A DNA stretch of 64,000 bases from assembly GCA_965248435.1 (NCBI GenBank), contig OZ252100.1, positions 3,328,001 through 3,392,000 on the forward strand. The letters are read 5' to 3'. Every line of letters begins with the position of its first letter. Positions within the stretch are counted from its first letter, which is position 1. A program made the position numbers and the translations under genes. The notes under the pieces are model-generated. The model was not told the origin of the DNA and did no database searches. It worked only from the letters and a program-made list of their open reading frames with translations. This stretch comes from Candidatus Latescibacterota bacterium. GTDB taxonomy: Bacteria; Latescibacterota; UBA2968; GCA-2709665. This document shows positions 1-64,000 of the stretch, one piece after another.

Positions 1-30
1 GATGATTCAGAAGGGCGGGGGATGAAAAGC

Positions 31-96
31 ACGGGTACCGGGAAATCAAGGAACGGGTACCTGGGATGCAAAATTGCGGATTTCAGATTGCGGAAT
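31..96. repeat. CGGGTACC doublet plus TTGCGGA units
   Basis: ACGGGTACC at 31 and 53 (22-bp spacing) then AATTGCGGATTTCAGATTGCGGAAT. Confidence 0.65.
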
Positions 97-102
97 AGAT
101 TC

Positions 103-133
103 AATCCCTCTTCGAAAGGAGAGGGATTTTTTT
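103..133 (+). terminator. Rho-independent terminator-like hairpin
   Basis: AATCCCTCTTC-GAAA-GGAGAGGGATT 11-bp stem (one G-U) followed by a T run on +; abuts the stop of the convergent STAS gene. Confidence 0.65.
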
Positions 134-491
134 ATTCTAGAACTAAGGCCCGGGTCGGGGTGCCGGAGCAAGGCGAATCGACCGAATCCATCTCCTTGAA
201 GAGGGTATCCAGGTGGGTCGTCCGGAAGATTTTGCGGATCTTTTCGTTTACGCCGACCACGCTCAAGTTGCCCCCACCTTCCCGAACTGCGCAGAGGGCC
301 TTTGTCAGGGCATTCAGGAATGCGCTGTCGAACCACTTTACGTTGGAAAGATCGATCACGACTCTTTTCGCCCTATCATCGATGAGTCGTCGGATCCGAT
401 CTTCGTACTGATTCACCACAGTTCCGTAAACGGTCGGTCCCTCGACCATCAGGACAGCCTCTTCGCCAACTCCCTGAACTTCGATCTTCAT
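132..491 (-). CDS. STAS-domain anti-sigma factor antagonist (SpoIIAA/RsbV-like)
   Basis: VVIDLSNVKWFDSAFLNAL (STAS DxS phosphosite motif) and IRKIFRTTHLDTLF; ATG at 491 with GAGGAGG RBS. Confidence 0.85.
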   Translation of the reverse strand: MKIEVQGVGEEAVLMVEGPTVYGTVVNQYEDRIRRLIDDRAKRVVIDLSNVKWFDSAFLNALTKALCAVREGGGNLSVVGVNEKIRKIFRTTHLDTLFKEMDSVDSPCSGTPTRALVLE

Positions 492-504
492 CTTGGCCTC
501 CTCG

Positions 505-2871
505 CTACATTGCCTCGGCCTCATGGGCTTGACTCAAAGCCTTGCCAAACACCCTGCTCAGCTGCTCCATATTCAGCGGCTTTTTCAATGTCCCTGAGAG
601 TTTCAGGGGAAGTTCGTCCATGCCCTTCTCGCCCAACGGGTAGCCGGTCATGACCACTGTCTTAATCTCAGGGTTAATCTTTTTCAATGCCTGTATCAAT
701 TCCAGACCTCCCATCTCCGGCATGACCATGTCGGTCAACACCGCCGAGATTTTGTCAAGGTCAGATTTGTAGATTGCCAGGGCGTCCTTGCCGTTTTCCG
801 CTGTGACGACGCCGTAATTCAGCTGTTCGAGCATCTCTTTGGCCACCTCCAACACCTCCGGCCTGTCCTCCACAACCAGAATGGTTTCGCCTGCACCTCT
901 TGGGATGTCCACCTCCTGTGCGAGTGTGAGATCCTTTCCCTCAGCTGATTTGGGAAAGTAGAGCGTGAAAGTCGTGCCCTCTCCCAGATCGCTGTTGACT
1001 TTGATCTCACCCCCGTGCTGCTTCACGATACCGTAGACCTGAGCCAGGCCGAGGCCCGTACCTTCTCCTGGCTTTTTCGTGGTGAAAAAGGGTTCGAAGA
1101 TGTGTTCGACTACCTCATCGGGCATGCCGGTCCCGGTGTCGGCCACACCTAGTGCGATCCAGACACCGTGTTCCATTCCCGGCACCGGAGGCCGCTCTGT
1201 AGGGCCGACCTGAATTTGGGAGAGCCCAAAGGTCAGCTCACCGCCATCACGCATCGCGTGGCTGGCGTTGACCGCAAGGTTTGTGATGACCTGCTGCATC
1301 TGGGTTAGATCCATTAGGACGGGGAAGCCGCCTGAATCGAAGTCGGAGACAATTCGTATACTCTCCGGCAGCGTGCGCTCCATCAGCTTCACCGATTCCT
1401 TCAAGAACGGAACCAGATCGATCGATTTCTTTTCCACGACAGACTTTCGGCTGAAGTCCAGGACCTGCTGAACCAGCTGCGCTGCGCGCTGTCCCTGCGA
1501 GGCAATGGTTTCCATCTGCTCCTTTGTATTTTCCGGCAGGTCCGGGTCCATCTGCTGCATCTGGGCCAAGCCGATGATTACGGTCAGGAGGTTGTTGAAA
1601 TCGTGGGCGATTCCTGCGGCGAGCTGTCCGACGGCGGCCAGTCTGTCCTGCTGCTGCGACCGTTCCTGTGTCTCACGGTCTTCGGTCACGTCCCGTGTCA
1701 CCAGAACCCAGCCCTCTTCCTCGTCTTTCCAGGGGATGGAACAGAGGCTGACTTCGAAAATCTTTTTGGGCTTCACATCCAGCGTTATCTCTTTGGCAAG
1801 AATTTTCTCCTGACCGTCGAGGAGTTCCTCGAGCGTGGTGTCTCCGATCTGCGTCACGACATCCCCAACTTGGATGTTGCCGAGAAGGGGTAGATATTCG
1901 TCTGCGAGGGGATTGTTCAGAATAAGCCGCTTCTCGTTATTCAGGAGACTGACTCCGTCAGGCAAGTGCTCCAGCATCCCTTTCAGCTGATTCTTGCTCT
2001 CCCGAAGTTCTTGTTCCGCCTGCCTTTTCTGAGTCACGTCGCGAGCGTAAAGATGTATGTTGCCGGTGGAGGGGACTTTGTGATAGGACCATGCGTAGAC
2101 GCGATCCTCCACATAGGCCTCGGCTTCAGACACAGATCTGCCGTTTCCACTCGCCTTCGTTAAGATGCTTATATGGTCTGCCGGAAGGATTCCAGATACA
2201 TCTGATATGTCGAGTTCGCTTAATATCCTTTGTGCCGCAGGATTGGAATAGGTAATCTCTCCCTCAGGGTTTGATTCCAGCACCGGATTCGGGTTCTCCC
2301 TAGGGATGGACGCGAGCCGGTCATTTTCCAACTCCGCCTGTTTCACTCCCTTTGCGAGGTTCAACTCGCTTTCCGCCACCGCAGCCAGGTCTCTCAGCAG
2401 ATTCAAGTCTTCTTCGTTCATCTGGCGCGGGCATCGGTCTTTGATGCACAGGGTGCCGACCCGGCTTCCGTCTGCGGTCTTCAGTGGATATCCGGCATAG
2501 AAACGAATCCCCTCATTCCCTTTTACCAAAGGACTATCTTTGAAGCGCTCATCGAGCATGGCATCCGGAATGACAAGGGGTTGATGTCCCAGAACGGCAT
2601 AGGCACAGAAGGAAATGGCCCTGGGCGTTTCAGAAGAGGATAGACCCACACAGGATTTGAACCACTGTCGATTTTCGTCGACGAGCGAGACGAGAGCGAT
2701 GGGCACGTTGAACAAACGGGCCGCGATTCTCGTAATCCGGTCGAAGCGCTCTTCGGGCGCCGTATCCAGAATGTTCAGGGCTTTTAGCGCCGAGAGCCGC
2801 TCTGGTTCGTCAGGTGGGATCGGGGCCTCCATTGTCTGCGGTTCCTGAAGCATTGTCGTTTGATCACTCAT
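505..2871 (-). CDS. Hybrid sensor histidine kinase (GAF-PAS-PAS-HisKA-HATPase-REC)
   Basis: GAF ([41 protein letters not shown]), H-box [11 protein letters not shown]-box [30 protein letters not shown], receiver [11 protein letters not shown]; ATG at 2871 with GGAGG RBS. Confidence 0.93.
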
Positions 2872-2935
2872 CCCAGCCTCCGTATTCTCCCGACGAAATG
2901 TGAACGCTCTTTCATCCATTTGTATCGGGTTAGAA

Positions 2936-2951
2936 AACAACAATCGTGCCA
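2936..2951 (-). promoter_or_regulatory. Possible sigma54 (-24/-12) promoter of the histidine kinase
   Basis: TGGCAC-GATTG-TTGT on minus strand; consensus spacing, but -12 is TTGT rather than TTGC. Confidence 0.35.
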
Positions 2952-3011
2952 CAGCAAGAACTTCACTCAGGAATTTATAAGTATGAAGAAAACAAGGGGG
3001 TTATTGCCCCA

Positions 3012-3686
3012 TTACTCCGATCCCAGATCGGAATCGGTAACGTTATATCGTGAGACTTTCGATATTTCGTGAGTTCTACCGCCCTCGCACGTCCCTCCCA
3101 GACGCTGGATTTCCGCTTCTTCCACTTTCCTGAAGTGGGAACACTCCCTGACCGACACGAAAATGGCATTCTCTCCGGGAAAGGCTCGAAATCTGAACTC
3201 GAAACAGAGTCCATTCATGAGCTTCTCAGCACTCACGACGCGGTCCGTCTCGATAATGTCTGCGACCACTGTCTCGACGTCATCCGGAAGGAAACCATTT
3301 ACCTCACTTTTTCGGAGACCCAACCGCCCCAGCGTGCGTTCGGCAGCGGCGTTCATGTAGAGGACTTCCGCTGACGAATCCAGTTTCATGACCATGTCGG
3401 GGTTCGCCTCCGGGAATTTGAAAGACCAAACGGCCTCGGCCTCCATCTTGACCCGTCGGCCGACCTGGGTTACGATGTAGGGGACGATGAAGGGGATCAA
3501 CAGATAGAGACTTCCATAGACAGGCGCTTCTGAGATCATTTCGAGGAGGTGAGATGTGTGGCAGACACCCATAAACAAATGCCCATTTACTTCAAACAGG
3601 GCGTGGATGCTTGCTCCTATTAAGGCTGAGGCCATTACGGGCCTGGAATAGACATACTTTACGAATCGCCAAGTCAGGGATTTCAT
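3012..3686 (-). CDS. Membrane-anchored PAS-domain protein, probably C-terminally truncated (no output domain)
   Basis: Two N-terminal hydrophobic segments, then FPEANPDMVMKLDSSAEVLYMNAAA resembling the kinase PAS ([25 protein letters not shown]); sequence degenerates after RKVEEAEIQRL. Confidence 0.6.
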   Translation of the reverse strand: MKSLTWRFVKYVYSRPVMASALIGASIHALFEVNGHLFMGVCHTSHLLEMISEAPVYGSLYLLIPFIVPYIVTQVGRRVKMEAEAVWSFKFPEANPDMVMKLDSSAEVLYMNAAAERTLGRLGLRKSEVNGFLPDDVETVVADIIETDRVVSAEKLMNGLCFEFRFRAFPGENAIFVSVRECSHFRKVEEAEIQRLGGTCEGGRTHEISKVSRYNVTDSDLGSE

Positions 3687-3735
3687 CGCCGATTCACTCA
3701 CTAAGAGTTGAAAGGAACTTGCAACCCGCACATCA

Positions 3736-3751
3736 TGCAAACGGGATGCCA
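3736..3751 (-). promoter_or_regulatory. sigma54 (-24/-12) promoter
   Basis: TGGCAT-CCCGT-TTGCA on minus strand, about 50 bp upstream of ATG 3686; exact GG-N10-GC spacing. Confidence 0.6.
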
Positions 3752-3795
3752 GGACAGCCCCAATTGGATTACTGAAGCTAATTTGCATAAAAAAC

Positions 3796-3821
3796 TGGCA
3801 CTTACAATGACGCAAGTGCCA
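3796..3821. promoter_or_regulatory. Inverted repeat, candidate activator binding site
   Basis: TGGCACTT-N10-AAGTGCCA perfect 8-bp dyad upstream of the sigma54 motif. Confidence 0.4.
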
Positions 3822-3887
3822 CCAGCGTAATCCACGATAAGGACAGATGGGCTCGGTTTTTACGAAATATCGTGATGGGATCTCGGA

Positions 3888-4015
3888 CCTAACCCCCCCG
3901 ACCCCGCTTCCCTAAAGGGAAGGGGGGAGCAGTGAGGTAAAAGGTTACTGCAATGCGAAAACAGTGATCACTAAGTCCCCTCCTTGGAGGGGTGCCCCGA
4001 AGGGGCGGGGTGGGT
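3888..4015. repeat. Pair of REP-like GC-rich palindromes in opposite orientation
   Basis: CCTAACCCCCCCGACCCCGCTTCCCTAAAGGGAAGGGGGGAG and TCCCCTCCTTGGAGGGGTGCCCCGAAGGGGCGGGGTGGGT. Confidence 0.55.
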
Positions 4016-4046
4016 CATAAAGGGCCGCTAGCAGGTTTCTTCATCA

Positions 4047-4193
4047 TTCGATATTCGGTGGAAGAATCAAAGAGAATGTCGAATGTCGAATACTGAACGC
4101 CGAATGTCGAAGTAGGAGCCTGTGCTGCAATCACATGATTCGGTTCTGCTTTTTCCTTCATTATTCAAAATTCTGCGGTTCGATATTCGACAT
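4047..4193. repeat. Degenerate 7-bp tandem repeats with complementary arms
   Basis: GAATGTC GAATGTC GAATACT GAACGCC GAATGTC (4074-4108) and TTCGATATTCG-type arms at 4047-4057 and 4156-4193. Confidence 0.65.
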
Positions 4194-4965
4194 GCTGGAT
4201 TCAATGACTAAGTGCAACACTTGGACTTGAAGACTTCAGCTGGTGTTTTGAAGTTAAGACATTTTCTTGGTCGGTTGTTGATCCGGTTCTGAATTTTCTT
4301 TAACTCGTGTTTGCTGACCTTTGAGAAGTCTGTCTTCTTGGGGAGGTATCTGCGGACCAGACCGATAGCGTTTTCCACAGCGCCTCGCTCCCAGCTGTGG
4401 AACGGTTTGCAGAAATAGGATTTGGTGCCAAGCACCTCGTTGACCCGTTGATGTTGGCCGTTTTCGGATCCGTTGTCATATGTGATGCTCTTCCTCATGT
4501 GGGGAGGATGTCGCCCAAGGCGTCGATTAATCGCTTCGGCGACCTCCGAGGGTCCGTTCTTTGCCAGCTTAGCCAGGTGTAGGTATCTCGACGATCGCTC
4601 AAGACAAGCGCCAACGGCCTGTTTGCTCTCACGAGAGATGATGGTGTCGGATTCCCAGTGGCCAGGTTGTTTCCGTTTTTCGATGTAACGGGGACGTCGA
4701 TCGATCGAAATACGGCCTGGAATGTGGCTTTCCCGGTGTTTTCGGGTATGCCACCGCGGCTTTCGTTTTTTGTGAGCTCGGGATAAGCAAGCAACCAGAT
4801 CCCGCTGCTTGTGCACCTTTGGATCGTAGATATACTGGTAGATGGCTTCGTGGCTGATACCCGCGCTCGGACGCTCCTCGGGAAGCCTCCCAGCGATCAA
4901 CTCGGGAGACCATCCTTGCTTGAGTTTGGTCTCGACATATCGCCGGATAACCGGATTCTTCAGCG
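4194..4965 (-). mobile_element. IS30-family element remnant (right end only)
   Basis: Terminal IR-like GGATTCAATGACTAAGTGCAACA (about 4197-4219) overlaps the transposase stop; no left end visible. Confidence 0.85.
4208..4965 (-). pseudogene. IS30-family transposase, 5'-truncated (DDE domain kept)
   Basis: LKQGWSPELIAGRL, ISHEAIYQYIY, GHWESDTI, SITYDNGSE, YFCKPFHSWERGAVENAIGLVRRYLPKKT, NNRPRKCLNFKTP; N-terminal HTH absent, frame runs into unrelated sequence near 4965. Confidence 0.9.
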
Positions 4966-4971
4966 ACGGAG

Positions 4972-7900
4972 ATGGGGTCCCTGAACCTGGCCCAGACCTT
5001 CGTGGGGACCTTCAAGGCCGAAGCCGACGTGGACCTCCAGGCAACGCTGACCGTCCCCGCCATCACGATCGACGATTTCGTCTTCGACTTTCCGTCTGTG
5101 TCGGCGATCTTCCACTACGACCAGGTCTTCGCTAACGCCAGCACGACCGGCGCCGGCAACAGTTTCGGCGGCGTTCCCGTCATCTCCTTCGAAGATGTGG
5201 AGATAGACCTCGGGGGGTTCATCACCGGGTTCGTCGGCCCGATCGTCGGCCAGATCGGCGACGTGATCGATCCGCTGCTGCCCCTCGTCCACGTGCTGAC
5301 GGACGAGATCCCCCTGCTGAAGGAGCTGGGGGCGTCGCAGACGAGCCTGATCGACATAGCCGGGACGCTCCTGGGTCAGACGAAGTACGCCGGCGTGGTG
5401 AAGGCGGTCGATGCCATCCTGGACTTCGTCCTCTTGGTAGAGAAAGTCGACGACTTCATCGACGCGTCGGGCGGCGGCCCCCTCGTGATAAGCTACGGCA
5501 GCTTTACCGTGGGCGGCGACGCCCGCAGCGGTGGCCAGGGTTCCCTCAATGTTGCCCCCCCGGCCCCGGGCACCACCCACGACCCGTCCGGCCAGTTGGA
5601 CAGTGGACCGAGCTCGACAAAGAAGGACAAGGCCAAGAGCGTCGTCAGCAGCTTCGGCACCACGAAGGGCAGCCTCCAGTTCCCGATGCTGAGCGACCCG
5701 CTTTCCGCCTTCGGTTTGCTCCTGGGCAAGTCCGTCGATCTCTTCATCTACGACCTGCCTGTCCTGAGCCTCGACTTCCAGTACGTCAAGTCCTTCCCCA
5801 TCTTCCCCGGACTCAACGCCCGTTTGGGCGGCGGAGTGTCGGCATCGACGAACTTCAGCTTCGGATTCGACACCTCCGGCTTCAACGAGTGGAAGGCTGG
5901 ATGGTCCGGGCCGGGAGGCAGCTTCCAGGCCAGCGACCTCGGCCAGCTCGGAACCGTTTTCAACGGATTCTTTCTCGACGACCACGGTATCGAGAACACC
6001 TCCGGCGATCAGCCTGAGGCGACCATCACCGCCTCGATCGTGGCCGGCGCCTCCGTGGGCATCGGCGGACTGATCGAAGCGGGAGTCGAGGGAACCATCA
6101 AGGCCACTATCGACTTCGATCTCAACGATGTGAAGAATCCCAATGCCTTCCCGGGATCAGGCATCCCCGAGTTCGACGGCAAGATCCGAGCCGAGGAGCT
6201 GATCGCGCGGGCCAACCAGGGAATCGAGTGCATCTTCGACACCCACGGGGCGCTCACCTTCGCTCTGGACGCCTTCTTCTGGGTGGGGGCCGACCTGGGA
6301 TTCCTGGGCAAGATCACGATCTTCGAAGCCCGAAAGAACTTCTTCTCCGCCACTCTGGCGGAGTTCGACCACGCCTGTCCCGACCTGGACATTCCCAAAC
6401 TGGCTCACATGAACGGCAGCGACCTGGTGCTGGACATGGACGGAGTGGTCGGACAGTCCGGATTCAGCGCGCTCGAAGACGACGATGGCAATCGGATCGG
6501 CGAGAGCTACAAGGTGGGGGTGCTGCAGCTACCGACGGATGTTGTCGTCGATGCGGACGGGCAGATCACGGACGGCGGCACTCTGGACGGCCCGATGGAA
6601 GACTTCGTCACGGTAGGCGCCCGCGGGTTCCTGAATTTCTTCAGGGCCAGCGGTGTGGACAGCGTCAGCACCACGGCAACGGCCTACGCCGACGAGATCC
6701 AGGTCGCAAGCAACGTCCAGGCAAATTTGAACCTGCACGGCGGTTCCGGTGACGATCACATAATGATCGACTCGGACGGCACACACTCCGTGGCCATCTT
6801 CGGTGACGACGACGACGACATACTGATCGGTGGCGCGTTCGCCGACACGATCGAGGGGGGTGCCGGAAAGGACAAGATCTACGGCCTCGGCGGAAACGAT
6901 ATCCTGAGGGGCGACGCCGGTCTGGATATCATCGTGGGCGGTCAGGGCAACGACGAGCTGCACGGTGGCAGCGGCGACGACCGGCTGGCCGGAGAAGAGG
7001 GCGCAGACAAGCTGTTTGGAGACGCCGGCGCCGATACCCTCACGGGTGGAAAGGGTGTTGATGAGGGCCGGGGAGGCACGGGAGGCGATACCTTCGTCTG
7101 GACATTCGGTGACGGCGCCGACTCGGTCTGGATCGGCGGTAATAGCACGGCGACGAACCCAGATGACCAAATCGAGTCACAGGAGCCCGATACGGCCCGG
7201 CTGATCGGGATCGTGCTCGACGAGAACATGCAGACGGTTCCGGTAGACGACACCGTCGGCCTTTCAGCCAACAGCGTCGACGTAGATGTCAGTTGGGGAC
7301 GTCCCGGGACCTCGACGAACGTCTACACACTCCAGGGGTTCGAGCGGGTGACGCTGGATTTGGCCGACGGGGCTGATGCCGTGACGATCGGGAATCTGGA
7401 CGGGACGACGGTGGGGAACGTCGACGTCGACTTCGGCGAGACCCAGCGGGAAGAGACCGCCGTAGTCGATATGGTAATCCGCGACGCGAGCGGCAATTTC
7501 GTCGACTTCATCTACGATCCCCGCGATCTGGATGCGAATGGCGACCCCAAGACCGTCCATGAGGTACTCGATGCGAATGGCGACCCTGTTCTTGATGTGA
7601 ATGGTGATCCGACATTCGAAACGAGAGCTGCGCGGATCCTGACGGAAGTGATCAAGACAACGCTGAAGGGCACTGACGGCCAGGCAGATACGCTGCTGCT
7701 GCTGGGGTCTTCCGGAGTGGATACGTTCGAGCTGACGGCAGCGGACGCCAATGCATTGGGGATCGACCAGTTCGTCGACCGGCCCGGCGGCGCCACGGGT
7801 GATCGTGTGCTGAGCATCCAGCTGGAGAACAGCGAGAGCGGGTTCGACCGGCTCGATATCCAGACACTGGGGGACGGCGACCGTGTGGATGCATCCGATG

Positions 7901-8880
7901 TCGTCGTGCGCCACCTGATCGTCCTCGGGATCGACACGGGGGCCGGTAACGACACGGTGATCGGCTCCTCCTTTGTTGACCACATCAATACGGGCGCCGA
8001 CGACGATACGGTCACGGGAGGTCCCGGGGTGGATCAGTTCGCCGATTCGGGCGGGGATGACACGCTGGTGGAGTCGCGGGACGTCCACTTCGACCTGAGC
8101 GATATCGAGCTGTCGATCCACACGAAGGCGGACAGCTACGGGATCAACAACACCCAGGTTACGTCGGGGACGCCGATCACGGAGAAAGAGAATATCGCCG
8201 GGCCCGGGTTGAACGGCGCGGGCGGTGGGATCTTCGAGACGATCCGGCTGACGGGCTACGACGATACTCGCGGGCTGGAGGGCGCGCTGAGCGAGAACAC
8301 CTTCACCGTGGACGATTTCACGATGACCGCGTTCCTGAACGGCGGCCCGGCCGACGACTTCTACGACATCATCCTCAGCGGCGGTGCGGCGGCACAGTTC
8401 AGTTCGGTGGTCTACATCTCCGACGACGGCGGCAAGGGGTTGGCCCACCTGCCGCAGGGCGCCGGCCTGGACACGCTGAATGTCGAAGGCACTGCAGTTG
8501 ACGATACGTTCGCGTTCGCGCCGCAACTGGTGGAGCGGTTGACGACGGCCGACGTTTCGCCCGGGGACGCCGGCTTCACGCCGATCACCGATTTCGGCAA
8601 TATCAGCACCGACCCGGTCGTTCGGTCGTTTGCGGCCGGTCCGGACGTGAGTCGGCAGACGGTGATCTACGGTGAGGGTATCGTGGAGGCGTTCGAGGTC
8701 CACGGCGGGTTCGGCGACGACATCTTCATCGTGGACGACAGCAGCACCGAGCTGTTCGTGTTCGGCGACAGCGGCGACGACGCCTTCTTCATCGGCAGTG
8801 TGACCGCCACGACGACGATCACCAATCCCGAGGATCCTCTGGGCCCCGGGATTCTGGTGGTTGACCGGACAAGCGGAGGG
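4972..8880 (+). CDS. Giant RTX-like Ca-binding secreted protein, segment 1 (5'-truncated, frameshift near 8870)
   Basis: Highly acidic Gly/Asp-rich ORF with GGxGxD nonapeptides (GGAGKDKIYGLGGNDILRGDAGLDIIVGGQGNDELHGGSGDD); begins mid-domain; ORF tail to 9045 is out-of-frame junk. Confidence 0.85.
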
Positions 8881-11800
8881 AGGCGGTATCACCAACGGCG
8901 TATCGTTCCCTGCGGAGTTCCGCGGAGGCAAGGGCAACGACTATTTCGAGGTGAACCACAACATCGCCGAGATTTCCTTGTACGGAGAGGACGGCGACGA
9001 CGTCTTCTTCCTGAAGGCGCATCTCACGACCGAGCCGGCCGATAACGATGATTTGCAGCCGCAGGAAGACATCGATGTCTTCAGCGAAGAGGGCGAGCGC
9101 GACGTCCTGGCCTACGTGAACAACGCGCCCGTGAACATTCACGGCGGGGCCGGCTTCGACACGCTGGTGATCGTGGGGACGTCGATAAGCGATACATTCA
9201 CCATCTTCGTCGAAGAGGTGAACGGCATCGAGGTCCAGCGCATCTTCGGCGCGGGTCTGACGGTCCCCAACATTACCGGCATCGAGCGGCTGCTGATCGT
9301 GGCGGGCGGCGGCGACGACATTATTAATGTATATGGCACGCTTGCAGACCAGGAGATCTCCGTTAACACGGGTGGCGGCAACGACACGGTCTTCCTGGGC
9401 GGCAACGAGATCAACTTCGACATCACGATCCCCGAGTCGAAGTATACGAAGGTCGAGACGGTCGAACGTCCCAACATCGTGATTCCGAACCCTCCGATCA
9501 TCATCCCCGGATTTCCCTATTACTCCACTCATTATTACTTCAGCTTCAACTTCTTCGGCAGACGGTCCTGGTCCTACAGGATCTGGCATTGGGCGCCGGC
9601 CATCGTTATCCCGATACCGGATACGATTATCCCGCAGGAACCTCTGGAGATCCCGCGGGTCGTCACGGTTCCCGAGTTCACTCTGCCGGTCTTTGTTCCA
9701 GAAACGCGCCAGCTCGTGGGTCTGCAGGGCCCGGTTTTTGTCGACGGCCAGGACACGGGGCCGATCCTTAATCCTGACGGTACTGTACTTCTCAGTGCGG
9801 GCGATGACACCCTCGTTGTGGACAACCGCTACGGCACACCACAGGCCCCGGGCTCCCTCGTGAAGATCGAGGTGGAGGTCGCCAAGATCAATCAGGTGGA
9901 TCCAGTAGATCTGGCCGAGGAGCTGGAAGCGGAGCTTGGCTTTGCGCCGACGCAGGCCCAGATCGACACCCGGGAGACGCAGCGGATCGCCGACGTGGCG
10001 AGCGCCAAGGCCATCCTGGCCGTGACCGCGCCCGCGGGCGTGGACGAAGAGACGGTCTACGGGCAGGTGGTGGACCATCTGCAGGACCAGAACCGGGTGC
10101 GCCAGCCGGGTATCCTGGACGCGATGGTGGCGGCCCCTGCCGGAACGACTGCAGTCACCCTGACCGACAGCGCGAAGATCGCCGACCATACTACGACCAA
10201 CGCCTTCGTCAGCGATCTGAGCGCTGAGTTCAGCACCAACGTGTCGCAGGGGAAGTGGGTCGACGCGTCCGACGAAGCCAACCCTCAGGATATCTTTTTC
10301 AACATCACGGCTTCATACATCAACACCTATCACCTGTTGTTCCCGAATGGCGTGTTCTCCTTCACCGCCGGCGGCCGCAACCTGGAAGCCGAGGTGATAT
10401 CGGATCTCGGCGGGAATATCATCCAGATCAACGTCTACACCGTCGACAAAGTCACGTTCGATCTGGGCAACGATTTCGTGAAGTCGAAGTTCGTGGACGA
10501 CGAATCCACTCGGACCTACGACACGATTTCGGGCTTCGGTTCAACGTTCGGAGTGTTTTACCAGAACTTCACGGCGGTGGACGTCCAGCTCTCCAGCCAG
10601 GTAGACGTACTGGAAGTGATCGACACGGCCGGGACAGATCAGAAGCCGACAGTAACCCGCATCTTCGCCGGCGGCGGCGGCGACACAGTGAACGTCCGTG
10701 CGGCCGGCGGCACGACGAACATTTTCGGGGACGTGAGCCCGACCTACAACGAGGACTTCCGGGTACACGCCGGGTCGACGACCCCCGCTCACCTGAAGAG
10801 CGCGCAGAATGCCGTCACGCTGGGCAACTTGCTCGGCCTGGGCGCCACCTTCGATCACGAGAACTCCACGCACGTGCGTGCGGTTGCGCAGCAGCTCCTC
10901 AACCGCGGCGTTTCGCTCGTGGATCTGGACGGCAGCGCGATTACGCTTACCAGCGACATCACCGACGTGGTCAATTTCGACTCGGACGCCTACCACGCAC
11001 AGATCTGGATCCTGTTGAAGGCCCACCTGAACGATCTGCAGGGAAACACCGGAAGCTACAAGGACTTCCTGGATGACCTCGGACCCTTCGGGTCGGAGTT
11101 CTCCACGAACCTGGCCACGCTGGTGTCCGGGTTCAACGCCACGGACGTCAGCAACCTGGACGTCGGGGACCTGAAGGCGCTGGCCACGGCGGTGAACAAC
11201 AAGGGCTACACGACGACGGTGTCGATCAAGACGGCGTCGACGGTGGGCCAGTTGAACAACTCGCTGGACGCATTCGCCGACGAGGTCTGGGATACGCTGA
11301 AAGACCTGACAACCAACGCCTCGCCGTTCGTCGCGACCACGGGCGACTGGCGGAGCCATCTGGCTTCCGTGGGAAGTGCTCTGGGCATCAGCGGGTCGTT
11401 CAATACATCGAGCCTGAGCCATCTGCAGACCCTGGCGAAGGAGGTCAACTCCCGTCAGTTCCAGGCGACCGTATCGATCGACACGTCCGATGAGTCGACG
11501 ACGTCGGCGACCTTCGACCGGTTGGATACCGACCTGGAGTTCACGTTCCAGACCTTCGTCTGGAGGTTGCTGAAGGAGAACCTGATCCACACCGGCGGAT
11601 CAGCCTACAACCCACTGGCTGATGTGGAGCAGGTTCCCAACGAATATCGTAACTACCTCCTCCAGCTGAACGCGGCACTCGGGCAGAGCGGGACGTTCAA
11701 TCCGAACAGCGTGATCCACCTGAAGACGCTGGGAACCGCGCTGAACAACGAGTTCCCCGCTCTGCAGATCGACGTTGCCGGCATCCAGCTGGTGCCGAGC

Positions 11801-14800
11801 CTGGACGTGAACGCCTATCGGGCAGAGGTTTGGGATTATCTGACTGCGAATGGCGTAGCGACGCCCACGGGCAACGACACGTTCAACATTCACAGCACCG
11901 CCAACCGGGTAGACGGCATCCAGGCAAACCTGACGCTGGACGGCCAGACGTCATCGGGCGACCTCGTGTTCGTGTCTCACACAGGAGACGGGAGCGATAA
12001 CGCCGCGACACTCACCGACGCGACGCTGACCGGCCTCGGGATGACGGGTGCCATACACTATAATAATGTAGAGATCCTGCAGATCGACCTGGGCAGCGGC
12101 GCGAACGAGGTGAACGTACAGAGCACTTCCGCGATTACAACCACGACGCTGAACACGAACGGCGGGGCCGACACGATCAACGTGGGGAGTCTGGCCCCCA
12201 CGGCGGGCGGCGTGGCCGACTTCATCAGCGGACGGCTGACGATCAACGCGGGCGGGGCGTCAGATACGCTGAACGTCTACGACTCCGGCGATGCGGGCGG
12301 CAACCACGGAAAGCTGACGTCGAGCCGGATCACCGGGCTGGGGATGGGTGTGCCCGAGGGCAATGGCTCAGGCCTTGACGACGGCACCCGCGGTATTACT
12401 TACAACTCCGTTCAGGATCTGAACCTGTTCTTGGGCTCGGGTGGGGATACGTTCACGATCGCGTCGACCCACGGCAGCCCGACGTTTCTGAGCACCGGCG
12501 GTGGAGCCGATGTCGTCAACGTTCAGACGATCGCTCAGTCGACGACGGTGGAGACGGATGGAGGTACCGACACCATCAACGTCGGCAGCGTTGCTCCCAC
12601 CAACGGCGGTACGGTCAACGGCGTCACCGGTCTGCTGACGCTCACCGGCGGCGGCCAGGTCGATACCATTAATGTGTACGACTCCGGCGAGGGGGCACCG
12701 AACACGGATGGTGTGCTGACGAATACGAACCTGACCGGCCTGGGCATGAGCCTGGGGATCGCCTACACCTCTGAGAACCTCAACATCCACCTCGGTTCGG
12801 GTGCAGACATCTTCACCATCAACAGCACCCACGCCGGGAGTACGACGCTGGCTGCCAATGGCGGGGCTGACCGCATCGACATCTTCGGATCCTCGGGGAC
12901 CGTTTCGGTGAGCGGCGGCGCCGCCGGCGATACGTTCAACGTCTACAATACGGCGGCGTCGACGCTGCTCCTGGAAGGTAATGCCGCCGGCGACACGTTC
13001 AACGTTCAGGCAATGGCGGGGATCGTGACGCTGCGTGGCGGGGCTGGTTCGGACCATACGAACGTCGGCAGCAACGCTCCTGGGGTAGTCGGCAACGTCG
13101 ACGCGATTGCGGGTCTGTTGGTTGTGGAAGGCGGCGGTGCCACGGACGATCTGAACGTGGATGACACCGGCGACGGCGACGGCGTTCTGGGACAACTTTC
13201 GTCGACGCGTCTCACCGGGCTGGGCATGGGCGGCGGGGACGCCGATGCGGCGCTTCTGAACGACGCCGCACACGGCATCACCTATTCAGCACTGGAGGCG
13301 GTCTCCATCGGACTGGGTTCGGGCGCCGACGTCTTCACGGTTCTCAGTACGCACGCTGGTAGTACCAATCTGGCTACAGGAGCCAATGTCGACGAGATCA
13401 ACGTGGAGACGATTTCGGGCCTGACGACGATCGACGGCCAGGGGGAAGCCGACACCGTGAACGTCGGCCGGACCTTTGGCGGCGGCGAGACGGTGAACGG
13501 CATCCAGGCGGCACTGATCCTGGGAGGCGGTGGTGGGGGTGCGAGCGACACGCTGAACGTGAGCGAGGCTGGAGAAGCGGCCGTCGCCACAGCTTCGGGC
13601 GAACTGACGGCGACAACCCTGACCGGCCTGGGCATGGCGGCCGCCGGCATCACCTACGGCACGTTCGAAGACCTGAACATCACGCTGGGTGAGGGCGGCG
13701 ACGACTTCACCGTGAGCAGCACCCACTCCGGCACAACGCAGCTCCAGACCGCAGGTGGATTCGATGACATCCGGGTCAAGACGATCGACGGGGCGACGAC
13801 GATCCTGGCCGGCGCCGGCGCAGACGACGTGATCGTTGCGAATAACACCGACCTGGTAGACGACATCGGCGGGCTCCTCGAGATCCAGGGCGAGGGCGGC
13901 GCCGATACGCTCAGGGTCGACGACAGCGGCGATAACGCCGGGACCGCGAAGCTGACGTTGTTCGGCCACGGCAGCGGGAACACAGGCACGCTGACGCCGA
14001 CGCAGATCACCGGCCTCGACATGGGCGGCAGTATCACCTACGGATCGGTCGAGTTCCTGGACATCCTGCTGGGCACCGGGGACGATCATTTCACGATCGT
14101 AGACACGCACGCCGAGACGACGACGCTCGACGCCGGTGCGGGCGATGACATTATCGACGCGCTCGACAACAGCGGGATGACGACGATCCTGGGCAACGCG
14201 GACGGTGATGTGGTCAACGTCGACACGCTGTCCACACTGGTCTCGAGCGACGAAAACGGCGACCGCAACACCCTGAGCATCGACGGTGAAACCGGCAACG
14301 ACACGATCCACATCCAGCTCACCGGACAGGGTGACTACGTGATCAACGCCACCGACTCCGGAGGAGACTTAGGTGACACGATCACGGTGGAGGGCACCGC
14401 GGCCGCCGATAAGATGCTGCTGCGGAAGAACTTCCTGGCCCTGCTGAACTCGTCCGACGAAGACGCCAACACCATCGCCGACGTGGAGCGGATCAATTAC
14501 GACGGCACGTTCGACGGCATCAGCCACACCGAGCAGGAGGTCATCGGTTTCCAGTTTGTCGTGCGGACAGTCACCATCCGGACCTTCTTCGGTTCCTTCA
14601 CTATTCCGTATGTTGACAGGGTGCCGGTGTTCGCAGACGTCGAAGTGATCGACGGCTACGGTCTGACCATCCTCGGAAACGCCGGCGAGGATTCTTTCTA
14701 TCTAGACGACAACGCGACCTCGACGCAGATCAAGGGTGGGGCCGATAAGGACACCTTCCAGATCGGCCAGATCTTCAACTCGGACCGCACTGTGAGCGAC

Positions 14801-15547
14801 GGCACGGGGAATCCCAGCACCGATTCAGGGATTGCCCCGGGTGACGAGATCTTCACGGTCCTGACGACCCGCGGCTACCTCAGCCGCGGAAACAGCTTCC
14901 GCACGGCGATCGAAGGGAACGCCGGGAACGACGAGTTTGTCGTTTACCACAACAAGAGTATCCTCGACCTGGACGGCAACGCCGGCGACGACCGATTCAC
15001 GGTCCGTGCATTCGCCCTGGTGAACGAGAATGAAGCGGCCCAGGCCATCACGAACCTGAGGGCGGGCGCCGGCCTGGACTACGTCGAATACACCGAGAAC
15101 GCGCTCGTCAACATCGACGGCGGCGACGGCAACGATACGCTCGTCATCATCGGTACCGAATTCGGTGACGCCTATGTGGTCCAGGCTGACCGGATCGTGG
15201 GAGCCGGCACGAACGTTTCTTACGAAGACATCGAAATCATTACCGTCGACGGCGCCGAGGGGAACGATTTCTTCTATATCGACAGTCTGAACGCGGGCGT
15301 CACAGCCACGGTCTTCGGCGGTTTGGGGAGCGACACGTTCGTTATCGGCGGTGAGGCCATCGACGTCGACACGGGCGAAGAAGATGTGAACCTGGGATTT
15401 GCCGCAGACCTGGCCAGGATTCAGGGTACGCTCAACCTCGTGGCGGGAACCACCGGGTCTTCCGTGGCCATCGTCGAGGCCGTGATGCTGCCAACGGAGA
15501 GCCAGGCGGCGACCCCTCCACCGAATCCGAACCCGAACTTCAGTTGA
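8861..15547 (+). CDS. Giant RTX-like protein, segment 2 (between two frameshifts)
   Basis: Continues segment 1 (ILVVDRT / EGGGITNGVSFPAEFRGGKGND); GxGxDT repeats and recurrent LTxxxLTGLGM units. Confidence 0.85.
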   Translation: MTGQAEGGGITNGVSFPAEFRGGKGNDYFEVNHNIAEISLYGEDGDDVFFLKAHLTTEPADNDDLQPQEDIDVFSEEGERDVLAYVNNAPVNIHGGAGFDTLVIVGTSISDTFTIFVEEVNGIEVQRIFGAGLTVPNITGIERLLIVAGGGDDIINVYGTLADQEISVNTGGGNDTVFLGGNEINFDITIPESKYTKVETVERPNIVIPNPPIIIPGFPYYSTHYYFSFNFFGRRSWSYRIWHWAPAIVIPIPDTIIPQEPLEIPRVVTVPEFTLPVFVPETRQLVGLQGPVFVDGQDTGPILNPDGTVLLSAGDDTLVVDNRYGTPQAPGSLVKIEVEVAKINQVDPVDLAEELEAELGFAPTQAQIDTRETQRIADVASAKAILAVTAPAGVDEETVYGQVVDHLQDQNRVRQPGILDAMVAAPAGTTAVTLTDSAKIADHTTTNAFVSDLSAEFSTNVSQGKWVDASDEANPQDIFFNITASYINTYHLLFPNGVFSFTAGGRNLEAEVISDLGGNIIQINVYTVDKVTFDLGNDFVKSKFVDDESTRTYDTISGFGSTFGVFYQNFTAVDVQLSSQVDVLEVIDTAGTDQKPTVTRIFAGGGGDTVNVRAAGGTTNIFGDVSPTYNEDFRVHAGSTTPAHLKSAQNAVTLGNLLGLGATFDHENSTHVRAVAQQLLNRGVSLVDLDGSAITLTSDITDVVNFDSDAYHAQIWILLKAHLNDLQGNTGSYKDFLDDLGPFGSEFSTNLATLVSGFNATDVSNLDVGDLKALATAVNNKGYTTTVSIKTASTVGQLNNSLDAFADEVWDTLKDLTTNASPFVATTGDWRSHLASVGSALGISGSFNTSSLSHLQTLAKEVNSRQFQATVSIDTSDESTTSATFDRLDTDLEFTFQTFVWRLLKENLIHTGGSAYNPLADVEQVPNEYRNYLLQLNAALGQSGTFNPNSVIHLKTLGTALNNEFPALQIDVAGIQLVPSLDVNAYRAEVWDYLTANGVATPTGNDTFNIHSTANRVDGIQANLTLDGQTSSGDLVFVSHTGDGSDNAATLTDATLTGLGMTGAIHYNNVEILQIDLGSGANEVNVQSTSAITTTTLNTNGGADTINVGSLAPTAGGVADFISGRLTINAGGASDTLNVYDSGDAGGNHGKLTSSRITGLGMGVPEGNGSGLDDGTRGITYNSVQDLNLFLGSGGDTFTIASTHGSPTFLSTGGGADVVNVQTIAQSTTVETDGGTDTINVGSVAPTNGGTVNGVTGLLTLTGGGQVDTINVYDSGEGAPNTDGVLTNTNLTGLGMSLGIAYTSENLNIHLGSGADIFTINSTHAGSTTLAANGGADRIDIFGSSGTVSVSGGAAGDTFNVYNTAASTLLLEGNAAGDTFNVQAMAGIVTLRGGAGSDHTNVGSNAPGVVGNVDAIAGLLVVEGGGATDDLNVDDTGDGDGVLGQLSSTRLTGLGMGGGDADAALLNDAAHGITYSALEAVSIGLGSGADVFTVLSTHAGSTNLATGANVDEINVETISGLTTIDGQGEADTVNVGRTFGGGETVNGIQAALILGGGGGGASDTLNVSEAGEAAVATASGELTATTLTGLGMAAAGITYGTFEDLNITLGEGGDDFTVSSTHSGTTQLQTAGGFDDIRVKTIDGATTILAGAGADDVIVANNTDLVDDIGGLLEIQGEGGADTLRVDDSGDNAGTAKLTLFGHGSGNTGTLTPTQITGLDMGGSITYGSVEFLDILLGTGDDHFTIVDTHAETTTLDAGAGDDIIDALDNSGMTTILGNADGDVVNVDTLSTLVSSDENGDRNTLSIDGETGNDTIHIQLTGQGDYVINATDSGGDLGDTITVEGTAAADKMLLRKNFLALLNSSDEDANTIADVERINYDGTFDGISHTEQEVIGFQFVVRTVTIRTFFGSFTIPYVDRVPVFADVEVIDGYGLTILGNAGEDSFYLDDNATSTQIKGGADKDTFQIGQIFNSDRTVSDGTGNPSTDSGIAPGDEIFTVLTTRGYLSRGNSFRTAIEGNAGNDEFVVYHNKSILDLDGNAGDDRFTVRAFALVNENEAAQAITNLRAGAGLDYVEYTENALVNIDGGDGNDTLVIIGTEFGDAYVVQADRIVGAGTNVSYEDIEIITVDGAEGNDFFYIDSLNAGVTATVFGGLGSDTFVIGGEAIDVDTGEEDVNLGFAADLARIQGTLNLVAGTTGSSVAIVEAVMLPTESQAATPPPNPNPNFS

Positions 15548-18500
15548 TGAGGACGATCAGGTCGACCTTCTCACCATCGCCAACGACGGCAGCAGCCGCG
15601 ACGACGATGACGGGCTGCTGACGGCTCACCGGCTCACCGGACTGGGGATGGGCGCGGGGTATATCGACTACATCGAGTTCGAGCATTTCAACATGACGAT
15701 GGGATCGGGCAGCGAAACGCTGACGATCGAGTCGACGCACGCGGGGGCGACGAATATCGACGCTGCCGATGGCGGCGACACGTTCAACGTCGAGACGATC
15801 AGTGGACACACGACGCTGGAGTTGGGCACCGGCGCCGATGAGGTAAACGTGTCGAACGACGCGGGGACGGTGGATTCGATCGGGGCCCTGCTGACGGTGT
15901 CTGGAGACGCCGGCGGTGACACGATCAACATCCTGGACGGCGGCGAGGCCGGTGACAACCTCGGTACGCTGACGGAGTCGACGTTGATCGGACTGGACAT
16001 GACGGCAGAAGCCGACGTCAACCACGTCCAGACGATCACGGTGGATCCTCTGGGAGGCGACTTTACGGTTCAGATGATCGACCAGACCACGGGGCAGGCC
16101 TTCGTCCAGCTGGAAGACGTGGATGACGAACTGGTTCCGGTTCTGGATGCCAACGGAAACCCGATAGACTCCGTGACGCTCGCAGCGGATGCGACCGAAG
16201 AGGAGATCCGTATCGCCCTGCAGGAGTTCCTGGGCGGGTTCCTGACGGTCGTGTTCAACGGCGTGCCGCTTTCCGCGTTCACCGAAAACGTGAACGTGAG
16301 GCGATTCGGGGACGTGATCGTCGTGCGGCTGGAAGGCGCCTTCCGGGGTGCCGAAGGCCAGAACGTCCGGTTCGTGTCTGCGGACACTCACGTTCAGATC
16401 GCGACGCGCAACGAGGGCATCAATTACTACGGTATTGAAACACTGAATCTGGATCTGGGATCGGGCGACGATCGCCTGAACATTCAGGGAACGTCAGCAG
16501 TCACAAACGTGGACGCCGGCGCGGGCGACGACCTGATCTACGTGTCGTCCGGCGCCAACTTGGGGCTGCTGGGTACGTACGCAGCGGCCGACGGCAGTCT
16601 GGAAAACCTGCACGACGCCGTCCTGCACGGCGACCGGCTCGATCCGGTTTCCGGCGACCTGTTCCAGGCGGGCGGAACGCTCGACTTCGTATCGGGCGAC
16701 CTGAATATCGATGCCGGCGCGGGGGAGAACACGCTGAGCCTCAGCGACCGGCACGACCCGGATGCGGACACGGCCGTTACGGTTACAGACTCGTCTATCA
16801 CCGGACTGGCGGACGGCGACATCACTTACGGAGCGACAACCGGATCGTTCTCCGGTCAGGGCACCTGGGCGCAGTCAGGCGACTGGGGACTGTTCGGGAT
16901 CGGGATCTCCGTCTACGCCGGTTCAGGAAACAACACGATCGACATCACGAGCGTTTCCGATTCGGGGATCGTGAATGCGCCGTTCAGCCGGACGGTTACA
17001 CAGGTGTTTGCCGGCGGTGGTTCCGACACGGTGAACGTCGCCGTGACCGAATCGCTTGGCCGGTACCTTGTGGTCCAGGGCGAGGCGGGGAATGACACGA
17101 TCGACGCAAGCCTGTCGACGGTGCCGGTCGTGCTGTTCGGTAACGAAGGTGGCGACACGCTCACAGGCGGACCGATGAGCGATCTGCTCTTCGGTGACAG
17201 CGGTCGGATCACGTTTATCCGGCCGACCAGCGCGGGCCCAGGGCTCGACGTCGTGTTGGGCGCGCCTGCAGACGCCAGCGATCTGGCGGGACTGAGCTTC
17301 GACGACGATTCTTCCACCGCCGACCTGTTCGTGAGCGTACTGGGCGATTCGGACAACGTCGACAGGATCATCGCTGCCGGCGGAAACGACGTGGTCGTGG
17401 GCGGAGGGAACGATGGGGCTGACATCAACGACCTGCTGGACGTGGAGGAGATCGACGCCGGCGAGGGCGATAACACCGTCCTGGGCGACAGCGGTCTGAT
17501 TCACCTGGTCAACGCACTTCTGACGGAAATCCGCAGCTTCGACGCAGCCGACGGCGGCCGTGACGATATAACGGCCGGCAGTGGGTTCGACGTGGTGATC
17601 GGCGGCGCCGGCGCAGACAAGCTCACCGCTGGCGAGGGCAGCAACATCATCGTTGGCGACAGCGGTCGAGCTGTCTTGACTGCCAATCAGCTGGAGTTGG
17701 TCGAGAGCATCGAGCCTGCGGTCGGCGGAAGTGATACGATTACCACAGGTACTGGATCAGACTATATCATCGGCGGCGCGGACGGCGATGTCATCACGAC
17801 GAACGACGGTCTCAAGGTGATTGTGGGCGACGGCGGGCGCGTGGTGCTGGACGGCACGGACATCGCCCTCGTCGAGACGATCTCTCCGGGCGTGGGCGGC
17901 GTCGACACGATTACGACGATGGGCACGACCGCCCGGAACATCGCGATCGGTGGTGCGTTGGGCGATTTGATCACGTTGAGCAACGGTGACAACACGGTCG
18001 TGGGTGACGACGGACGGGCCGTGTTCCAGGGCGGGATCCTGACGCTCGTAGAGAGCATCGTCACTGTGGACGCGAACGGTCTGGTCCAGACCGGCGGTGT
18101 CGACACGATTACGGGCGGCGCAGGCCCGGACAACATCATCGGCGGTCAGGCCGGAGACATCATCCAGGCCGGCAACGGTCGGAACATCGTGATGGGCGAC
18201 AGCGGCCGGTTCCTGTATGAGCTCGACGGCGACCTGTCGCTGGCCGAGACCGACTTTTCCAGCGACGGCGGCATCGATGACATCGATTCGGGCAGCGGAA
18301 ACGATGTGCTGCTCGGCGGCGCGGCCGGGGACCTCCTGGATGCCGCAGGCGGTGACAACGTGGTGTTGGGCGACAGCGGCCGGATCACCTTCCTGGACGG
18401 GATCGTGGACGATGTGGCGAGCGTCGACGAAGGTGTCGGCGGCGTGGATTACATCGATACGAGCGGTACGGGGCGCGATGTGATCGTGGGTGGGGCGGCC

Positions 18501-21500
18501 GGTGACTTCATTAACACGGGCGACGGGCAGAAGGTGGTGCTGGGCGACAGCGGCGTGATCGATCTGGTTCCGACGGTGGTGAACGGCGAGCAGGCGATCG
18601 TCTCAGTCGCGTCGACCGCGCAGGGTGTGGGTGGTGTAGACCGGATCACGACGTCGGGCACGACCTTCCGCAACATCGTGATCGGCGGTGCCTTTGGCGA
18701 CTTCATTACCGTCGGCAACGGCGAGAACACGGTGCTGGGCGACGAAGGCCGGGCGGTGTTCCTGAACAACATCCTGTCCATCGTCGAAAGCATCGTGACG
18801 CTGGACGGCAACAACGTTCCGATTCAGAACGGTGGAGTGGACGAAATCACTGGCGGCGAGGGTGCCGACAACATCATCGGCGGCCAAGCCGCTGACACGA
18901 TTCTGGCCGGCAACGGCCGAAACATAGTGATGGGCGACAGCGGGTCGTTCACCTACGAGGTGGACGGCGACTTGGCGATCGCCGAGACGGTCCACTCGGC
19001 GGACGGCGGGGTGGACACGATCACCTCTGGCACAGGCAGTGATGTGCTGCTGGGTGGCGCGGTCGGCGATATGCTGGAGGCTGGCGAGGGCGACAACGTC
19101 GTGCTGGGCGACAGCGGCCGGATCACGTTCCTGGACGGGATCGTGGACGACGTGGTGAGCGTGGATGAGGGGATCGGCGGGCAGGACGACATCGACACAA
19201 CAGGCACGGGCCGGGACGTGATCGTGGGAGGTGCGGATGATGATACGATCCACACGGGCGACGGTCAGAAGGTGATCCTGGGCGACAGCGGCTCGATCGA
19301 TCTGGATCCTTTCGTGATGAACGGCGAGCAGGATCTGATATCGATCCGGACGACCGCTCCGGGTGTCGGCGGTGTCGATACGATTACCTCCGGCGCCGGA
19401 ACGAACACGATCCTGGGCGGCCCTGACGGCGACATCATCAACGCCGGCAGCCTCGGTGACAACGTGGTTCTTGGCGACAACGGCGAGGCGTTCTGGGTGA
19501 ACGGCATCCTGGATCTGATCCGCAGTACCGATGAAGGGGACGGCGGCATCGATGTGATCATAGCGGGCTCGGGCGCCGACAAGATCATCGGCGGCCAGGA
19601 CGCCGACCAGATTGTCGCAGGCGCTGGCGACAACTTCGTGATCGGGGACAGCGGCGAACTCGACTTCGATGCAGCTGGAATCCTCGCTACAGCCAGGACG
19701 ACGGCACCTGGGATTGGCGGTGTGGATGATATCACGACCGGCCCCGACGACGACGTCCTGTTCGGCGGAGCGTCGGGTGACACGATCGGCGCCGGCGACG
19801 GCCACAACGTGGTGTTCGGTGACGAGGGTATCGCGACGTTCACGGGCGGCATCCTTTTGAGGATCGAGAGTGTCGTCACCCTGGACGCCGGCGGTGTGAC
19901 TCAGACCGGCGGCATAGACACGATTACGACAGGCGCGGGACGGGACGACGTGGTGGGCGGTCAGGCCGGCGACGTGATCACCGTATCGGATGGTGAGAAC
20001 GTGGTGCTGGGAGACAGCGGTGTGCTGGACTATGTAGGCGGCGTGCTCGTTTTTGCGGACACGACAGAGCCAGGGGACGGCGGCGTGGACGTTATCACGT
20101 CGGGCGTGGATCGCGACGTCGTGTTCGGTGGGACGGCAGGCGACACGATCAACGCGAATGCCGGAGACAACGTCCTCGTGGGCGATGACGGCGAAGTCAC
20201 ATTCACGGCTGCCGGCGCATTGGATCTGATCGAAAGCACGGAGTTCTCCGACGGCGACGTTGATACGATTACCTCCCTGGGCGGGGCCGACCACATCATC
20301 GGCGGGCATGAGGGCGACATCATCGATGCGGGAGACGGATGGAACGTCGTCGCAGGTGACAGTGCCAGAGTAGATTACGAAGCCGGCACGCTGGTGAGGA
20401 TCGAGACGCTTGCCTCGCTGATCGGCGGCGTGGATACGATCATGACCGGGCTCGGCTCCGACGTCGTTTTGGGTGGAATCGGTGGCGATTTGATCACGGT
20501 CAACGTCGGCGAGACAGCCGCCCAGCCGGACAGTTCCAATGTGGTGGTGGGCGACAGCGGTTCCATCGACTATACGTCGGATGATGCAGATGCTTCCGAT
20601 ATTGACGAAATCCTCTCGACCGAAACGGGCGACGGTGGCTCAGATACGATCACGACAGGCGCGGGCAGCGACATCGTGATCGGCGGGGCAGCGGGCGATG
20701 TGATTGTGGCGGGTGCCGGCGACAATGTCGTGTTCGGCGACAGTGCCCGGATTCTTGCGGCGACGCAGGACCTCTCCACGACACTTCCGATCACTGCTGG
20801 ACTCCTCGAGACGATCACGCCGGGTGTGGGCGGGATCGATCAGATCACGACGCTGGGCGGCCGGGACATCGTCCTCGGCGGTCACGAGGGCGACACGATC
20901 AACGCGGGCGAGGGCGACAACATCGTGCTCGGTGACGACGGACGAATCGACACCGTCCGCGGCGAGCGCAGCCCACTGGACGACGGCGCGGATACGGATG
21001 CGTCGGACATCGACCTGATCGAGAGCACATCGACGACGGCTGCGGGCGGGATTGATATCATCACCACCGGCGCTGGAAACGACCTGATGATCGGCGGGCG
21101 GTTCGGCGATACGATCACTGCGGGCGCAGGAGACAATCTGGTCGTCGGCGACAGTGCCCGGATGACTTCCGCATCTGCGGACGCGCCTCAGCTCCTCGGC
21201 CTTTCGATCACGTTTGGACTCGTAGAGACGATCGCGTTCGGCGACGGAGGCGTGGACATCATCACGACCTTGTTCGGACGTGACATCCTCTTTGGCGGTC
21301 ACGAGGGCGATGTGATCAACGCCGGTGAAGGCGCGAATATCGTCGTCGGCGATGACGGCTTGATCGACTATGTGCGTGGGGAACGTTCGGCCGTCGGTAC
21401 GCCTGGAGCAGATCTGGACGCGTCGGACATCGACCTGATCCAGAGCACATCCACGATAGCTGCGGGCGGTGTGGACGTTATCGACACGGGCGTAAACGAC

Positions 21501-24500
21501 GATATCGTGTTCGGCGGGCGGTTCGGAGACACGCTCCGCGCAGGCGAAGGCAGGAACCTCGTCTTTGGCGACAGCGGCCAGATCACGGCCGCGAACCTCG
21601 GCACACCTCAATACGCGGGCCATGCCCTGACCTTCGGGCTTCTCGAGACGATCGAGCCGTCTGATGGTGGCGTGGATGCGATCACGAGCGGCTCGGGCAC
21701 AGACATCGCCCTGGGCGGCCACGACGGCGATACGATCAACGCGGGTGAAGGTGACAACCTGGTGGTCGGAGACGACGGTTTTGTGGACTTCACACGGGCG
21801 GATCGCGGACTGGGCGGCGATGCCGATGCGGCAGACATCGACTTGATCGAGAGCACGTCAACGACCTTCAACGGTGGTGTCGACGTCATCAATACAGGAG
21901 CAGGGAACGATCTCGTGATCGGCGGCCGGTTGGGCGACACGATCACGTCGGGTGCGGGGGACAACGTGGTGATCGGCGACAGCGGGCGGATCGTGTCGGC
22001 CGTGGCAGATCTGCCGCGATTGACGGATCACCTGTTCACGCTGGGGTTGGTCGAGACGATCGCGTTCGACGACGGCGGCATCGACTTGATTACTGTCCTC
22101 GGTGGCATGGATGTGGTGCTGGGTGGTGACGAGGGCGACACGATCGACGCCGGTGAAGGCGCTAACGTGGTGCTGGGTGACGACGGTTCGGTCGATTACG
22201 ACCTGGACGGCAACCCGGCCGACATCGACGAGATCACGAGTCTTTCGACGACGCTGGGCGGCGGTGCGGATGTCATCGATACAGGTTCTGGCAGCGATGT
22301 GGTGATCGGTGGGCGATTCGCCGATGACATCGAGGCACGTGCCGGCGACAATGTGGTGATCGGTGACAGTGGCCGGATCGTGTCGGCTGTTGCTGACGCC
22401 CCTCAGTTGGTTGGTCTACCGATGACGCTGGGTCTGATCGAGACGATCGCGTTCGGTGACGGAGGCGTGGACATCATCTCGACGCTGACGGGTCGCGACA
22501 TCGTGTTGGGCGGTGACGAGGGCGACACGATCGACGCGGGTGAGGGTGATAACGTGGTGCTGGGCGACGACGGTTTGGTCGACTACGATCTGGACGGCAA
22601 TCCGGCCGACATCGACGAGATCACGAGCCTTTCGACGACGCTGGGTGGCGGTGCGGATTTCATCGATACGGGTTCCGGCAGCGATGTGGTGATCGGCGGC
22701 CGATTCGCCGATAACATCGAGGCACGTGCCGGCGACAATGTGGTGATCGGTGACAGCGGTCGGATCGTGTCGGCTGTGTCGGATGCCCTTCAGCAGCTTT
22801 CCGGTCTTTCGATGACGCTGGGTCTGATCGAGACGATCGCGTTCGGTGACGGAGGCGTGGACATCATCACGACCTTGTTCGGACGTGACATCGTCTTTGG
22901 CGGTCACGAGGGCGATGTGATCAACGCCGGTGACGGCGCGAATATCGTCGTCGGCGATGACGGCTTGATCGACTATGTGCGTGGGGAACGCTCGGCCGTC
23001 GGTACGCCTGGAGCAGATCTGGACGCGTCGGACATCGACCTGATCCAGAGCACATCCACGATAGCTGCGGGCGGTGTGGACGTCATCGACACCGGCGTTG
23101 ACGACGACATCGTGCTCGGCGGGCGGTTCGGAGATACGCTTCGCGTGGGCGAGGGTAGGAATCTTGTGTTTGGCGACAGCGGCCAGATCACGGCTGCGAA
23201 CGCTGGCGCGCCTCAATACGCGGGTCACGTCGTGACCTTCGGGCTTCTCGAGACGATCGAGCCGTCGGATGGCGGTGCGGATATGATCACGAGCGGGTCG
23301 GGCACGGACATCGCACTGGGCGGCCAGGACGGGGATACGATCGACGCGGGCGAAGGTGATAACCTGGTGGTCGGGGACGACGGTTTTGTGGACTTCACGC
23401 GTGCGGATCGTAGTCTGGGCGGCGACGCCGATGCGTCGGACATCGACCTGATCGAGAGCACGTCCACGACGTTGAACGGCGGCGTCGACATCATCGATAC
23501 CGGAGCGGGGAACGACCTGGTGATCGGCGGCCGATTGGGCGACACGATCAGGTCCGGTGCTGGCGACAACGTGGTGATCGGCGACAGCGGCCGGATCGTG
23601 TCGGCGGTGGCGGATCTGCCGCGATTGACGGATCACCTGTTTACGCTGGGTCTGGTCGAGACGACCGCGTTTGACGACGGCGGGATCGACACCATTACCA
23701 CGCTGGGCGGCAGGGATGTGGTGCTGGGCGGTGACGAGGGAGACACGATCGACGCGGGTGAGGGCGCCAACGTGGTGCTGGGTGACGACGGATCGGTGAA
23801 TTACGATCTGGACGGCAACCCGGCCGACATCGACGAGATCACGAGTCTTTCGACGACGCTGGGCGGCGGTGCGGATGTCATCGACACGGGTTCCGGCAGC
23901 GACGTGGTGATCGGCGGGCGGTTCGCCGATGACATCGAGGCGCGTGCCGGCGACAATCTGGTGATCGGCGACAGCGGTCGGATCGTGTCGGCCGTCTCAG
24001 ACGCCCTTCAGCAGCTTTCCGGCCTTCCGATGACGCTGGGTCTGATCGAGACGATCGCGTTTGGTGACGGGGGCGTGGACATCATCACGACCTTGACCGG
24101 CCGGGACATCGTCTTCGGCGGTCACGAGGGAGATGCGGTCGACGCCGGGGACGGCGCGAATATCGTCGTGGGTGATGACGGTCTGATCGACTACGTGCGC
24201 GGGGAACGTGCGGCCGCTGGCACACCTGGAGCAGATCTGGATGCATCAGATATCGACCTGATCCAGAGCACGTCCACGACTGCGGCGGGCGGTGTGGACG
24301 TCATCGACACCGGCGCCGGGAACGACATCGTGTTCGGCGGGCGGTTCGGAGACACGCTCCGCGCGGGCGAGGGTAGGAATCTTGTGTTTGGCGACAGTGG
24401 CCAGATCACGGCCGCGAACACTGGCGCGCCTCAATACGCGGGTCACGTCCTGACCTTCGGGCTTCTCGAGACGGTCGAGGCGTCTGACGGTGGCGCGGAT

Positions 24501-27500
24501 ACGATCACGAGCGGTTCGGGCACGGACATCGCGCTAGGCGGCCACGACGGCGATACGATCAACGCGGGTGAAGGTGACAACCTGGTGGTCGGGGACGACG
24601 GTTTCGTGGACTTCACGCGGGCGGATCGCGGGCTGGGCGGCGACGCAGATGCGACGGACATCGATCTGATCGAGAGCACGTCCACGACCGCCAACGGGGG
24701 TGTCGACTTCATCGACACCGGAGCGGGGAACGACCTGGTGATCGGCGGGCGGTTCGGTGATGACATCGAGGCACGTGCGGGCGACAACGTGGTGATCGGT
24801 GACAGCGGCCGGATCGTGTCGGCTGTGGCGGATCTGCCGCGATTGACGGATCACCTGTTCACGTTAGGGTTGGTCGAGACGATCGCGTTCGACGACAGCG
24901 GGGCGGATACGATTACTACAGGGTCCGGTCACAGTATTGTGATGGGTGGTGTGGGCGTTGACTCTCTGAGTTCCGGAAACGGCAGCCACAATATCATTTT
25001 CGGAGACAACGGGTTCGTGGACTTCGCGCAGGATGGCGATCTCTCGACGGTCGACGTGGCCTACACGATCGATCACAGTTCGGGTGACGCGGACATCATC
25101 ATCTCGGGCGACGGGAACGACATCATCTTCGGCGGTGCATTCGGTGACACGATCTGGGCCGGCGCCGGAAACGACCTCGTCCTTGGCGACTTCGGTCGGC
25201 TCGATTCGGCGGCAGGATCGATCGATGCTTCGCAGCTGCCTCTGTCGATGCCGGTCGGGACGCATCCATTCACCTTTACCTCCACCGACACGCAGAATGC
25301 CGCGGCGGGCGATGATCTGATCTTCGGCGAAGAAGGCGAAGACATCCTGCTCGGCCAGCAGGGGTCCGACACGATTTATGGAGGTGCCGATGATGACGAT
25401 ATCATCGGCGGCCACAATGTGTCTCTCGGTCATGACGGTGCCGACCGCCTGGACGGCGGCTCGGGCGACGACGTGATTGCGGGCGACAACGCGAGCATCC
25501 TGCGCAGGGGGGATTCGCTGGACCCGCGGATCCGCGTCCTGTCCGGGACCGAGATCTACGGCGAGACGCTGCCTGATGACGCCCGTGCCCTCGTCACCCC
25601 GGATTCTCAGGTGAACCCGAGGGGCACTGCGTCCAGACAGATCGAGATTCTGGATCACGCCGACGACACGGATCCGAGTCTGTTCGGCGGTGACTACATC
25701 GCCGGCGGGGCGGATGACGACCTTATCTTCGGCCAGCTCGGTGACGACATCGTTCAGGGCGACGGCTCGATCGACCTGAACGGCAACGGCCTGGTCGACC
25801 TGGACGGCTCGGACGCCGGGGTCGTGGATGTGAATGCGGCGAGGCTGGGAGACGGCACGCTGGCCGTCAGGCCTTCAGTAGAATCGGCGAGCGACGGCGA
25901 CGACTACATCGAGGGCGGCGGGGGTGACGACACCGTCTTCGGGAACCTCGGCCAGGACGACATTATCGGAGGCAGCTCGACCCTGTTTGGGCTGGATACG
26001 CCCGCGGAGCGCCCCGACGGCTCGGACCTGATCTTCGGGGGCGCGGCGACGGACATCGGTCGGAACGACACGGGCGACACATCGAGTCAAGGACACGCCA
26101 GGGATTCCGACGCGATCGCGGGCGATAACGCGAACCTCCTACTCCTTGTGGGGACCGGAACCATCCATTCTGGGGCTTTCCTTGAGTTCAATTACGACCA
26201 GACCTCGGCTTTCGAGGATCGCGGGACATTGCGGATCGTCCCGCGGGCGATCCAGTACGTGGACTATACGCCCGGCGGCGCTGACTTTGATGCGGCGTCG
26301 GCGGCCGGTGACATCGGCGCAGCGGACGAGGTGCACGGTGAGTCTGGTGACGACTTCATCTACGGGTTCGTCGGAAACGACATCCTGTTCGGCGACGGGC
26401 AGGACGACGACATCGTCGGCGGCTACGGGCACGACTGGATCTCCGGAGGTACGGGGCAGGACGGCGTTCTGGGCGACGACGGCCGGATCTACACGCAGCG
26501 CAACAGCTCGTCCGAGGGCGAGCCGCTTTACGGTCTGGGTCCGGTGCAGGTGAATTCGAGCATCGACACGCCGGGCAACTGGCAGCAGGCCGACATCTAC
26601 CCGTCCGGCGAACTGCTGAAGTCGGTCAACCTGGCGCCGTTCTCCCTGGGCGCGGATCCACAGCAAGCCGACGACATCATCTTCGGCGGCTGGGGCAGCG
26701 ACTTTCTACACGCCGGGGACGGCGACGACGCCGTGTCGGGCGCGGAGGCCCTGGAAGAGTTCTTCGATGCTCCGGAGAACGCCGGAAACGTTCTGCGCTA
26801 CGGCGAAGACCGGGCGGGCGAGTTCGCCGCTTACGACGAGTTCAACCCGCGGCACTTGATCCAGGTGGACGAGACCGGCGCCTTTATCGAGGTCGGCAGC
26901 GGCGACACCGGTTCGAACTTCATCCTGAACTTTGATGCCCAAGAGGCGCCAACGGGATCCACGGGCATCGCCGACGACGGCGCCGACTTCATCTTTGGCG
27001 ACCTGGGCAACGACTGGCTGGTCGGCGGGTCGGGCAAAGATCGGATCTTCGGAGGCATGGGCGACGACCTGATGAACGTCGATGACGACCACGGAACCAA
27101 CGGCGGCCTGAACGATGCGCCGGATACGGATCCGAGCTACGAAGATATCGCCTACGGCGGCGGCGGCCGGGACGTGCTGATCGGCAACACCGGGGGCGAC
27201 AGGCTGATCGATTGGGCTGGCGAGTTCAACAGCTACATCGTGCCCTTCGCGCCGTTCGGGTTGGGCACGGTAAGCCGGGCTCCAGCGCCGCACATCCAGC
27301 AATATCTGTACGACCTGTCAGAGGCGTCCGGCGCCGATCAGACCCGCGCGGCGGATACTGGAAGTGCGGAGTCCAGAAACGGCGAGCCGGAAGGCGAGAT
27401 CGGCCTCGTGAACCAGCAGGACTTCGCGTGGCGCGATCAGACCGGAGCGCCCGACGATCCGCAGCCGGGTAACATCCCGGGCGGGCCCAGGGACGTGCTT

Positions 27501-29054
27501 CGTAGCGCCGATTTCAACTCCGGCCAGGCCGAGGGGTTCGCGCCCGACAGCGGCACGTGGTCGATCGAGAGCGGAAGACTGCGCGTGGATCCCGAGAGTC
27601 AAAGCTCAGACGCGGTCAGCGTGTTCAATCTGGTCGAGGTGGATTCGCTGCCCAGCTACTTCGAGATTCAGGCAACGATCAACGCCGTAAAGCCGACTGG
27701 CGGGTGGAAGGCCAACGCCTACGTCATCTTCGACTATTACAGCCCGACCGACTTCAAATTCGCGGGCGTCAACATCTCGAACGACAAGATCGAGATGGGC
27801 AACGTGGACGCGTCAGGCTGGCACGTCGAAGAAACCGACAACGCCCAGCTGAAGCCCGATAAGGACTACAACGTCCTGCTGTCGGTGCTGGGCACAACGG
27901 TGACGCTGGTGATCGACAACTCCGAGGTGTTTTCACACGTGTTCGCACCCCGGGTGATCGACGGATTCAGCTACAGTATAAACGCCGGAATGATCGGGAT
28001 CGGCGCCCACGAAGCGCGGGCACGGATCGACAACGTGGCGGCCCAGGTCCTGCCGCCTGAGATCACGCTGGAGACGACGGACGAGTTCTCGGGTGGCTCG
28101 ACCGACTTCCTGGGTGGAGACGCTACGGGCTCGTGGCAGATCAACGGCCAACGCTTCGAAGGGACGCCTGCCTCCGGTGACGATATTGCGATCAGCTTGG
28201 TCGACCTTCCGGAGCTCGAAGATGGCGGGTTGGAGACGGCCTCGATGCTGGAGATGGAGGCGACGGTCAGCACGCAGGGCGCCGGCGGCTTCGTCTTTGA
28301 CTACTACAGCCCGACCGACTTCAAATTCGTCGCAATCACCGACGGAGCAGTGCAGATTGGCCATCACACGAACCGCGGCGGACTGAAGATCGACGCCACT
28401 GCCGATTGGGACATCAATCCGGGCGATGACTACGATCTCTTCCTGGAGATGAAGGGCACGCAAGTCAGCGTGTCAGTGGACGGGCAGGTGGTGACGGGCT
28501 TCGTCTTCAACGCTCTGTCAGTGGACGGCCGATTCGGCGTGATCTCCATCGGTGGCGAGTCGTCCTATGACGAGGTGACCGTCCGGACGGACGACCCGGC
28601 CTTCGAGGCCTTCGAGCCACCTGCATCAAAACCGGTCGTTGTTCCTGCCCACCTGGTGACGTCTTACCTGCAGCTGGATCCTTCAGTGCCGTTCGCACGG
28701 GTCGTGAGCGACGGGCACACGAACGGATTCAGCGGAGTCCGGATCGACGGGTTCCTGTTCGAGCCGGAAGGGGAAGACCGGACCGACGGCAAAAGGGTGA
28801 TCGGCAGCCTGTTCCAGAGCCGTCCCGATCTGTTCTCGCCGGCCCTGCAGGACATCTTTGCCGGGGACGAAACCGAAGAGGATTCAGTCGACCCGGTCGA
28901 CTTGGAGGCTGTTCTGGCGGGACAGGACGGCTGGACGAATGTACCTGGAGAGGCTGACGAAGGTCGTGTGGAGCGCGCCGGATTTGAAGCGCTTCTGGAG
29001 CGGGGCGCGCAGAGTCGTTTCCTGCGCTGGGACGAACTTTCGGCGGAGGAATAG
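15543..29054 (+). CDS. Giant RTX-like protein, segment 3 (C-terminal, about 4,500 aa)
   Basis: Frame is open from about 15543 (VDEDDQVDLLTIANDGS..LTGLGM); many G.GDNVVLGDSG / GGVD.I.TG.G.D..IGG repeats; two FDYYSPTDFKF beta-domains near the C-terminus; stop TAG 29052-29054. Confidence 0.9.
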   Translation, partial: VDEDDQVDLLTIANDGSSRDDDDGLLTAHRLTGLGMGAGYIDYIEFEHFNMTMGSGSETLTIESTHAGATNIDAADGGDTFNVETISGHTTLELGTGADEVNVSNDAGTVDSIGALLTVSGDAGGDTINILDGGEAGDNLGTLTESTLIGLDMTAEADVNHVQTITVDPLGGDFTVQMIDQTTGQAFVQLEDVDDELVPVLDANGNPIDSVTLAADATEEEIRIALQEFLGGFLTVVFNGVPLSAFTENVNVRRFGDVIVVRLEGAFRGAEGQNVRFVSADTHVQIATRNEGINYYGIETLNLDLGSGDDRLNIQGTSAVTNVDAGAGDDLIYVSSGANLGLLGTYAAADGSLENLHDAVLHGDRLDPVSGDLFQAGGTLDFVSGDLNIDAGAGENTLSLSDRHDPDADTAVTVTDSSITGLADGDITYGATTGSFSGQGTWAQSGDWGLFGIGISVYAGSGNNTIDITSVSDSGIVNAPFSRTVTQVFAGGGSDTVNVAVTESLGRYLVVQGEAGNDTIDASLSTVPVVLFGNEGGDTLTGGPMSDLLFGDSGRITFIRPTSAGPGLDVVLGAPADASDLAGLSFDDDSSTADLFVSVLGDSDNVDRIIAAGGNDVVVGGGNDGADINDLLDVEEIDAGEGDNTVLGDSGLIHLVNALLTEIRSFDAADGGRDDITAGSGFDVVIGGAGADKLTAGEGSNIIVGDSGRAVLTANQLELVESIEPAVGGSDTITTGTGSDYIIGGADGDVITTNDGLKVIVGDGGRVVLDGTDIALVETISPGVGGVDTITTMGTTARNIAIGGALGDLITLSNGDNTVVGDDGRAVFQGGILTLVESIVTVDANGLVQTGGVDTITGGAGPDNIIGGQAGDIIQAGNGRNIVMGDSGRFLYELDGDLSLAETDFSSDGGIDDIDSGSGNDVLLGGAAGDLLDAAGGDNVVLGDSGRITFLDGIVDDVASVDEGVGGVDYIDTSGTGRDVIVGGAAGDFINTGDGQKVVLGDSGVIDLVPTVVNGEQAIVSVASTAQGVGGVDRITTSGTTFRNIVIGGAFGDFITVGNGENTVLGDEGRAVFLNNILSIVESIVTLDGNNVPIQNGGVDEITGGEGADNIIGGQAADTILAGNGRNIVMGDSGSFTYEVDGDLAIAETVHSADGGVDTITSGTGSDVLLGGAVGDMLEAGEGDNVVLGDSGRITFLDGIVDDVVSVDEGIGGQDDIDTTGTGRDVIVGGADDDTIHTGDGQKVILGDSGSIDLDPFVMNGEQDLISIRTTAPGVGGVDTITSGAGTNTILGGPDGDIINAGSLGDNVVLGDNGEAFWVNGILDLIRSTDEGDGGIDVIIAGSGADKIIGGQDADQIVAGAGDNFVIGDSGELDFDAAGILATARTTAPGIGGVDDITTGPDDDVLFGGASGDTIGAGDGHNVVFGDEGIATFTGGILLRIESVVTLDAGGVTQTGGIDTITTGAGRDDVVGGQAGDVITVSDGENVVLGDSGVLDYVGGVLVFADTTEPGDGGVDVITSGVDRDVVFGGTAGDTINANAGDNVLVGDDGEVTFTAAGALDLIESTEFSDGDVDTITSLGGADHIIGGHEGDIIDAGDGWNVVAGDSARVDYEAGTLVRIETLASLIGGVDTIMTGLGSDVVLGGIGGDLITVNVGETAAQPDSSNVVVGDSGSIDYTSDDADASDIDEILSTETGDGGSDTITTGAGSDIVIGGAAGDVIVAGAGDNVVFGDSARILAATQDLSTTLPITAGLLETITPGVGGIDQITTLGGRDIVLGGHEGDTINAGEGDNIVLGDDGRIDTVRGERSPLDDGADTDASDIDLIESTSTTAAGGIDIITTGAGNDLMIGGRFGDTITAGAGDNLVVGDSARMTSASADAPQLLGLSITFGLVETIAFGDGGVDIITTLFGRDILFGGHEGDVINAGEGANIVVGDDGLIDYVRGERSAVGTPGADLDASDIDLIQSTSTIAAGGVDVIDTGVNDDIVFGGRFGDTLRAGEGRNLVFGDSGQITAANLGTPQYAGHALTFGLLETIEPSDGGVDAITSGSGTDIALGGHDGDTINAGEGDNLVVGDDGFVDFTRADRGLGGDADAADIDLIESTSTTFNGGVDVINTGAGNDLVIGGRLGDTITSGAGDNVVIGDSGRIVSAVADLPRLTDHLFTLGLVETIAFDDGGIDLITVLGGMDVVLGGDEGDTIDAGEGANVVLGDDGSVDYDLDGNPADIDEITSLSTTLGGGADVIDTGSGSDVVIGGRFADDIEARAGDNVVIGDSGRIVSAVADAPQLVGLPMTLGLIETIAFGDGGVDIISTLTGRDIVLGGDEGDTIDAGEGDNVVLGDDGLVDYDLDGNPADIDEITSLSTTLGGGADFIDTGSGSDVVIGGRFADNIEARAGDNVVIGDSGRIVSAVSDALQQLSGLSMTLGLIETIAFGDGGVDIITTLFGRDIVFGGHEGDVINAGDGANIVVGDDGLIDYVRGERSAVGTPGADLDASDIDLIQSTSTIAAGGVDVIDTGVDDDIVLGGRFGDTLRVGEGRNLVFGDSGQITAANAGAPQYAGHVVTFGLLETIEPSDGGADMITSGSGTDIALGGQDGDTIDAGEGDNLVVGDDGFVDFTRADRSLGGDADASDIDLIESTSTTLNGGVDIIDTGAGNDLVIGGRLGDTIRSGAGDNVVIGDSGRIVSAVADLPRLTDHLFTLGLVETTAFDDGGIDTITTLGGRDVVLGGDEGDTIDAGEGANVVLGDDGSVNYDLDGNPADIDEITSLSTTLGGGADVIDTGSGSDVVIGGRFADDIEARAGDNLVIGDSGRIVSAVSDALQQLSGLPMTLGLIETIAFGDGGVDIITTLTGRDIVFGGHEGDAVDAGDGANIVVGDDGLIDYVRGERAAAGTPGADLDASDIDLIQSTSTTAAGGVDVIDTGAGNDIVFGGRFGDTLRAGEGRNLVFGDSGQITAANTGAPQYAGHVLTFGLLETVEASDGGADTITSGSGTDIALGGHDGDTINAGEGDNLVVGDDGFVDFTRADRGLGGDADATDIDLIESTSTTANGGVDFIDTGAGNDLVIGGRFGDDIEARAGDNVVIGDSGRIVSAVADLPRLTDHLFTLGLVETIAFDDSGADTITTGSGHSIVMGGVGVDSLSSGNGSHNIIFGDNGFVDFAQDGDLSTVDVAYTIDHSSGDADIIISGDGNDIIFGGAFGDTIWAGAGNDLVLGDFGRLDSAAGSIDASQLPLSMPVGTHPFTFTSTDTQNAAAGDDLIFGEEGEDILLGQQGSDTIYGGADDDDIIGGHNVSLGHDGADRLDGGSGDDVIAGDNASILRRGDSLDPRIRVLSGTEIYGETLPDDARALVTPDSQVNPRGTASRQIEILDHADDTDPSLFGGDYIAGGADDDLIFGQLGDDIVQGDGSIDLNGNGLVDLDGSDAGVVDVNAARLGDGTLAVRPSVESASDGDDYIEGGGGDDTVFGNLGQDDIIGGSSTLFGLDTPAERPDGSDLIFGGAATDIGRNDTGDTSSQGHARDSDAIAGDNANLLLLVGTGTIHSGAFLEFNYDQTSAFEDRGTLRIVPRAIQYVDYTPGGADFDAASAAGDIGAADEVHGESGDDFIYGFVGNDILFGDGQDDDIVGGYGHDWISGGTGQDGVLGDDGRIYTQRNSSSEGEPLYGLGPVQVNSSIDTPGNWQQADIYPSGELLKSVNLAPFSLGADPQQADDIIFGGWGSDFLHAGDGDDAVSGAEALEEFFDAPENAGNVLRYGEDRAGEFAAYDEFNPRHLIQVDETGAFIEVGSGDTGSNFILNFDAQEAPTGSTGIADDGADFIFGDLGNDWLVGGSGKDRIFGGMGDDLMNVDDDHGTNGGLNDAPDTDPSYEDIAYGGGGRDVLIGNTGGDRLIDWAGEFNSYIVPFAPFGLGTVSRAPAPHIQQYLYDLSEASGADQTRAADTGSAESRNGEPEGEIGLVNQQDFAWRDQTGAPDDPQPGNIPGGPRDVLRSADFNSGQAEGFAPDSGTWSIESGRLRVDPESQSSDAVSVFNLVEVDSLPSYFEIQATINAVKPTGGWKANAYVIFDYYSPTDFKFAGVNISNDKIEMGNVDASGWHVEETDNAQLKPDKDYNVLLSVLGTTVTLVIDNSEVFSHVFAPRVIDGFSYSINAGMIGIGAHEARARIDNVAAQVLPPEITLETTDEFSGGSTDFLGGDATGSWQINGQRFEGTPASGDDIAISLVDLPELEDGGLETASMLEMEATVSTQGAGGFVFDYYSPTDFKFVAITDGAVQIGHHTNRGGLKIDATADWDINPGDDYDLFLEMKGTQVSVSVDGQVVTGFVFNALSVDGRFGVISIGGESSYDEVTVRTDDPAFEAFEPPASKPVVVPAHLVTSYLQLDPSVPFARVVSDGHTNGFSGVRIDGFLFEPEGEDRTDGKRVIGSLFQSRPDLFSPALQDIFAGDETEEDSVDPVDLEAVLAGQDGWTNVPGEADEGRVERAGFEALLERGAQSRFLRWDELSAEE
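21225..24890 (+). repeat. Near-identical intragenic super-repeats (about 1.2 kb x3; 387-bp sub-duplication)
   Basis: Marker DYVRGER recurs at 21369, 22974 and 24192 (spacings 1605 and 1218); DYDLDGNPADIDEI recurs at 22194 and 22581 (387). Confidence 0.85.
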
Positions 29055-29297
29055 CGTCTCGATTCGTTAAGCATCTCACTGAAGCGGCAGAGTTCGGAAG
29101 CCGTGCCGTTTGCCGGTTAGGAACGGAACGGCTTCTTTTTGCCTGAATGGCTGGAGCGTGAAAGGTATAAATGGGTGTTGACTTGACGGGGTATGGCTGA
29201 TTATATTGGGACCCTGTCGGGTGGCAGAATCTCTTGTTGCAGAGCAGAATAGACATTCCAGACCCTGTTTCGGGTCCATTACGTGAAAGGAGTTTCG

Positions 29298-29663
29298 ATG
29301 GCGAAGGCAAGCACTGCAGGAGCGCAGCAGGCCCAGTCTGAGGCCGGAGACGGAGGGCGAACGCAGGTGCGCGTGCGATGGGACGACTCGAACATGTCCA
29401 CCACCTACGCCAACGTTTGCAACGTGTCCAGCACTCGGGAAGAGGTTACGCTACTTTTCGGTACCAACCAGACGTGGCACACGGGACAGAACGAAGTCGT
29501 GGTCAATCTGTCGGACCGGATTATTCTGAATCCCTTCGCCGCGAAGCGACTATCGATGCTCTTGAACAACGTGGTCACAGAGTACGAGAAACGCTTCGGG
29601 GAACTGGGAATCGAAACGGCAACCGGTGCTCCCGGCGAGGCGCCGAAGCCGGCTGGAAGCTGA
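29298..29663 (+). CDS. DUF3467-family small protein
   Basis: VRWDDSNMSTTYANVCNVSSTREEVTLLFG...RIILNPFAAKRLSMLL pattern; AAAGGAG RBS before ATG 29298. Confidence 0.8.
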   Translation: MAKASTAGAQQAQSEAGDGGRTQVRVRWDDSNMSTTYANVCNVSSTREEVTLLFGTNQTWHTGQNEVVVNLSDRIILNPFAAKRLSMLLNNVVTEYEKRFGELGIETATGAPGEAPKPAGS

Positions 29664-29791
29664 AACGGATTGCGAATCACGAACTAGCGTCTCTCTTGGG
29701 AACGGCCCTCTTCATTCGGTCTACCCCGGGTCGGACGCTATTCGTTTTCCAGGATCAATTCTATAGACCAGGATGAAAGGCGAAATCTTCG

Positions 29792-31643
29792 TTGCCTTCT
29801 GAAACCACCCAGCAACTGGAGCAGCCGGCTTCGACATCGCTCCTCTGGACCCGCTTCGCCAACGCCAAGACGGCGTCGGAGTACCACGGCGCGTGGCTCG
29901 GTCTCCTGTGCGGTATCATTTCCGAAGCCCGACTTGGGGTACTGGTCCTTATGAGCGATGCTGGAAGATTCGAGCCTGTGGCCCAGTGGCCTCCGGATCG
30001 ACCGGATGCCCAGAAGCTGGCCGAGATCCTTGACCGGGTGGTGGACGAGAAGACGGGCCTGATCTCGGAGCTGGAGGCGAGCCCGGACACAGCGGCTACC
30101 TATGCCATCGGCTACCCGATTCAGGTGGACGAGGTGCTTTGCGGCGCCGTGGCGCTTGAGGTGCACGCGACCACCACAGAAGGCCTTCGCGGCGCCATGC
30201 AGCAGCTTCAGTGGGGCGTGGGCTGGGTGGAGCTGCGAGTGCGCAGGGATGGGTGACGTGGAAAGCTCTGAGGCGCTCAAACGGCTTCGGGGGAGCGTGG
30301 ACCTGCTGGCGTGCGTGTTTTCGGAGGAGCGGTTCGATTCGGCCTGCATGGCCTTTGTCGCGGAGCTGGCTAACCAGATGCAGTGCGATCGGGCGAGCAT
30401 CGGGTTCGTGAGAGACCGTCAGGTTCGGGTGCGGGCGGTTTCCTACAGTACGGACTTCGGCGAGCGGATGAATCTGAACCGCGCACTGGCTGGCGCGATG
30501 GAAGAGGCCGTGGTTCAGCGTCAGGCCATTAAATACCCGGCCGTCGACAAGGATTCCGCGCTCGTTGTTCGCGAACACGACCTCCTGGCGCGGCAGCACG
30601 GCGTCGAGTCGATTCTCACGGTTCCTCTCTACCACAACGACCGCTACTACGCGGCCATTACGTTGGAGCGTCCGAAGCAGCGCCCCTTTATTGAGGATGA
30701 CGAGGCCTTCTGCCACAGCGTGGCCGGGCTGGCCGGTCCCGCGCTGGAGGGCCGGCGCCTGGAAGACCGCCCGCTTCCGCTCAAGCTGAAGGACGCGCTT
30801 TCGGGGCAGGTCCGTAGGTTGATCGGTCCGGGTCACGTCGGGCGGAAGCTTGTCTTGGGCGTCCTGTTTATCTTGTCGATCTTTTTCGCCTTCGCGCAGG
30901 GCGACTACCGGATTTCGGCCGATTCCACGCTGGAGGGAGCGGTGCGGCGGGTCGTCGTCGCGCCGTTCGACGGGTTCGTGTCGGAGGCCCCGATGCGAGC
31001 CGGTGACGTGGTGAACGCGGGCGACGTGATCTGCCGGCTGGACGATCGCGATCTCCGGTTGGAGCGGATGCGGTGGCTGGGACAGGTGACCCAGCTGCGT
31101 CGGCAGCTTCAAGAGGCATCCGCCGGGCACGACCGGGCTCAGGCGAGCATCCTGTCCGCTCAGCTCGAGCAGTCTCAGGCGCAGCTGGAGCTGTCGGACG
31201 CCCAGCTGGAACGAACGCAGCTCCGTGCGGCGTTCGACGGATTGGTGGTCAGCGGCGATCTCTCCCAGCGCCTGGGGGGGGCCGTACAGCAGGGCGAAGT
31301 GCTGTTCGAGGTGACCCCTCTGGACGCATATCGGGTATTGCTGGAGGTGGACGAGGGTCGGATCGCGGACGTGGAGGCGGGCCAGACAGGAACGCTTGTG
31401 CTGTCGTCGCTTCCGGAATCTACGTTCGACTTCCGTGTGGAAAAGGTGACACCGATTGCAACTCCAGAAGAAGGAAAGAATACGTTCCGGGTGGAGGCGG
31501 CACTGGACCGCACCGAATCTTCCCTGCGGCCGGGGATGGAAGGCATCGGGAAGATCCACGTGGACCGCCGACTCCTGATCGGGATCTGGACGCGGGACCT
31601 CAGAGACTGGGTGAGGTTGACGTGGTGGGAGTACGTTTCGTAA
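29792..31643 (+). CDS. GAF-domain-containing HlyD-family membrane fusion protein (frameshift near 30245)
   Basis: ORF 29792-30256 (GAF-like, ends WGVGWVELRVRR) continues in ORF 30102-31643: CDRASIG GAF, TM helix, VVAPFDGFV..RAGDVVNAGDVI lipoyl half-motif, coiled coil, LRAAFDGLVV, LRPGMEG. Confidence 0.8.
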
Positions 31644-31661
31644 ATCGTCGATCGTAAAGAC

Positions 31662-31850
31662 CGGGTACCGGGATAGGTAGATAGGTTACAGAGACCTGAC
31701 GGTTTGGGGGCGACGCCTGCGTCGCCCCGAGAAATCAAAACACGGGTACCGGGGTTCGGGCAACGGGTACCGTAGCAATTGCGGGTTGCGGATTTGGGAA
31801 TGAAAAAGCTGGATCACGAAAGGACACGAAGGAGCACGAAGGACACGAAG
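31662..31850. repeat. Intergenic repeat cluster (CGGGTACCG cores, TTGCGG units, CACGAAGG x4)
   Basis: CGGGTACCG at 31662, 31743, 31764; TTGCGGGTTGCGGATT; CACGAAAGGA-CACGAAGGAG-CACGAAGGA-CACGAAG. Confidence 0.7.
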
Positions 31851-31951
31851 CCCCTTCCTGAGAAGCTGGATCAGGGGACATCGTGAAAGCAATGGGGCGT
31901 CACGGTCCCCCGAATGGCAAAAACGCGGAATAGAGGATGACGCACGGCTAA

Positions 31952-34099
31952 ATGGAAGAACAACTGACGAGTAGCTCGTGGTACCGCGTGGCAGAGACGA
32001 AGCCGCGGCTGAAGTCGCACGCCCAGATCCACCGCCACATCTACCGTGGACGAGACTGGTACGTGCTTCAAGATCACTCGAGTGGACGGTTCCATCGTTT
32101 CTCTCCGGAGGCCTATCTGATCATCGGGCTGATGGACGGAGGGCGGTCGCTGGGAGAGATCTGGCGCGCGGCCTGCCTCCGGCTGGGTGACGATATGCCC
32201 ACTCAGGACGAGGTCATCCGGCTGCTGTCGCAGCTTTACCGCGCCGACGTCCTCCAGACGGACGTGACTCCGGATATCGCCGAGCTCCTTGATCGGCAGG
32301 TAAAGACACGGCGAACCAAGTTGCTGAGCTATGTTCGCTCGCCGGTGGCACTTCGTTTGCCCCTGCTGGATCCAAACCGATTTCTGACCCGCACGAGACG
32401 TATGGGGAGGATGCTGTTCGGGCCGCTCGGGGCGGTGGCCTGGCTGCTCGTTGTGGTGCCCGCGTTGGTTCAGGTGGGCATCCACTGGGAGGCGCTGACG
32501 GAGAACATCATCGATCGCGCCCTGAGTCTTCAGAACCTGCTGGCGATTGCGCTGATTTACCCGATCGTGAAGGGTCTGCATGAGTTCGGCCACGGCTACG
32601 CCGTGAAGCGGTGGGGAGGCGAGGTCCACGAGATGGGCATGATGCTTCTGGTGTTCGTCCCGATTCCGTACGTGGACGCGTCTGCAGCGACGGCATTCAG
32701 GCAGCGCTATCAGCGGGTCCTGGTGGGGGCTGCCGGCATCCTGGTGGAGATGTTTCTGGCGGGGCTCGCTGTTTTCGTCTGGACATCGGTAGAGCCGGGG
32801 GGGATGCGGGCGACGGCCTACAACGTGATGCTGATCGCCGGCGTGTCTACCCTCTTGTTCAACGGGAACCCCCTTCTGCGGTTCGATGCTTACTACATCC
32901 TTTCGGACTTGCTGGAGATTCCGAACCTCGGCTCCCGCGGGACTGCTTACCTGAGCCACGTGCTTCAGGTCCGGGTGTTGGGTGTGGAAGGGCTTTCGCC
33001 TCCGGAGATGAGTGAGGGTGAAAAGGGGTGGCTGGTGATCTATGCTGTGGCTTCGCTGATCTACCGGACGTTTGTGATTGTGGCCATCATCCTTATTGCT
33101 GCCAGCAAGTTCCTGGGGCTTGGGTTGGTGATTGCCGCGTGGGCGGCTGTCGGAATTCTGTGGCAACCGCTTTCGAAGGCTGCAAAATTCCTGTCTTCGA
33201 ACGCGCAGGCCAGACGCCGGCGTGGACGGATCGCCGCAGTGTCTGGAGGTTTCGCCCTCCTGCTGGGGCTCCTGGTCGGTGCTGTTCCCTTCCCGCTGTT
33301 CACGGTGGCTGAGGGCGTCGTCTGGGAACCGGAGCGGTCGCGAGTCCGGGCGGAGTCCAGCGGGTTTGTGGTTCGACTTGAAGCGCTTCCGGGGAGTCGG
33401 GTGCGGAGCGGAGACGTGCTGATCGTGTGTGAAAATCCTGAGCTTTCCACGAGGACTCGCGTATTGGCTTCAAGGCTTGGCGAGTACGAGGCGCGTCACC
33501 GAGCAGCATTCATGGCAAACCTGACAGAGGCCGAGATCCTGAGAGAGGAAGTAGAGCGTGTACGGGCAGAACTGGCACGGGCAAGAGAACGGGAAGACGG
33601 GCTGAAGCTCCGGGCAGAGGCAGAGGGCCTGTTCCTGATCCGCGAGCCTGAGAACCTGCCCGGCAGCTTCTTGGTGAAGGGCACAGACCTGGGGTTTGTC
33701 GCCGATTTTCTCCACGTGTCGGCGCGTGTGGTGGTGGACCAGTCCGCGGTGAGCCGTGTGCGCCGCGACACCCGAGGGGTGGAAGCCCGGCTCGCGGGTC
33801 GACTCGATCGCCTTGTGCCAGCACGACTCGTACGCGAGGTACCGGCCGCCTCTACCGATCTGCCCAGCCCGGCGCTGAGCCTGCAGGGGGGCGGCGACTA
33901 CGCGGTGGACCCCCGTGTTCAGGGGGCGTCACCCCAGGCCTTTGAGCCGCTGTTCCAGTTCGACGTGGAATTGACGGAAGGGGTGTCGGGGCGTGTAGGA
34001 GAACGTGTTCACGTCCGATTCGAACACCCGCCCGAACCCCTGATGTTTCGCTGGTACAGAGGTGCCAGGCGCTTACTGTTGAATCAGTTCGATGTGTAG
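31952..34099 (+). CDS. PqqD-like domain / M50 (site-2) peptidase / HlyD-like fusion membrane protein
   Basis: N-terminal YVLQDHSSGRFHRF..LMDGGRSLGEIW..EVIRLLSQLYRADVL; LHEFGH (HExxH) and NGNPLLRFDAYY; multiple TM helices; C-terminal VRAESSGFV..PGSRVRSGDVLI lipoyl motif and coiled coil. Confidence 0.85.
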   Translation: MEEQLTSSSWYRVAETKPRLKSHAQIHRHIYRGRDWYVLQDHSSGRFHRFSPEAYLIIGLMDGGRSLGEIWRAACLRLGDDMPTQDEVIRLLSQLYRADVLQTDVTPDIAELLDRQVKTRRTKLLSYVRSPVALRLPLLDPNRFLTRTRRMGRMLFGPLGAVAWLLVVVPALVQVGIHWEALTENIIDRALSLQNLLAIALIYPIVKGLHEFGHGYAVKRWGGEVHEMGMMLLVFVPIPYVDASAATAFRQRYQRVLVGAAGILVEMFLAGLAVFVWTSVEPGGMRATAYNVMLIAGVSTLLFNGNPLLRFDAYYILSDLLEIPNLGSRGTAYLSHVLQVRVLGVEGLSPPEMSEGEKGWLVIYAVASLIYRTFVIVAIILIAASKFLGLGLVIAAWAAVGILWQPLSKAAKFLSSNAQARRRRGRIAAVSGGFALLLGLLVGAVPFPLFTVAEGVVWEPERSRVRAESSGFVVRLEALPGSRVRSGDVLIVCENPELSTRTRVLASRLGEYEARHRAAFMANLTEAEILREEVERVRAELARAREREDGLKLRAEAEGLFLIREPENLPGSFLVKGTDLGFVADFLHVSARVVVDQSAVSRVRRDTRGVEARLAGRLDRLVPARLVREVPAASTDLPSPALSLQGGGDYAVDPRVQGASPQAFEPLFQFDVELTEGVSGRVGERVHVRFEHPPEPLMFRWYRGARRLLLNQFDV

Positions 34100-34117
34100 G
34101 TTGTTCCAGCGAAAGGA

Positions 34118-35803
34118 GTGTCGCGACTGAAATATTCGCTGAAATCGTACCTGAAGATCGTTTGGGGACTTCTACCAGTTCTCCATATGACGCTCGGTCA
34201 GGCGTCGGGCGCCGAGACGCCGCGATACCGGAACGTGCGCGTAGACCTGAAGGCGGGCGCTTTTCTAGACCGGCTCCCGTTCGATGAGCCCTTCCTGGTT
34301 ACGGGCGAGGCGCCCGCTTCTACGAGGATGGTGGAGGCCCGATTCGACGAGTACCTCGAAGTGTTCGCCATAGGCGATGACCCGGGGGCCATTGGGCGGG
34401 TGAGGGAGGAGACGTGGGCCTTCCTGGACTCGGTACTGGTCCGAAGCGAGGGGACGGCTGAGTCACCTGATCTGCGTTGGCTCCAACGTAGACTGTCACA
34501 GATTGTCATGGAGACCGTGAGGCCTCCTTCCCGTTTGCGGAGCCGCGTATTTTCGAACCTGGCGCCCTGGAACTGGGGGGACTGGGGGATTCTGTTCCAG
34601 CACTCAGAGCCCGAATTGATCGCGCAGGGCTCAGTCCTTGACCTGGATGGTTTCCCGCAGTTGGAAGCGGCGCGGTTTGCGGGCAGGGTGGAATCAGCAC
34701 TGGAAGGCGTCGGTTTCGTGAGGGAGCAGGAACTGGACGGGCTCGTGGCGACGGTTGTGGAGGCGGCCAGAGAGGCCCGCATCGGTCTTCGGTCGGGTCG
34801 TGCTGAAGTGCGTCCCCCTTCCAGGTGGAACCGCCTGAAGGGCCTCGAACGGGCGGAAAACAACAGCGAAGGCGCTGGCCTAATTCCGCGATGGAACCGA
34901 CTGGAGGACTCGGGTGCCGAGTTGGAGCAGGGCGTGATTCCGTTCCAACTGATGGTAGCGCCACTGAACCCCGATCGCACCTATGTGGTCGGGTTCCTGT
35001 TCGAGCGGACTGTGACGAAAGGGGAAACGAACGCCTTTCGATCATCGGTGGAGAAACGGCTGGAAGAAGAGGGGATGGGTATGGGGGCCTGGAAGGGTGT
35101 AGGGGAGAAGGGTGAGCAGCTTCGGCTGGACCTGCTGGACTACATGGTAGCTGCCGCGGGCGGCGGGAGGGTCGCTGCCGAAGGGACACTGTTGGACCCT
35201 AACGTAGATTACTTCTACGTGTTTTCGTTTTTCACAGAGCTGGTGGACCGGGCCCACGGGGGGAACGAGGCCGTGAAGCAGGCGGCGTCAGACGTATCTG
35301 GGCTCGTGGAGGGAAGAAGGGTGACGGGGCGCTCGGCGGCGATCGCCTCGACCTCGGCCAATGATTACGTGAGTGCTGATGCCGGATTGCTTTACGCTGG
35401 TGAGATCAGTGAGTCTGTCTTCTACCTTGGTGCAAACTTCTATCTTCGGCCGGTGAACAAGCGAGTCCCCCTGAGCCGCCGAGGAGGGTTCACGCGGCGG
35501 TTCGCCTTCACGCTCGGCATCACCCTGCAGGGGATCGACGACGATGTCGGGACACGCGACAACCTGTTCCACACGCAATCAGTGATGATGGGGGCCGGAT
35601 ATCGACTTTCTCAGTACATCCGTGCAGGCACGGGTCTGCTCCTGTTTCGAGAGCGCGATCCGGAGACGTTTCCGCTTTCCGAAGACACGCGGCTGACCGT
35701 GACGCCTTACGTTTCGGTTTCATTCGATGCCGACGTGGGTAAACAGCTTCTTGGCCTGGGTGGCATTTTCGATTTCCTGAAGGACAATGATGAAGATTCC
35801 TGA
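34118..35803 (+). CDS. Hypothetical exported protein with beta-strand-rich C-terminal domain
   Basis: 561-aa ORF with RBS AAAGGAG, signal-like N-terminus (GQASGA), alternating strands FYLGANFYL, FAFTLGITL, GAGYRLS, PYVSVSFD. Confidence 0.65.
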   Translation: MSRLKYSLKSYLKIVWGLLPVLHMTLGQASGAETPRYRNVRVDLKAGAFLDRLPFDEPFLVTGEAPASTRMVEARFDEYLEVFAIGDDPGAIGRVREETWAFLDSVLVRSEGTAESPDLRWLQRRLSQIVMETVRPPSRLRSRVFSNLAPWNWGDWGILFQHSEPELIAQGSVLDLDGFPQLEAARFAGRVESALEGVGFVREQELDGLVATVVEAAREARIGLRSGRAEVRPPSRWNRLKGLERAENNSEGAGLIPRWNRLEDSGAELEQGVIPFQLMVAPLNPDRTYVVGFLFERTVTKGETNAFRSSVEKRLEEEGMGMGAWKGVGEKGEQLRLDLLDYMVAAAGGGRVAAEGTLLDPNVDYFYVFSFFTELVDRAHGGNEAVKQAASDVSGLVEGRRVTGRSAAIASTSANDYVSADAGLLYAGEISESVFYLGANFYLRPVNKRVPLSRRGGFTRRFAFTLGITLQGIDDDVGTRDNLFHTQSVMMGAGYRLSQYIRAGTGLLLFRERDPETFPLSEDTRLTVTPYVSVSFDADVGKQLLGLGGIFDFLKDNDEDS

Positions 35804-37168
35804 GTGCCTCCACCTGACACGTTTCTGCATCTTTTGGATGGTCGCATTGCTGCTGGTGCTTGCGCAGACGGCGTGCCACGACGCCGACAAATATGTACTG
35901 ACTTCTAACGAAGATTCGGTGGATCGGCTCTTCACACTGACGGTTCAGGGCGATACGACGCTTCCTGCGGACGGCTTTTCCAGCGTGTCTATTCTGGCGA
36001 CCGTGGCCGACGTTTCCGAAAGGGAGCATTCGGTCCTGTTCAGCACGACGGCGGGGGACCTGCGTGTGGGCTCCTCCGTCGTGGGGGATACCGCCGTGGT
36101 GGTGGCATCGCCTGACGGAGAGGCGCCGGTCGAATTGTTGAGCGCCCGGGTGGTTGCCACGGCCCGTGTGACGGCCCAGATCCTGGACGTAGCGCCCCCG
36201 CTTCGCCAGGAGGTGTCGATTCGGTTCGCTCCCGTAAACACCGGGGACGTCATCGCGTTTCTGGGGGCTCCCGATTCCGTGCTGGCCGACGGGAAGGAGC
36301 TCGTGACACTCCAGGTCAGGATCTCCCCAGACCTGCAGGGAGACGATCGGACCGTAGTGTTCGAAACAACACTCGGGGTGTTCCTGCTGTCGACCGGTAC
36401 GGGAAGCACGCGGATTGTGGAGGCGGACGACAACGACATCGCCACCGCGCGTCTTCAGAGCCCTACAGAAGGCGGTGAAGCGATTATTACGGCCACGGTG
36501 AGGGGGTTTCGGCAGGAGACGTCCGTCCTGTTCACCACGGTGGCCGCCGTACAGTTCGTGGAGGCCCCCGCAACCGCGCCTGCCGACGGCGCAACACTCA
36601 CCCGCCTGACGGTGGAGGTCGAAGTTGGGCTTGGAGGTAGCCAGAACAGGAGGTCGACTTCGAGACTACTGACGGTATTTTCACGTCATCGAATGCCCGC
36701 CGGGCCGTGGCCGTGGCGAATGCCGAGAACCTGGCGACGGTCTTTCTCCGCAGCCCCCCCAGGGTGGCCGACGCCGTGGTGACGGCTTCCGTCGCGGGGC
36801 TGTCACAGGATCACCTGATCCGGTTCCAGGTGGCGCCGCCGGACTCGATCATCGTGTTGATCGATCCGAGCAAGGTACAGCTGTCTGCGACCGACCAGGT
36901 TCAGGTGGACGCGGAGTTCCTCCGCCTGCCGGGCAGGGGTACCGTGACCCAGGACCTGAACGTTTTGTGGACAGCGGTGGACACGGTGGGTGCCGCCATC
37001 CCGCGCGCCTTCTTCTTCAATGTGACTCAGACCGACGCCCAGGGGTTGGCTTCGGCGGTGTTCCTCGCCGACAGCACGTCTTATCGCGGGCCGGTGACCA
37101 TCCAGGTCCGGCCCTCGGACTTCAACACCGGGGTGGAAGGTTTGGCGTTTCTTCGAATCGTTGACTGA
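35787..37168 (+). CDS. Lipoprotein with Big_1/invasin-like Ig repeats (frameshift near 36640)
   Basis: Lipobox LAQTAC; three units xPADGxS/xLADG/APADG..V.FxTTxG..G.A.V.L.S..A.ITA; reading continues EQEVDFETTDGIF in the frame of ORF 36707-37168. Confidence 0.7.
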
Positions 37169-37307
37169 TGGTTGGGCGAACGGCGCTTGCTGAAGCGGCC
37201 CGCTCCGCCCGTTGACATTGCACCTGCTGGGTCCGTGTTCCTGCCGGTTCGCCGTCGGACCGGACCCATTTTTATTTACAAGCCGTGCCTCCGGGGGCCG
37301 TGGAAAC

Positions 37308-37391
37308 GCGTATCTCGTATCTCGGGGCTGATAATTCGTGATCTTTCTGAACTACAGTAGTTATCCGACGAGATACGCTTCACGAGATACG
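37308..37391. repeat. Inverted pair of short tandem repeats
   Basis: CGTATCTCGTATCTCG versus CGAGATACGCTTCACGAGATACG. Confidence 0.55.
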
Positions 37392-37544
37392 GATTCACCT
37401 ACCGCGGACCTGATGGCTTTGAACGATGCGTTTCGCGAGTTTCAGCCGCTGGAAGGCGGCGAGTTCTACAAATAGCGCCTTTACCCTAACCCCAACATTC
37501 GAATGAAAGCCTTTTTTCCGACCGCAGGAGGCAAGGACTTAGAG

Positions 37545-38900
37545 ATGCGAAACTGGCGATCGATTTTCTGCCGCGGCTTCCGAATCGGGGTCTTCGCCAG
37601 CCTGTTTGGGTTCGCCTTGTCCGCACCGTGCTGCGCGGTAGATCTGGTGGGAGTATACCGCTCGGCGCTGAAGCACGACGCCCAGTTAGAGGGCGCCCGG
37701 TACACGAACCTGGCGTCGAGGGAAGGGCTGCGACAGGCGTTCTCCAGATTTCTACCCACGTTGACCCTGGACGCAGAGACAGGCGGCACCCATCAGAATA
37801 TCCGCAGCACTAACAATGACCTGTTCAGCCTGGGCAAATCTTTTTTCATGACGAGCCGCGTGTCCGTGACCCTGAATCAGCCGATTTACCGCCATTCGAC
37901 GCTGGTAGGCGTCTGGCAGGCTCGTGCCGACGTGAAACGGTCTGACCTGGAGTTGATGCAGGCCGAACAGGACCTGATACTGCGCTCTGCGAGGCTCTAC
38001 TTCTCAGCCCTTGCGGCGAGAGACGAGGTGACTTTCGCCGAAGCGGAACAGGCCTCGCTCGAGCGACATTTCGAGCTGGTCCAGGTACAGAAGGCGCGCG
38101 GTCTGGCGTCGATTATGGATCTCTACGAGGCCCGAGCCCGACTGGCTACCGTAGAGGCGCAAGTGATCGAGGCAGAGGACCTGTGGGACGACGCGATCGA
38201 GGCACTCCGGGAGCTGAACAGCCGCTTGGCCCCCGACCTCCGACCCCTGCGGGTCGAACTGCCGCTTGTGACTCCTCAGCCGTCCGATGTCGACGCGTGG
38301 ATCGAGCGCGCGGTCGAGGGAAACCTGAGACTAAAGGCTCAGGAACAGGCCGTGGAATCTGCCATGCAGGAGATCTCGCTCCAGAAGGCTGGGCGGATTC
38401 CGGCGCTGAATCTGCAAGCCAGGGAGAACCGGGAGAAGACGGGGGGCACACTGTTCGGAGGCGGAAGCGATGTGGAAACCGCAAATTTTATCGTCACGAT
38501 AAGCGTCCCGGTGTTCCAGGGGGGCTTTCTGGGCTCCCGCATCAAAGAGGCGAAGTACGCCCACCAAGCCGCGGTGCAGGAGCTGGAGCGGCAGCGGCGC
38601 GCGCTCAAGCGCCAGGTACGCTCGTCCTTTTTCGGTGTGACCCGGGCGATCAGCCGCGTGGCCGCGCTGGAGCAGGCCGTACGGTCTCAGGGGCTTGCCC
38701 TTGAGGCTCGCCAGGAGGGCTTCCGGTCGGGAATCGTATCCATCGTCGCCGTTCTGGACGCAGAGCGGGATCTGTTCGAAACGCGGCGCGACCACGCACG
38801 CGCACGCTACGAGTACATTCTGAACAGCCTTCTGCTGCGGGACACCGTTGGCCAGTTGAGCGAAGCCGACCTCCTGCAGGTCAATCGGTGGCTTCAGTGA
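37545..38900 (+). CDS. tolC: TolC-family outer membrane channel
   Basis: Signal peptide, DLVGVYRSALKHD, FLPTLTL, LNQPIY, YFSALAA, VPVFQGG, GFRSGIVSIVAVLDAERDLF, ARYEYIL; start 37545 or 37503. Confidence 0.9.
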   Translation: MRNWRSIFCRGFRIGVFASLFGFALSAPCCAVDLVGVYRSALKHDAQLEGARYTNLASREGLRQAFSRFLPTLTLDAETGGTHQNIRSTNNDLFSLGKSFFMTSRVSVTLNQPIYRHSTLVGVWQARADVKRSDLELMQAEQDLILRSARLYFSALAARDEVTFAEAEQASLERHFELVQVQKARGLASIMDLYEARARLATVEAQVIEAEDLWDDAIEALRELNSRLAPDLRPLRVELPLVTPQPSDVDAWIERAVEGNLRLKAQEQAVESAMQEISLQKAGRIPALNLQARENREKTGGTLFGGGSDVETANFIVTISVPVFQGGFLGSRIKEAKYAHQAAVQELERQRRALKRQVRSSFFGVTRAISRVAALEQAVRSQGLALEARQEGFRSGIVSIVAVLDAERDLFETRRDHARARYEYILNSLLLRDTVGQLSEADLLQVNRWLQ

Positions 38901-38913
38901 CGGAGTCAGGAAA

Positions 38914-40902
38914 ATGATCCAGGTTGCCGCGCATCCTCCCACAACGCACGAAGTTCGAGCCGAACGGAGAGACCCGCGCCACGGTCCCCTGGAGAAGCAG
39001 GGTCGGGCGCTCGGCGGGCGGCTGCAGCGCCGCGTACGCTCGTGGCGGATCCTGCCGGAGGGCATCGTGTCGGCGGTCGACGCGCGCGGATTCGAGTATG
39101 CCGAGATGGACACCGAGGCATTACGGGAGGCCGCTCGAGATCTGAGGCTGGTCCTGCGCCGCGACGGCTTCCTGCTTGAGCGTGCGGCTCAGGTATTCGC
39201 CCTGGTTCGCGAGACGGCGGACAGGACGGTGGGATTGCGCCACTTCGACTGCCAGCTGATGGGGGGGTGGGTGCTGCTGAACGGGATGGTCGCGGAGATG
39301 GAGACGGGCGAGGGGAAAACCCTTACGGCGACCCTCCCGGCCGTGACGGCCGCGCTTGCCGGCATCCCCGTTCACGTTGTGACGGTGAACGATTACCTGA
39401 CGGCCCGAGATGCCGAGTGGATGGGCCCCGTCTACGAGACGCTGGGCTTGACGGTTGGGACGGTTGTCCACGGCCAAACACCCGACCAACGGCAGGAGGC
39501 CTACGCGTCCGACATCACCTACGGCACGAACAAAGAACTGGTGTTCGACTACCTTCGAGACCGTCTGGTGCTGCAGCAGAGACCGGAGTCCCTTCGCCTC
39601 CAGGCAGACCGGCTGATGGGAGATATCTCTCGGACTGAACGGCTTGTGCTTCGGGGGCTGCACTACGCGATCGTGGACGAGGCTGACAGTGTGCTGGTCG
39701 ATGAGGCGCGCACGCCGCTGATCATCTCGGGAGGGGCGCAGACAGAGGAGGCCGGCTTCCTGGAAGAGGCGGCCCAGGTCGCCCGCGGGCTGGAGGAGGG
39801 ACGGGACTACCGGCTGGACCTCGAGGAGCGACGCGCAGAACTGACCGAGGCCGGCATGGAGCGCATCCGGGAGCAGACGGAGCGCCTTTCCCCGCTGTGG
39901 GCGGGCACGATACGCAGGGAAGAGACGGTGCGGCAGGCGCTGATGGCGTTTCACCTGTTCAAGCGGGACGTGGACTACCTTGTTCGGGAAGGAAAGGTCG
40001 TGATCGTGGACGAGTTCACAGGCCGTCTGATGCCCGACCGCTCCTGGGAGCGGGGTCTACACCAGCTGATCGAGATCAAGGAAGGGGTAGAAGTGACGCT
40101 CCAACGGGACGTACTGTCGCGGATCAGTTATCAGCGTTTCTTTCGCCGCTACCTGCGGCTGGCGGGAATGACGGGCACGGCTTCAGAGGTAGCTGGTGAG
40201 TTGGGCTCGGTCTATGGGCTGCCTGTAATCCGGATTCCGACCAACCGACCGGTGTGTCGCACGCAACTACCCGATCAGATACACGCCACTTCCGTCGAGA
40301 AGTGGGAAGGGATCGTGGCCAGGGTAGGACAGCTGCACGATGAGGGGCGTCCGTGTTTGATCGGGACCCGGTCTGTGGCGGCGTCTGAACACGTCCACAA
40401 GTTGATGGAAGCGGCCGGGCTGCCACACCAGGTGCTGAACGCCAAGTTCGACAAGGAAGAAGCTGAGATCATCGCCCGTGCCGGGGAACGGGGACGGGTT
40501 ACCGTAGCGACGAACATGGCGGGCCGTGGAACGGACATCAAACTGGGGGCGAAAGTGGCCGAGCTGGGTGGGCTCCACGTGATCCTGACCGAGCGTCACG
40601 AAGCGCGTCGGATCGACCGGCAGCTTCAGGGTCGCAGCGGCCGCCAAGGAGATCCAGGCAGTTCCGAGGCCTTTCTGTCACTCGAGGATCCGCTGGTCGT
40701 GAGCGGAAAGGGAGGACTGCTGAGGTGGATCGCGGAGCGGCTCCTTCCGACTGGAAGCGGCATCTGGAGCTGGTTCGCGCGAGGCGCCGTCCGGCAGGTG
40801 CAGAAGCGGATCGAGCGCCTCCACGCCCGCATGCGCCGGGACCTGCTCAAGCAGGACGAGGTCCTCGGCACGATGTTGTCATTCACAGGTCGTTCGGAGT
40901 AA
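38914..40902 (+). CDS. Secondary short SecA (SecA_DEAD plus helicase C domain, lacks most C-terminal wing/scaffold and the Zn finger)
   Basis: AEMETGEGKT, VHVVTVNDYL, FDYLRD, IVDEADSVLVDEARTPLIISG, GLHQLIEIKE, GMTGTA, ATNMAGRGTDI, RRIDRQLQGRSGRQGDPG; only 662 aa. Confidence 0.92.
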   Translation: MIQVAAHPPTTHEVRAERRDPRHGPLEKQGRALGGRLQRRVRSWRILPEGIVSAVDARGFEYAEMDTEALREAARDLRLVLRRDGFLLERAAQVFALVRETADRTVGLRHFDCQLMGGWVLLNGMVAEMETGEGKTLTATLPAVTAALAGIPVHVVTVNDYLTARDAEWMGPVYETLGLTVGTVVHGQTPDQRQEAYASDITYGTNKELVFDYLRDRLVLQQRPESLRLQADRLMGDISRTERLVLRGLHYAIVDEADSVLVDEARTPLIISGGAQTEEAGFLEEAAQVARGLEEGRDYRLDLEERRAELTEAGMERIREQTERLSPLWAGTIRREETVRQALMAFHLFKRDVDYLVREGKVVIVDEFTGRLMPDRSWERGLHQLIEIKEGVEVTLQRDVLSRISYQRFFRRYLRLAGMTGTASEVAGELGSVYGLPVIRIPTNRPVCRTQLPDQIHATSVEKWEGIVARVGQLHDEGRPCLIGTRSVAASEHVHKLMEAAGLPHQVLNAKFDKEEAEIIARAGERGRVTVATNMAGRGTDIKLGAKVAELGGLHVILTERHEARRIDRQLQGRSGRQGDPGSSEAFLSLEDPLVVSGKGGLLRWIAERLLPTGSGIWSWFARGAVRQVQKRIERLHARMRRDLLKQDEVLGTMLSFTGRSE

Positions 40903-40907
40903 TCACC

Positions 40908-41633
40908 ATGAAACGTTTGGGCTGTATCTTTGCCGTTGGTTTTCTGTCGATGGCCGCGGGACCGGTGGATCCGGGGGTGGGACACGATGGTCTCATCGAA
41001 CCCTACGAAGTGGTTGAGCTGAGCAGTCAGGTCCCCGGCATTCTTGAGGAGGTGACTGTAGAACGGGGTGGAAGTGTGGAGAAGGGTCAGGTTCTTGTGC
41101 GACTCAAATCTGGTCTGGAAAGGGTCGCGGTCGATCGCGCTCGGGCCCAGCTGGAGTTTTCGAAGCGCCGAGCGGAACGGAACAAGGAGCTGTTCCAGAA
41201 GGAGCTCCTCTCTATCCACGAGCAGGACGAGATGGAGACAGAGATTCAGATCGCCAGGCTGCAGCTGAAGGAGGCCGAGGAGCGGCTCGCCTTGCGGACG
41301 ATCCGGAGCCCGATCCGCGGGGTGGTGGTGGACCGAACCGTGTCACCCGGGGAATACGTGGGTGACCGTCCAATGCTGAAGCTCGCCCAGATCGACCCGC
41401 TTAATGTCGAAGTCATTGTTCCCGTGACGCAGTTTGGATCAATTTTGAAGGGTATGACCGCGGAGGTCCTCCCCGAAGCTCCACTAAGCGGCGCCTACAC
41501 GGCTAAGGTGGTGGTCGTTGATCGAGTGATCGATGCAGCAAGCGGCACGTTCGGCGTGCGTTTGGAACTGCCGAACTCATCCTATCTCTTACCCGCAGGC
41601 CTGAAGTGCAAGGTTCGGTTTTTGAGGGATTAG
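40908..41633 (+). CDS. Efflux RND/HlyD-type periplasmic adaptor subunit
   Basis: Signal peptide MKRLGCIFAVGFLSMAA; VELSSQVPGILEEVTVERGGSVEKGQVLV, TIRSPIRGVV, VIDAASGTFGVRLELPN, PAGL. Confidence 0.88.
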   Translation: MKRLGCIFAVGFLSMAAGPVDPGVGHDGLIEPYEVVELSSQVPGILEEVTVERGGSVEKGQVLVRLKSGLERVAVDRARAQLEFSKRRAERNKELFQKELLSIHEQDEMETEIQIARLQLKEAEERLALRTIRSPIRGVVVDRTVSPGEYVGDRPMLKLAQIDPLNVEVIVPVTQFGSILKGMTAEVLPEAPLSGAYTAKVVVVDRVIDAASGTFGVRLELPNSSYLLPAGLKCKVRFLRD

Positions 41634-41712
41634 TGCTGGAAGTTCGCGACCTCCATGGGCCTCGTAAATATCAGAACCTCAATAAGTTATGAGATATTTG
41701 GCCAGATAACTC

Positions 41713-42111
41713 GTGCGGAAGTTTGGAGTGGGCAACAACGAAGAGAAACTCGTTTTCGTCGCGCAAAAGCACGACGCGACGACGCTTCATTACGACTTCC
41801 GGCTGGAAAGGGACGGCGTGTTGAAGAGTTGGGCCGTCCCGAAGGGCGTGCCGACTAAGGAGAGTGTAAAACGGTTGGCCGTGGAAGTGGAGGATCACGA
41901 TGTAGAGTACGGGGACTTCGAAGGGGAAATTGAAGAGGGGGAGTACGGCGCAGGGAAGGTGGAGATCTGGGACAACGGGCGTTATGAAGCGGAGTCGTGG
42001 AAAGAGGACAAGATCATCTTTGCACTCAATGGGAAACGATTCCAGGGACGCTACTGCCTGGTTCGCTTCAAGAGGGCAGGGGAAAAGAACTGGTTGCTGT
42101 TTCGGCTGTGA
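41713..42111 (+). CDS. Standalone LigD 3'-phosphoesterase domain protein
   Basis: FVAQKHDATTLHYDFRLE..GVLKSWAVPKG, KRLAVEVEDH, YGAGKVEIWDNG, NWLL; start uncertain (41713 or 41728). Confidence 0.88.
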   Translation: MRKFGVGNNEEKLVFVAQKHDATTLHYDFRLERDGVLKSWAVPKGVPTKESVKRLAVEVEDHDVEYGDFEGEIEEGEYGAGKVEIWDNGRYEAESWKEDKIIFALNGKRFQGRYCLVRFKRAGEKNWLLFRL

Positions 42112-42257
42112 CGATCTGACCTTTATAGCTTGACGGCTAAGCGGATGGCTTTCCGTTGCGTTTTGAGAATTTGCATCTTATTTTTGGTTGATAGGTTATC
42201 TGGACACGCTTTTGAAATAGAGTGTGTCCGGTTTTTTGTTGTGTCGCTGGGAGGACG

Positions 42258-43373
42258 ATGATCACGACACACACCGATGTCGTTGGAAGCCTGCTCCGTC
42301 CGGAGCGGCTGCTGAATGCTCGGGAAGACCTCGCGGCTGAGAGAATCACGGAAACGGACTTCAAGAAGGTCGAAGACCGCGCCGTCGATCATGCCGTCGC
42401 GATTCAGGAGGCGGCGGGACTTGGGGTGGTGACGGACGGAGAGATGCGACGTCAGTCGTTCCAGAGTCAGATGACCGAGGCGGTCGATGGATTTGGAGAA
42501 TACTCGCTGGATGCCTTCTTGTGGGGAGACTGGAAGGGGGATGATTCGGTCGGGGATCTGCACCTGGAGCGCCCGACCGCGCTCGGCGTCGAGCGGAAGT
42601 TGAGAAGGCGTCGCCACCTGAGTGTCCATGAATTCAATTACTTACGGGATCACACGACACGGATCCCGAAGGTCACCTTGCCGAGCCCGAGCCTGTGGGC
42701 GAATTTCTGGTCGCCCGAGCGATCTACGGAGGCCTACTCTTCACTTGACGAATTCCTTTCAGATGTTGCCATCATCCTGCGGGACGAGGTGACGGATCTG
42801 GTGCGTCTCGGGGCTCGGTACATCCAGCTGGATGCGCCACATTATACGCAGTTGATCGACCCGAAGACGCGGGCCTTTTATGAGGCACAGGGGTGGGACC
42901 TGGACCGCTGGGTGAGCGCCGGGATTGAGCTTGACAACGCGGTGATGGGTGACTTTCCTGGTATAACGTTCGGGTTTCACCTGTGACGAGGCAATCAGGG
43001 CAGCCGGTGGCTGCTCGACGGCGGGTACGAGCCGATTGCGGCCAGGATCTTCCAAGGGGTTCGCGCCCAGCGACTTCTGCTTGAATACGATGATGAGCGA
43101 TCGGGTTCCTTCCAGGCACTGAAGGAGGTCCCCGAGGAGAAGATGGTGGTGCTGGGTCTGGTCTCCTCCAAGACGCCGAGGTTGGAGACGCGAGAGGATC
43201 TTGGCGAACGGATCCGGGAAGCCAGTCAGTTCATCTCCTTGGAACGTCTAGCCCTGAGCACGCAGTGCGGCTTCGCGAGCTCTGTCGTGGGCAATCGAAT
43301 CTCAGAAGAAGACCAGAAGCGGAAGCTGGCGCTCGTCACCGAGACGGCGCGGGATGTCTGGAAAGACGCGTAA
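42258..43373 (+). CDS. Cobalamin-independent methionine synthase II family (MetE C-terminal-like) protein; predicted selenoprotein (Sec at 42984-42986)
   Basis: VVGSLLRP, VVTDGEMRR, YIQLDAP, H-L-[TGA]-R-G-N, LLEYDDERSGSF, VVLGLVSSK, LSTQCGFAS all in one frame; 371 aa with readthrough. Confidence 0.88.
42998..43016 (+). promoter_or_regulatory. Putative bacterial SECIS hairpin
   Basis: GGGCAGCC-GGU-GGCUGCUC 8-bp stem with G-first loop, beginning 11 nt after the UGA. Confidence 0.7.
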
Positions 43374-43410
43374 GACATTCGTCATTTGAACCAATCTTTA
43401 GGAGGAGACC

Positions 43411-44376
43411 ATGCTTGTGGGATTGAGGGTTTCGGGTTTTGTGTTCGCCACAATTATGATGGCCTCGTTTGCCCACGCCCAGAAGGAACGACACTTCGCC
43501 TTTACCTATAATGTAGAGATCACTGATCTACCGGAGTCCGCAAAGAAAGTGGAAGTATGGCTGCCGGTCCCGCCGGAGACACCGGAGCAGAAGATCAAAT
43601 CAGTCACTTTTGATTCACCTGTTGTCGGGAAGACGCATACCGAGGCGAGTTACGGGAATCGGATCTGGCACGCGCGAACGACTCCGCCGGTGAATGGCAC
43701 GTTGAGCATCACCCAACGCATCGACGTCGTTCGAAAAGAACAGAGTTTAGACCGGGATAGAAAACTGGCAGGCACAAACGGGTCTATGAATGAGTTTCTC
43801 AAAGAGAATCGCATGGTACCGCTGACTCCACGATTTCGTAAAATTGCTCTGGAGGAGACGAAGGATTCAGAGGCAGTCGTGGATCAGGCTCGCGCGCTGT
43901 ATGATTATGTGATGGGTCAGATGGCCTACGACAAGTCGGGCAAGGGATGGGGACGTGGGGACGCGAACTACGCCTGCGATATCCGAAAGGGCAACTGTAC
44001 GGACTATCACAGTCTGTTTATTGCACTGGAACGTTCGCTGGAGACGCCCGCCAGGTTCTGGATCGGGTTTCCTCTGCCGGAGGAAAGGGGGAAAGGGACG
44101 GTCGGCGGCTATCACTGCTGGGCTGAGTTCTGGGTACCGGACGCTGGCTGGATGCCTGTCGACATTTCAGAGGCGGACAAGCATCCAGAAAAAACGGAAT
44201 ACTTCTTCGGCAATGTGGACGAGAACCGGATTGTCTTCTCCGTCGGCCGAGACCTGACCCTGGAACCTGCGCAGCAGGGGGAGCCGATCAACTTCTTTGT
44301 TTACCCGTATGTCGAAGTGGACGGAAAGCCCTGGGCGCGTGTCGACACGCGCTTTTCCTATCAGGATCTGGATTAG
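43411..44376 (+). CDS. Exported transglutaminase-like domain protein
   Basis: Signal peptide (ASFAHA); GNCTDYHSLF, YHCWAEFW, GWMPVD Cys-His-Asp triad; AGGAGGAG RBS. Confidence 0.88.
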   Translation: MLVGLRVSGFVFATIMMASFAHAQKERHFAFTYNVEITDLPESAKKVEVWLPVPPETPEQKIKSVTFDSPVVGKTHTEASYGNRIWHARTTPPVNGTLSITQRIDVVRKEQSLDRDRKLAGTNGSMNEFLKENRMVPLTPRFRKIALEETKDSEAVVDQARALYDYVMGQMAYDKSGKGWGRGDANYACDIRKGNCTDYHSLFIALERSLETPARFWIGFPLPEERGKGTVGGYHCWAEFWVPDAGWMPVDISEADKHPEKTEYFFGNVDENRIVFSVGRDLTLEPAQQGEPINFFVYPYVEVDGKPWARVDTRFSYQDLD

Positions 44377-44394
44377 GCAAGAACTGCCAGGAGG

Positions 44395-45690
44395 ATGGCC
44401 GTGGAATCCGCCAAAACACTCGCCGAGTGGGTGAGCGACGCAAGACAGCGGACGATGGATCTGGTGGCCGACCTGACCGACGACCAGCTGATGGGGCCGA
44501 GCCTGGACACCGTCAATCCGCTGCGATGGGAGATCGGGCATATGGCCTGGTTCCAGGAGAAGTGGGTACTGCGGCACGTGGGGAAACAGGCGCCCTACCG
44601 GAAGAACGTGGACGCGCTTTATGATTCGATCGCGATCCCTCACGATGACCGCTGGGACCTGCCGCTCCCGAGCCGGGAAGAAACACTGACCTACATCCGT
44701 GAGGTCCGGGACCAGGTGCTGGAACGGGTTGAGCAGGGTCTGAGTGATAAGGAAGCCTACCACATCCTCTACTCCGTGTTTCACGAAGATATGCACACCG
44801 AGGCGTTTACGTATACCCGGCAAACGCTTGGCTACCCGCCTCCTGAACTGGCTGGTGTGGCTCCAGGCCCATCGGGAGGGGGGCGGCTGGATGGAGATGT
44901 GGAGATTCCTGGAGGAGAGTTTATGCTGGGTGCCGGCCAGGACGAACCGTTCGTGTTCGACAACGAAAAGTGGGCCCATCCGGTTACGCTGAAGCCTTTC
45001 TCGATTGCCCGGGCGCCGGTTACGCAGGCAGAATTCGCTGCGTTCGTCGAGGACAGGGGGTATGACCGGAAGGAGTTGTGGAGAGAGGGAGGTTGGGAGT
45101 GGCGGGAAACGGAAAGGGCGGACCATCCGGTCTACTGGCGAAAGGAGTCAGGCGGCGAGTGGCAGCGCCGTGATTTTGACCGTTGGGTTCCGCTCGAATC
45201 GGATCGACCCGTGATCCACGTCAACTGGTTCGAGGCGGAGGCATATTGCGCGTGGGCAGGTCGACGCCTGCCGACGGAGGCGGAGTGGGAGGCCGCGGCA
45301 GCGTGTGGGCACGACGGAGGAAGCCTATCCAAAAGTAAGCGCCGGTTTCCCTGGGGGGATGAGGGTCCCGAATCGGGGAAGGCCCATCTGGACTGGCGCG
45401 ACATGGGCTGTGCGGAGGTTGGGGCCTATCCAGAAGCGGAAAGTACTTTTGGCTGTCGACAGATGATCGGCAACGTTTGGGAGTGGACGAGCAGTGTATT
45501 TCTGCCTTATCCAGGATTCATTGCGGACCCATACGAGGAGTACTCTGAGCCGTGGTTCGAGACCCGCAAGGTCCTGCGCGGCGGCTCCTGGGCCACACGA
45601 TCCCGCATGCTGCGCAACACCTGGCGAAACTATTTTACGCCGGATAGACGGGATGTGATGGCTGGACTCCGAACGGTCGCAAAGTCGTGA
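44395..45690 (+). CDS. senA: Selenoneine synthase SenA (EgtB-like DinB plus FGE-sulfatase)
   Basis: NPLRWEIGHMAWFQEKW, HEDMHTEAF, FDNEKWAH, RRLPTEAEWE, GNVWEWT, YSEPWF, VLRGGSWAT; stop overlaps senB start. Confidence 0.85.
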   Translation: MAVESAKTLAEWVSDARQRTMDLVADLTDDQLMGPSLDTVNPLRWEIGHMAWFQEKWVLRHVGKQAPYRKNVDALYDSIAIPHDDRWDLPLPSREETLTYIREVRDQVLERVEQGLSDKEAYHILYSVFHEDMHTEAFTYTRQTLGYPPPELAGVAPGPSGGGRLDGDVEIPGGEFMLGAGQDEPFVFDNEKWAHPVTLKPFSIARAPVTQAEFAAFVEDRGYDRKELWREGGWEWRETERADHPVYWRKESGGEWQRRDFDRWVPLESDRPVIHVNWFEAEAYCAWAGRRLPTEAEWEAAAACGHDGGSLSKSKRRFPWGDEGPESGKAHLDWRDMGCAEVGAYPEAESTFGCRQMIGNVWEWTSSVFLPYPGFIADPYEEYSEPWFETRKVLRGGSWATRSRMLRNTWRNYFTPDRRDVMAGLRTVAKS

Positions 45691-46637
45691 GGATTTCCCT
45701 GATCACACCGGCACCGGCCGGCTCGAGGAAGGGAAATCGGGTGACCGCGCAGCGCTGGTCCAAAATCCTTCGTGGACTGGGGCACCGCGTGGACGTTGCT
45801 CAGGAATATGCGGGGAAGCGGTGCGACCTGATGGTGGCGCTCCACGCGCGGCGCAGCCACGCTTCGATCGCTCGGTTTCAGGAGGATCATCCGGACCTCC
45901 CCGTGGTCGTCGCGTTGACGGGGACGGATCTCTACGGAGATATTCACACGGATTCAGACGCTCAGCGGTCTCTGGACCTGGCATCGCGTCTGGTGATGCT
46001 GCAGCCCGAGGGACTTCGGGAGCTCCCGAAGCGCCACCGGCAGAAGGCGCGCGTCATCTATCAGGCGTTTACGTGACCGCAAGGAGACTTTGCCCCCAGG
46101 AAGGGGGTATTCGAGGTCTGTGTACTGGGTCACCTGAGAGAGGTGAAGGATCCGTTTCGCGCTGCTGAGGCAACCCGCCTGCTACCGGCGGAATCGCGGA
46201 TTGAAGTCCTGCAGGTAGGTGGGGCACTCGATGAAGCGAGTGCGGCGAGGGCGAAAGTGGAGGCGGCTGCCAATTCGAGATACCGGTGGCTGGGGGAGGT
46301 TCCGAGGTGGCGCGCCGTGAGGATCCTGGCTCGCAGCAGGTTGCTCGTAATGAGCTCGATTATGGAAGGGGGCGCGAACGCGGTGTCGGAGGCACTGGCG
46401 TGTCGCGTCCCTGTGCTTTCATCTCGAATCTCAGGCTCCATCGGTCTGCTGGGAAAGGATTATCCAGGCTATTTCAAGGTGGGAGATACGCAGGGGCTGG
46501 CCAGGCTTTTGAGAAAGGTGGAGACGGATTCAGACTTCCACAAAGGGCTTAAGCGTCATTGCCGACGTCTGGTCTCCATTGTGAATCCTGCGGACGAAAG
46601 GAGGAGGTGGAGATCGCTGCTCCAGGAACTGGGATAG
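45687..46637 (+). CDS. senB: Selenosugar synthase SenB (TIGR04348-type glycosyltransferase) with in-frame TGA at 46074-46076
   Basis: LITPAPAGSRKGNRVTAQRW, ALHARRS, LTGTDLY, GHLREVKDP, SIMEGGANAVSEA, GLLGKDYPGYF; ORFs 45687-46076 and 46143-46637 share a frame; GTGA overlap with senA. Confidence 0.85.
46085..46119 (+). promoter_or_regulatory. Putative bacterial SECIS hairpin after the senB UGA
   Basis: AGACUUU-GCCCCC-AGGAA-GGGGGU-AUUC-GAGGUCU; loop starts 21 nt after UGA with G at loop position 2. Confidence 0.55.
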
Positions 46638-46662
46638 CGGTTCGACCGGAGTTGTCTCGATT

Positions 46663-47133
46663 ATGTCTTTGAAGGAAGAGACATTCACGTTCTGGGATCC
46701 GCTTGAATTGGTCGACGGGGATCTTCGCCTCGTTCTGGTCGAAAAGCGATTCGGAAATCCTGCCAGGGATATTGTGCCTGCATACAAGTTCGAAATGAGG
46801 AAGATCGACACCTGGGAACCGATCGGGAGGGTCGATCTCCGAATCGGCAATACGGAGCATATCGTGATGTATTCGGGACACCTCGGCTACCGGGTGGAGC
46901 CACTCTACCGGGGTGAGAGATTCGCGGCAAGAAGCTGCGTGCTCCTGTTCGACCTGGCGAGGCGCCACCAAATCGATCCACTCTGGATCACCTGCAATCC
47001 TGAGAATGTCGCATCGCGTCGGACGTGCGAGCTTATTGGAGGTCGTCTCATCGAAATTGTGGCGCTACCGGAGAATACGGATATGTACAGTGAAGGCGAG
47101 CGCTTCAAATGTCGCTATCGCGTCGATGTATGA
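46663..47133 (+). CDS. GNAT-family acetyltransferase
   Basis: IGRVDLRIG, GHLGYRVEPLYRGERFA, ITCNPENVASRRTCELIGG. Confidence 0.85.
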   Translation: MSLKEETFTFWDPLELVDGDLRLVLVEKRFGNPARDIVPAYKFEMRKIDTWEPIGRVDLRIGNTEHIVMYSGHLGYRVEPLYRGERFAARSCVLLFDLARRHQIDPLWITCNPENVASRRTCELIGGRLIEIVALPENTDMYSEGERFKCRYRVDV

Positions 47134-47162
47134 GCGATAAAGCGTGTCTGGGAGGCCTAAAG

Positions 47163-47339
47163 ATGGAAGATCAGGAAGTGGTCGTGACCGACGTTCGTAT
47201 GCAGTTCTCGAGTATGGTCGTCTTTATGGTCAAATGGGTTATTGCGTCCATACCCGCGCTGATTATCCTGGCCGCGCTGGGTGCGCTCATCGTGGCTTTC
47301 TTTGCGGCGTTCCTGCGCTCGCTGTTCTGGCCATATTAA
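47163..47339 (+). CDS. Small membrane protein
   Basis: GGAGG RBS, MEDQEVVVTDVRMQFSSMVVFMVKWVIASIPALIIL plus a hydrophobic helix. Confidence 0.7.
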   Translation: MEDQEVVVTDVRMQFSSMVVFMVKWVIASIPALIILAALGALIVAFFAAFLRSLFWPY

Positions 47340-47400
47340 AGAAGCGTATTTCGTATCTCGTGGCGCTGGATGTTGCGAACATAGATGGCTAGCCACCTCG

Positions 47401-47480
47401 CACGGGCAGCAAGCTGCCCGTGGCACACGCAGAGTATTCACAGAAATGATCTTGTGGCACCGGCAGCTCGCTGCCGGTGG
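47401..47480. repeat. REP-like palindrome doublet, inverted orientation
   Basis: CACGGGCAGC-AA-GCTGCCCGTG-GCAC and GTGG-CACCGGCAGC-TC-GCTGCCGGTG between convergent genes. Confidence 0.7.
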
Positions 47481-47516
47481 GCAATGTTGAGCGTATTTTG
47501 TCCGGCTTGGTGAAGA

Positions 47517-48551
47517 TCAGTCTTCGGAGTGAAGCAGGATTTTGATTCCTTCCTTCTTCCTCACTTTGTTGAAACCTTCTTCCCATCGACTGAGAGGCAG
47601 ACTTTCGGATATGAGCGCATTGAGGTCGATCTGGTCTTTGGCCATGAAGTTCATCACCTGCTTCCACGTCTCCCAGGTATGACATATGGAGCCCTGTATC
47701 CTCGCCTGTTTGTGAACGAGCTGGTCCACGTCAAGGGTGATTGGCTTCCCGAAGAGGCCGACCTGCGTAAACTGACCCAGCTTCTTGAGCAGGTCGAGGC
47801 ATTGTTTCGCTGAGGCCTCTGCGCCCGAACACTCGAAAACGACGTCTGCGCCATAGCCATCGGTCATGTCTTCTATGACCTGTTTCGGGGCCTCCTTTTC
47901 CACGTTGAGCACCAGATCTGCACCCAGCTTCGATGCCAGATCCATTCGTTGGGTGTCTGCGGAAGTTCCGAGCATCACGACGCGACTCTCGCGAGTCTTG
48001 GCGAGCATCGCGCACAGCAGGCCGATCGGACCCGGACCGCTGACAACAACCAGGTCTCCGCGCGTAATCTCCGTGAGCTCCACGACCGCGTGGTAGGCAC
48101 ACGCGAGCGGTTCGCTGAGGCTTCCAGCCTGGTCGTCGACGTTGTCAGGGAGTTTGAATACAACCTCCTTTCGGACGCAGCAGTATTTCGCGAATCCCCC
48201 GTCCAGGACGCTGCCGTGTGAGCCCCGGTCCATGCAAAGAAATGGATACCCCTGTTCACAGTAACGGCATCGGCCGCAGAGTTTTCCTGCTGTCGGATTG
48301 ATGGTGACCCGATCGCCCTCCTCGAGGCCGGCCACACCCGATCCGAGCTCGACAACTCGACCGGCGAGCTCGTGGCCCAGGACGACGGGTGGCTTGCTTG
48401 GAAACTCGTCATCGTAATGATGGATGTCGGTTCCGCAGATGCCGCAAGCACTGACCTCGATGACCACCTGGTCCGCTTCGGGGCGGGGTTCAGGCACATT
48501 CTTGAGCGCCAGTTTTGCGCGACCGGGTTCGGTCTTGACGACTGCTTTCAT
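47517..48551 (-). CDS. Zn-dependent medium-chain alcohol dehydrogenase (sorbitol/threonine DH-like)
   Basis: CGICGTD, LGHE, CGRCRYC..C, GPGPIG, GADVVFECSG. Confidence 0.9.
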   Translation of the reverse strand: MKAVVKTEPGRAKLALKNVPEPRPEADQVVIEVSACGICGTDIHHYDDEFPSKPPVVLGHELAGRVVELGSGVAGLEEGDRVTINPTAGKLCGRCRYCEQGYPFLCMDRGSHGSVLDGGFAKYCCVRKEVVFKLPDNVDDQAGSLSEPLACAYHAVVELTEITRGDLVVVSGPGPIGLLCAMLAKTRESRVVMLGTSADTQRMDLASKLGADLVLNVEKEAPKQVIEDMTDGYGADVVFECSGAEASAKQCLDLLKKLGQFTQVGLFGKPITLDVDQLVHKQARIQGSICHTWETWKQVMNFMAKDQIDLNALISESLPLSRWEEGFNKVRKKEGIKILLHSED

Positions 48552-48589
48552 TGTAGCGATGGATGAATCCTGTATCGTCTTGGCGAATA

Positions 48590-48612
48590 GAGACGCCCCA
48601 GCGGGGCGTCTC
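48590..48612. repeat. Perfect REP-like palindrome
   Basis: GAGACGCCCC-AGC-GGGGCGTCTC, intergenic, no U-tract. Confidence 0.65.
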
Positions 48613-48636
48613 CACAGTGATGGATCTCGCTAATGG

Positions 48637-49503
48637 TTATCCGGATCCGAATTCCTCATCGAGGGCGCCGTAGTGGTCGTGCTTAACAACGTGCGTAAAC
48701 TCGGCGTAGCCCATCATCCGATCCTGCCTGCTGTGCGTGGACCCTTTGCCCTTCAGCTCGTCGAGTACTTCTTTGACGGCCAGAGAGGAACTCAGGAGGG
48801 CTGATAGGGGATAGATAACGATTTTGAATCCCATTTTCCCTAGTTCGTCGATAGTGAGCCGGGTTGTTTCATTTCCGTCCACGATACTGACCATCAGTGG
48901 AGCGTTGATCGCCTTCGCTACTGCCTGAAGCTCGTCGACCTTTTTGATTCCGTCGACAAAGACGATGTCCACACCAGCCTCTGAATAGACCTCGGCGCGA
49001 CGGATAGCTTCGTCGACGCCTACGGCAGGAAGCGCATCGGTTCGACCGATGATGACCATACCGCTCTCGCCACGAGCATCAATGGCACATTTGAGTTTGA
49101 GGACCATCTCATCCGAGGGGATCAGCTTTACCCCAGACATCTGGCCGCAGCGTTTGGGGGAGGTCTGGTCTTCCAAATGGATCGCTGCGACACCGGCAAG
49201 TTCGTATTCGTGGACAGTGCGTTCGATGTTGGCTGGACCGCCGTAGCCCGTGTCTGCGTCCGCGATGACGGGCAGGTCGACCGCGCGGGCCATGTTTCGC
49301 GCGTGGGTGACCATTTCGGTCTGGGTCAGGAGTCCAACGTCGGGCGTGCCCAGGAGACTGGCCGTGGCTCCGAAGCCGGTCATGTAAACAGCTGAGAATC
49401 CTGCCTGCAGGACCAGGCGAGCTGTCAGCACATCGCCCGCCCCGGGTGCGATAACCATCTGGCCGTCTTCCAGCAACCTTCTAAATCGCGCAGCCTGGTT
49501 CAC
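48637..49503 (-). CDS. Isocitrate lyase / PEP mutase family enzyme
   Basis: YMTGFG, PDVGL, IADADTGYGG, IHLEDQTSPKRCGQ, IIGRTDA; GTG start 49503 with GGAGG. Confidence 0.88.
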   Translation of the reverse strand: MNQAARFRRLLEDGQMVIAPGAGDVLTARLVLQAGFSAVYMTGFGATASLLGTPDVGLLTQTEMVTHARNMARAVDLPVIADADTGYGGPANIERTVHEYELAGVAAIHLEDQTSPKRCGQMSGVKLIPSDEMVLKLKCAIDARGESGMVIIGRTDALPAVGVDEAIRRAEVYSEAGVDIVFVDGIKKVDELQAVAKAINAPLMVSIVDGNETTRLTIDELGKMGFKIVIYPLSALLSSSLAVKEVLDELKGKGSTHSRQDRMMGYAEFTHVVKHDHYGALDEEFGSG

Positions 49504-49708
49504 GGAGCGCCTCCCCAGAATGATGCGAGAGAATTTCAATACATCGCTGACGGACTACAATAAGTTTGATGGCGGAGCGAAGTCAAGGGGTTTCATCTTA
49601 CTATCGCCCGCGTTAAATTGGAGATTTCGGATCGCGGATTGAAAAGCAGAATCCGTGACTGTCGATTGGCGAAATAGAAACGCAAATTCGTGCGAGGTGT
49701 CGCTTTCG

Positions 49709-49903
49709 ATGATTCATCGCGTAAGGAATCAGCAGTTTTGCGTTGAGGCGGAGTTCGACGGAGACTTCTGGATAGTGGGGGTTTACGAGGTCGAGGGTGC
49801 GGACAAGCGGTTGCGATTCGAATACAAGCTAAACGCCCCGAAGGATGAGAGAGAAGCCTGCAAGAGGGCGTGGGAGCTGTTCGAGACCAGGTATCTAAAA
49901 TAG
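49709..49903 (+). CDS. Small hypothetical protein (64 aa)
   Basis: GAGGTG RBS before ATG; protein-like composition MIHRVRNQQFCVEAEFDGDFWIVGVY..RAWELFETRYLK. Confidence 0.55.
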   Translation: MIHRVRNQQFCVEAEFDGDFWIVGVYEVEGADKRLRFEYKLNAPKDEREACKRAWELFETRYLK

Positions 49904-49911
49904 TGTAATGT

Positions 49912-49964
49912 CGGGTACCGGGGAACCAGAACACGGGTACCGGGGAACCAGAACACGGGTACCG
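49912..49964. repeat. 22-bp tandem repeat with GGTACC core (2.4 copies)
   Basis: CGGGTACCGGGGAACCAGAACA x2 plus CGGGTACCG. Confidence 0.85.
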
Positions 49965-49983
49965 CAAATCCCTCGACTATCGC

Positions 49984-50018
49984 AAAAAGGGGTCAGCCAT
50001 TTTCAGGCTGGCCCCTTT
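49984..50018 (-). terminator. Terminator of dnaK (possibly bidirectional)
   Basis: AAAGGGGTCAGCC / GGCTGGCCCCTTT stem with an A5 run giving a U-tract on minus. Confidence 0.75.
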
Positions 50019-50043
50019 CCGTGACTATGGGATGTGTTTGAAC

Positions 50044-51963
50044 TTACTCTTTGTCGTCCACGACTTCGAAGTCTGCGTCCACAGCCTTCTCATCTTTCTT
50101 CTCATCCTGAGCGGGACCCGGGCCAGGGCCGGCTTCCGGTCCGGGCTGAGGCCCTGCTTCAGCTGATGCCTGCTGATAAAGCTCACCAGCAACCTCATGC
50201 CAAACCTGAGTCAGTGCCTCGGTTGCGGATTTGACCTCATCATTGTTGGTCCCCTTTAGGGCCTCCTTCACCCGCCCGACGGCTGCTTCCACCTTCGATT
50301 TGGATTCCTCACTGACCTTGTCGCCCATTTCGTTGAGCTGCTTCTCGGTCTGATAGACTTGCTGTTCAGCCTGATTGCGGATTTCGACGTCTTCTCTACG
50401 TTTTTTGTCTTCGGCGGAATGCTCTGTAGCGTCCTTGACCATCCGATCGATTTCAGAGTCGGACAAACCCGAAGAGGCTTCGATGCGGATGCTCTGTTCT
50501 TTGTCTGTCGCCTTGTCTTTTGCTGCAACGTTGAGGATGCCGTTTGCATCGATGTCGAACGTCACTTCGATCTGAGGCATGCCCCGGGGTGCGGGAGGAA
50601 TCCCGTCCAGATGGAATCGCCCGAGCGTTCGGTTATCTACGGACATGTCGCGTTCGCCCTGCAGGACGTGGATCTCTACAGAGGGTTGGCTGTCTGCCGC
50701 TGTGGAGAAGACCTCTGACTTCTTTGTAGGGATTGTCGTATTCCGCTCGATCAGCTTGGTCATCACGCTGCCCAGGGTTTCTATACCGAGTGACAGCGGG
50801 GTAACATCCAGCAACAAGACATCCTTCACATCGCCGGAAAGCACACCGGCCTGGATGCCTGCGCCCACTGCAACGACTTCATCGGGATTAACGCCCCTGT
50901 GAGGCTCCTTTCCAAAGATCTCCTGGACGAGTTCCTGGACCTTTGGGATTCGGATGCTCCCGCCGACGAGGATGACCTCATCGATTTCAGAGGGAGAAAG
51001 CTGGGCATCTTTGAGCGCCTGCAGACAGGGACCTTTGGTACGTTCGATCAGGTCGTCGACGAGCTTTTCAAATTCCGCTCGATTCAGGGAATAATTCATG
51101 TGTTTCGGGCCGGAGGCATCTGCCGTGATGAAGGGCAGGTTGATGTCGGTCTGCGGGGAGGTGGAGAGTTCGCATTTGGCTTTCTCCGCAGCCTCTTTCA
51201 GGCGCTGCAGCGCCATGGGATCACTCCGAAGATCAATCCCGCTATCCTGATTGAATTTGTCAGCCATCCAGTCGATCAAGCGCTGGTCGAAGTCGTCGCC
51301 CCCGAGGTGCGTGTCACCGTTGGTTGACTTGACCTCGAAGACCCCGTCACCCAGCTCGAGGATCGAGACGTCGAAGGTTCCACCGCCCAGGTCGAAGACG
51401 GCGATCTTTTCGTCCTTCTTCTTGTCCAGACCGTAGGCCAGTGAGGCGGCCGTAGGTTCGTTCACGATCCTCAGTACCTCCAGACCTGCGATTTTTCCCG
51501 CATCTTTCGTGGCCTGACGCTGAGAATCGTTGAAGTAGGCCGGTACCGTAATCACTGCCTGGGTCACCGTCTCTCCCAGGTAGTCCTCAGCCGTCTGCTT
51601 CATCTTCTGGAGGATCATGGCCGAGATTTCAGGCGGCGTATAGGACTTGTCCTCTATCTTCACCTCGGCGAGGTCGTTCGATTCGCCGACCACCTCGTAA
51701 GGTACTTCCCCTATCTCTGTGGGGACCTCGTTACGCCGGCGGCCCATGAATCTCTTGATGGAGAAGACCGTGTTGTTCGGGTTTGTCACGGCCTGCCGCT
51801 TGGCCACCTGACCCACCAGACGCTCCCCATCCTTCGTAAACGCCACCATGGATGGGGTTGTCCTTCCCCCCTCCGCATTTGGGATGACGACAGGATCACC
51901 GCCTTCCATGACGGCGACGCATGAATTCGTAGTGCCCAAGTCGATCCCGATAACCTTACTCAT
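50044..51963 (-). CDS. dnaK: Molecular chaperone DnaK
   Basis: [55 protein letters not shown]. Confidence 0.98.
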
Positions 51964-51982
51964 CTCCTGCTCCTTTCCATAA

Positions 51983-52282
51983 TCATGCTGCTTCCTTTTT
52001 CTTTTTGGATTTCTTTTCCGAGGATTTTTCAGATGACTTACTCTCTTTGGTGCCTTTGCTACCTTCGGTTTCTTTCTTGGCCGCCTGCTTGTAGCTTTCG
52101 CTTCTGTAATCTGTGATGTAGAATCCGGAGCCCTTGAAGAGGAAGCCAGCCCCACCGCTGATCAGTCTGCGCACTTTGTTTTGCCCACACTCCGGACATT
52201 TCCGGATGGGGCGCGCCGTGATGCTCTGGAACTTCTCAAACTGATGATCGCAGGCCTCACACGCGTACTCATAGGTCGGCAT
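51983..52282 (-). CDS. FmdB-family zinc-ribbon protein
   Basis: [27 protein letters not shown] with Lys/Ser-rich tail. Confidence 0.9.
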
Positions 52283-52447
52283 TCAGATTCCCTTCGCGAC
52301 AACCGTGTGAAAAGGGGGATTACTTATACGACACGACACTCATCATCGCAAGATATGTACCACATGAGAGAATAGTCCATAAATATACATAAAACAATGT
52401 ATTAAATCAATGTTTGCTGGAGGCTCCTGAACATAAAAGCGAAGCCG

Positions 52448-52484
52448 AAAAACGCCATAGCGGCAGAAATATGCCACTATGGCG
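52448..52484 (-). terminator. Terminator downstream of sucC
   Basis: CGCCATAGTGGCA-loop-TGCCGCTATGGCG-TTTTT on minus strand. Confidence 0.7.
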
Positions 52485-52507
52485 CAGTCGTGCTGTTTCG
52501 GTCAGGA

Positions 52508-53674
52508 CTAAGAGGCGTTCTTGATGACCCGGGCAACCGTATCGGCGGCTTCCTGGAGCCCACGAGCGACGTGGAACTCGAGGTTGGACTGCTCCAGGAT
52601 TTTCGCACCCTCTTCTGCATTCGTACCCTGAAGGCGGATGACGATCGGCATGTCCACGGTGATGTCCTTAAGGGCCTGAACGACGCCCTCCGCGACCCTG
52701 TCACAACGGACAATGCCGCCAAATATGTTGATCAGCACCGTCTTCACGTCTTCATCGGACATCAGAATTCGAAAGGCGTTCTGGACCCTTTCGACATTCG
52801 TACCGCCCCCGACGTCGAGGAAATTGGCAGGGGAAGACCCTGCCAATTTCACGATGTCCATCGTGGCCATGGCAAGCCCGGCTCCGTTGACCATGCAGCC
52901 GACCTCACCGTCCAGCTTGATGTAGTTCAGGTCGTAGACAGAGGCCTCAACTTCCAGGGGATCTTCTTCATCCTTATCGCGGAGTTCCTGGATGTCCTTA
53001 TGACGGTAGAGCGCATTGTCGTCAAAGTTCATCTTTGCATCCAGGGCAAGTACCTGACCCTCTGCGGTTACGACCATGGGGTTGATCTCTGCCAGAGAGC
53101 AGTCCGTAGCCGTGTAGGCTTTGTAGAGGGCGGAAACGAACCGGACGCCCTGTTTGAACTGGTCACCTTCCAGACCTAGGCCGAACGCGAGGCGGCGGGC
53201 CTGAAACGCCTGAAGTCCTGCCCCAGGGTCGACGGTTTCCTTCAAGATTTTTTCTGGTGTCTTTTCGGCCACTTCTTCGATGTCCATCCCCCCTGCCTGT
53301 GAACCCATCAAAACCAGGCTGGAACTTGAGCGATCCAGCACGATGCCGAGATAGAGCTCCCGCTCGATGTTGGAGGCCTCTTCGATCAGGACTTGCTTCA
53401 CCTTCTGGCCTTCTGGACCGGTCTGGTGTGTTACGAGGTTCATCCCGAGGATCTCTCCTGCAACACTGGCCGCTTCAGCTGGATCTTGCGCGAGCTTGAC
53501 ACCTCCGCCCTTTCCGCGTCCTCCGGCGTGAATCTGGGCCTTGACGATGACGCGTCCCCCGAGATCTCGAGCGATCGTTTCGGCTTCATTTTCAGTCCTG
53601 GCCACTCCGCCCGAAGGGACGGGCACGCCGTGGGCCTTCAGGATGTCCTTCGCCTGGAATTCGTGAATTTTCAT
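52508..53674 (-). CDS. sucC: Succinyl-CoA synthetase beta subunit
   Basis: MKIHEFQAK, VKAQIHAGGRGKGGGV, GCMVNGAGLAMATMD, NFLDVGGG, NIFGGIVRCD. Confidence 0.97.
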   Translation of the reverse strand: MKIHEFQAKDILKAHGVPVPSGGVARTENEAETIARDLGGRVIVKAQIHAGGRGKGGGVKLAQDPAEAASVAGEILGMNLVTHQTGPEGQKVKQVLIEEASNIERELYLGIVLDRSSSSLVLMGSQAGGMDIEEVAEKTPEKILKETVDPGAGLQAFQARRLAFGLGLEGDQFKQGVRFVSALYKAYTATDCSLAEINPMVVTAEGQVLALDAKMNFDDNALYRHKDIQELRDKDEEDPLEVEASVYDLNYIKLDGEVGCMVNGAGLAMATMDIVKLAGSSPANFLDVGGGTNVERVQNAFRILMSDEDVKTVLINIFGGIVRCDRVAEGVVQALKDITVDMPIVIRLQGTNAEEGAKILEQSNLEFHVARGLQEAADTVARVIKNAS

Positions 53675-53733
53675 GGTTGTCTCCTGAGTAAAAGGCAGGG
53701 CGAGCACTTCGCCCCGATGTTTTCGCTCAACAG

Positions 53734-55308
53734 CTAGATGCGGAGATCCTTGCCCGTCATCTCGGGCGGCTGAGGAAGGCCCATCAGACCGAGCAGGGTC
53801 GGCGTCACATCGCAGAGCGCGCCACCCTCTCGAAGCGTTCCTCGGAACGAAGGATCGACCAGAACCAGGGGCACCCGGTTCGTGGTGTGTGCGGTGTGGG
53901 GATCGCCTGTCTGCTCGTGCAGCATCCGCTCGGCGTTTCCGTGATCGGCGGTGACGATGGCGGCACCGTTGACCTGCTTGATGGCTTCCAGGACTTTCCC
54001 CAGGCAGACGTCGACGGTCGCAACCGCCTCGATCGCGGCGTCGAGGTCGCCTGTATGGCCAACCATATCGGCGTTGGCGAAATTACAAACCGCCGTGTCG
54101 AACTCACCGGACAGAACGGCCTCTGTGAGTCTCTTTGCGACCTCCGGTGCACTCATCGCGGGCTTTTGGTTGTAGGTGTCTACATCTCTTGGGGAAGGCA
54201 CCAGTATGCGTTCCTCTAGTTCGAATGGGGTCTCCTTCTGGCCGTCGAGGAAGTAGCTTACCTGGGCGTACTTTTCGGATTCTGCGATGCGCAGCTGGCG
54301 TTTCCCAGCCTGACTCAAGACTTCTCCGTAAACGTTCGGCAGGTGCTGGTCGAGGGCCGTCGGGGGGTAAGCGACACCATCCACCGGGAGTCCCTCTTCG
54401 TAACGGGTGAGACAGGTGAAGTGGACCTTTGGGAGGACCGCCCGCTCAAACCCGTCAAATTCGTCAAAAACGAAGGCTCGGGTGAGTTGGCGAGGTCGGT
54501 CACCCCGAAAGTTGAAAAACAGAACGGAATCTCCATCGCCGATCGTCGCAAGGGGATCGCCTCCTTCGCGGACGACGACGATGGGTTTGATGAACTCGTC
54601 TGTCTCTCCACGAGCGTAGGCACTCTGAACGGCCTCCAGAGGATCGCCCTCCGGCCTTCCCACACCGTTTGTCAGACAGTCATAGGCCAACTGAGTACGA
54701 CTCCAACGCCTGTCGCGGTCCATCCCATAGTAACGTCCGCAGATCGTGGCCACCTGACCCAGGCCTGCTGCGTTGCACCTGTCGAGCAGATTGCGGACGT
54801 GGCCGAGGCCGCTTCGGGGCGGTGTATCACGCCCGTCGAGAAAGGCGTGCAGATAGACCTGCTCGGGCGCCAGTCCCCTGGCTGCGGCCATCTCCAGAAG
54901 GCCTTCATAATGGCTCGGCCAGGAATGGACCCCCCCGTCCGAGACGAGGCCCATCAGGTGGAGACGACGCTCTGTTCCGAGCAAACGGTCCATGCAGGTG
55001 ATCAGGGCCTGATTCCTCCAAAAGCTGCCGTCCTTCACGAAACCTTCGATCTGTGTCATGGCCTGCAAGACCACCCTTCCGGCGCCAAGGTTGAGGTGGC
55101 CGACCTCAGAGTTCCCCATGAGCCCTTCCGGCAGTCCGACGCTTCGGCCCGAGGTGCACAGCGTCGTATTGGCACAAGAAGACCAAATGGCATCCATCGT
55201 AGGGGTTTCTGCCAATGCGACGGCATTGTGGTCGGGATTCGGATTTAAGCCCCAACCATCAAGGACGATCAGGGCGACAAACCGAGGGCCGGATTCTGGA
55301 TTTCCCAT
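53734..55308 (-). CDS. gpmI: 2,3-bisphosphoglycerate-independent phosphoglycerate mutase
   Basis: LDGWG, MGNSEVGH, SDGGVHS, DGRDTPP, GRYYGMDRD, NFRGDR, DMVGHTG, TADHGNAE. Confidence 0.97.
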   Translation of the reverse strand: MGNPESGPRFVALIVLDGWGLNPNPDHNAVALAETPTMDAIWSSCANTTLCTSGRSVGLPEGLMGNSEVGHLNLGAGRVVLQAMTQIEGFVKDGSFWRNQALITCMDRLLGTERRLHLMGLVSDGGVHSWPSHYEGLLEMAAARGLAPEQVYLHAFLDGRDTPPRSGLGHVRNLLDRCNAAGLGQVATICGRYYGMDRDRRWSRTQLAYDCLTNGVGRPEGDPLEAVQSAYARGETDEFIKPIVVVREGGDPLATIGDGDSVLFFNFRGDRPRQLTRAFVFDEFDGFERAVLPKVHFTCLTRYEEGLPVDGVAYPPTALDQHLPNVYGEVLSQAGKRQLRIAESEKYAQVSYFLDGQKETPFELEERILVPSPRDVDTYNQKPAMSAPEVAKRLTEAVLSGEFDTAVCNFANADMVGHTGDLDAAIEAVATVDVCLGKVLEAIKQVNGAAIVTADHGNAERMLHEQTGDPHTAHTTNRVPLVLVDPSFRGTLREGGALCDVTPTLLGLMGLPQPPEMTGKDLRI

Positions 55309-55515
55309 TCAGCGGATCGAGAAGTGGAGTTTTTTGAGGTACAAGACCTGCAAAATACGGTTTCGTGGCTGGAAAGGCAAGTGCCAGGATCCGGCTGCAG
55401 GCTTGTGAAATGCGGCTTGAAAGCAGGGAGAAAAAGTGATATTTTAGGACGGTTATCCAATTGGTGCTGGTGGCCGTTTCGGCGCGGGGTTCTCCATTTC
55501 TGAAAGGTCGTATCC

Positions 55516-58227
55516 ATGCTATTGTCAAAAGATCCGTTCAAGGCTCGCGAGAAGCTGCGCACTGCAGGTGGAGAAGTCTTCATCTATCGGTTGGATCGGC
55601 TCGAGTCGAGCGGTGTTGGCACGATTTCCAGACTGCCTTTCAGTGTCAAGGTGCTGCTCGAGGCGGCGCTGCGGAGCCTCGATGGGTACCAGGTCCAGGA
55701 GGAGGATGTTGAGGGACTGGCCAACTGGAGCTCCGAATCCTCGGCTCAGGTAGAGATCCCCTTCAAACCTGCCCGTGTCATCCTGCAGGACTTCACGGGC
55801 GTCCCCTCGCTGGTAGATCTGGCGGCCCTGCGCTCCGCGATGGCCCGGCTCGGCGGCGACCCGAAGCGGATCGAGCCGCTGATCCCGTCCGACCTGGTGA
55901 TTGACCATTCGGTCCAGGTGGATCGATTCGCCTCAGCGGACGCGCTGAAAATCAACGCAGAGATCGAGTTTGATCGAAACCGTGAGCGATACGAGTTCCT
56001 TCGCTGGGGGTCGAATGCCTTTGAGGGCTTTCGGGTGGTTCCGCCCGCGACCGGGATCGTTCACCAGGTGAACCTGGAGTACCTCGCGAAAGGAGTATTC
56101 TCCAGGCAAGTGGCGGGAGAGTGGGTTGCGTTTCCAGACAGCCTGGTCGGGACGGATTCTCACACCACGATGATCAACGGGCTTGGCGTGTTGGGCTGGG
56201 GTGTGGGTGGAATCGAAGCCGAGGCCGTGATGTTGGGCCAACCGATTTACATGTTAACGCCAGAGGTGATCGGATTCAGGCTGCACGGAAATCTTCCAGA
56301 GGGAGCGACCGCGACCGATCTGGCGTTGACGGTGACACAGATGTTGAGGGCGAAGGGTGTGGTTGGAAAGTTTGTCGAGTTCTACGGCACAGGTCTTTCG
56401 AGCATCGGGTTGGCAGACCGGGCGACGATCGCGAATATGTCTCCGGAATATGGAGCGACGATGGGGTTCTTCCCCGTGGATGTGGAGACAATTCGTTTTA
56501 TGAAACGGACAGGGCGGACCGCGGAAGAGGTGGATCTGCTCGAGCGCTACACGAAGGAACAGGGTCTGTTTCGCACAGACGAAATGGATCCACCAGGGTT
56601 CACGGATACGCTCGAGCTCGATCTGAACGGCGTGGAGCCAAGCCTGGCAGGTCCCAAACGTCCACAGGATCGCGTGCCGCTCGTTCAGATGAAGTCTGGT
56701 TTCGCTGCCGCCCTACGGGCGTCTCCGGATGAGCGCGGATTCGGTCTGGACGAAGCGGCGGTCGGTCGGCGCGCGACCGTTGCCTCCAACGGGAGGATCG
56801 AGATTGGTCACGGATCGGTCGTGATCGCGGCGATCACGAGCTGCACGAACACGAGTAATCCCTCTGTGATGGTGGCCGCCGGGCTCCTTGCGAAGAAGGC
56901 GACGGAGCGAGGTCTGAACGTGCCCACATACGTCAAGACCAGCCTGGCGCCCGGGTCTCGCGTGGTGACGGACTACCTGGATCATGCAGGATTGTCTCCT
57001 TACCTGGAACAGCTTGGTTTTCATACGGTGGGCTACGGCTGCACGACCTGCATCGGGAACAGCGGTCCCCTTCCGGAGCCGGTCGTCGAGGCGATCCAGG
57101 AGGGCGACCTGGTCGTCGCTTCCGTTCTCAGCGGCAACCGAAACTTCGAAGGACGGATCCACCCGTACACGAAGGCGAACTACCTCGCCTCCCCACCCCT
57201 GGTTGTCGCCTACGCCCTTGCGGGAACTGTCCATATCGATCTGTCGCAGGATCCGCTTGGAGAGGATGGAGATGGCAGGCCGGTCTATCTGAAGGAGATC
57301 TGGCCGAGTCAGAAGGAGATTTCCGATACGGTCGCCCAATCGCTGAAGCCTGAGATGTTCGAAAAGGAATACGGCAACGTGTTCGACGGAAACGAGACCT
57401 GGAACGCCATCTCGGGGCAGTCCGGCGATCTCTTCGGGTGGAACGAAGATAGCACCTATGTCCAGGAGCCCCCGTTCTTCGTGGGGCTGTCTCCAGATCC
57501 TGCGCCTCCAGAGGAAATCACAGGTGCCCGGGTACTGGTGCGCGTGGGTGACTCGGTTACGACAGACCATATCTCGCCCGCGGGGAGTATCGCTGTCGAC
57601 AGCCCTGCAGGCCAGTACTTGATCGCGCGCGGCGTTGAGCCGTCGCAGTTCAACTCCTACGGTTCGAGGCGCGGAAACCACGAGGTGATGATGCGGGGTA
57701 CGTTTGCGAACATCCGGCTTCGAAACCTGCTCGCTCCGGGCACCGAGGGTGGCGTGACTCTCCATCTTCCCAGCGGTGAGCAGATGAGCATCTTCGATGC
57801 GGCTATGCGCTACCAGGAGGAAGGGACCCCCCTCGTGGTCCTTGCAGGCAAGGAGTACGGAACCGGGTCTTCACGCGACTGGGCAGCGAAGGGGCCTGCG
57901 CTTCAGGGCGTCCGCGCCGCGATTGCCGAAAGTTTCGAACGCATCCACAGGAGCAACCTCGTGGGTATGGGTGTGCTGCCTCTTCAGTACAAGGAGGGTG
58001 AAAACGCAGAATCGCTCGGGCTAACGGGCCGGGAGGTTTACGATATCGAGGGGATCGAAGGCGAGTTGGAGCCGCTTCAGGATGCGGCGGTGAAGGCAAA
58101 GCGGGAGGACGGCAGCATCGCGACGTTCAGTGCGACGGTCCGAATCGATACGCCGGTTGAGGTCGATTACTACCGAAACGGCGGAATCTTGCATACCGTG
58201 CTTCGAAATTTCTTGAAGGGATCCTGA
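55516..58227 (+). CDS. acnA: Aconitate hydratase A
   Basis: [63 protein letters not shown]. Confidence 0.98.
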
Positions 58228-58252
58228 CCGTGACCTAAAGGAAGCTATCGAA

Positions 58253-58340
58253 GACCGCGGACCACGGACCGCAGACCGCTCAAGCCCCAAAGATCAGGCT
58301 ATATGTTATCTCGCCGTCTGCCGTCCGTCGTCTGTCGTCG
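58253..58340. repeat. Two 7-bp tandem arrays
   Basis: GACCGCG GACCACG GACCGCA GACCGCT and GCCGTCT GCCGTCC GTCGTCT GTCGTCG. Confidence 0.7.
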
Positions 58341-58364
58341 TGCAAGGCGGGTTTGTTTCATAGT

Positions 58365-58397
58365 AAAAGGCCTCTCCTGAGATGGAGGGGCCTTTTT
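58365..58397. terminator. Bidirectional terminator
   Basis: AAAAGGCCTCTCC-TGAGAT-GGAGGGGCCTTTTT between convergent genes. Confidence 0.8.
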
Positions 58398-58428
58398 CGT
58401 TGTTCGTGAATCGGGTTATGCAAAGGGG

Positions 58429-59820
58429 TCAGGATTTGGATATGAAGGATTTTGCGTCGATTCCGTACTTCTTGAGTTTCTGATGGAAATTCTGCCACGC
58501 GATTCCGGCCATCTTGGAGGCGTGCGTGATGTTTCCATTCGTCTTCTGGAGGACTTCCCTGATATATCCCTGTTCAAAGTTTTCTCTGGCCTCCTGCAGG
58601 GATAGGTGGGCGTAGCTCTGTTCCAGGGTGGTTGATTTCGGAGTTTCCAGCTGCAGATGTTCAGGAAGGTCTGAAATCTCGAGGAGATCGTTCGCGGAGA
58701 GCGCGATTCCCCTCTCGATGACATTTTCCAATTCCCTGACGTTTCCCGGCCAATCGTATTTCACGATTTGCTGTAGTGCCTCCTCCGAAACCTGGATCTT
58801 ACCTTGGCGGTCCTTTGGCGCATATTTCCGGACGAAGTGTTTTACGAGCAGCGGGACGTCGTCTCTGCGCTTACGGAGCGGCGGGATCTCTATCTCGATA
58901 ACGTTCAATCGATAATAGAGGTCTTCTCTAAACTTACTGGCCTTCACGTCCTCTGAGAGATTCCGGTTGGTTGCGGCAATCAGGCGGACATCTGTCTTTT
59001 TGGGCGTCGTGGATCCGACCGGAATGAATTCCCTTTCCTGAAGCACGCGAAGCAGGCGCACCTGAGCGGCCTGGCTCATTTCGCCGACTTCATCCAAAAA
59101 GAGGGAGCCTGAGTCTGCGGCCTCGAAGATGCCCATCTTCTGCGAGACCGCTCCGGTGAAGGCACCCTTTTCGTGGCCGAAAAGCTCGCTCTCCAGGAGC
59201 TCCTCGGGGATGGCAGCGCAGTGAAGGGCATAGAAGCGTTGCTCTGAACGAGGGCCGTTGTAGTGGATCGCACGGGCGACCAGCTCCTTTCCCGTTCCGG
59301 TTTCGCCAGTGATCAACGCCGTACTTTCTGTTGCCGCGATGCGCTCCACGAGGCTATAGACCTCCTGCATCGGTCCGCTGGTTCCGACGATTCCCTCGAG
59401 CTTGTTCTTTTCCCGGAGCTGTGACTTGAGCTGTCGGTTTTCTTTGGACAGATTGCGTCGCTCAAGCGAATTCTGTATCCGAATGTCGACGGCCTCGGGT
59501 GTGGAGGGCTTTTCGAGGTAGTCGCACGCGCCGATCCGACCGGCTTCCACCGCGTTGGTGATACTCCCGTGTGCGGTCAGCATGATGACCACCTGCTCGG
59601 AGTTCTGATCCATCAAATGATGGAGGGTCTCCAGCCCATCCATATCCGGCATCCGGACGTCGAGCAACACGGCGTCGAAGGCCTTCTTCTCGCAGACCTC
59701 CAGCGCCTGCTTTCCGCTGTCCGCGATCGTGACCGCGTAGCCCTTGAGTTCCAGGCCGATCTTGAAACTCTCCAGCAGGTTCGGTTCATCGTCCACGATT
59801 AACAGCTGGCGTCTGGACAT
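58429..59820 (-). CDS. sigma54-dependent response regulator (NtrC family)
   Basis: REC (LIVDDE, LDVRMPDMDG), GETGTGKE, ESELFGHEKGAFTGA, LFLDEVGE, FREDLYYRLN, WPGNVRELEN, C-terminal Fis HTH. Confidence 0.95.
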   Translation of the reverse strand: MSRRQLLIVDDEPNLLESFKIGLELKGYAVTIADSGKQALEVCEKKAFDAVLLDVRMPDMDGLETLHHLMDQNSEQVVIMLTAHGSITNAVEAGRIGACDYLEKPSTPEAVDIRIQNSLERRNLSKENRQLKSQLREKNKLEGIVGTSGPMQEVYSLVERIAATESTALITGETGTGKELVARAIHYNGPRSEQRFYALHCAAIPEELLESELFGHEKGAFTGAVSQKMGIFEAADSGSLFLDEVGEMSQAAQVRLLRVLQEREFIPVGSTTPKKTDVRLIAATNRNLSEDVKASKFREDLYYRLNVIEIEIPPLRKRRDDVPLLVKHFVRKYAPKDRQGKIQVSEEALQQIVKYDWPGNVRELENVIERGIALSANDLLEISDLPEHLQLETPKSTTLEQSYAHLSLQEARENFEQGYIREVLQKTNGNITHASKMAGIAWQNFHQKLKKYGIDAKSFISKS

Positions 59821-59900
59821 TTTAGCCTCCAAAAATTCCAACGCAGAGACGCAGAGATCGCAGAGGATTAAAGGAACACAACACGACGGATGCTTCGGCT

Positions 59901-60803
59901 TTACGACCGGCGGTCGACCTGCCTCTTCTTTACCCAGAGCAGCCCAACATTGATGAGGATGAATACCCAGACCAATACGAGGCCGAGTCTGCGATTCTGC
60001 CGGGTCTTGAGCAGACCGGAGACCTGGTCCATCGCTTTCCGCACCAAAACGGCGGACCGATCGGCCGACGCTTCGATTTCGTCGACCTGGAGGCCGTGCC
60101 ATACCAGCCTGGCCTGGGTGAATTCCGTGCGCGCTTCCTGGATGGTCTGCCTGGGGCGTTTCAAATCTACACCCAGCTCTCCTGCAAGATCGATTGAAAT
60201 GCGGGCCTGGTCAAGTGAGTCCCGCAGCCCGGAGAAGAGCAGTTTTACGTTCTGACCCATCTCAAAAGCCGATGAGGGCCGGGCATGACATTTTAGACAG
60301 GCGGCCTCGACACCGCCGACCGTTGGATGGCGGACGTTGTGATTGCTGTGGCACGAGGCACACGCAAGGGCGCCAGTCGTTTCCATCCCGAACTTGTGAG
60401 GACCGCTGCTGAAGTTTTCCATGGGACCCGCGTGGCAATTGCCGCATACAAGGGAACGATAAGCCCGACTTTCAGGCATTCTGACGGGAGCCATGTCGTG
60501 GATGCCGTGGCAGTCGATGCAGACTGCACCAGGACGGGCCTCATCCCAGTGGACAGAGACGGAATAGTCCTGGAGCTGTTCGTTGTGACAAGGGTCACCG
60601 CACATTGCAGGTATAGATTCGCGTGGAATCGAAACGGGCTGTCCGGGTTCGTGACATCCTTCACACCCGATGAGTTCGTGCACGCTTCGAAGAAAGGCGG
60701 CGTGTTCGTCGGGGCCGAGGTCTTGCAGGGCGTGAGCATCGTGGAAGGCAAGGAGGGGTAGGACGACCCACGCAAAATGACGAAGACCGGAGGTCGCGCT
60801 CAT
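59901..60803 (-). CDS. Membrane-anchored multiheme cytochrome c (5 CxxCH plus 1 CxxxCH)
   Basis: Signal peptide; CEGCH, CGDPCH, CIDCH, CGNCH, CASCH, CLKCH; helical region and C-terminal TM; ATGA overlap with cytochrome b. Confidence 0.88.
   Translation of the reverse strand: MSATSGLRHFAWVVLPLLAFHDAHALQDLGPDEHAAFLRSVHELIGCEGCHEPGQPVSIPRESIPAMCGDPCHNEQLQDYSVSVHWDEARPGAVCIDCHGIHDMAPVRMPESRAYRSLVCGNCHAGPMENFSSGPHKFGMETTGALACASCHSNHNVRHPTVGGVEAACLKCHARPSSAFEMGQNVKLLFSGLRDSLDQARISIDLAGELGVDLKRPRQTIQEARTEFTQARLVWHGLQVDEIEASADRSAVLVRKAMDQVSGLLKTRQNRRLGLVLVWVFILINVGLLWVKKRQVDRRS

Positions 60804-64000: not shown

Follow-up and report, generated by a model that had tools for sequence, protein, structure and literature searches.

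A decaying SecA-linked locus for predicted giant-protein export in a Latescibacterota genome

Gene content and state of the locus

The window analyzed here is a 64,000-nt stretch of a Candidatus Latescibacterota genome (contig OZ252100.1, positions 3,328,001 to 3,392,000), in which a giant gene with RTX repeats is followed by genes for a DUF3467 protein, three adaptors of the HlyD or membrane-fusion protein (MFP) type, one of them fused to an M50 protease domain, a TolC-family channel and a shortened secondary SecA (Table 1). The ORF listing, together with Pfam and NCBIfam searches, placed each gene named in the original prediction where it had been put, all on the + strand, and revealed two genes that its list did not contain, one for a 561-aa protein (34118-35803) and one for a frameshifted Ig-like lipoprotein (35787-37168). 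These two and the TolC gene separate M50-HlyD from SecA in the window; in the other 40 loci holding both genes, SecA lies directly 3′ of M50-HlyD. Two of the listed genes turned out to be less simple than supposed: the giant RTX-like gene does have its RTX frames, but it is one gene in three frames with its 5′ end at a truncated insertion sequence (IS), and the GAF-HlyD gene has the domains named for it, but is frameshifted into two ORFs.

Table 1. Features of the locus, numbered from the first letter of the window
Feature	Position	Strand	Remarks
IS30-family element, internally truncated copy, 786 nt	4179..4964	-	inner end abuts start of giant frame
Giant gene, piece A (frame 0)	4972..9045	+	RTX repeats; leader absent
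Giant gene, piece B (frame +1)	8861..15547	+	continues piece A past frameshift near 8861-8866
Giant gene, piece C (frame +2)	15486..29054, first ATG 15648	+	RTX stretches, C-terminal tail
DUF3467 small cytoplasmic protein	about 29283..29663 (start 29283 or 29298)	+	PF11950, 86.7 bits
GAF-GAF-TM-HlyD adaptor gene, frameshifted	29792..31643	+	GAF and HlyD domains (main ORF 30102-31643)
PqqD-like head / M50 zinc protease (predicted), ~6 TM helices / HlyD adaptor, gene intact	31952..34099	+	Pfam, NCBIfam
561-aa secreted protein, no known family	34118..35803	+	no Pfam or NCBIfam match
Ig-like (Invasin_D3/Big_1) putative lipoprotein, frameshifted in the assembly near 36636-36645	35787..37168	+	Pfam, frame views
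TolC-family outer-membrane channel	37503..38900	+	TIGR01844, 289.1 bits
Shortened secondary SecA, 662 aa	38914..40902	+	SecA_DEAD, PP_bind and P-loop_SecA only
Small secreted membrane-fusion protein, third adaptor	40725-41633, likely start 40908	+	RND_mfp, HlyD_D23, Biotin_lipoyl_2

The RTX repeats of the giant gene (HemolysinCabind) score 68.3 bits in piece A and 210.2 bits in piece C (15648-29054), with no Pfam match to this family in piece B (8861-15547), and piece C holds 11 RTX stretches together with the conserved C-terminal tail FEALLERGAQSRFLRWDELSAEE. Residues 47-683 of piece A align to 4044-4737 of a 10,156-aa homologue in another genome (G001), while its last ~60 codons are out-of-frame junk in the frame views. 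The frame changes near 8861-8866 and near 15542, sites at which there is no homopolymer or slippery run. Both frameshifts are real, as confirmed by independent read contigs: 16,092-nt contigs from runs X1 and X3 match the window without a difference over 4935-16600 and contain the junction between the IS and the giant gene (4964/4965). A read contig from run X6 spanning 8711-8976 is one base shorter than the window, and a relative in run X5 has two extra bases after 15542 that join frames B and C. The truncated IS copy is 99.6% identical to an IS at C1:2838973-2840027, an ORF within it (4208-4900) matches rve, and the genome carries 31 copies of this element of at least 1,029 nt. The LEPR-XLL leader model NF012209 has no match on the giant pieces, and the motif appears in no frame of the window. 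The giant gene here is a leaderless, IS-truncated, twice frameshifted remnant.

The genome's sole NF012209 match (C1:2848454-2848516, 37.1 bits) lies 490 kb from the window, in a LEPR-XLL/RTX frame of about 2,872 residues whose last codons are sequence of the same IS. This fragment has a GC/GC3 of 63.9/80.0, compared with 62.0-63.7/78.9-82.6 for the giant pieces in the window and a genome GC of 56.6, and the conserved C-terminal tail is absent from it. The fragment is probably the front, leader included, that the window giant gene has lost, and an inversion between inverted IS copies may have carried it away. The fit between the two halves is circumstantial, because homologue searches found no sequence bridging the tail of the fragment and the head of piece A, and because the window IS copy is truncated, such that further sequence may have been lost.

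In the assembled sequence the GAF-HlyD gene is shifted near 30245-30262, with its N-terminal 154 codons (29792-30256) in one frame and the remaining ~460 in another, a split seen by tblastn with six homologues that are single ORFs of 618-645 aa. With the front of its cargo gene lost at the IS, two frameshifts in the cargo and a further one in GAF-HlyD, the export system is decaying in this strain; the genes for M50-HlyD, SecA, the small MFP, TolC and DUF3467 remain intact in the window. The TolC protein scores above the TIGR01844 cut-off of 225.15 bits and is the module's own channel, unusually placed inside the operon; in G001, its homologue (37% identity over 428 aa, E 8e-95) is encoded immediately upstream of the giant gene. 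The small MFP reaches 129.5 bits against RND_mfp (cut-off 94.9). The 561-aa protein and the Ig-like lipoprotein are outside the conserved cassette; the former has no relative in 42 related loci, and in the Atlas it neighbours unnamed Bacteroidota clusters. Weak leads at 0.81 point to outer-membrane barrels, and the protein may itself be one.

Conservation of the cassette and search for an ABC transporter

The 42 related loci show an almost invariable gene order: giant gene, DUF3467, GAF-HlyD, M50-HlyD, SecA and MFP. SecA, GAF-HlyD and the small MFP, the last directly after SecA, were each found in 40/42 loci and DUF3467 in 32/42. One of the loci without SecA is cut by a contig end and the other (L044) is a short 10-kb contig in which none was found, and a contig end likewise cuts six of the ten loci that lack DUF3467. 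The short SecA is conserved with the cluster, as the original prediction requires. Of the 33 loci that offer at least 1,500 nt of room, 29 have a giant frame immediately upstream and four have none. NF012209 matches above cut-off were obtained in 19/21 module genomes versus 0/14 control genomes, and coordinate comparison placed LEPR-XLL at the N-terminus of the module-adjoining giant frame in 15 of the 21, with none adjacent in six. Sixteen of 17 leaders carry the motif, that of this genome's fragment among them, and the leaders have no hydrophobic Sec-type core. An RRFxRW-type C-terminal tail is common to 24 of 27 module-adjacent giants.

No other part of the cassette is as well conserved as DUF3467 (31-75% identity to 35 copies in related loci, with 8 invariant columns), which is present as a single copy in this genome and has a predicted structure of three strands and a helix (pLDDT 73.9). 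Its presence in the control genomes of Thermus, Bacteroides thetaiotaomicron and Methanosarcina means that it is not confined to the module. The aconitase of this genome has its nearest match in Candidatus Latescibacterota. In keeping with a horizontal origin of the module, relatives of M50-HlyD were found in 4/168 genomes of the phylum (this one counted) at 29-41% identity, homologues in Desulfobacterota and Gammaproteobacteria are 46-56% identical, and 30 relatives were searched without finding either the module or the giant pieces.

The absence of an ABC transporter or RND pump from the locus, noted in the original prediction, was borne out by an HMM scan of 29 window ORFs, in which neither was found. 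None of the genome's 50 PF00005 matches falls within the window, the nearest being ~186 kb away on the left side and ~158 kb away on the right, and no ORF combining Walker-A and LSGGQ was found in any of the 42 related loci. Across the genome, the ABC models of type I secretion systems (T1SS) reached at best 424.7 bits versus a cut-off of 725.55 (TIGR01846) and 236 versus 510.15 (TIGR01842), and nine ABC exporters match TIGR01846 at E ≤ 1e-40. For the T1SS adaptor model TIGR01843 (cut-off 208.65 bits), the window adaptors score 42.8 and 37.6 and the genome's best is 44.1. Compared with a classical T1SS, the locus has the TolC and lacks both a HlyB/PrtD-type ABC protein and a TIGR01843 adaptor.

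A predicted protease, a wingless SecA and the route of export

Across the M50-HlyD protein (31952-34099), the Pfam scores for PqqD, M50 and HlyD are all under gathering (17.8, 19.1 and 22.6 bits; gathering cut-offs 23.4 for PqqD and 27.2 for M50). Against profiles of solved structures the adaptor part alone was matched, to MacA, HlyD and EmrA chains, and the PqqD-like head is a weak assignment. Residues 18-403 match daptide_HExxH (NF041824) at E 1.4e-44 and 152.8 bits, under the cut-off of 300, and also match YydH/LiaK (NF058609) at 5.8e-06. The zinc site of the form HExxH...NPxxxxD (H210, E211, H214, N306, P307 and D312), which is flanked by TM segments, is invariant in 39 sequences. The M50 domain had been predicted to form an inner-membrane gate, the same role as in the proposal of Kamneva, Poudel and Ward (2015; PLoS One, PMC4452313); the invariant site suggests that it is a working zinc protease and not merely a gate.

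The shortened SecA has NBD1, the preprotein cross-linking domain and NBD2, and breaks off early in the scaffold helix. On a solved SecA chain of 778 aa it covers residues 20-604, with alignments ending at ~604 of 778-841, and it has no SecA_SW Pfam match. NCBIfam SecA2 models match it at E 1e-139 to 1e-183, all under the model cut-offs, and the housekeeping long SecA, encoded elsewhere (C1:4.03 Mb), is 35% identical to it. Judged by where the alignments end, it lacks the wing domain and two-helix finger, which we take to lie beyond residue ~604 of solved SecA, and presumably also the C-terminal linker that engages SecYEG/SecB. The original prediction had this protein supply an ATP-driven push. 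In accordance with an ATPase role, its ATPase motifs are invariant in 30 sequences, but without the wing and finger the canonical push is not expected, and since the parts that engage SecY and push are absent, it is uncertain whether the protein acts as a translocation motor.

Gene neighbourhood, motifs and domain content suggest how export might proceed in intact relatives. A giant adhesin-like protein would carry a basic N-terminus with a FExLExRxLLSAD (LEPR-XLL) leader and, at its C-terminus, the RRFxRW-type tail. The leader would be captured by the cytoplasmic PqqD-like head of M50-HlyD, and the unfolded chain would be clamped and fed through by the wingless SecA-type ATPase, crossing the inner membrane via an assembly of the membrane parts of M50-HlyD and GAF-HlyD. 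The leader would be removed at the M50 zinc site, and the periplasmic parts of the three adaptors would carry the chain to the dedicated TolC. Back-sliding would be prevented by calcium-driven folding, outside the cell, of RTX or Ig repeats. DUF3467 would serve as a small cytoplasmic accessory, and the GAF domains may gate the machine. Our preferred reading, to which we assign a probability of roughly 60%, is that the module and its cargo gene were acquired horizontally, that in intact relatives the SecA/M50-HlyD/adaptor/TolC set exports the LEPR-XLL giant, and that the copy described here is decaying with its front detached.

Other routes for the cargo would use the same genes differently. 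The wingless SecA might pass the giant to the housekeeping SecYEG, leaving M50-HlyD, GAF-HlyD, the MFP and TolC to handle the leader and the outer membrane; this would be in keeping with the normal SecA retained in the genome and with the mycobacterial SecA2 proteins, which act through SecYEG. Such a two-step route fits poorly with leaders that lack a Sec-type core, with a SecA that ends before the presumed positions of the two-helix finger and wing, and with the blastp-assigned ORFs of the 42 loci, among which no secY paralogue was seen. We consider it unlikely, even though symbiosis proteins are described as staying in the epibiont periplasm when no partner cell is present (10.64898/2026.03.19.712371). 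It is less probable still that the giants exit by an unlinked classical ABC-type T1SS and that SecA and M50 serve quality control, leader removal or regulation: RTX repeats are typical of T1SS cargo and the nine TIGR01846-matching exporters could be candidates, but no protein in the genome reaches the cut-offs of TIGR01846, TIGR01842 or TIGR01843, an ABC-type ORF is found in 0/42 loci, no adaptor adjoins the ABC pair near the 2.84-Mb fragment, and the module is accompanied by a dedicated TolC and three adaptors. Least probable of all is a small cargo, in which the PqqD-like/M50 protein would act on a peptide, as leader peptidase and exporter of the RiPP type, and the giants would be adjacent for another reason. 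The best named relatives of residues 18-403 are indeed RiPP maturation proteases; however, the conserved leader is located on the giants themselves, and the cassette has no conserved small precursor gene besides DUF3467, which is too conserved for a precursor peptide.

A different doubt concerns this strain, where the locus might still function if the frameshifts were read through or the pieces worked separately, with the 2.84-Mb fragment as an independent cargo. The five intact genes retain their catalytic motifs, an in-frame ATG at 30249 could still yield a GAF-TM-HlyD protein, and the fragment retains its leader. Against this, the shift sites offer nothing slippery, a relative holds the unshifted frame at 15542, the fragment ends in IS-derived codons in place of the tail, and the window pieces are leaderless, so we find continued function here quite improbable and favour decay.

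Comparison with known systems

Giant RTX adhesins exported by T1SS include LapA (LapBCE) and SiiE (SiiCDF). The module resembles these systems in its adaptor and TolC design, in a giant cargo with calcium-binding repeats and no Sec signal, and in the adjacency of the genes, but in place of an ABC protein there are a SecA-type motor and an M50 protease, and the adaptors are of three different kinds. Its cargo also has a conserved N-terminal leader and C-terminal tail, whereas T1SS cargo has a loosely conserved C-terminal signal. Like PCATs and RiPP leader peptidases (NF041824, NF058609), the machine would include a leader-recognising and leader-cleaving domain; unlike them, it would act on cargo of thousands of residues, with the protease fused to a periplasmic adaptor and a SecA-type energy source. 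The use of a second SecA paralogue for a few special substrates recalls the accessory SecA2 of Gram-positives and mycobacteria, although the window SecA ends early in the scaffold helix that follows NBD2, and is associated with TolC and adaptors in bacteria with two membranes.

To our knowledge, the secondary SecA_DEAD module has had no bench test since its description in 2015. That description, made from computer analysis, proposed that SecA is the ATPase and that M50 forms the membrane pore (PMC4452313). The original prediction's overall reading (SecA as ATPase, M50 as gate, MFPs leading to TolC, no ABC), which our results support in part, matches it. The window has the same core: a second SecA_DEAD protein without wing and scaffold, and neighbours of the GAF+HlyD (here frameshifted), weak-M50+HlyD and HlyD/Biotin_lipoyl MFP types. 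The published loci sometimes include an OEP and never an ABC transporter, and the window is likewise ABC-less. The main text of that paper does not use the words DUF3467, RTX, giant or cargo, and the phyla it treats do not include Latescibacterota; the association with LEPR-XLL giants, their shared C-terminal tail and the invariance of the protease site were tested in the present analysis, and this copy is broken.

Two preprints provide further parallels. West-Roberts et al. (2023; 10.1101/2023.11.21.568195) describe wingless SecA domains inside giant Omnitrophota and Actinobacteria proteins, which similarly tie a SecA DEAD and preprotein-binding domain without scaffold or wing to giant protein export. 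In their case the SecA is part of the giant and has type II-like neighbours, whereas the window SecA is a protein of its own, 662 aa long, encoded in a TolC/adaptor operon. In a green sulfur epibiont, LEPRxLL giants are reported to be expressed and to reach the partner cell, with a TolC gene lying between them and an acquired secA co-expressed (10.64898/2026.03.19.712371).

Gene content of the locus and recurrence of the module

The original prediction had described a giant gene followed by export genes on the + strand between 4972 and 41633, and all of the genes it listed were recovered at those places by ORF, Pfam and NCBIfam scans. A secreted 561-aa protein and an Ig-like lipoprotein (34118–37168) sit with TolC between SecA and the protein that combines M50 and HlyD parts (hereafter M50-HlyD). 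The 561-aa protein has only unnamed Bacteroidota clusters as Atlas neighbours, and no relative of it or of the Ig-like lipoprotein occurs in the 42 related loci that we collected. In G001, a genome that encodes a 10,156-aa homologue of the giant, the ORF immediately 5′ of the giant gene shares 37% identity (E 8e-95) with the window TolC. We therefore regard the window TolC as the channel belonging to the module, relocated in this copy to a position within the operon.

Unrelated genes follow 3′ of 41713, namely LigD_N, a methionine-synthase-like protein and then central metabolism. The gene directly 3′ of the cassette (41713–42111) encodes a stand-alone LigD 3′-phosphoesterase domain (143.9 bits), and a strong terminator-like hairpin lies after it at 42200–42231. 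The window has no Rfam match, and its two promoter-like sites, with 1.9 expected, are no excess over chance.

Genes of the export locus, with window positions and the scans that identified them
Feature	Position	Strand	Evidence
Three long RTX-bearing giant frames (pieces A, B and C)	4972–9045, 8861–15547, 15648–29054	+	ORFs, Pfam, NCBIfam
DUF3467	29283–29663; likely start 29298 after AAGGAG	+	Pfam
GAF+HlyD adaptor	30102–31643	+	Pfam
715-aa protein with weak PqqD, weak Peptidase_M50 and HlyD part (M50-HlyD)	31952–34099	+	Pfam
561-aa protein, no family	34118–35803	+	Pfam/NCBIfam
Ig-like protein	35787–36782	+	Pfam
TolC	37503–38900	+	TIGR01844, 289.1 bits, above cut-off
SecA, 662 aa	38914–40902	+	Pfam/NCBIfam
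Small adaptor	40908–41633	+	Pfam/NCBIfam

Loci of this kind are described by Kamneva, Poudel and Ward (2015; PMC4452313), whose passages on secondary SecA_DEAD proteins report that these lack the wing/scaffold domain, that their genes adjoin GAF+HlyD, weak-M50+HlyD and HlyD/Biotin_lipoyl genes, and that an OEP is sometimes present and an ABC transporter never. The words DUF3467, RTX, giant and cargo are absent from the main text of that paper. The same passages propose that ATP hydrolysis is supplied by SecA and that the membrane pore is the M50 protein, so that the original prediction, with SecA as the driving ATPase and M50 as the gate, restates their hypothesis. Its outline is supported by the linkage and conserved sites given below, with the refinement that the M50 protein would also be a protease.

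With M50-HlyD as the query, we retrieved 42 related loci at 28–56% identity, spanning Desulfobacterota, Gamma- and Alphaproteobacteria, Nitrospirota and others, and the order giant, DUF3467, GAF-HlyD, M50-HlyD, SecA and small membrane fusion protein (MFP) recurs throughout. Forty of the 42 loci contain the MFP, and the same count holds for GAF-HlyD and for SecA. The count for SecA bears out, by gene profiling, the expectation that the short SecA is conserved with the cluster. DUF3467 was found in 32 loci, and a contig end cuts six of the ten without it. Upstream sequence of 1,500 nt or more is available for 33 loci, and 26 of these have a giant frame homologous to that of the window. Three further loci (L028, L038 and L039) carry unrelated giant frames of 1,997–2,564 aa that extend past the locus edge; the L028 frame has RTX repeats and the L038 frame PKD/He_PIG repeats. 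The remaining four (L004, L008, L026 and L044) have no giant frame upstream.

Some related loci hold additional DUF3467 copies, and in three of them proteins of 363–397 aa join an N-terminal DUF3467 to an unassigned C-terminal part (L027:2319–3407, L028:6125–7315 and L033:12682–13815). The ATPase that follows M50-HlyD in the Maritimibacter locus is encoded by a frame of 522 aa (L016:12105–13670). At 24.6 bits it barely passes the SecA_DEAD cut-off, and it shares 23% identity with the window SecA; it would be a motor that has either diverged strongly or decayed.

Conserved sites of the machine and ends of the cargo

Across an alignment of 39 M50-HlyD sequences, H210, E211 and H214 (HEFGH), N306, P307 and D312 are invariant. 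Since these residues form a site-2-protease zinc site, M50-HlyD is predicted to be a conserved protease rather than just a membrane plug. Residues 159–445 contain about six hydrophobic segments, and the adaptor part comes after them; the solved chains found by sequence (MacA, HlyD, EmrA and LipC) match the adaptor part only. The SecA protein aligns to residues 20–604 of a 778-aa solved SecA chain and ends there, which we take to mean that it keeps NBD1, the preprotein cross-linking domain, NBD2 and the start of the scaffold helix and that it is presumably without the wing, the two-helix finger and the C-terminal tail. Its Walker A, DEAD box and arginine-finger region are invariant among 30 sequences.

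The most conserved component is DUF3467 (31–75% identity across 35 copies). It also scores above cut-off in the control genomes of Thermus thermophilus, Bacteroides thetaiotaomicron and Methanosarcina acetivorans, showing that the family is not confined to the module. Its predicted model (pLDDT 73.9) has three strands and one helix, and a sequence search returned no solved relative. VIA-align gave a best Z of 4.8 to COMM-domain chains, then 3.4–4.0 to Pur-alpha/PC4, and together with the Foldseek values these fall in the range of unrelated small folds. A role as a SecB-like chaperone is unsupported: the best Foldseek matches, PC4-like, reached E 0.1, and nothing passed E ≤ 0.001.

The giants share both of their ends. 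The NCBIfam leader model NF012209 (LEPR-XLL) scores above cut-off in 19 of the 21 module genomes, searched whole, compared with none of 14 control genomes, and comparison of coordinates with locus positions places the match at the N-terminus of the frame abutting the module in 15 of the 21, where these frames are 5,434–19,211 aa long. In the leader, a basic run precedes [FIVL][EQ]x[LMIF]ExRxL[LM]S[AD], a pattern that fits 16 of 17 leaders. At the other end, the tail F..L..(6-8)..[RK][RK][FY]x[RK]W..G closes 24 of 27 module-adjacent giants (L005–L045), including that of the window (28980–29054), and the alphaproteobacterial giants have different, Trp-containing tails. Scans of the window protein against NCBIfam and Pfam gave no curated model for this tail, which might serve as an additional signal for export or anchoring.

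Decay and origin of the window copy

The window instance is, on the evidence of its reading frames and relatives, a decayed and horizontally acquired copy. Pieces A, B and C read as one giant gene in three frames: A passes into out-of-frame junk where B opens at ∼8861–8866, and B stops at 15545, where C is already open. Read contigs from runs X1 and X3 (16,092 nt), which come from one sample that is possibly the source sample, show zero differences from the window over 4935–16600, so the frameshifts are not assembly slips. In a relative from another study (X5), two additional bases after 15542 join frames B and C, and a contig from run X6 over 8711–8976 is one base shorter, as an unshifted A–B junction requires. 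The assembly is also frameshifted in GAF-HlyD near 30250, where six single-ORF homologues (618–645 aa) align to two frames, and in the Ig-like gene near 36640, as seen in frame views.

The giant gene has lost its front as well. Piece A has no leader, no window frame contains a LEPR motif, and piece A aligns to residues 4044–4737 of the G001 homologue. Its 5′ end (4965) directly adjoins a 786-nt IS30-family copy (4179–4964) at the truncated, inner end of that copy. Near-full copies of this element (∼1,060 nt, HTH_38 and rve transposase) number 31 in the same genome, each of at least 1,029 nt and 98.6–100% identical, which points to a recent expansion. Thus, of the giant substrate originally proposed, an RTX giant gene beside the module is confirmed, and this gene is IS-truncated, leaderless and twice frameshifted.

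The only NF012209 match in the genome (37.1 bits) lies at 2.848 Mb of the same contig, in a minus-strand frame of 2,872 aa (2839991–2848609; locus L055:9991–18609) with LEPR-XLL, DUF4347 and nine RTX stretches, whose leader reads ...SRRRMVFEPMEPRILLSADP. The tail of this fragment consists of tandem units of ∼46 aa, up to 92% identical. The last eleven codons are the right end of a full IS copy, inverted relative to the copy at the window, and no continuation was seen past the IS. Fragment GC and GC3 (63.9 and 80.0) resemble those of the window pieces (62.0–63.7 and 78.9–82.6), unlike the genome GC of 56.6. The fragment and piece A were probably once joined as one giant gene: the IS would have inserted into it, and an inversion of ∼490 kb between inverted copies, with a small deletion, would have detached the front. 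No homologue bridges the two, neither piece is present in any of 30 relatives, and the fragment tail has no similarity to residues 3300–4043 of the G001 homologue or to the head of piece A. The sign of the GC skew switches at ∼2.95–3.0 Mb and once more near 0.2 Mb. The first switch falls within the segment that would have been inverted, which is compatible with inversion but does not prove it, and the window lies ∼0.35 Mb away from this switch.

The window aconitase is 76–79% identical to those of Candidatus Latescibacterota genomes. M50-HlyD relatives (E ≤ 1e-30) occur in only four of 168 genomes of the phylum, this one included, at 29–41% identity, and the 30 closer relatives contain none, nor either giant piece; this indicates that the locus was gained by horizontal transfer. 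A quick IQ-TREE phylogeny of 39 M50-HlyD rows gives the window no well-supported sister (SH-aLRT 80 with L045) and names no donor lineage.

Export models and comparison with known systems

For the passage of bacterial proteins of 5,000–19,000 residues through both membranes with neither a Sec signal nor an ABC transporter, this module is the best genomic candidate. Its gene set and linkage, its conserved catalytic sites, the common leader and tail of its cargo and the lack of an ABC partner are established. In the mechanism we propose, the PqqD-like head would bind the leader, the SecA motor would clamp and feed the chain, and the chain would pass from the membrane parts of M50-HlyD and GAF-HlyD into a duct of three adaptors and TolC, with M50 cutting off the leader and calcium-dependent folding outside the cell stopping back-sliding. 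The cassette may thus be a distinct, ABC-independent system for the largest bacterial proteins, with an RRE-like head that docks the N-terminal basic-FExLExRxLLSAD leader, N-terminus-first threading by a wingless SecA, intramembrane clipping of the leader in transit and the conserved C-terminal RRFxRW tail as a second stop, anchor or release signal; we hold this reading tentatively, at a probability of roughly 0.4.

A two-step route through SecYEG is unlikely; the genome does have its own long SecA, to which the window SecA is 35% identical. Export by an unlinked ABC system is less credible again. The genome has 50 ABC_tran matches, none of them inside the window, and no ABC or RND pump was found among the 29 window ORFs scanned, as had been claimed for the locus from the start, nor does any of the 42 related loci contain an ORF with both Walker A and LSGGQ. 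That the true cargo is a small peptide appears the least probable of these readings; residues 18–403 of M50-HlyD are closest to RiPP maturation proteases (daptide_HExxH, E 1.4e-44, below cut-off), and giant frames abut the module.

The window adds a Latescibacterota example of the module and an independent check of the leader and tail shared by the giants and of the strict conservation of the protease and ATPase sites. If the cassette is indeed a distinct system, the broken copy would be a natural record of its loss after horizontal transfer. Because the decay is clear, this strain is a poor experimental model, and isolates with intact loci are better suited, for example Litoribrevibacter euphylliae KCTC 52438 (L045) or Ferruginivarius sediminum WD2A32 (L038). 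In L045 the order is TolC, a LEPR-XLL giant of 10,156 aa and the cassette.

In the literature outside subscription journals we found no experimental paper on the module and none linking it to LEPR-XLL giants. A point of comparison is a 2026 preprint on a green sulfur epibiont, whose authors propose a sap-like T1SS in passages that do not mention the secondary SecA_DEAD module. According to these passages, a TolC gene lies between the epibiont giants, an acquired secA is co-expressed, and the LEPRxLL giants are made and reach the partner cell.

What the first reader, a model, noticed from the sequence alone, without database searches (positions are those of the whole stretch)
42258..43373. MetE-like Zn methyltransferase with selenocysteine as Zn ligand (H-L-U-R-G-N)
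Seen: CAC CTG TGA CGA GGC AAT at 42978-42995, with the frame continuing through LLEYD and STQCGFAS to TAA 43373. An 8-bp stem GGGCAGCC-GGU-GGCUGCUC starts 11 nt after the UGA. Known: in this family H-x-C (HLCRGN), the Glu and the C-terminal Cys bind the catalytic Zn that activates a thiol, and 11 nt is the classic E. coli fdhF spacing. Inference: Sec243 replaces a Zn-binding Cys, which is unusual because most Sec residues are redox-active or Mo/W/Ni ligands. Standard gene callers would split or pseudogenise it. I cannot verify whether this family is already in selenoprotein catalogues.
Basis: partly seen in the sequence, partly recalled or inferred. Interest (0 to 1): 0.82.

Follow-up and report, generated by a model that had tools for sequence, protein, structure and literature searches.

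The report
Selenocysteine zinc-ligand methionine-synthase-like enzyme
This gene encodes a small methionine-synthase-like enzyme in which a stop codon is almost certainly read as selenocysteine at a zinc-binding position, a selenoprotein family absent from the catalogues I could check and often found beside genes that make the selenium antioxidant selenoneine.

Summary
Frame 42258-43373 is open except for one TGA (42984-42986) in H-L-U-R-G-N, followed after 11 nt by the described 8-bp hairpin.

- The protein is a single-barrel MetE-family enzyme (PF01717). Profile alignment to E. coli MetE puts H241/U243/E276/C337 on the zinc ligands H641/C643/E665/C726.
- The genome holds selC-selD-selB-selA, and TGA is its commonest stop.
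- The same TGA occurs in at least 80 genome records from many phyla. Close homologues carry Cys there.
- A 5-bp core hairpin with a G(G/U)U loop is present in 77 of 80 distinct Sec forms, against 7 of 80 pattern-matched Cys forms.

New here:
- The gene sits with senA and senB (selenoneine synthesis). Elsewhere it lies between egtD and senA, or beside a selD-like gene and senB.
- SenB itself carries a conserved in-frame TGA.

The family is not among the 119 families of the 2026 selenoproteome review. Its reaction and the benefit of Sec remain inferred.

The parts
42200..42231 (+). Terminator-like hairpin (13 pairs) followed by TTTTTTG, 26 nt upstream of the start codon. It is either the terminator of the upstream LigD-PE-like gene (41713-42111) or a leader element.
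   Evidence: No Rfam family matches in 41500-47000.
42249..42254 (+). Shine-Dalgarno-like GGGAGG before ATG 42258.
   Evidence: Read directly.
42258..43373 (+). Selenoprotein gene: a 371-aa single-barrel MetE-family ('methionine synthase II') enzyme with U243.
42978..42980 (+). His241 codon, aligned to zinc ligand H641 of E. coli MetE.
   Evidence: Invariant in 29 of 29 rows, but fixed by the search pattern in the larger sets.
42984..42986 (+). UGA read as Sec243, aligned to zinc ligand C643 of E. coli MetE. Cys occupies this position in Cys-form homologues.
42998..43016 (+). SECIS-type hairpin: 8-bp stem (a 5-bp core CAGCC/GGCUG plus three outer pairs in this genome) and a GGU loop.
43083..43085 (+). 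Glu276 codon, aligned to zinc ligand E665.
   Evidence: Invariant in 74 Sec and 65 Cys forms.
43266..43268 (+). Cys337 codon, aligned to zinc ligand C726.
   Evidence: Invariant in 74 Sec and 65 Cys forms.
43411..44376 (+). Transglutaminase-core-like gene inserted between the selenoprotein gene and senA. It is not found next to the gene in other loci.
   Evidence: PF01841. tblastn found it in 0 of 107 Sec loci and 0 of 92 Cys loci.
44395..45690 (+). senA, selenoneine synthase (DinB_2 + FGE-sulfatase domains).
   Evidence: NF041186, 519.6 bits against a cut-off of 420; Pfam domains.
45687..46637 (+). senB, selenosugar synthase, with an in-frame TGA at 46074-46076. Its GTG start overlaps the senA stop.
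   Evidence: TIGR04348, 404.6 bits against a cut-off of 300.
46092..46108 (+). Hairpin G-CCCCC / AGGAA / GGGGG-U, 16 nt after the senB TGA. A candidate SECIS.

Best explanation
The gene 42258-43373 is an intact selenoprotein gene.

Recoding. UGA 42984-42986 is decoded as selenocysteine by the genome's own SelA/SelB/SelC/SelD system. Decoding is directed by a SECIS hairpin that starts 11 nt downstream and lies inside the codons for Q-G-S-R-W-L-L.

The protein. It is a 'core' (single-barrel, 371 aa) member of the MetE catalytic-domain family. It keeps the three residues that hold the amino-acid part of homocysteine in MetE (S11, E62, D192). It also keeps all four zinc ligands, with Sec243 in place of the Cys of the H-x-C motif (H241, U243, E276, C337).

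Inferred mechanism. By homology it most likely binds Zn2+ through His/Sec/Cys, plus Glu in the resting state. The zinc then activates the thiol or selenol of a homocysteine-like amino acid for methyl transfer.

Inferred role. The gene is embedded in selenoneine/hercynine gene neighbourhoods: here X-(transglutaminase-like)-senA-senB, elsewhere egtD-X-senA-betaine-type ABC transporter, or X-selD-like-senB. My best guess is that it regenerates methionine for the three SAM-dependent methylations made by EgtD. The selenolate ligand would keep the oxidation-prone MetE zinc site working under the oxidative conditions in which this antioxidant is made.

Shown: the recoding signals, the Sec/Cys pairing, the machinery, the ligand alignment and the gene neighbourhood. 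Inferred: zinc binding by Se, the substrate, the methyl donor and the benefit of Sec.
For: Recoding, machinery and family:
- There is a single in-frame TGA, and the frame is open on both sides.
- The family is PF01717, and the best NCBIfam hits are PRK06520/PRK06233.
- The own genome has tRNA-Sec (74.3 bits, cut-off 47), SelD (itself with 1 TGA), SelB (370.8 bits) and SelA (568.6 bits), adjacent at C1:1062487-1067069.
- TGA ends 12 of 24 long frames in the window, so the codon is not reassigned.

Sec/Cys pairing:
- In the window's phylum, 12 of 168 genomes have an orthologue at E<=1e-90. Three carry TGA at the same codon and 9 have no stop. HLCRGN was read directly in four of the nine (G004, G060, G053, G058).
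- A degenerate pattern for H-L-TGA-R-G-N-Q-G/D/E-S-R-W found 80 genome records in many phyla, among them Poribacteria, Dehalococcoidia, Methylomirabilota, Acidobacteriota, Binatia, Gemmatimonadales and Nitrospinota.
- All 80 have open frames on both sides wherever the locus is not cut off. One record (L079) has an extra break.
- In the phylum of G168, 23 of 176 genomes have the orthologue, and all 23 carry the TGA. In an Acidobacteriota sample, 5 of 401 have it: 2 with TGA and 3 with Cys.
- 93 of 107 Sec loci give a full-length frame with exactly one stop, at 61-71% identity to the window protein.
- SelA is above its cut-off in 5 of 5 Sec-form genomes from five phyla.

SECIS:
- The five core pairs are each formed in 77 to 79 of 79 distinct rows. 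The outermost core pair shows CG 72, GC 2, UG 2, AU 1.
- In the matched comparison (same pattern with TGY), the loop Arg codon is CGG 59, CGT 20, AGG 1, CGC 0 in Sec forms. In Cys forms it is CGC 59, CGT 8, CGA 7, CGG 6.
- The Ser codon is AGC in 80 of 80 Sec forms and 59 of 80 Cys forms.
- The full core plus a G[GU]U loop occurs in 77 of 80 Sec forms and 7 of 80 Cys forms. Mean hairpin energy is -10.0 against -6.7 kcal/mol.

Zinc site and fold:
- hhalign to E. coli MetE gives probability 98% and the residue matches listed above.
- S11, E62, D192, E276 and C337 are invariant in 74 distinct Sec forms and 65 Cys forms.
- The AF2 model has pLDDT 87.7 and pTM 0.90. Its best PDB matches are 1YPX, 3RPD and T. 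maritima MetE, with TMq 0.72-0.76.

Context:
- SenA and SenB score above their curated cut-offs.
- egtD lies immediately upstream, and senA plus OpuA/OpuAC-type ABC genes downstream, in the four loci annotated.
- In the annotated Poribacteria locus L100 a selD-like gene and senB follow the gene; L075 has ORFs of the same sizes and order but only its distal 609-aa ORF was annotated.
- At least one of senA/senB/selD-like/egtD lies in the fetched flanks of 39 of 87 non-identical Sec loci, against 3 of 92 Cys loci.
- In the phylum, SenB occurs in 10 of the 12 genomes that have the orthologue and in 21 of the 156 that lack it.

Rationale for Sec: the zinc-site Cys of MetE, and YxjG, are S-thiolated under oxidative stress, which causes methionine starvation (PMC4360819, passages seen).
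Against: - There is no experimental evidence of Se incorporation or of zinc binding.
- The hairpin of this sequence alone is not significantly stable (z = -0.83).
- Covariation is thin. Two of 8 pairs change on both sides (5 cells), and 41 of 500 shuffles reach that pair count.
- The hairpin overlaps a conserved protein motif, and 31 of 80 Cys forms also have a full 5-bp core.
- Many of the Sec rows are related to each other (about 40 are Poribacteria), so the Fisher and Mann-Whitney p-values overstate the case.
- Two of 5 Sec-form genomes tested (G169, G171) have neither SenA nor SenB. Half of the Sec loci show no sen or egt gene in their flanks. The tie to the pathway is therefore not obligate, and it may reflect clustering of selenium-trait genes.
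- Cys loci had shorter flanks (median 4.1 kb against 8 kb).
- Full-length MetH exists in 3 of 5 genomes tested, so the enzyme is not their only route to methionine.
- The protein scores below the curated cut-offs of PRK06520 (246 against 313) and PRK06233 (241 against 576).
- No methyl donor can be named, because the protein has no folate-binding barrel.
Confidence: 0.88

Rival explanations
1. The gene is a true selenoprotein, but Sec243 is not merely a zinc ligand. The enzyme would be a dedicated fourth component of the selenoneine pathway. Possible roles are a Se-methyltransferase acting on selenoneine or a selenol intermediate, or a demethylase that feeds selenide to SelD/SenC. The selenolate itself might take part in the chemistry, as a methyl or selenium relay.
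For: - The gene lies between egtD and senA, or beside the selD-like gene and senB, in many phyla.
- It co-occurs with SenB in the phylum, in 10 of 12 genomes against 21 of 156.
- Zinc-dependent relatives of the wider UroD/MetE superfamily are proposed to handle methyl-selenium compounds (PMC10418091, passages seen).
- SenB and SelD in this genome also carry TGA.
Against: - The residues that hold the amino and carboxyl groups of homocysteine in MetE are invariant. This points to an ordinary alpha-amino-acid substrate rather than a trimethyl-betaine.
- Cys forms of the same orthogroup (57-69% identity for most) are common in soil metagenomes with no sen neighbours.
- Two of 5 Sec-form genomes lack SenA and SenB.
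- The main text of the sen discovery preprint does not mention such a gene. Its supplementary figures could not be seen.
Confidence: 0.15
2. The enzyme is a general housekeeping 'methionine synthase II'. Its Sec form simply arises wherever Sec decoding is available. Its position beside sen, selD and egtD genes would reflect clustering or co-transfer of selenium-trait genes, not a shared pathway.
For: - Sec and Cys forms interleave on the tree: 14 changes by parsimony, at least 3 forced by well-supported branches.
- The Dehalococcoidia Sec clade shows no sen gene in its flanks, and one of its genomes (G169) has neither SenA nor SenB.
- Thousands of Cys homologues are annotated only as methionine synthase II.
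Against: - egtD is not a selenium gene, yet it directly flanks the gene in several phyla, and also flanks Cys forms within the window's phylum.
- Three Cys-form orthologues lie 4.6-5.7 kb from SenB.
Confidence: 0.3
3. The TGA is a nonsense mutation, a sequencing error, or the boundary between two separate genes. The locus would then be a pseudogene or a split gene.
For: Table-11 ORF calling splits the frame. One relative (G058) has a frameshifted copy.
Against: - The same codon is TGA, never TAA or TAG by construction of the pattern, in 80 genome records plus the 23 orthologue-bearing genomes of the 176 searched in G168's phylum; these 23 partly overlap the 80 records (identical rows). Where the locus is not cut off, the downstream frame stays open for 126-139 codons.
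- The downstream part carries the invariant zinc ligands E276 and C337.
- The first downstream start codon gives only a 76-aa ORF beginning at 43143, beyond E276.
Confidence: 0.02
4. TGA is read as another amino acid (Trp or Gly) under an altered genetic code.
For: None beyond the open frame.
Against: - TGA ends 12 of 24 long frames in the window, including senA.
- Many Sec-form genes in other genomes themselves end in TGA.
- The aligned residue in homologues is Cys.
- The full Sec machinery is present.
Confidence: 0.01

Closest known systems
Single-domain 'vitamin-B12-independent methionine synthase family / methionine synthase II' proteins (PDB 1YPX from Listeria; NCBIfam PRK06233 and PRK06520; the B. 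subtilis YxjG/YxjH type is recalled)
   Same: Similar length of about 370 aa. Alignment runs end to end (1YPX E 1.8e-49 with the sequence, 2.5e-66 with the profile). The motif H-(I/L)-C-R-G-N is shared, as is the C-terminal PQCGF. 1YPX is also the best fold match.
   Different: Sec replaces the motif Cys, and a SECIS hairpin is present. Scores fall below both curated cut-offs. The sen/egtD gene context is not known for that family.
E. coli MetE (cobalamin-independent methionine synthase), C-terminal catalytic barrel
   Same: hhalign probability is 98%. All four zinc ligands and the three homocysteine-binding residues align (residue numbers from PMC7857596).
   Different: There is no N-terminal folate-binding barrel, so 5-methyl-THF-polyglutamate is an unlikely donor. 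Sec stands at C643. A 10-residue insertion follows the motif, and it holds the SECIS-coding stretch.
Core methionine synthases MesA-MesD (Price et al. 2021, PMC7857596; MesD structure 3RPD)
   Same: They are single-barrel MetE relatives that keep the zinc and homocysteine residues and use non-folate methyl donors. 3RPD is the second-best fold match.
   Different: Sequence similarity is weak (3RPD E 1.6e-10). No Sec form is mentioned in that paper's main text. MesX and corrinoid partner genes were not looked for here.
Selenoproteins whose Sec binds a catalytic metal: formate dehydrogenase (Mo/W) and [NiFeSe] hydrogenase (Ni)
   Same: Sec replaces a metal-ligating Cys, and Cys-form homologues exist (review PMC13188914, section 7).
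   Different: The metal there is redox-active. Here it would be a Lewis-acid Zn2+ in an alkyl-transfer site. I found no catalytic Zn-Sec site in the review's table of 119 families.
Selenoneine gene cluster senA-senB-senC (Kayrouz et al.; preprint 10.1101/2022.04.13.486033)
   Same: senA and senB lie directly downstream. A selD-like gene and egtD are neighbours in other phyla. The preprint notes that egtD is co-localised in a subset of clusters.
   Different: The published cluster has three genes. A MetE-like gene is not mentioned in the main text. Here senC is not adjacent, because the only SelD sits in the sel cluster, and senB carries a TGA.

Membership tests
MetE catalytic-domain family (Pfam PF01717 Meth_synt_2) | Profile match above the gathering score | tested here: met
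   62 bits against a cut-off of 21, residues 6-341.
MetE catalytic-domain family (Pfam PF01717 Meth_synt_2) | Zinc ligands His-x-Cys ... Glu ... Cys | tested here: met
   H241, U243 (Sec for Cys), E276 and C337 align to H641, C643, E665 and C726 of E. coli MetE. E276 and C337 are invariant.
MetE catalytic-domain family (Pfam PF01717 Meth_synt_2) | Homocysteine-binding Ser, Glu and Asp | tested here: met
   S11=S433, E62=E484, D192=D599. All are invariant in 139 distinct sequences.
MetE catalytic-domain family (Pfam PF01717 Meth_synt_2) | (beta/alpha)8 barrel fold like solved MetE | tested here: met
   AF2 pLDDT 87.7 and pTM 0.90. Foldseek TMq is 0.72-0.76 to 1YPX, 3RPD, 1T7L and 1XPG.
Full-length MetE (TIGR01371) | N-terminal folate-binding barrel, about 750 aa | tested here: not met
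   The protein has 371 aa. TIGR01371 matches only positions 428-602, at 45 bits against a cut-off of 930.
YxjG-type methionine synthase (NCBIfam PRK06233 equivalog; PRK06520 subfamily) | Score above the curated cut-off | tested here: not met
   241 against 576 bits, and 246 against 313 bits. The protein is related but not a member by NCBI's thresholds.
Bacterial selenoprotein | In-frame UGA aligned with Cys in homologues, with the frame conserved on both sides | tested here: met
Bacterial selenoprotein | SECIS hairpin shortly downstream of the UGA, kept in Sec forms and relaxed in Cys forms | tested here: met
   77 of 80 against 7 of 80 have the full core plus G[GU]U loop. Codon table, pair counts. 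Covariation itself is sparse.
Bacterial selenoprotein | selA, selB, selC and selD in the genome | tested here: met
   SelA is also present in 5 of 5 other Sec-form genomes.
Bacterial selenoprotein | Selenium demonstrated in the protein | not testable with these tools
   Needs 75Se labelling or mass spectrometry.
Selenoneine (sen) gene cluster | SenA and SenB above curated cut-offs, adjacent on the same strand | tested here: met
   SenA 519.6 against 420 bits; SenB 404.6 against 300 bits. Gaps are 18 nt before senA and a 4-nt overlap between senA and senB.
Selenoneine (sen) gene cluster | SenC (a SelD homologue) in the cluster | tested here: not met
   The only SelD above cut-off is at C1:1062705-1063625, in the sel cluster. 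A selD-like gene is adjacent in the annotated Poribacteria locus L100.
Selenoneine (sen) gene cluster | The MetE-like gene is a regular member of the cluster | tested here: inconclusive
   39 of 87 Sec loci have a sen or egtD gene in their flanks. Two of 5 Sec-form genomes lack SenA and SenB.
MesD-type core methionine synthase | Partner gene mesX (DUF1852) and high similarity to ACIAD3523 | not tested
   Only the weak match to 3RPD was seen.

The most novel reading that the evidence does not exclude
The egtD/sen neighbourhood would encode a selenium-gated pathway with two previously unlisted selenoproteins.

1. The MetE-like enzyme would be a dedicated pathway component with the first natural catalytic Zn-selenolate site. 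It would act either as an oxidation-proof methyl-cycle enzyme for hercynine synthesis or as a Se-methyltransferase or demethylase acting on selenoneine-pathway selenols.

2. SenB in Latescibacterota would also use Sec.

In-frame UGA codons in X, senB and selD would then make expression of the whole pathway depend on selenium supply.
Probability: 0.3. Interest if true: 0.9.

Novelty: new variant of a known kind. Interest (0 to 1): 0.8.

Why it matters
- It would add a widespread selenoprotein family, found in at least a dozen phyla, to a catalogue dominated by thiol-redox proteins.
- It would be, as far as I could find, the first case of selenocysteine as a ligand of a catalytic zinc. That gives a natural system for asking what Se does to a Lewis-acid metal site.
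- Gene callers split or pseudogenise the gene, so it is systematically missed in MAG annotation.
- The link to egtD/senA/senB points to an undescribed accessory step, or a support function, in selenoneine/hercynine biosynthesis.
- The conserved TGA in SenB suggests that the Se-glycosyltransferase itself can be a selenoprotein.
- Both points can be tested directly with expression, metal analysis and U-to-C variants.

Tried and rejected
- **Single-sequence folding.** The hairpin region gave no significant stability, so I relied on comparison across genomes.
- **Rfam.** A scan of 41500-47000 at E<=1 found nothing. This gives no riboswitch for the upstream hairpin and no curated SECIS model.
- **HMMER against PDB.** The sequence or profile search did not align the H-x-C/Glu region to full-length MetE. 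hhalign against E. coli MetE did.
- **Sec forms as one clade.** Rejected: 14 changes by parsimony, at least 3 forced by well-supported branches.
- **Sole methionine synthase.** Rejected for G169, G171 and G172, which have full-length MetH. G000 and G168 show only MetH-like pieces, and none of the five has full-length MetE.
- **Transglutaminase-like gene as part of the unit.** Rejected: 0 of 199 loci.
- **Strict dependence on sen genes.** Rejected.
- **Literature.** No paper held all of 'Sec-containing', 'MetE', 'selenoprotein' and 'methionine synthase'. The five papers holding 'selenoneine' plus 'methionine synthase' looked irrelevant by title and abstract start. 'Selenoprotein' plus 'cobalamin-independent methionine synthase' plus 'selenocysteine' gave 11 papers, 6 listed, none on this topic.
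- **Papers not held.** Haft & Tolstoy 2025 and Deng et al. 2026 could not be read. Supplements are closed. Candidate lists there, or in the deep-Sep, GOS or ISME J supplements, might already include this family.
Full report
**1. The observation**

The six codons CAC CTG TGA CGA GGC AAT are at 42978-42995, with the TGA at 42984-42986. Read with TGA=U, frame 42258-43373 gives a 371-residue protein with one recoded position, U243. It ends at TAA 43371-43373. By table 11 the frame falls apart into 42222-42986 and a 76-aa ORF at 43143-43373.

The stem GGGCAGCC (42998-43005), loop GGU, and stem GGCUGCUC (43009-43016) begin 11 nt after the UGA and appear in the minimum-free-energy fold. The 67-nt fold is not exceptional on its own: z = -0.83, and 38 of 200 shuffles fold as well.

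**2. What the protein is**

- Pfam gives PF01717 (MetE catalytic domain), E 7.6e-17.
- NCBIfam's best hits are the single-domain 'methionine synthase' models PRK06520 (246 bits, cut-off 313) and PRK06233 (241 bits, cut-off 576). The protein is related to them but below both thresholds.
- The closest solved structure by sequence is 1YPX, E 1.8e-49, with hiCRGN aligned to hlURGN.
- An AlphaFold2 model built on a 29-sequence alignment has pLDDT 87.7 and pTM 0.90. It matches 1YPX, MesD (3RPD) and T. maritima, fungal and plant MetE at TMq 0.65-0.76.

A profile-profile alignment to E. coli MetE has probability 98% over 317 columns. It gives these matches:

| Window protein | E. coli MetE |
|---|---|
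| H241 | H641 |
| U243 | C643 |
| E276 | E665 |
| C337 | C726 |
| S11 | S433 |
| E62 | E484 |
| D192 | D599 |

Price et al. 2021 (PMC7857596, passages seen) name the first four as the zinc ligands and the last three as the homocysteine-binding residues of E. coli MetE. S11, E62, D192, E276 and C337 are invariant in 74 distinct Sec forms and 65 Cys forms. H241 and position 243 were fixed by the search pattern in those sets.

The protein has no N-terminal folate-binding barrel (371 aa). It is therefore a 'core' MetE relative, not a canonical MetE.

**3. Is the TGA selenocysteine?**

*Machinery.* The own genome (5.67 Mb, 2 contigs) has four adjacent genes on one strand:
- tRNA-Sec at C1:1062487-1062580 (74.3 bits, cut-off 47);
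- SelD at 1062705-1063625, which itself has one TGA;
- SelB at 1063741-1065624 (370.8 bits);
- SelA at 1065702-1067069 (568.6 bits).

*Genetic code.* TGA ends 12 of 24 non-overlapping long frames in the window, so the code is standard.

*Sec/Cys pairing.*
- In the window's phylum, 12 of 168 genomes have an orthologue at E<=1e-90.
- G000, G050 and G038 carry TGA at the same codon. The other nine have no stop; HLCRGN was read directly in G004, G060, G053 and G058, and G058 is frameshifted.
- A degenerate DNA pattern for H-L-TGA-R-G-N-Q-(G/D/E)-S-R-W found 80 genome records; the listing may be capped. They are labelled Poribacteria, Dehalococcoidia, Anaerolineales, Methylomirabilota/NC10, Acidobacteriota, Gemmatimonadales, Binatia, Nitrospinota, Latescibacterota, Tectomicrobia, Desulfobacterales, Planctomycetota, Gammaproteobacteria, Cytophagia and others.
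- In all 80 the frame is open upstream. It runs at least 232 codons except in 7 loci cut at the 5' end and in L079, which has one more break.
- The frame is open downstream for 126-139 codons, except in 5 loci cut at the 3' end.
- 93 of 107 Sec loci give a full-length frame with exactly one stop, 61-71% identical to the window protein.
- In the phylum of G168, whose record is labelled Ca. Poribacteria, 23 of 176 genomes have the orthologue, and all 23 carry the TGA.
- In an Acidobacteriota sample, 5 of 401 genomes have it: 2 with TGA and 3 with Cys.
- SelA is above its cut-off in 5 of 5 Sec-form genomes taken from five phyla.

**4. The SECIS**

I aligned 82 Sec-form segments, 79 of them distinct, and counted pairs on the eight-pair stem.
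- The five core pairs are each formed in 77 to 79 of 79 rows.
- The next position is unpaired in 64 of 79 rows.
- The two outer pairs form in 78 and 63 of 79 rows.
- The outermost core pair joins the third bases of a Gly and a Leu codon. It reads CG 72, GC 2, UG 2, AU 1 and other 2.
- Overall covariation is modest. Two pairs, 5 cells in all, change on both sides, and 41 of 500 shuffles reach that pair count.

The stronger test is a matched control. The same pattern with TGY in metagenome contigs gave Cys forms, 80 loci listed of at least 120. The comparison uses 80 distinct segments on each side.

| Feature | Sec forms | Cys forms |
|---|---|---|
| Arg codon that makes the loop | CGG 59, CGT 20, AGG 1, CGC 0 | CGC 59, CGT 8, CGA 7, CGG 6 |
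| Ser codon AGC | 80 of 80 | 59 of 80 |
| Leu codon ending in G | 75 of 80 | 35 of 80 |

The Arg, Gly and Asn codons just outside the stem vary freely in both sets.

A full 5-bp core plus a G[GU]U loop occurs in 77 of 80 Sec forms and 7 of 80 Cys forms. Mean hairpin energy is -10.0 against -6.7 kcal/mol. The Fisher p of 4e-31 is overstated, because many rows are related.

The loop starts 19 nt after the UGA. From memory, this fits the published bacterial SECIS model of a G-containing apical loop within about 16-37 nt. I did not test that model.

**5. Evolution**

Cys forms found by the pattern are 48-75% identical to the window protein, most of them 57-69%. They belong to the same orthogroup.

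On a FastTree of 94 Sec, 65 Cys and 3 outgroup rows, with the Sec/Cys column masked, the state needs 14 changes. At least 3 of these are forced by well-supported branches. Sec and Cys have therefore been exchanged repeatedly, as in other Sec/Cys families.

The protein database holds thousands of full-length Cys homologues named 'cobalamin-independent methionine synthase II family protein'.

**6.

Downstream on the same strand lie:
- a transglutaminase-core-like gene (43411-44376);
- senA (44395-45690; NF041186, 519.6 bits against a cut-off of 420);
- senB (45687-46637; TIGR04348, 404.6 bits against a cut-off of 300).

The gaps are 37 nt and 18 nt, followed by a 4-nt overlap. A strong terminator-like hairpin (42200-42231) precedes the gene. 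The four genes therefore look like one transcription unit, which is an inference.

Gene order in other genomes:
- In NC10-type and related loci (L059, L082, L136, L129) the order is egtD (PF10017, E about 1e-110), then the Sec gene, then senA, then betaine-type ABC transporter genes (ABC_tran, OpuAC).
- In the annotated Poribacteria locus L100 the order is amidohydrolase-like, the Sec gene, a selD-like gene, senB and gpsA; L075 shows ORFs of the same sizes and order but was not annotated apart from its distal ORF.

Counting by tblastn in the fetched flanks, 39 of 87 non-identical Sec loci have at least one of senA, senB, selD-like or egtD. Only 3 of 92 Cys loci do, all three with egtD and all from the window's phylum. 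Without removing duplicates, sen genes alone give 54 of 107 against 0 of 92. Among loci of at least 6 kb the figures are 29 of 70 against 0 of 31. Cys loci had shorter flanks, with a median of 4.1 kb against 8 kb.

Within the phylum, SenB occurs in 31 of 168 genomes. It is present in 10 of the 12 genomes with the orthologue. The two without it, G050 and G150, are 89% and 86% complete. It is present in 21 of the other 156 genomes.

Three Cys-form orthologues lie 4.6-5.7 kb from senB (G060, G102, G104). The own genome also has EgtD (367.8 bits, cut-off 290.9).

Evidence against an obligate link:
- G169 (Dehalococcoidia) and G171 (Acidobacteriota) have the Sec form but neither SenA nor SenB.
- The Dehalococcoidia clade shows no sen gene in its flanks.

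**7. How it most likely works**

*Shown:* the recoding signals, the ligand alignment and the gene context.

*Inferred:* the enzyme binds Zn2+ with His241, Sec243 and Cys337, plus Glu276 at rest. It activates a homocysteine-like thiol or selenol for methyl transfer from a non-folate donor.

EgtD spends three SAM per hercynine, as the pathway is described in the sen preprint. The zinc-site Cys of MetE, and YxjG, are known targets of S-thiolation under oxidative stress, which causes methionine starvation (PMC4360819, passages seen). My preferred reading is therefore a methyl-cycle enzyme dedicated to this antioxidant pathway, made robust by a selenolate ligand.

The rivals are a true pathway enzyme acting on selenium metabolites, and a housekeeping enzyme that merely travels with selenium-trait genes. 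Both remain open.

Full-length MetH is present in 3 of 5 genomes tested, and full-length MetE in none.

**8. Novelty**

I read Table 1 of the 2026 review of prokaryotic selenoproteomes (PMC13188914, section 7, parts 1-2) in full. Its 119 families and subfamilies contain no PF01717 or MetE-like entry and no SenB.

Term searches found no mention in the main texts of:
- the Sargasso Sea paper;
- the GOS paper;
- the Olavius symbiont paper;
- the ISME J 2016 paper;
- the 2022 review;
- the deep-Sep paper;
- the SelCysML paper.

NCBIfam release 20 has no selenoprotein model that matches the protein.

Haft & Tolstoy 2025 and Deng et al. 2026 were not available, and supplements are closed.

**9. Side finding: SenB**

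The window's senB has an in-frame TGA at 46074-46076 (VIYQAFT-U-PQGDF). In the phylum, 9 of 31 SenB matches show one TGA.
- In 8 of them (G000, G004, G058, G002, G006, G042, G038, G037) the TGA is at the same codon.
- G049 has Cys there.
- Other SenBs have Val, Lys or Ala there.
- The TGA of G109 is at a different position.

A G/C-rich hairpin follows about 16 nt downstream in each. One genome has CUCCUC...GAGGAG instead of CCCCC...GGGGG. SenB is therefore probably a second unlisted selenoprotein.

**10. Taxonomy**

The 8,426,055-base contig of relative G038 equals the length of a record labelled Ca. Latescibacterota (L077). The window's phylum is therefore probably Latescibacterota, which is an inference.

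**Verdict**

This is a real, widespread and apparently uncatalogued selenoprotein family, with Sec at a catalytic-zinc ligand position, tied in many lineages to hercynine/selenoneine genes. Confidence that it is a selenoprotein with Sec at the zinc-ligand position is about 0.9. Confidence in the specific physiological role is about 0.35.

Noticed in passing
window 45687-46637 (TGA at 46074-46076; hairpin 46092-46108): senB (selenosugar synthase, TIGR04348) has an in-frame TGA. The TGA is at the same codon in 8 genomes of the phylum, one relative has Cys there, and a hairpin with a compensatory variant follows it. SenB is probably a second selenoprotein, and it is not in the 2026 review table.
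   Followed up: partly
window 44395-45690 and own genome C1:3140840-3141742: The genome carries senA next to senB, and an egtD elsewhere. It therefore appears able to make selenoneine, using the SelD of the sel cluster in the role of SenC.
   Followed up: partly
window 42200-42231: A 13-pair terminator-like hairpin with a T-run lies only 26 nt before the selenoprotein start codon. It may be the upstream gene's terminator or a leader or attenuator. No Rfam family matches.
   Followed up: partly
own genome G000:C1:1062487-1067069: selC, selD, selB and selA lie adjacent on one strand. SelD itself has one in-frame TGA, so it is the Sec form.
   Followed up: partly
L100:4899-5894 and equivalent Poribacteria loci: The selD-like ORF starts about 490 nt after the MetE-like stop, and the profile match begins at model position 12. 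The true N-terminus may lie upstream across a Sec codon.
   Followed up: no
window 37503-41633: An outer-membrane efflux protein (OEP), a 662-aa SecA-like protein (SecA_DEAD, PP_bind and P-loop domains) and a HlyD-type membrane-fusion protein lie in a row. This is an unusual setting for a SecA paralogue.
   Followed up: no
G000:C1:4721636-4722328 and G168:C1:6622617-6623273: Matches to the B12-binding part of MetH each contain one in-frame TAG, in two unrelated genomes. G000 and G168 show only separate MetH-like pieces and no full-length MetH.
   Followed up: no
L028 (G058:C1:334161-335187): The Cys-form orthologue in relative G058 is split over two reading frames, so it is a probable frameshift or pseudogene.
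   Followed up: no
L059, L129, L136, L107 downstream of senA: Betaine-type ABC transporter genes (ABC_tran plus OpuAC/permease) follow egtD-X-senA. This may be a hercynine, ergothioneine or selenoneine transporter.
   Followed up: no

What the first reader, a model, noticed from the sequence alone, without database searches (positions are those of the whole stretch)
45687..46637. senB has an in-frame UGA plus SECIS-like hairpin in its interdomain linker: candidate selenium-gated translation switch
Seen: codon 130 is TGA (IYQAFT-TGA-PQGDFAPRKGVFEVCVLGHLREVKDP). Both halves are otherwise intact and in one frame. A hairpin AGACUUU-GCCCCC-AGGAA-GGGGGU-AUUC-GAGGUCU follows, with its loop 21 nt after the UGA. 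Known: SenB makes the selenosugar donor for SenA, bacterial SECIS elements sit just 3' of the UGA with G early in the loop, and I do not know SenB as a selenoprotein. Inference: the UGA lies between the two GT-B Rossmann domains, not at an obvious catalytic Cys, so Sec may serve as a sensor. Full-length SenB, and hence selenoneine, would be made only when Sec-tRNA is charged, giving selenoproteins priority for selenophosphate.
Basis: partly seen in the sequence, partly recalled or inferred. Interest (0 to 1): 0.88.

Follow-up and report, generated by a model that had tools for sequence, protein, structure and literature searches.

The report
Selenocysteine codon inside selenosugar synthase SenB
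The enzyme that makes the selenium sugar for the antioxidant selenoneine is here itself written with a conserved selenocysteine codon and its hairpin signal, so the cell can finish this enzyme only while its selenocysteine supply is working.

Summary
senB (45687-46637, +) has one in-frame TGA at codon 130 (46074-46076), followed by a hairpin.

It is not a broken gene:
- The TGA sits in the same alignment column in 8 of 30 SenB orthologs of the phylum and in 2 metagenome contigs. One nested lineage has Cys there.
- A 7-bp stem with a 5-nt loop (invariant GG, 21 nt after the UGA) occurs only in the TGA forms and shows compensatory changes.
- The downstream half is under purifying selection.
- The genome has selC, selD (itself with UGA), selB and selA.
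- Its other selenoprotein genes carry hairpins at 19-21 nt.

So SenB is very probably a selenoprotein here. I found this in no paper, nor in a 119-family catalogue from 2026.

The site is a hypervariable position in the interdomain linker, not a conserved Cys. Other phyla carry conserved in-frame TGAs at other SenB positions (171, 211, and another linker position). SenA and SelA carry none.

In passing: a MetE-like gene 2.7 kb upstream has a TGA at its zinc-ligand Cys.

The parts
44395..45690 (+). senA, selenoneine synthase (431 aa), intact. Its stop overlaps the senB start by 4 nt (GTGA).
   Evidence: NF041186 519.6 bits against a cut-off of 420; Pfam DinB_2 plus FGE-sulfatase. No in-frame stop in any of the 34 SenA matches of the phylum.
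45687..46637 (+). senB, selenosugar synthase: 316 codons with one in-frame TGA. Public gene calls split it into a 129-aa piece and a 126-aa piece.
   Evidence: TIGR04348 404.8 bits against a cut-off of 300, full length. PDB SenB chains at E 1e-55. AlphaFold model pLDDT 95.8, TM 0.94 to 8jjn_A. Fragments P0275 and P0276.
46074..46076 (+). UGA codon 130, the proposed selenocysteine codon, in the interdomain linker (coil 124-141 of the model).
   Evidence: Same alignment column in 8 of 30 phylum orthologs, Cys (TGC) in 1, and Pro 12, Ala 8, Val 1 in the rest. Unchanged in the X7 and X19 contigs.
46091..46109 (+). SECIS-type hairpin: stem 46091-46097 with 46103-46109, loop 46098-46102 (AGGAA). GG at 46099-46100 is invariant in the 8 TGA orthologs.
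   Evidence: RNAalifold consensus. 91.1% of cells paired, 4 of 7 pairs with compensatory changes, 0 of 500 shuffles reach the paired share or the covariation score, slid controls at most 64%. Absent at the same positions in 21 non-TGA orthologs.
46077..46142 (+). 22 codons between the TGA and the next possible start (GTG 46143). They encode the conserved FEVCVLGHLRE strand and motif, including invariant R151, so they must be translated by reading through the TGA.
   Evidence: R151 is Arg in 149 of 150 representatives and H149 is His in 128 of 150. ORF list. dN/dS of the downstream half is about 0.1-0.3 wherever dS could be computed among the 28 pairs.

Best explanation
senB of this genome is a working gene whose codon 130 (UGA) is decoded as selenocysteine. 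SelB carrying Sec-tRNA(Sec) is recruited by the 7-bp/5-nt hairpin that starts 17 nt after the UGA (loop 21 nt after it). The ribosome then goes on to make the C-terminal Rossmann domain, which carries the catalytic Lys (K154 here, K158 in Variovorax paradoxus). If Sec-tRNA(Sec) is missing, release factor 2 ends the chain after 129 residues and no active SenB is made. Selenosugar synthesis, and hence selenoneine synthesis, is thereby tied to the same SelD/selenophosphate supply that feeds selenoproteins.

Shown by sequence comparison: the conserved UGA, the covarying hairpin, the Cys relative, the Sec machinery, and purifying selection on the downstream half.

Follows from established Sec decoding: dependence on Sec-tRNA and truncation without it.

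Inferred: why the Sec is there. It sits at a hypervariable linker position, and other phyla have conserved UGAs at other SenB positions. I therefore favour the view that the UGA itself is the selected feature, a selenium-supply checkpoint on a selenium-consuming enzyme (about 0.45). A chemical role of the selenol at the mouth of the active-site cleft comes second (about 0.3), and a neutral, tolerated Sec third (about 0.1). The confidence given below is for Sec decoding, not for the checkpoint reading.
For: 1. Conservation of the codon. In 61 related genomes, 12 have SenB and 8 of those carry exactly one TGA. In the whole phylum set (168 genomes), 31 have SenB and 9 carry one TGA. The alignment of 30 puts 8 of these TGAs in one column. 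Two further TGA forms come from metagenome contigs L110 and L111.

2. Sec/Cys pair. G049 has TGC at that column. On a tree, the 10 U forms and 3 C forms make one clade (SH-aLRT 94), with the C trio nested inside it.

3. Hairpin.
- 7 pairs, 91.1% of cells paired, 4 pairs with compensatory changes. 0 of 500 shuffles reach the paired share, 2 of 500 reach the count of compensatory pairs, and slid partners give at most 64.3%. L111 adds ACUCCC/GGGAGU.
- At the same positions, the 8 TGA forms have a mean of 6.4 of 7 pairs and -11.65 kcal/mol. The 21 non-TGA forms have 2.2 of 7 pairs and -5.3. The Cys form has 6 of 7 pairs and -6.8.
- It meets all four rules of the bacterial SECIS model quoted in PMC13188914, section 5: loop 5 nt, stem 7 bp, G at loop position 2, spacing 21 nt, local MFE -12.9.

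4. Machinery in this genome: selA 568.6 bits, selB 370.8 bits, selD 371.7 bits with its own TGA, and tRNA-SeC at C1:1062483-1062580 beside them. All 8 genomes with TGA-130 have selA.

5. Same geometry as this genome's other selenoprotein genes (UGA-to-loop spacing):
- FdhA, 19 nt
- WAxxUGC protein, 20 nt
- Prx-like SWUPPC protein, 21 nt
- SelD, 20 nt

6. The downstream half is translated. dN/dS of codons 131-316 is about 0.1-0.3, like the upstream half, wherever dS could be computed among the 28 pairs. Invariant R151 and K154 lie after the TGA.

7. Not a general artefact: 0 in-frame stops in 132 selA matches and 0 in 34 SenA matches in the same genomes.

8. Independent DNA and RNA-library contigs keep the TGA and the hairpin.

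9. For the checkpoint reading.
- Position 130 is Ala 67, Lys 22, Pro 10, Arg 8, Val 4, Gly 4, Cys 3, Ser 1, Leu 1 in the 120 nearest full-length homologs. In 150 diverse representatives it is Pro 60, Ala 24, Arg 12, Leu 12 and so on, with Cys 2.
- Conserved in-frame TGAs at other SenB sites: residue 171 in 3 of 16 SenB genomes of the phylum of G169 (downstream dN/dS 0.26-0.37); residue 211 in 2 of 7 of the phylum of G170, with a hairpin 20 nt on and one compensatory pair; a different linker position in G849, with an 8-bp stem and GGA loop 20 nt on, in a SenB only 43% identical to this one.
Against: Against Sec decoding:
- There is no protein, labelling or expression evidence. The RNA-library contig may be DNA carry-over.
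- Sec does not align with a conserved Cys, unlike most catalogued selenoproteins. Only one lineage has Cys, and TGA to TGY accounts for 2 of the 8 possible single-base sense changes.
- The hairpin is partly built from Pro (CCN) and Gly (GGN) codons. One non-TGA ortholog (G053) has a shifted CCCCA/UGGGG stem.
- The TGA forms are one clade, so the rank tests overstate the case.
- The hairpin-plus-open-frame criterion alone gave 3 false positives among the 10 candidates tested.

Against the checkpoint reading:
- Every selenoprotein depends on Sec supply, so the dependence need not be the selected function.
- Thr129 is specific to the clade and travels with U130 (7 of 8 TGA forms, plus the Cys form; at most 3 of the 21 other orthologs).
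- Sec was replaced by Cys, not by Ala or Pro.
- Gln126, 4 residues before, corresponds to Q131, which contacts the sugar C4' in V. paradoxus SenB (PMC10891094, passage seen).
- The hairpin right after UGA-171 is also present in non-TGA relatives, so nothing SECIS-specific is shown there.
- selA presence and senC adjacency do not separate TGA forms from non-TGA forms.
Confidence: 0.88

Rival explanations
1. Sec is inserted, but it is there for its chemistry. A selenol on the flexible linker at the mouth of the catalytic cleft would handle selenium. It could hold the selenosugar product as a Se-Se adduct for hand-over to SenA, deliver or retain selenophosphate, or re-reduce oxidised product. The dependence on selenium supply would be a by-product.
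For: Gln126 corresponds to Q131 of V. paradoxus SenB, which binds the sugar C4'. The linker, residues 130/131-145 in that enzyme, is the loop proposed to order on donor binding (PMC10702425 passage; PMC10891094 passage). Thr129 is conserved together with U130, and the only loss of Sec went to Cys. G042 and G038 read C-T-U, a CxU-type spacing.
Against: Position 130 is Ala, Lys, Pro or Arg in nearly all other SenB proteins, including the characterised active enzymes (Ser in the aligned 8jjn chain). Sec therefore cannot be part of the general mechanism. No partner Cys is specific to the clade. Conserved UGAs at residues 171 and 211 lie in other parts of the fold: just before strand 172-177 and inside helix 207-216 of the model. 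One chemical role does not explain that.
Confidence: 0.3
2. The UGA is read through without selenocysteine. A near-cognate tRNA (Trp or Cys) would insert at a leaky UGA-C context, perhaps helped by the hairpin.
For: UGAC is invariant in the 8 orthologs. From recall, UGA-C is a weak termination context in E. coli. The site tolerates many residues.
Against: The hairpin has the loop G and the 19-21 nt spacing of this genome's own recognised selenoprotein genes. The full Sec machinery is present. A Cys form is nested in the clade and its stem is weakening. Leaky read-through would give only a few per cent of full-length enzyme.
Confidence: 0.06
3. The gene is split. The N-terminal and C-terminal Rossmann domains would be made as two polypeptides that associate, with the second starting at GTG 46143.
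For: Public gene calls list a 129-aa piece and a 126-aa piece. GT-B halves are separate domains.
Against: The 22 codons between the TGA and the first possible start encode the first strand of the C-terminal domain and the invariant H149/R151 motif. These codons are conserved in frame in all TGA forms. No start codon or ribosome-binding gap is conserved after the TGA.
Confidence: 0.02
4. The gene is a pseudogene, inactivated by a simple nonsense mutation.
For: A single TGA in an otherwise standard gene. The site is not a conserved Cys.
Against: The same TGA is kept in 8 genomes of three families plus 2 metagenome contigs, at 57-70% protein identity. There are no further stops or frameshifts. 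Downstream dN/dS is 0.1-0.3. The hairpin covaries. SenA is intact beside it.
Confidence: 0.02

Closest known systems
SenB of Variovorax paradoxus (TIGR04348; PDB 8FBX, 8JJN, 8JJQ, 8JJT, 8RZ3) and RsSenB (8K5U)
   Same: Same family and fold: 404.8 bits and TM 0.94 to 8jjn_A. Same catalytic Lys in GHLRxVK (K154 here, K158 there), same Gln before the linker, same EGGA motif, and the same position next to senA.
   Different: The characterised enzymes have no Sec; the aligned residue in the 8jjn chain is Ser. Here codon 130 is UGA with a SECIS-type hairpin. No senC lies beside senAB here. The only SelD of the genome is the housekeeping one, which is itself a selenoprotein.
Bacterial selenoprotein genes with an in-gene SECIS (consensus model in PMC13188914, Fig. 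2 legend; E. coli fdhF as the classic case, recalled)
   Same: In-frame UGA, a stem-loop just downstream, G early in a small loop, 16-37 nt spacing, and dependence on SelA/SelB/SelC/SelD. All are met.
   Different: Sec is not in a redox motif or at a metal or catalytic site, and most homologs have Ala, Pro, Lys or Arg there rather than Cys. SenB/TIGR04348 is not among the 119 families of that review's Table 1, which I read in full.
Sec-containing selenophosphate synthetase (SelD; mammalian SEPHS2)
   Same: It is an enzyme of selenium metabolism that needs selenium for its own synthesis. This genome's SelD has UGA in SCGG-U-ASK. From recall, SEPHS2 has been proposed to autoregulate selenoprotein synthesis in this way.
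   Different: In SelD, Sec replaces the catalytic Cys of the selenium-binding loop. In SenB the site is non-conserved. SenB also drains selenophosphate into a small molecule, rather than making it.
Selenoprotein families with Sec at different positions in different subfamilies (for example rhodanese forms 1-5 and DsbA-like forms 1-2 in Table 1 of PMC13188914)
   Same: One fold with several Sec positions in different lineages. In SenB these are 130, another linker position, 171 and 211.
   Different: In those families the positions carry redox-type motifs (UxxC, CxU and the like). In SenB the positions are scattered over variable surface or linker positions with no shared motif.
Recoding used as a sensor (RF2 prfB frameshift autoregulation; the selenium-dependent hierarchy of mammalian selenoprotein synthesis). 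Recalled, not searched.
   Same: The outcome of a recoding event reports the level of a translation factor or charged tRNA, and so sets the output of the gene.
   Different: No such role has been shown for any bacterial Sec codon, as far as my searches reach. Here it is an inference from the pattern of sites.

Membership tests
SenB selenosugar synthase (TIGR04348) | Full-length match above the curated cut-off | tested here: met
   404.8 bits against 300, residues 3-313 on profile positions 1-309 of 310, with the TGA read through.
SenB selenosugar synthase (TIGR04348) | GT-B fold like the solved SenB structures | tested here: met
   Model pLDDT 95.8. Foldseek TM 0.94, rmsd 2.0 to 8jjn_A. phmmer E 1.3e-55 to SenB chains.
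SenB selenosugar synthase (TIGR04348) | Catalytic Lys of GHLRxVK (K158 in V. paradoxus), the Arg before it, and the sugar-contacting Gln | tested here: met
   K154, R151 and Q126 are present. They are kept in 149, 149 and 146 of 150 representatives. Their roles are taken from passages of PMC10891094.
SenB selenosugar synthase (TIGR04348) | Encoded next to senA | tested here: met
   SenA at 44395-45690, 519.6 bits, with a 4-nt overlap.
SenB selenosugar synthase (TIGR04348) | senC (a dedicated SelD paralog) in the cluster | tested here: not met
   There is only one SelD above the cut-off in the genome, and it lies in the selC-selD-selB-selA cluster 2.3 Mb away. Among the 30 SenB loci of the phylum, with flanks of only 1.5 kb, only L044 has a SelD-like gene beside senB.
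SenB selenosugar synthase (TIGR04348) | Makes a selenosugar from a UDP-sugar and selenophosphate | not testable with these tools
   This is an enzyme assay.
Bacterial selenoprotein (SelB/SECIS-decoded UGA) | In-frame UGA conserved among orthologs, with a coding sequence under selection downstream | tested here: met
   8 of 30 orthologs in one column, plus L110 and L111. dN/dS 0.1-0.3.
Bacterial selenoprotein (SelB/SECIS-decoded UGA) | Homologs with Cys at the Sec position | tested here: inconclusive
   One nested Cys lineage (G049, P0014, P0029). Cys appears in only 3 of the 120 nearest homologs and 2 of 150 representatives. Most have Ala, Pro, Lys or Arg.
Bacterial selenoprotein (SelB/SECIS-decoded UGA) | SECIS stem-loop: loop 3-9 nt, stem 4-16 bp, G in the first two loop positions, 16-37 nt after the UGA, MFE at most -7.5 | tested here: met
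   Loop 5 nt (AGGAA), stem 7 bp, spacing 21 nt, -12.9 kcal/mol, and covariation. The rules are from PMC13188914, section 5.
Bacterial selenoprotein (SelB/SECIS-decoded UGA) | selA, selB, selC and selD in the genome | tested here: met
Bacterial selenoprotein (SelB/SECIS-decoded UGA) | Selenium found in the protein | not testable with these tools
   Needs 75Se labelling or mass spectrometry.
Recoding-based sensor (selenium-gated translation) | Full-length output changes with selenium or Sec-tRNA supply, and this changes pathway flux | not testable with these tools
   Only indirect evidence: several unrelated UGA sites in SenB across phyla, against none in SenA or SelA.

The most novel reading that the evidence does not exclude
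senB has repeatedly and independently acquired a Sec-UGA at different, catalytically indifferent positions: residue 130 in this phylum, another linker position in G849, residue 171 in the SAR324-titled phylum, residue 211 in the Chloroflexota-titled phylum, and possibly Cys145 in lineages known only from protein fragments. The reason would be that the codon itself is the useful part. It would act as a translational checkpoint that lets the cell spend selenophosphate on selenoneine only when Sec-tRNA(Sec), and hence selenoprotein synthesis, is already satisfied. That would be the first case of a bacterial Sec codon selected as a nutrient sensor rather than for selenol chemistry.
Probability: 0.4. 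Interest if true: 0.9.

Novelty: new variant of a known kind. Interest (0 to 1): 0.8.

Why it matters
1. It adds SenB to the selenoproteins. SenB is the only known Se-glycosyltransferase. None of the SenB papers I checked mentions a Sec form, and the 119-family catalogue of 2026 has no SenB, TIGR04348 or glycosyltransferase entry.

2. It links the two selenium economies of a cell, selenoproteins and selenoneine, through one codon. It also offers a directly testable idea of how bacteria rank them when selenium is scarce.

3. The scatter of conserved UGAs over unrelated SenB positions in several phyla is unusual for a selenoprotein family. It is hard to explain by selenol chemistry alone.

4. 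Practical points:
- Gene callers split these genes. The best 120 short SenB hits include many pieces with fixed ends. Counts of sen clusters, and of selenoneine producers in marine and soil metagenomes, therefore miss them.
- Expressing such a senB in E. coli as annotated would give a truncated, dead enzyme.

5. A second uncatalogued candidate, a MetE-like protein with Sec at its zinc-ligand Cys, sits in the same gene row.

Tried and rejected
What led nowhere or was set aside:

- **Papers not held, supplements closed.** Haft & Gwadz 2023 (PMC9879109) is not held. "Novel selenoprotein neighborhoods" appears only as a citation in two papers. I saw neither paper, and the supplements of BSepDB and deep-Sep are closed. 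A SenB entry could be in any of them.
- **Literature searches for a Sec form of SenB.**, plus 'find' passages in PMC10891094, PMC10702425, PMC11237966, bioRxiv 10.1101/2022.04.13.486033, PMC13188914, PMC13326102 and PMC12013277. None mentions one.
- **Genome-contig scan.** The scan with the window protein gave 26 loci from other phyla. The 25 I could parse have no stop in the linker, and L099 was not parsed. The patterns were too query-specific to find the TGA clade.
- **selA does not discriminate.** It is found in 131 of 168 genomes, so its presence does not separate TGA forms from the rest.
- **senC adjacency does not discriminate.** A SelD-like gene lies next to senB in only L044 of L044-L073 and only L149 of L126-L173, with flanks of just 1.5 kb.
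- **Rfam.** A scan of 42000-47500 at E up to 1 gave only a chance miRNA match.
- **My own errors, corrected.**
  - The structure string was one column off; one search corrects it.
  - The offsets were wrong; one search corrects them.
  - The script stopped on a failed pattern match; fixes it.
- **Own-genome scan.** Its frame filter missed SelD (the UGA lies too near the start), senB, and the MetE-like gene, which it did not list. It is not a complete selenoproteome.
- **Hairpin after UGA-171.** It is equally present in non-TGA relatives, so no SECIS claim is made there.
- **The 'FEV-stop-VLGH' class (residue 145).** It is known only from protein pieces. A viral contigs pattern scan found nothing. 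The identity of that stop codon is therefore unknown.
- **Three TGA flags in the phylum of G171.** G708 is a stop upstream of the start. G1006 is a single case at about residue 27. G849 is the linker case.
- **selB in G1059.** Not found at E 1e-50. The completeness of that genome is not given, so this is no evidence of absence.
- **Distance from residue 130 to the bound sugar.** It could not be measured, because the tools give no coordinates.
- **Other runs.** X5 covered only 2 of 30 bins. No claim about habitat is made from them.

Full report
**Observation.** The stretch 45687-46637 (+) is one reading frame of 316 codons, interrupted once by TGA at 46074-46076 (codon 130). Read through, it is a full-length SenB: TIGR04348 at 404.8 bits against a cut-off of 300, residues 3-313 on profile positions 1-309 of 310. 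It also matches the solved SenB chains at E 1e-55. SenA lies directly upstream (44395-45690, NF041186 at 519.6 bits), and its stop overlaps the senB GTG start.

**Is the TGA real?** A contig from a probably-source run is identical. A contig from an independent seawater-metagenome run (X7, 95-99% alike) spans 45687-46495 with 13 differences. None of the 12 that are listed lies in the TGA or in 46091-46109. A 209-nt contig from an RNA library (X19) spans 46071-46279 with both features unchanged, though DNA carry-over cannot be excluded.

**Comparative test of the codon.**
- The genome search reads stops through. Among 61 related genomes, 12 have SenB and 8 of those carry exactly one TGA.
- Over all 168 genomes held for the phylum, 31 have SenB and 9 carry one TGA.
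- I aligned 30 of them; the partial G104 match was not fetched. Eight TGAs fall in the same column, in three taxonomic families (f1, f2, f4).
- At that column G049 has Cys (TGC). The other 21 have Pro (12), Ala (8) or Val (1). G109 has Pro there and a TGA elsewhere, at residue 165.
- A degenerate DNA pattern found two further TGA forms in metagenome contigs (L110, L111). Two more contigs are identical to G042 in the printed gene sequence.
- On a maximum-likelihood tree of 58 rows, the 10 U forms and 3 Cys forms make one clade (SH-aLRT 94), with the Cys trio nested inside. One origin followed by one Sec-to-Cys change is the simplest reading.
- Codons 131-316 have dN/dS of about 0.1-0.3, like codons 1-129, wherever dS could be computed among the 28 pairs.
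- The 22 codons between the TGA and the next possible start encode the first strand of the C-terminal domain and the near-invariant H149 and R151.
- Pseudogene and split-gene readings are therefore contradicted.

**The hairpin.**
- In the 8 TGA orthologs, RNAalifold finds a 7-bp stem with a 5-nt loop. In window coordinates the stem is 46091-46097 with 46103-46109, and the loop is 46098-46102. GG in the loop is invariant.
- 91.1% of cells pair, and 4 of 7 pairs show compensatory changes. 0 of 500 shuffles reach the paired share or the covariation score. Sliding the partners drops pairing to 64% or less.
- Several of the compensating changes are at third codon positions: Pro CCC/CCU pairs with Lys AAG/Arg AGA, and the third base of Ala GCC/Thr ACU pairs with Gly GGG/GGA. 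I read this from the sequences printed.
- At the same positions, the 21 non-TGA orthologs have on average 2.2 of 7 pairs (-5.3 kcal/mol), against 6.4 of 7 (-11.65) in the TGA forms. The Cys form is in between (6 of 7, -6.8). The rank tests there overstate significance, because the TGA forms are kin.
- The element meets all four rules of the consensus bacterial SECIS model, as given in section 5 of PMC13188914.

**Machinery and in-genome comparison.**
- The genome has selA, selB and selD above their cut-offs. selD itself has a UGA (SCGG-U-ASK). A tRNA-SeC lies beside them.
- A scan of my own, followed by family searches, recognised three other selenoprotein genes: FdhA (TIGR01591 at 645.5 bits, SRA-U-HAP), a WAxxUGC ResA-like protein, and a Prx-like SW-U-PPC protein.
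- Their hairpin loops start 19, 20 and 21 nt after the UGA. SelD's starts at 20 nt and SenB's at 21 nt.
- The same scan shows the limits of the hairpin criterion. 425 TGAs pass it, and 3 of the 10 I tested were just neighbouring genes in one frame.

**Where the Sec sits.**
- In V. paradoxus SenB the N-terminal domain ends at residue 130, a loop (131-145) links the domains, and the active site lies in the cleft between them. Q131 contacts the sugar C4', and K158 is the key catalytic residue. I saw these as passages of PMC10891094. PMC10702425 proposes that residues 130-145 order on donor binding.
- Here Q126, R151 and K154 correspond to Q131, R155 and K158.
- The AlphaFold model (pLDDT 95.8, TM 0.94 to 8jjn_A) puts U130 in the coil 124-141, between strands 121-123 and 142-147.
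- The position is hypervariable. It is Ala 67, Lys 22, Pro 10, Arg 8, Val 4, Gly 4, Cys 3, Ser 1, Leu 1 in the 120 nearest full-length homologs. In 150 diverse representatives it is Pro 60, Ala 24, Arg 12, Leu 12, Ser 8, Val 7, Thr 6, Lys 4, with Cys in 2.
- Sec therefore cannot belong to the general catalytic mechanism.
- Only Gly43, Thr129 and U130 are specific to the clade. No partner Cys is.

**Other UGA sites in SenB.**
- A search for shorter proteins showed that public gene calls hold many SenB pieces with fixed ends. By my count of the best 120 of 696 hits:
  - 4 end after residue 129 (this class);
  - 33 are 170-residue pieces that end after residue 170;
  - 20 end after residue 144 (…FEV);
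  - 22 begin at residue 146 or 147.
- The tool warns that short proteins are often cut at contig ends. Identical ends across many clusters argue against that, but I saw DNA for only part of these classes.
- Scanning TIGR04348 in five further phyla, reached through loci, gave these results:
  - Phylum of G168: 17 of 51 genomes have SenB, and none carries a TGA.
  - Phylum of G169 (record title SAR324): 16 of 88 genomes have SenB, and 3 carry a TGA, all at residue 171 (LLPE[DS]S-U-IRVLH). Six relatives have Arg there. Downstream dN/dS is 0.26-0.37, and selB is present in all 5 genomes tested.
  - Phylum of G172: 26 of 301 genomes have SenB, and none carries a TGA.
  - Phylum of G171 (record title Gemmatales): 54 of 401 genomes have SenB, and 3 are flagged. 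One TGA is upstream of the start. One is a single case at about residue 27. One (G849) is in the linker, five residues after the Gln, and is followed by an 8-bp stem and a GGA loop 20 nt on, in a SenB only 43% identical to this one.
  - Phylum of G170 (record title Chloroflexota): 7 of 401 genomes have SenB, and 2 carry a TGA at residue 211. A 6-bp stem with a CGUGC loop follows 20 nt on, with one compensatory pair between the two. Downstream dN/dS is 0.25. selB was found in one of the two genomes.
- In all, 151 SenB-bearing genomes among 1410 scanned gave 16 truly in-frame TGAs at six places. Three of those places are shared by two or more genomes.
- Controls in the window's phylum: 0 stops in 132 selA matches and 0 in 34 SenA matches.
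- The hairpin right after UGA-171 is also present in non-TGA relatives, so I make no SECIS claim for that site.

**Mechanism.**
- I hold Sec decoding of codon 130 at about 0.88.
- The consequence that full-length SenB needs charged tRNA(Sec) follows from the known mechanism.
- Why the codon is kept is inferred.
- For a role of the selenol near the cleft: the co-conserved Thr129, the Sec-to-Cys replacement, and the nearness to the sugar-binding Gln.
- I weigh these readings at about 0.45 and 0.3, with about 0.1 for a neutral, tolerated Sec.

**Known or new?**
- No paper in the library links SenB to Sec (searches; passages).
- Table 1 of the May 2026 review PMC13188914 lists 119 prokaryotic selenoprotein families. 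I read the whole table, and it has no SenB, TIGR04348 or glycosyltransferase entry.
- NCBIfam release 20 offers only the general SenB model.
- I could not see the two Haft papers or any supplements, and GenBank annotation could not be checked.
- I therefore call it a new selenoprotein family of an unusual kind: Sec outside any conserved Cys or redox motif, at different places in different phyla.

**Noticed beside it.**
- The gene at 42258-43373 (+) belongs to the short MetE-like family. With the TGA read through it matches PRK06520 at 246.2 bits and PRK06233 at 241 bits, full length but below the curated cut-offs of 313 and 576.
- It has a TGA at 42984-42986, at the Cys of its H-x-C motif (FGFHL-U-RGNQ). 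That this Cys is a zinc ligand is recalled from MetE.
- An 8-bp stem with a GGU loop follows 19 nt after the UGA.
- Of 12 orthologs in the phylum, 3 have TGA and 9 have Cys.
- In 5 of the 12 genomes the gene lies within about 6 kb of senA or senB.
- It, too, is absent from the review's table.

Noticed in passing
window 42258-43373 (+); TGA at 42984-42986; hairpin 42998-43016: A MetE-like gene (short cobalamin-independent methionine-synthase family) has an in-frame TGA at the Cys of its H-x-C motif (FGFHL-U-RGNQ). That this Cys is a zinc ligand is recalled from MetE. With the TGA read through it matches PRK06520 at 246 bits and PRK06233 at 241 bits, full length but below the curated cut-offs. 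An 8-bp stem with a GGU loop follows 19 nt after the UGA. Of 12 orthologs in the phylum, 3 have TGA (G000, G050, G038) and 9 have Cys. In 5 of 12 genomes the gene lies within about 6 kb of senA or senB (G000, G050, G060, G102, G104). It is not in the 119-family table of PMC13188914..
   Followed up: partly
L138, L140, L141 (genomes G233, G225, G226): SenB of three genomes in the phylum whose record title says SAR324 has a TGA at residue 171 (LLPE[DS]S-U-IRVLH), where relatives have Arg. Downstream dN/dS is 0.26-0.37, and selB is present. The hairpin right after this TGA is also present in non-TGA relatives..
   Followed up: partly
L177, L178 (G1104, G1059); L174 (G849); L070 (G109); L176 (G1006): Further in-frame TGAs in SenB. 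Residue 211 in two genomes of the Chloroflexota-titled phylum, with a covarying 6-bp stem and a CGUGC loop 20 nt after the UGA. A different linker position in G849, with an 8-bp stem and a GGA loop 20 nt after the UGA. Single cases at residue 165 (G109) and at about residue 27 (G1006)..
   Followed up: partly
proteins P0277-P0394: Public gene calls hold many SenB pieces with identical ends. 33 of the 120 listed end after residue 170. 20 end after residue 144 (…FEV), and 22 begin at residue 146 or 147. This suggests an in-frame stop at the conserved Cys145 of FEV-C-VLGH in lineages I could not reach. The identity of that stop codon was not seen..
   Followed up: partly
own genome G000, C1:1062483-1067069 (outside the window): A compact selC-selD-selB-selA cluster. 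selD is itself a selenoprotein gene (SCGG-U-ASK). It is the only SelD above the cut-off in the genome, so senAB here has no dedicated senC..
   Followed up: yes
own genome: L108, L100, L104, L101: Other selenoprotein genes of this genome: FdhA (SRA-U-HAP), a WAxxUGC ResA-like protein, a Prx-like SW-U-PPC protein, and a TTW-U-PLC protein with no NCBIfam match. Their hairpin loops start 19-21 nt after the UGA..
   Followed up: partly
window 43411-44376 (+) and 46663-47133 (+): A transglutaminase-core protein (PF01841) lies between the MetE-like gene and senA, and a GNAT acetyltransferase (PF13302) lies right after senB, all on one strand with short gaps. This may be a five-gene row. Their roles are unknown..
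   Followed up: no
own genome: L102, L106, L109: Pairs of neighbouring genes that share a frame, are separated by a single TGA, and have a hairpin after it (for example TsaB then RimI; a VWA protein then XdhC). They mimic selenoprotein genes and are a caution for hairpin-based calls..
   Followed up: yes
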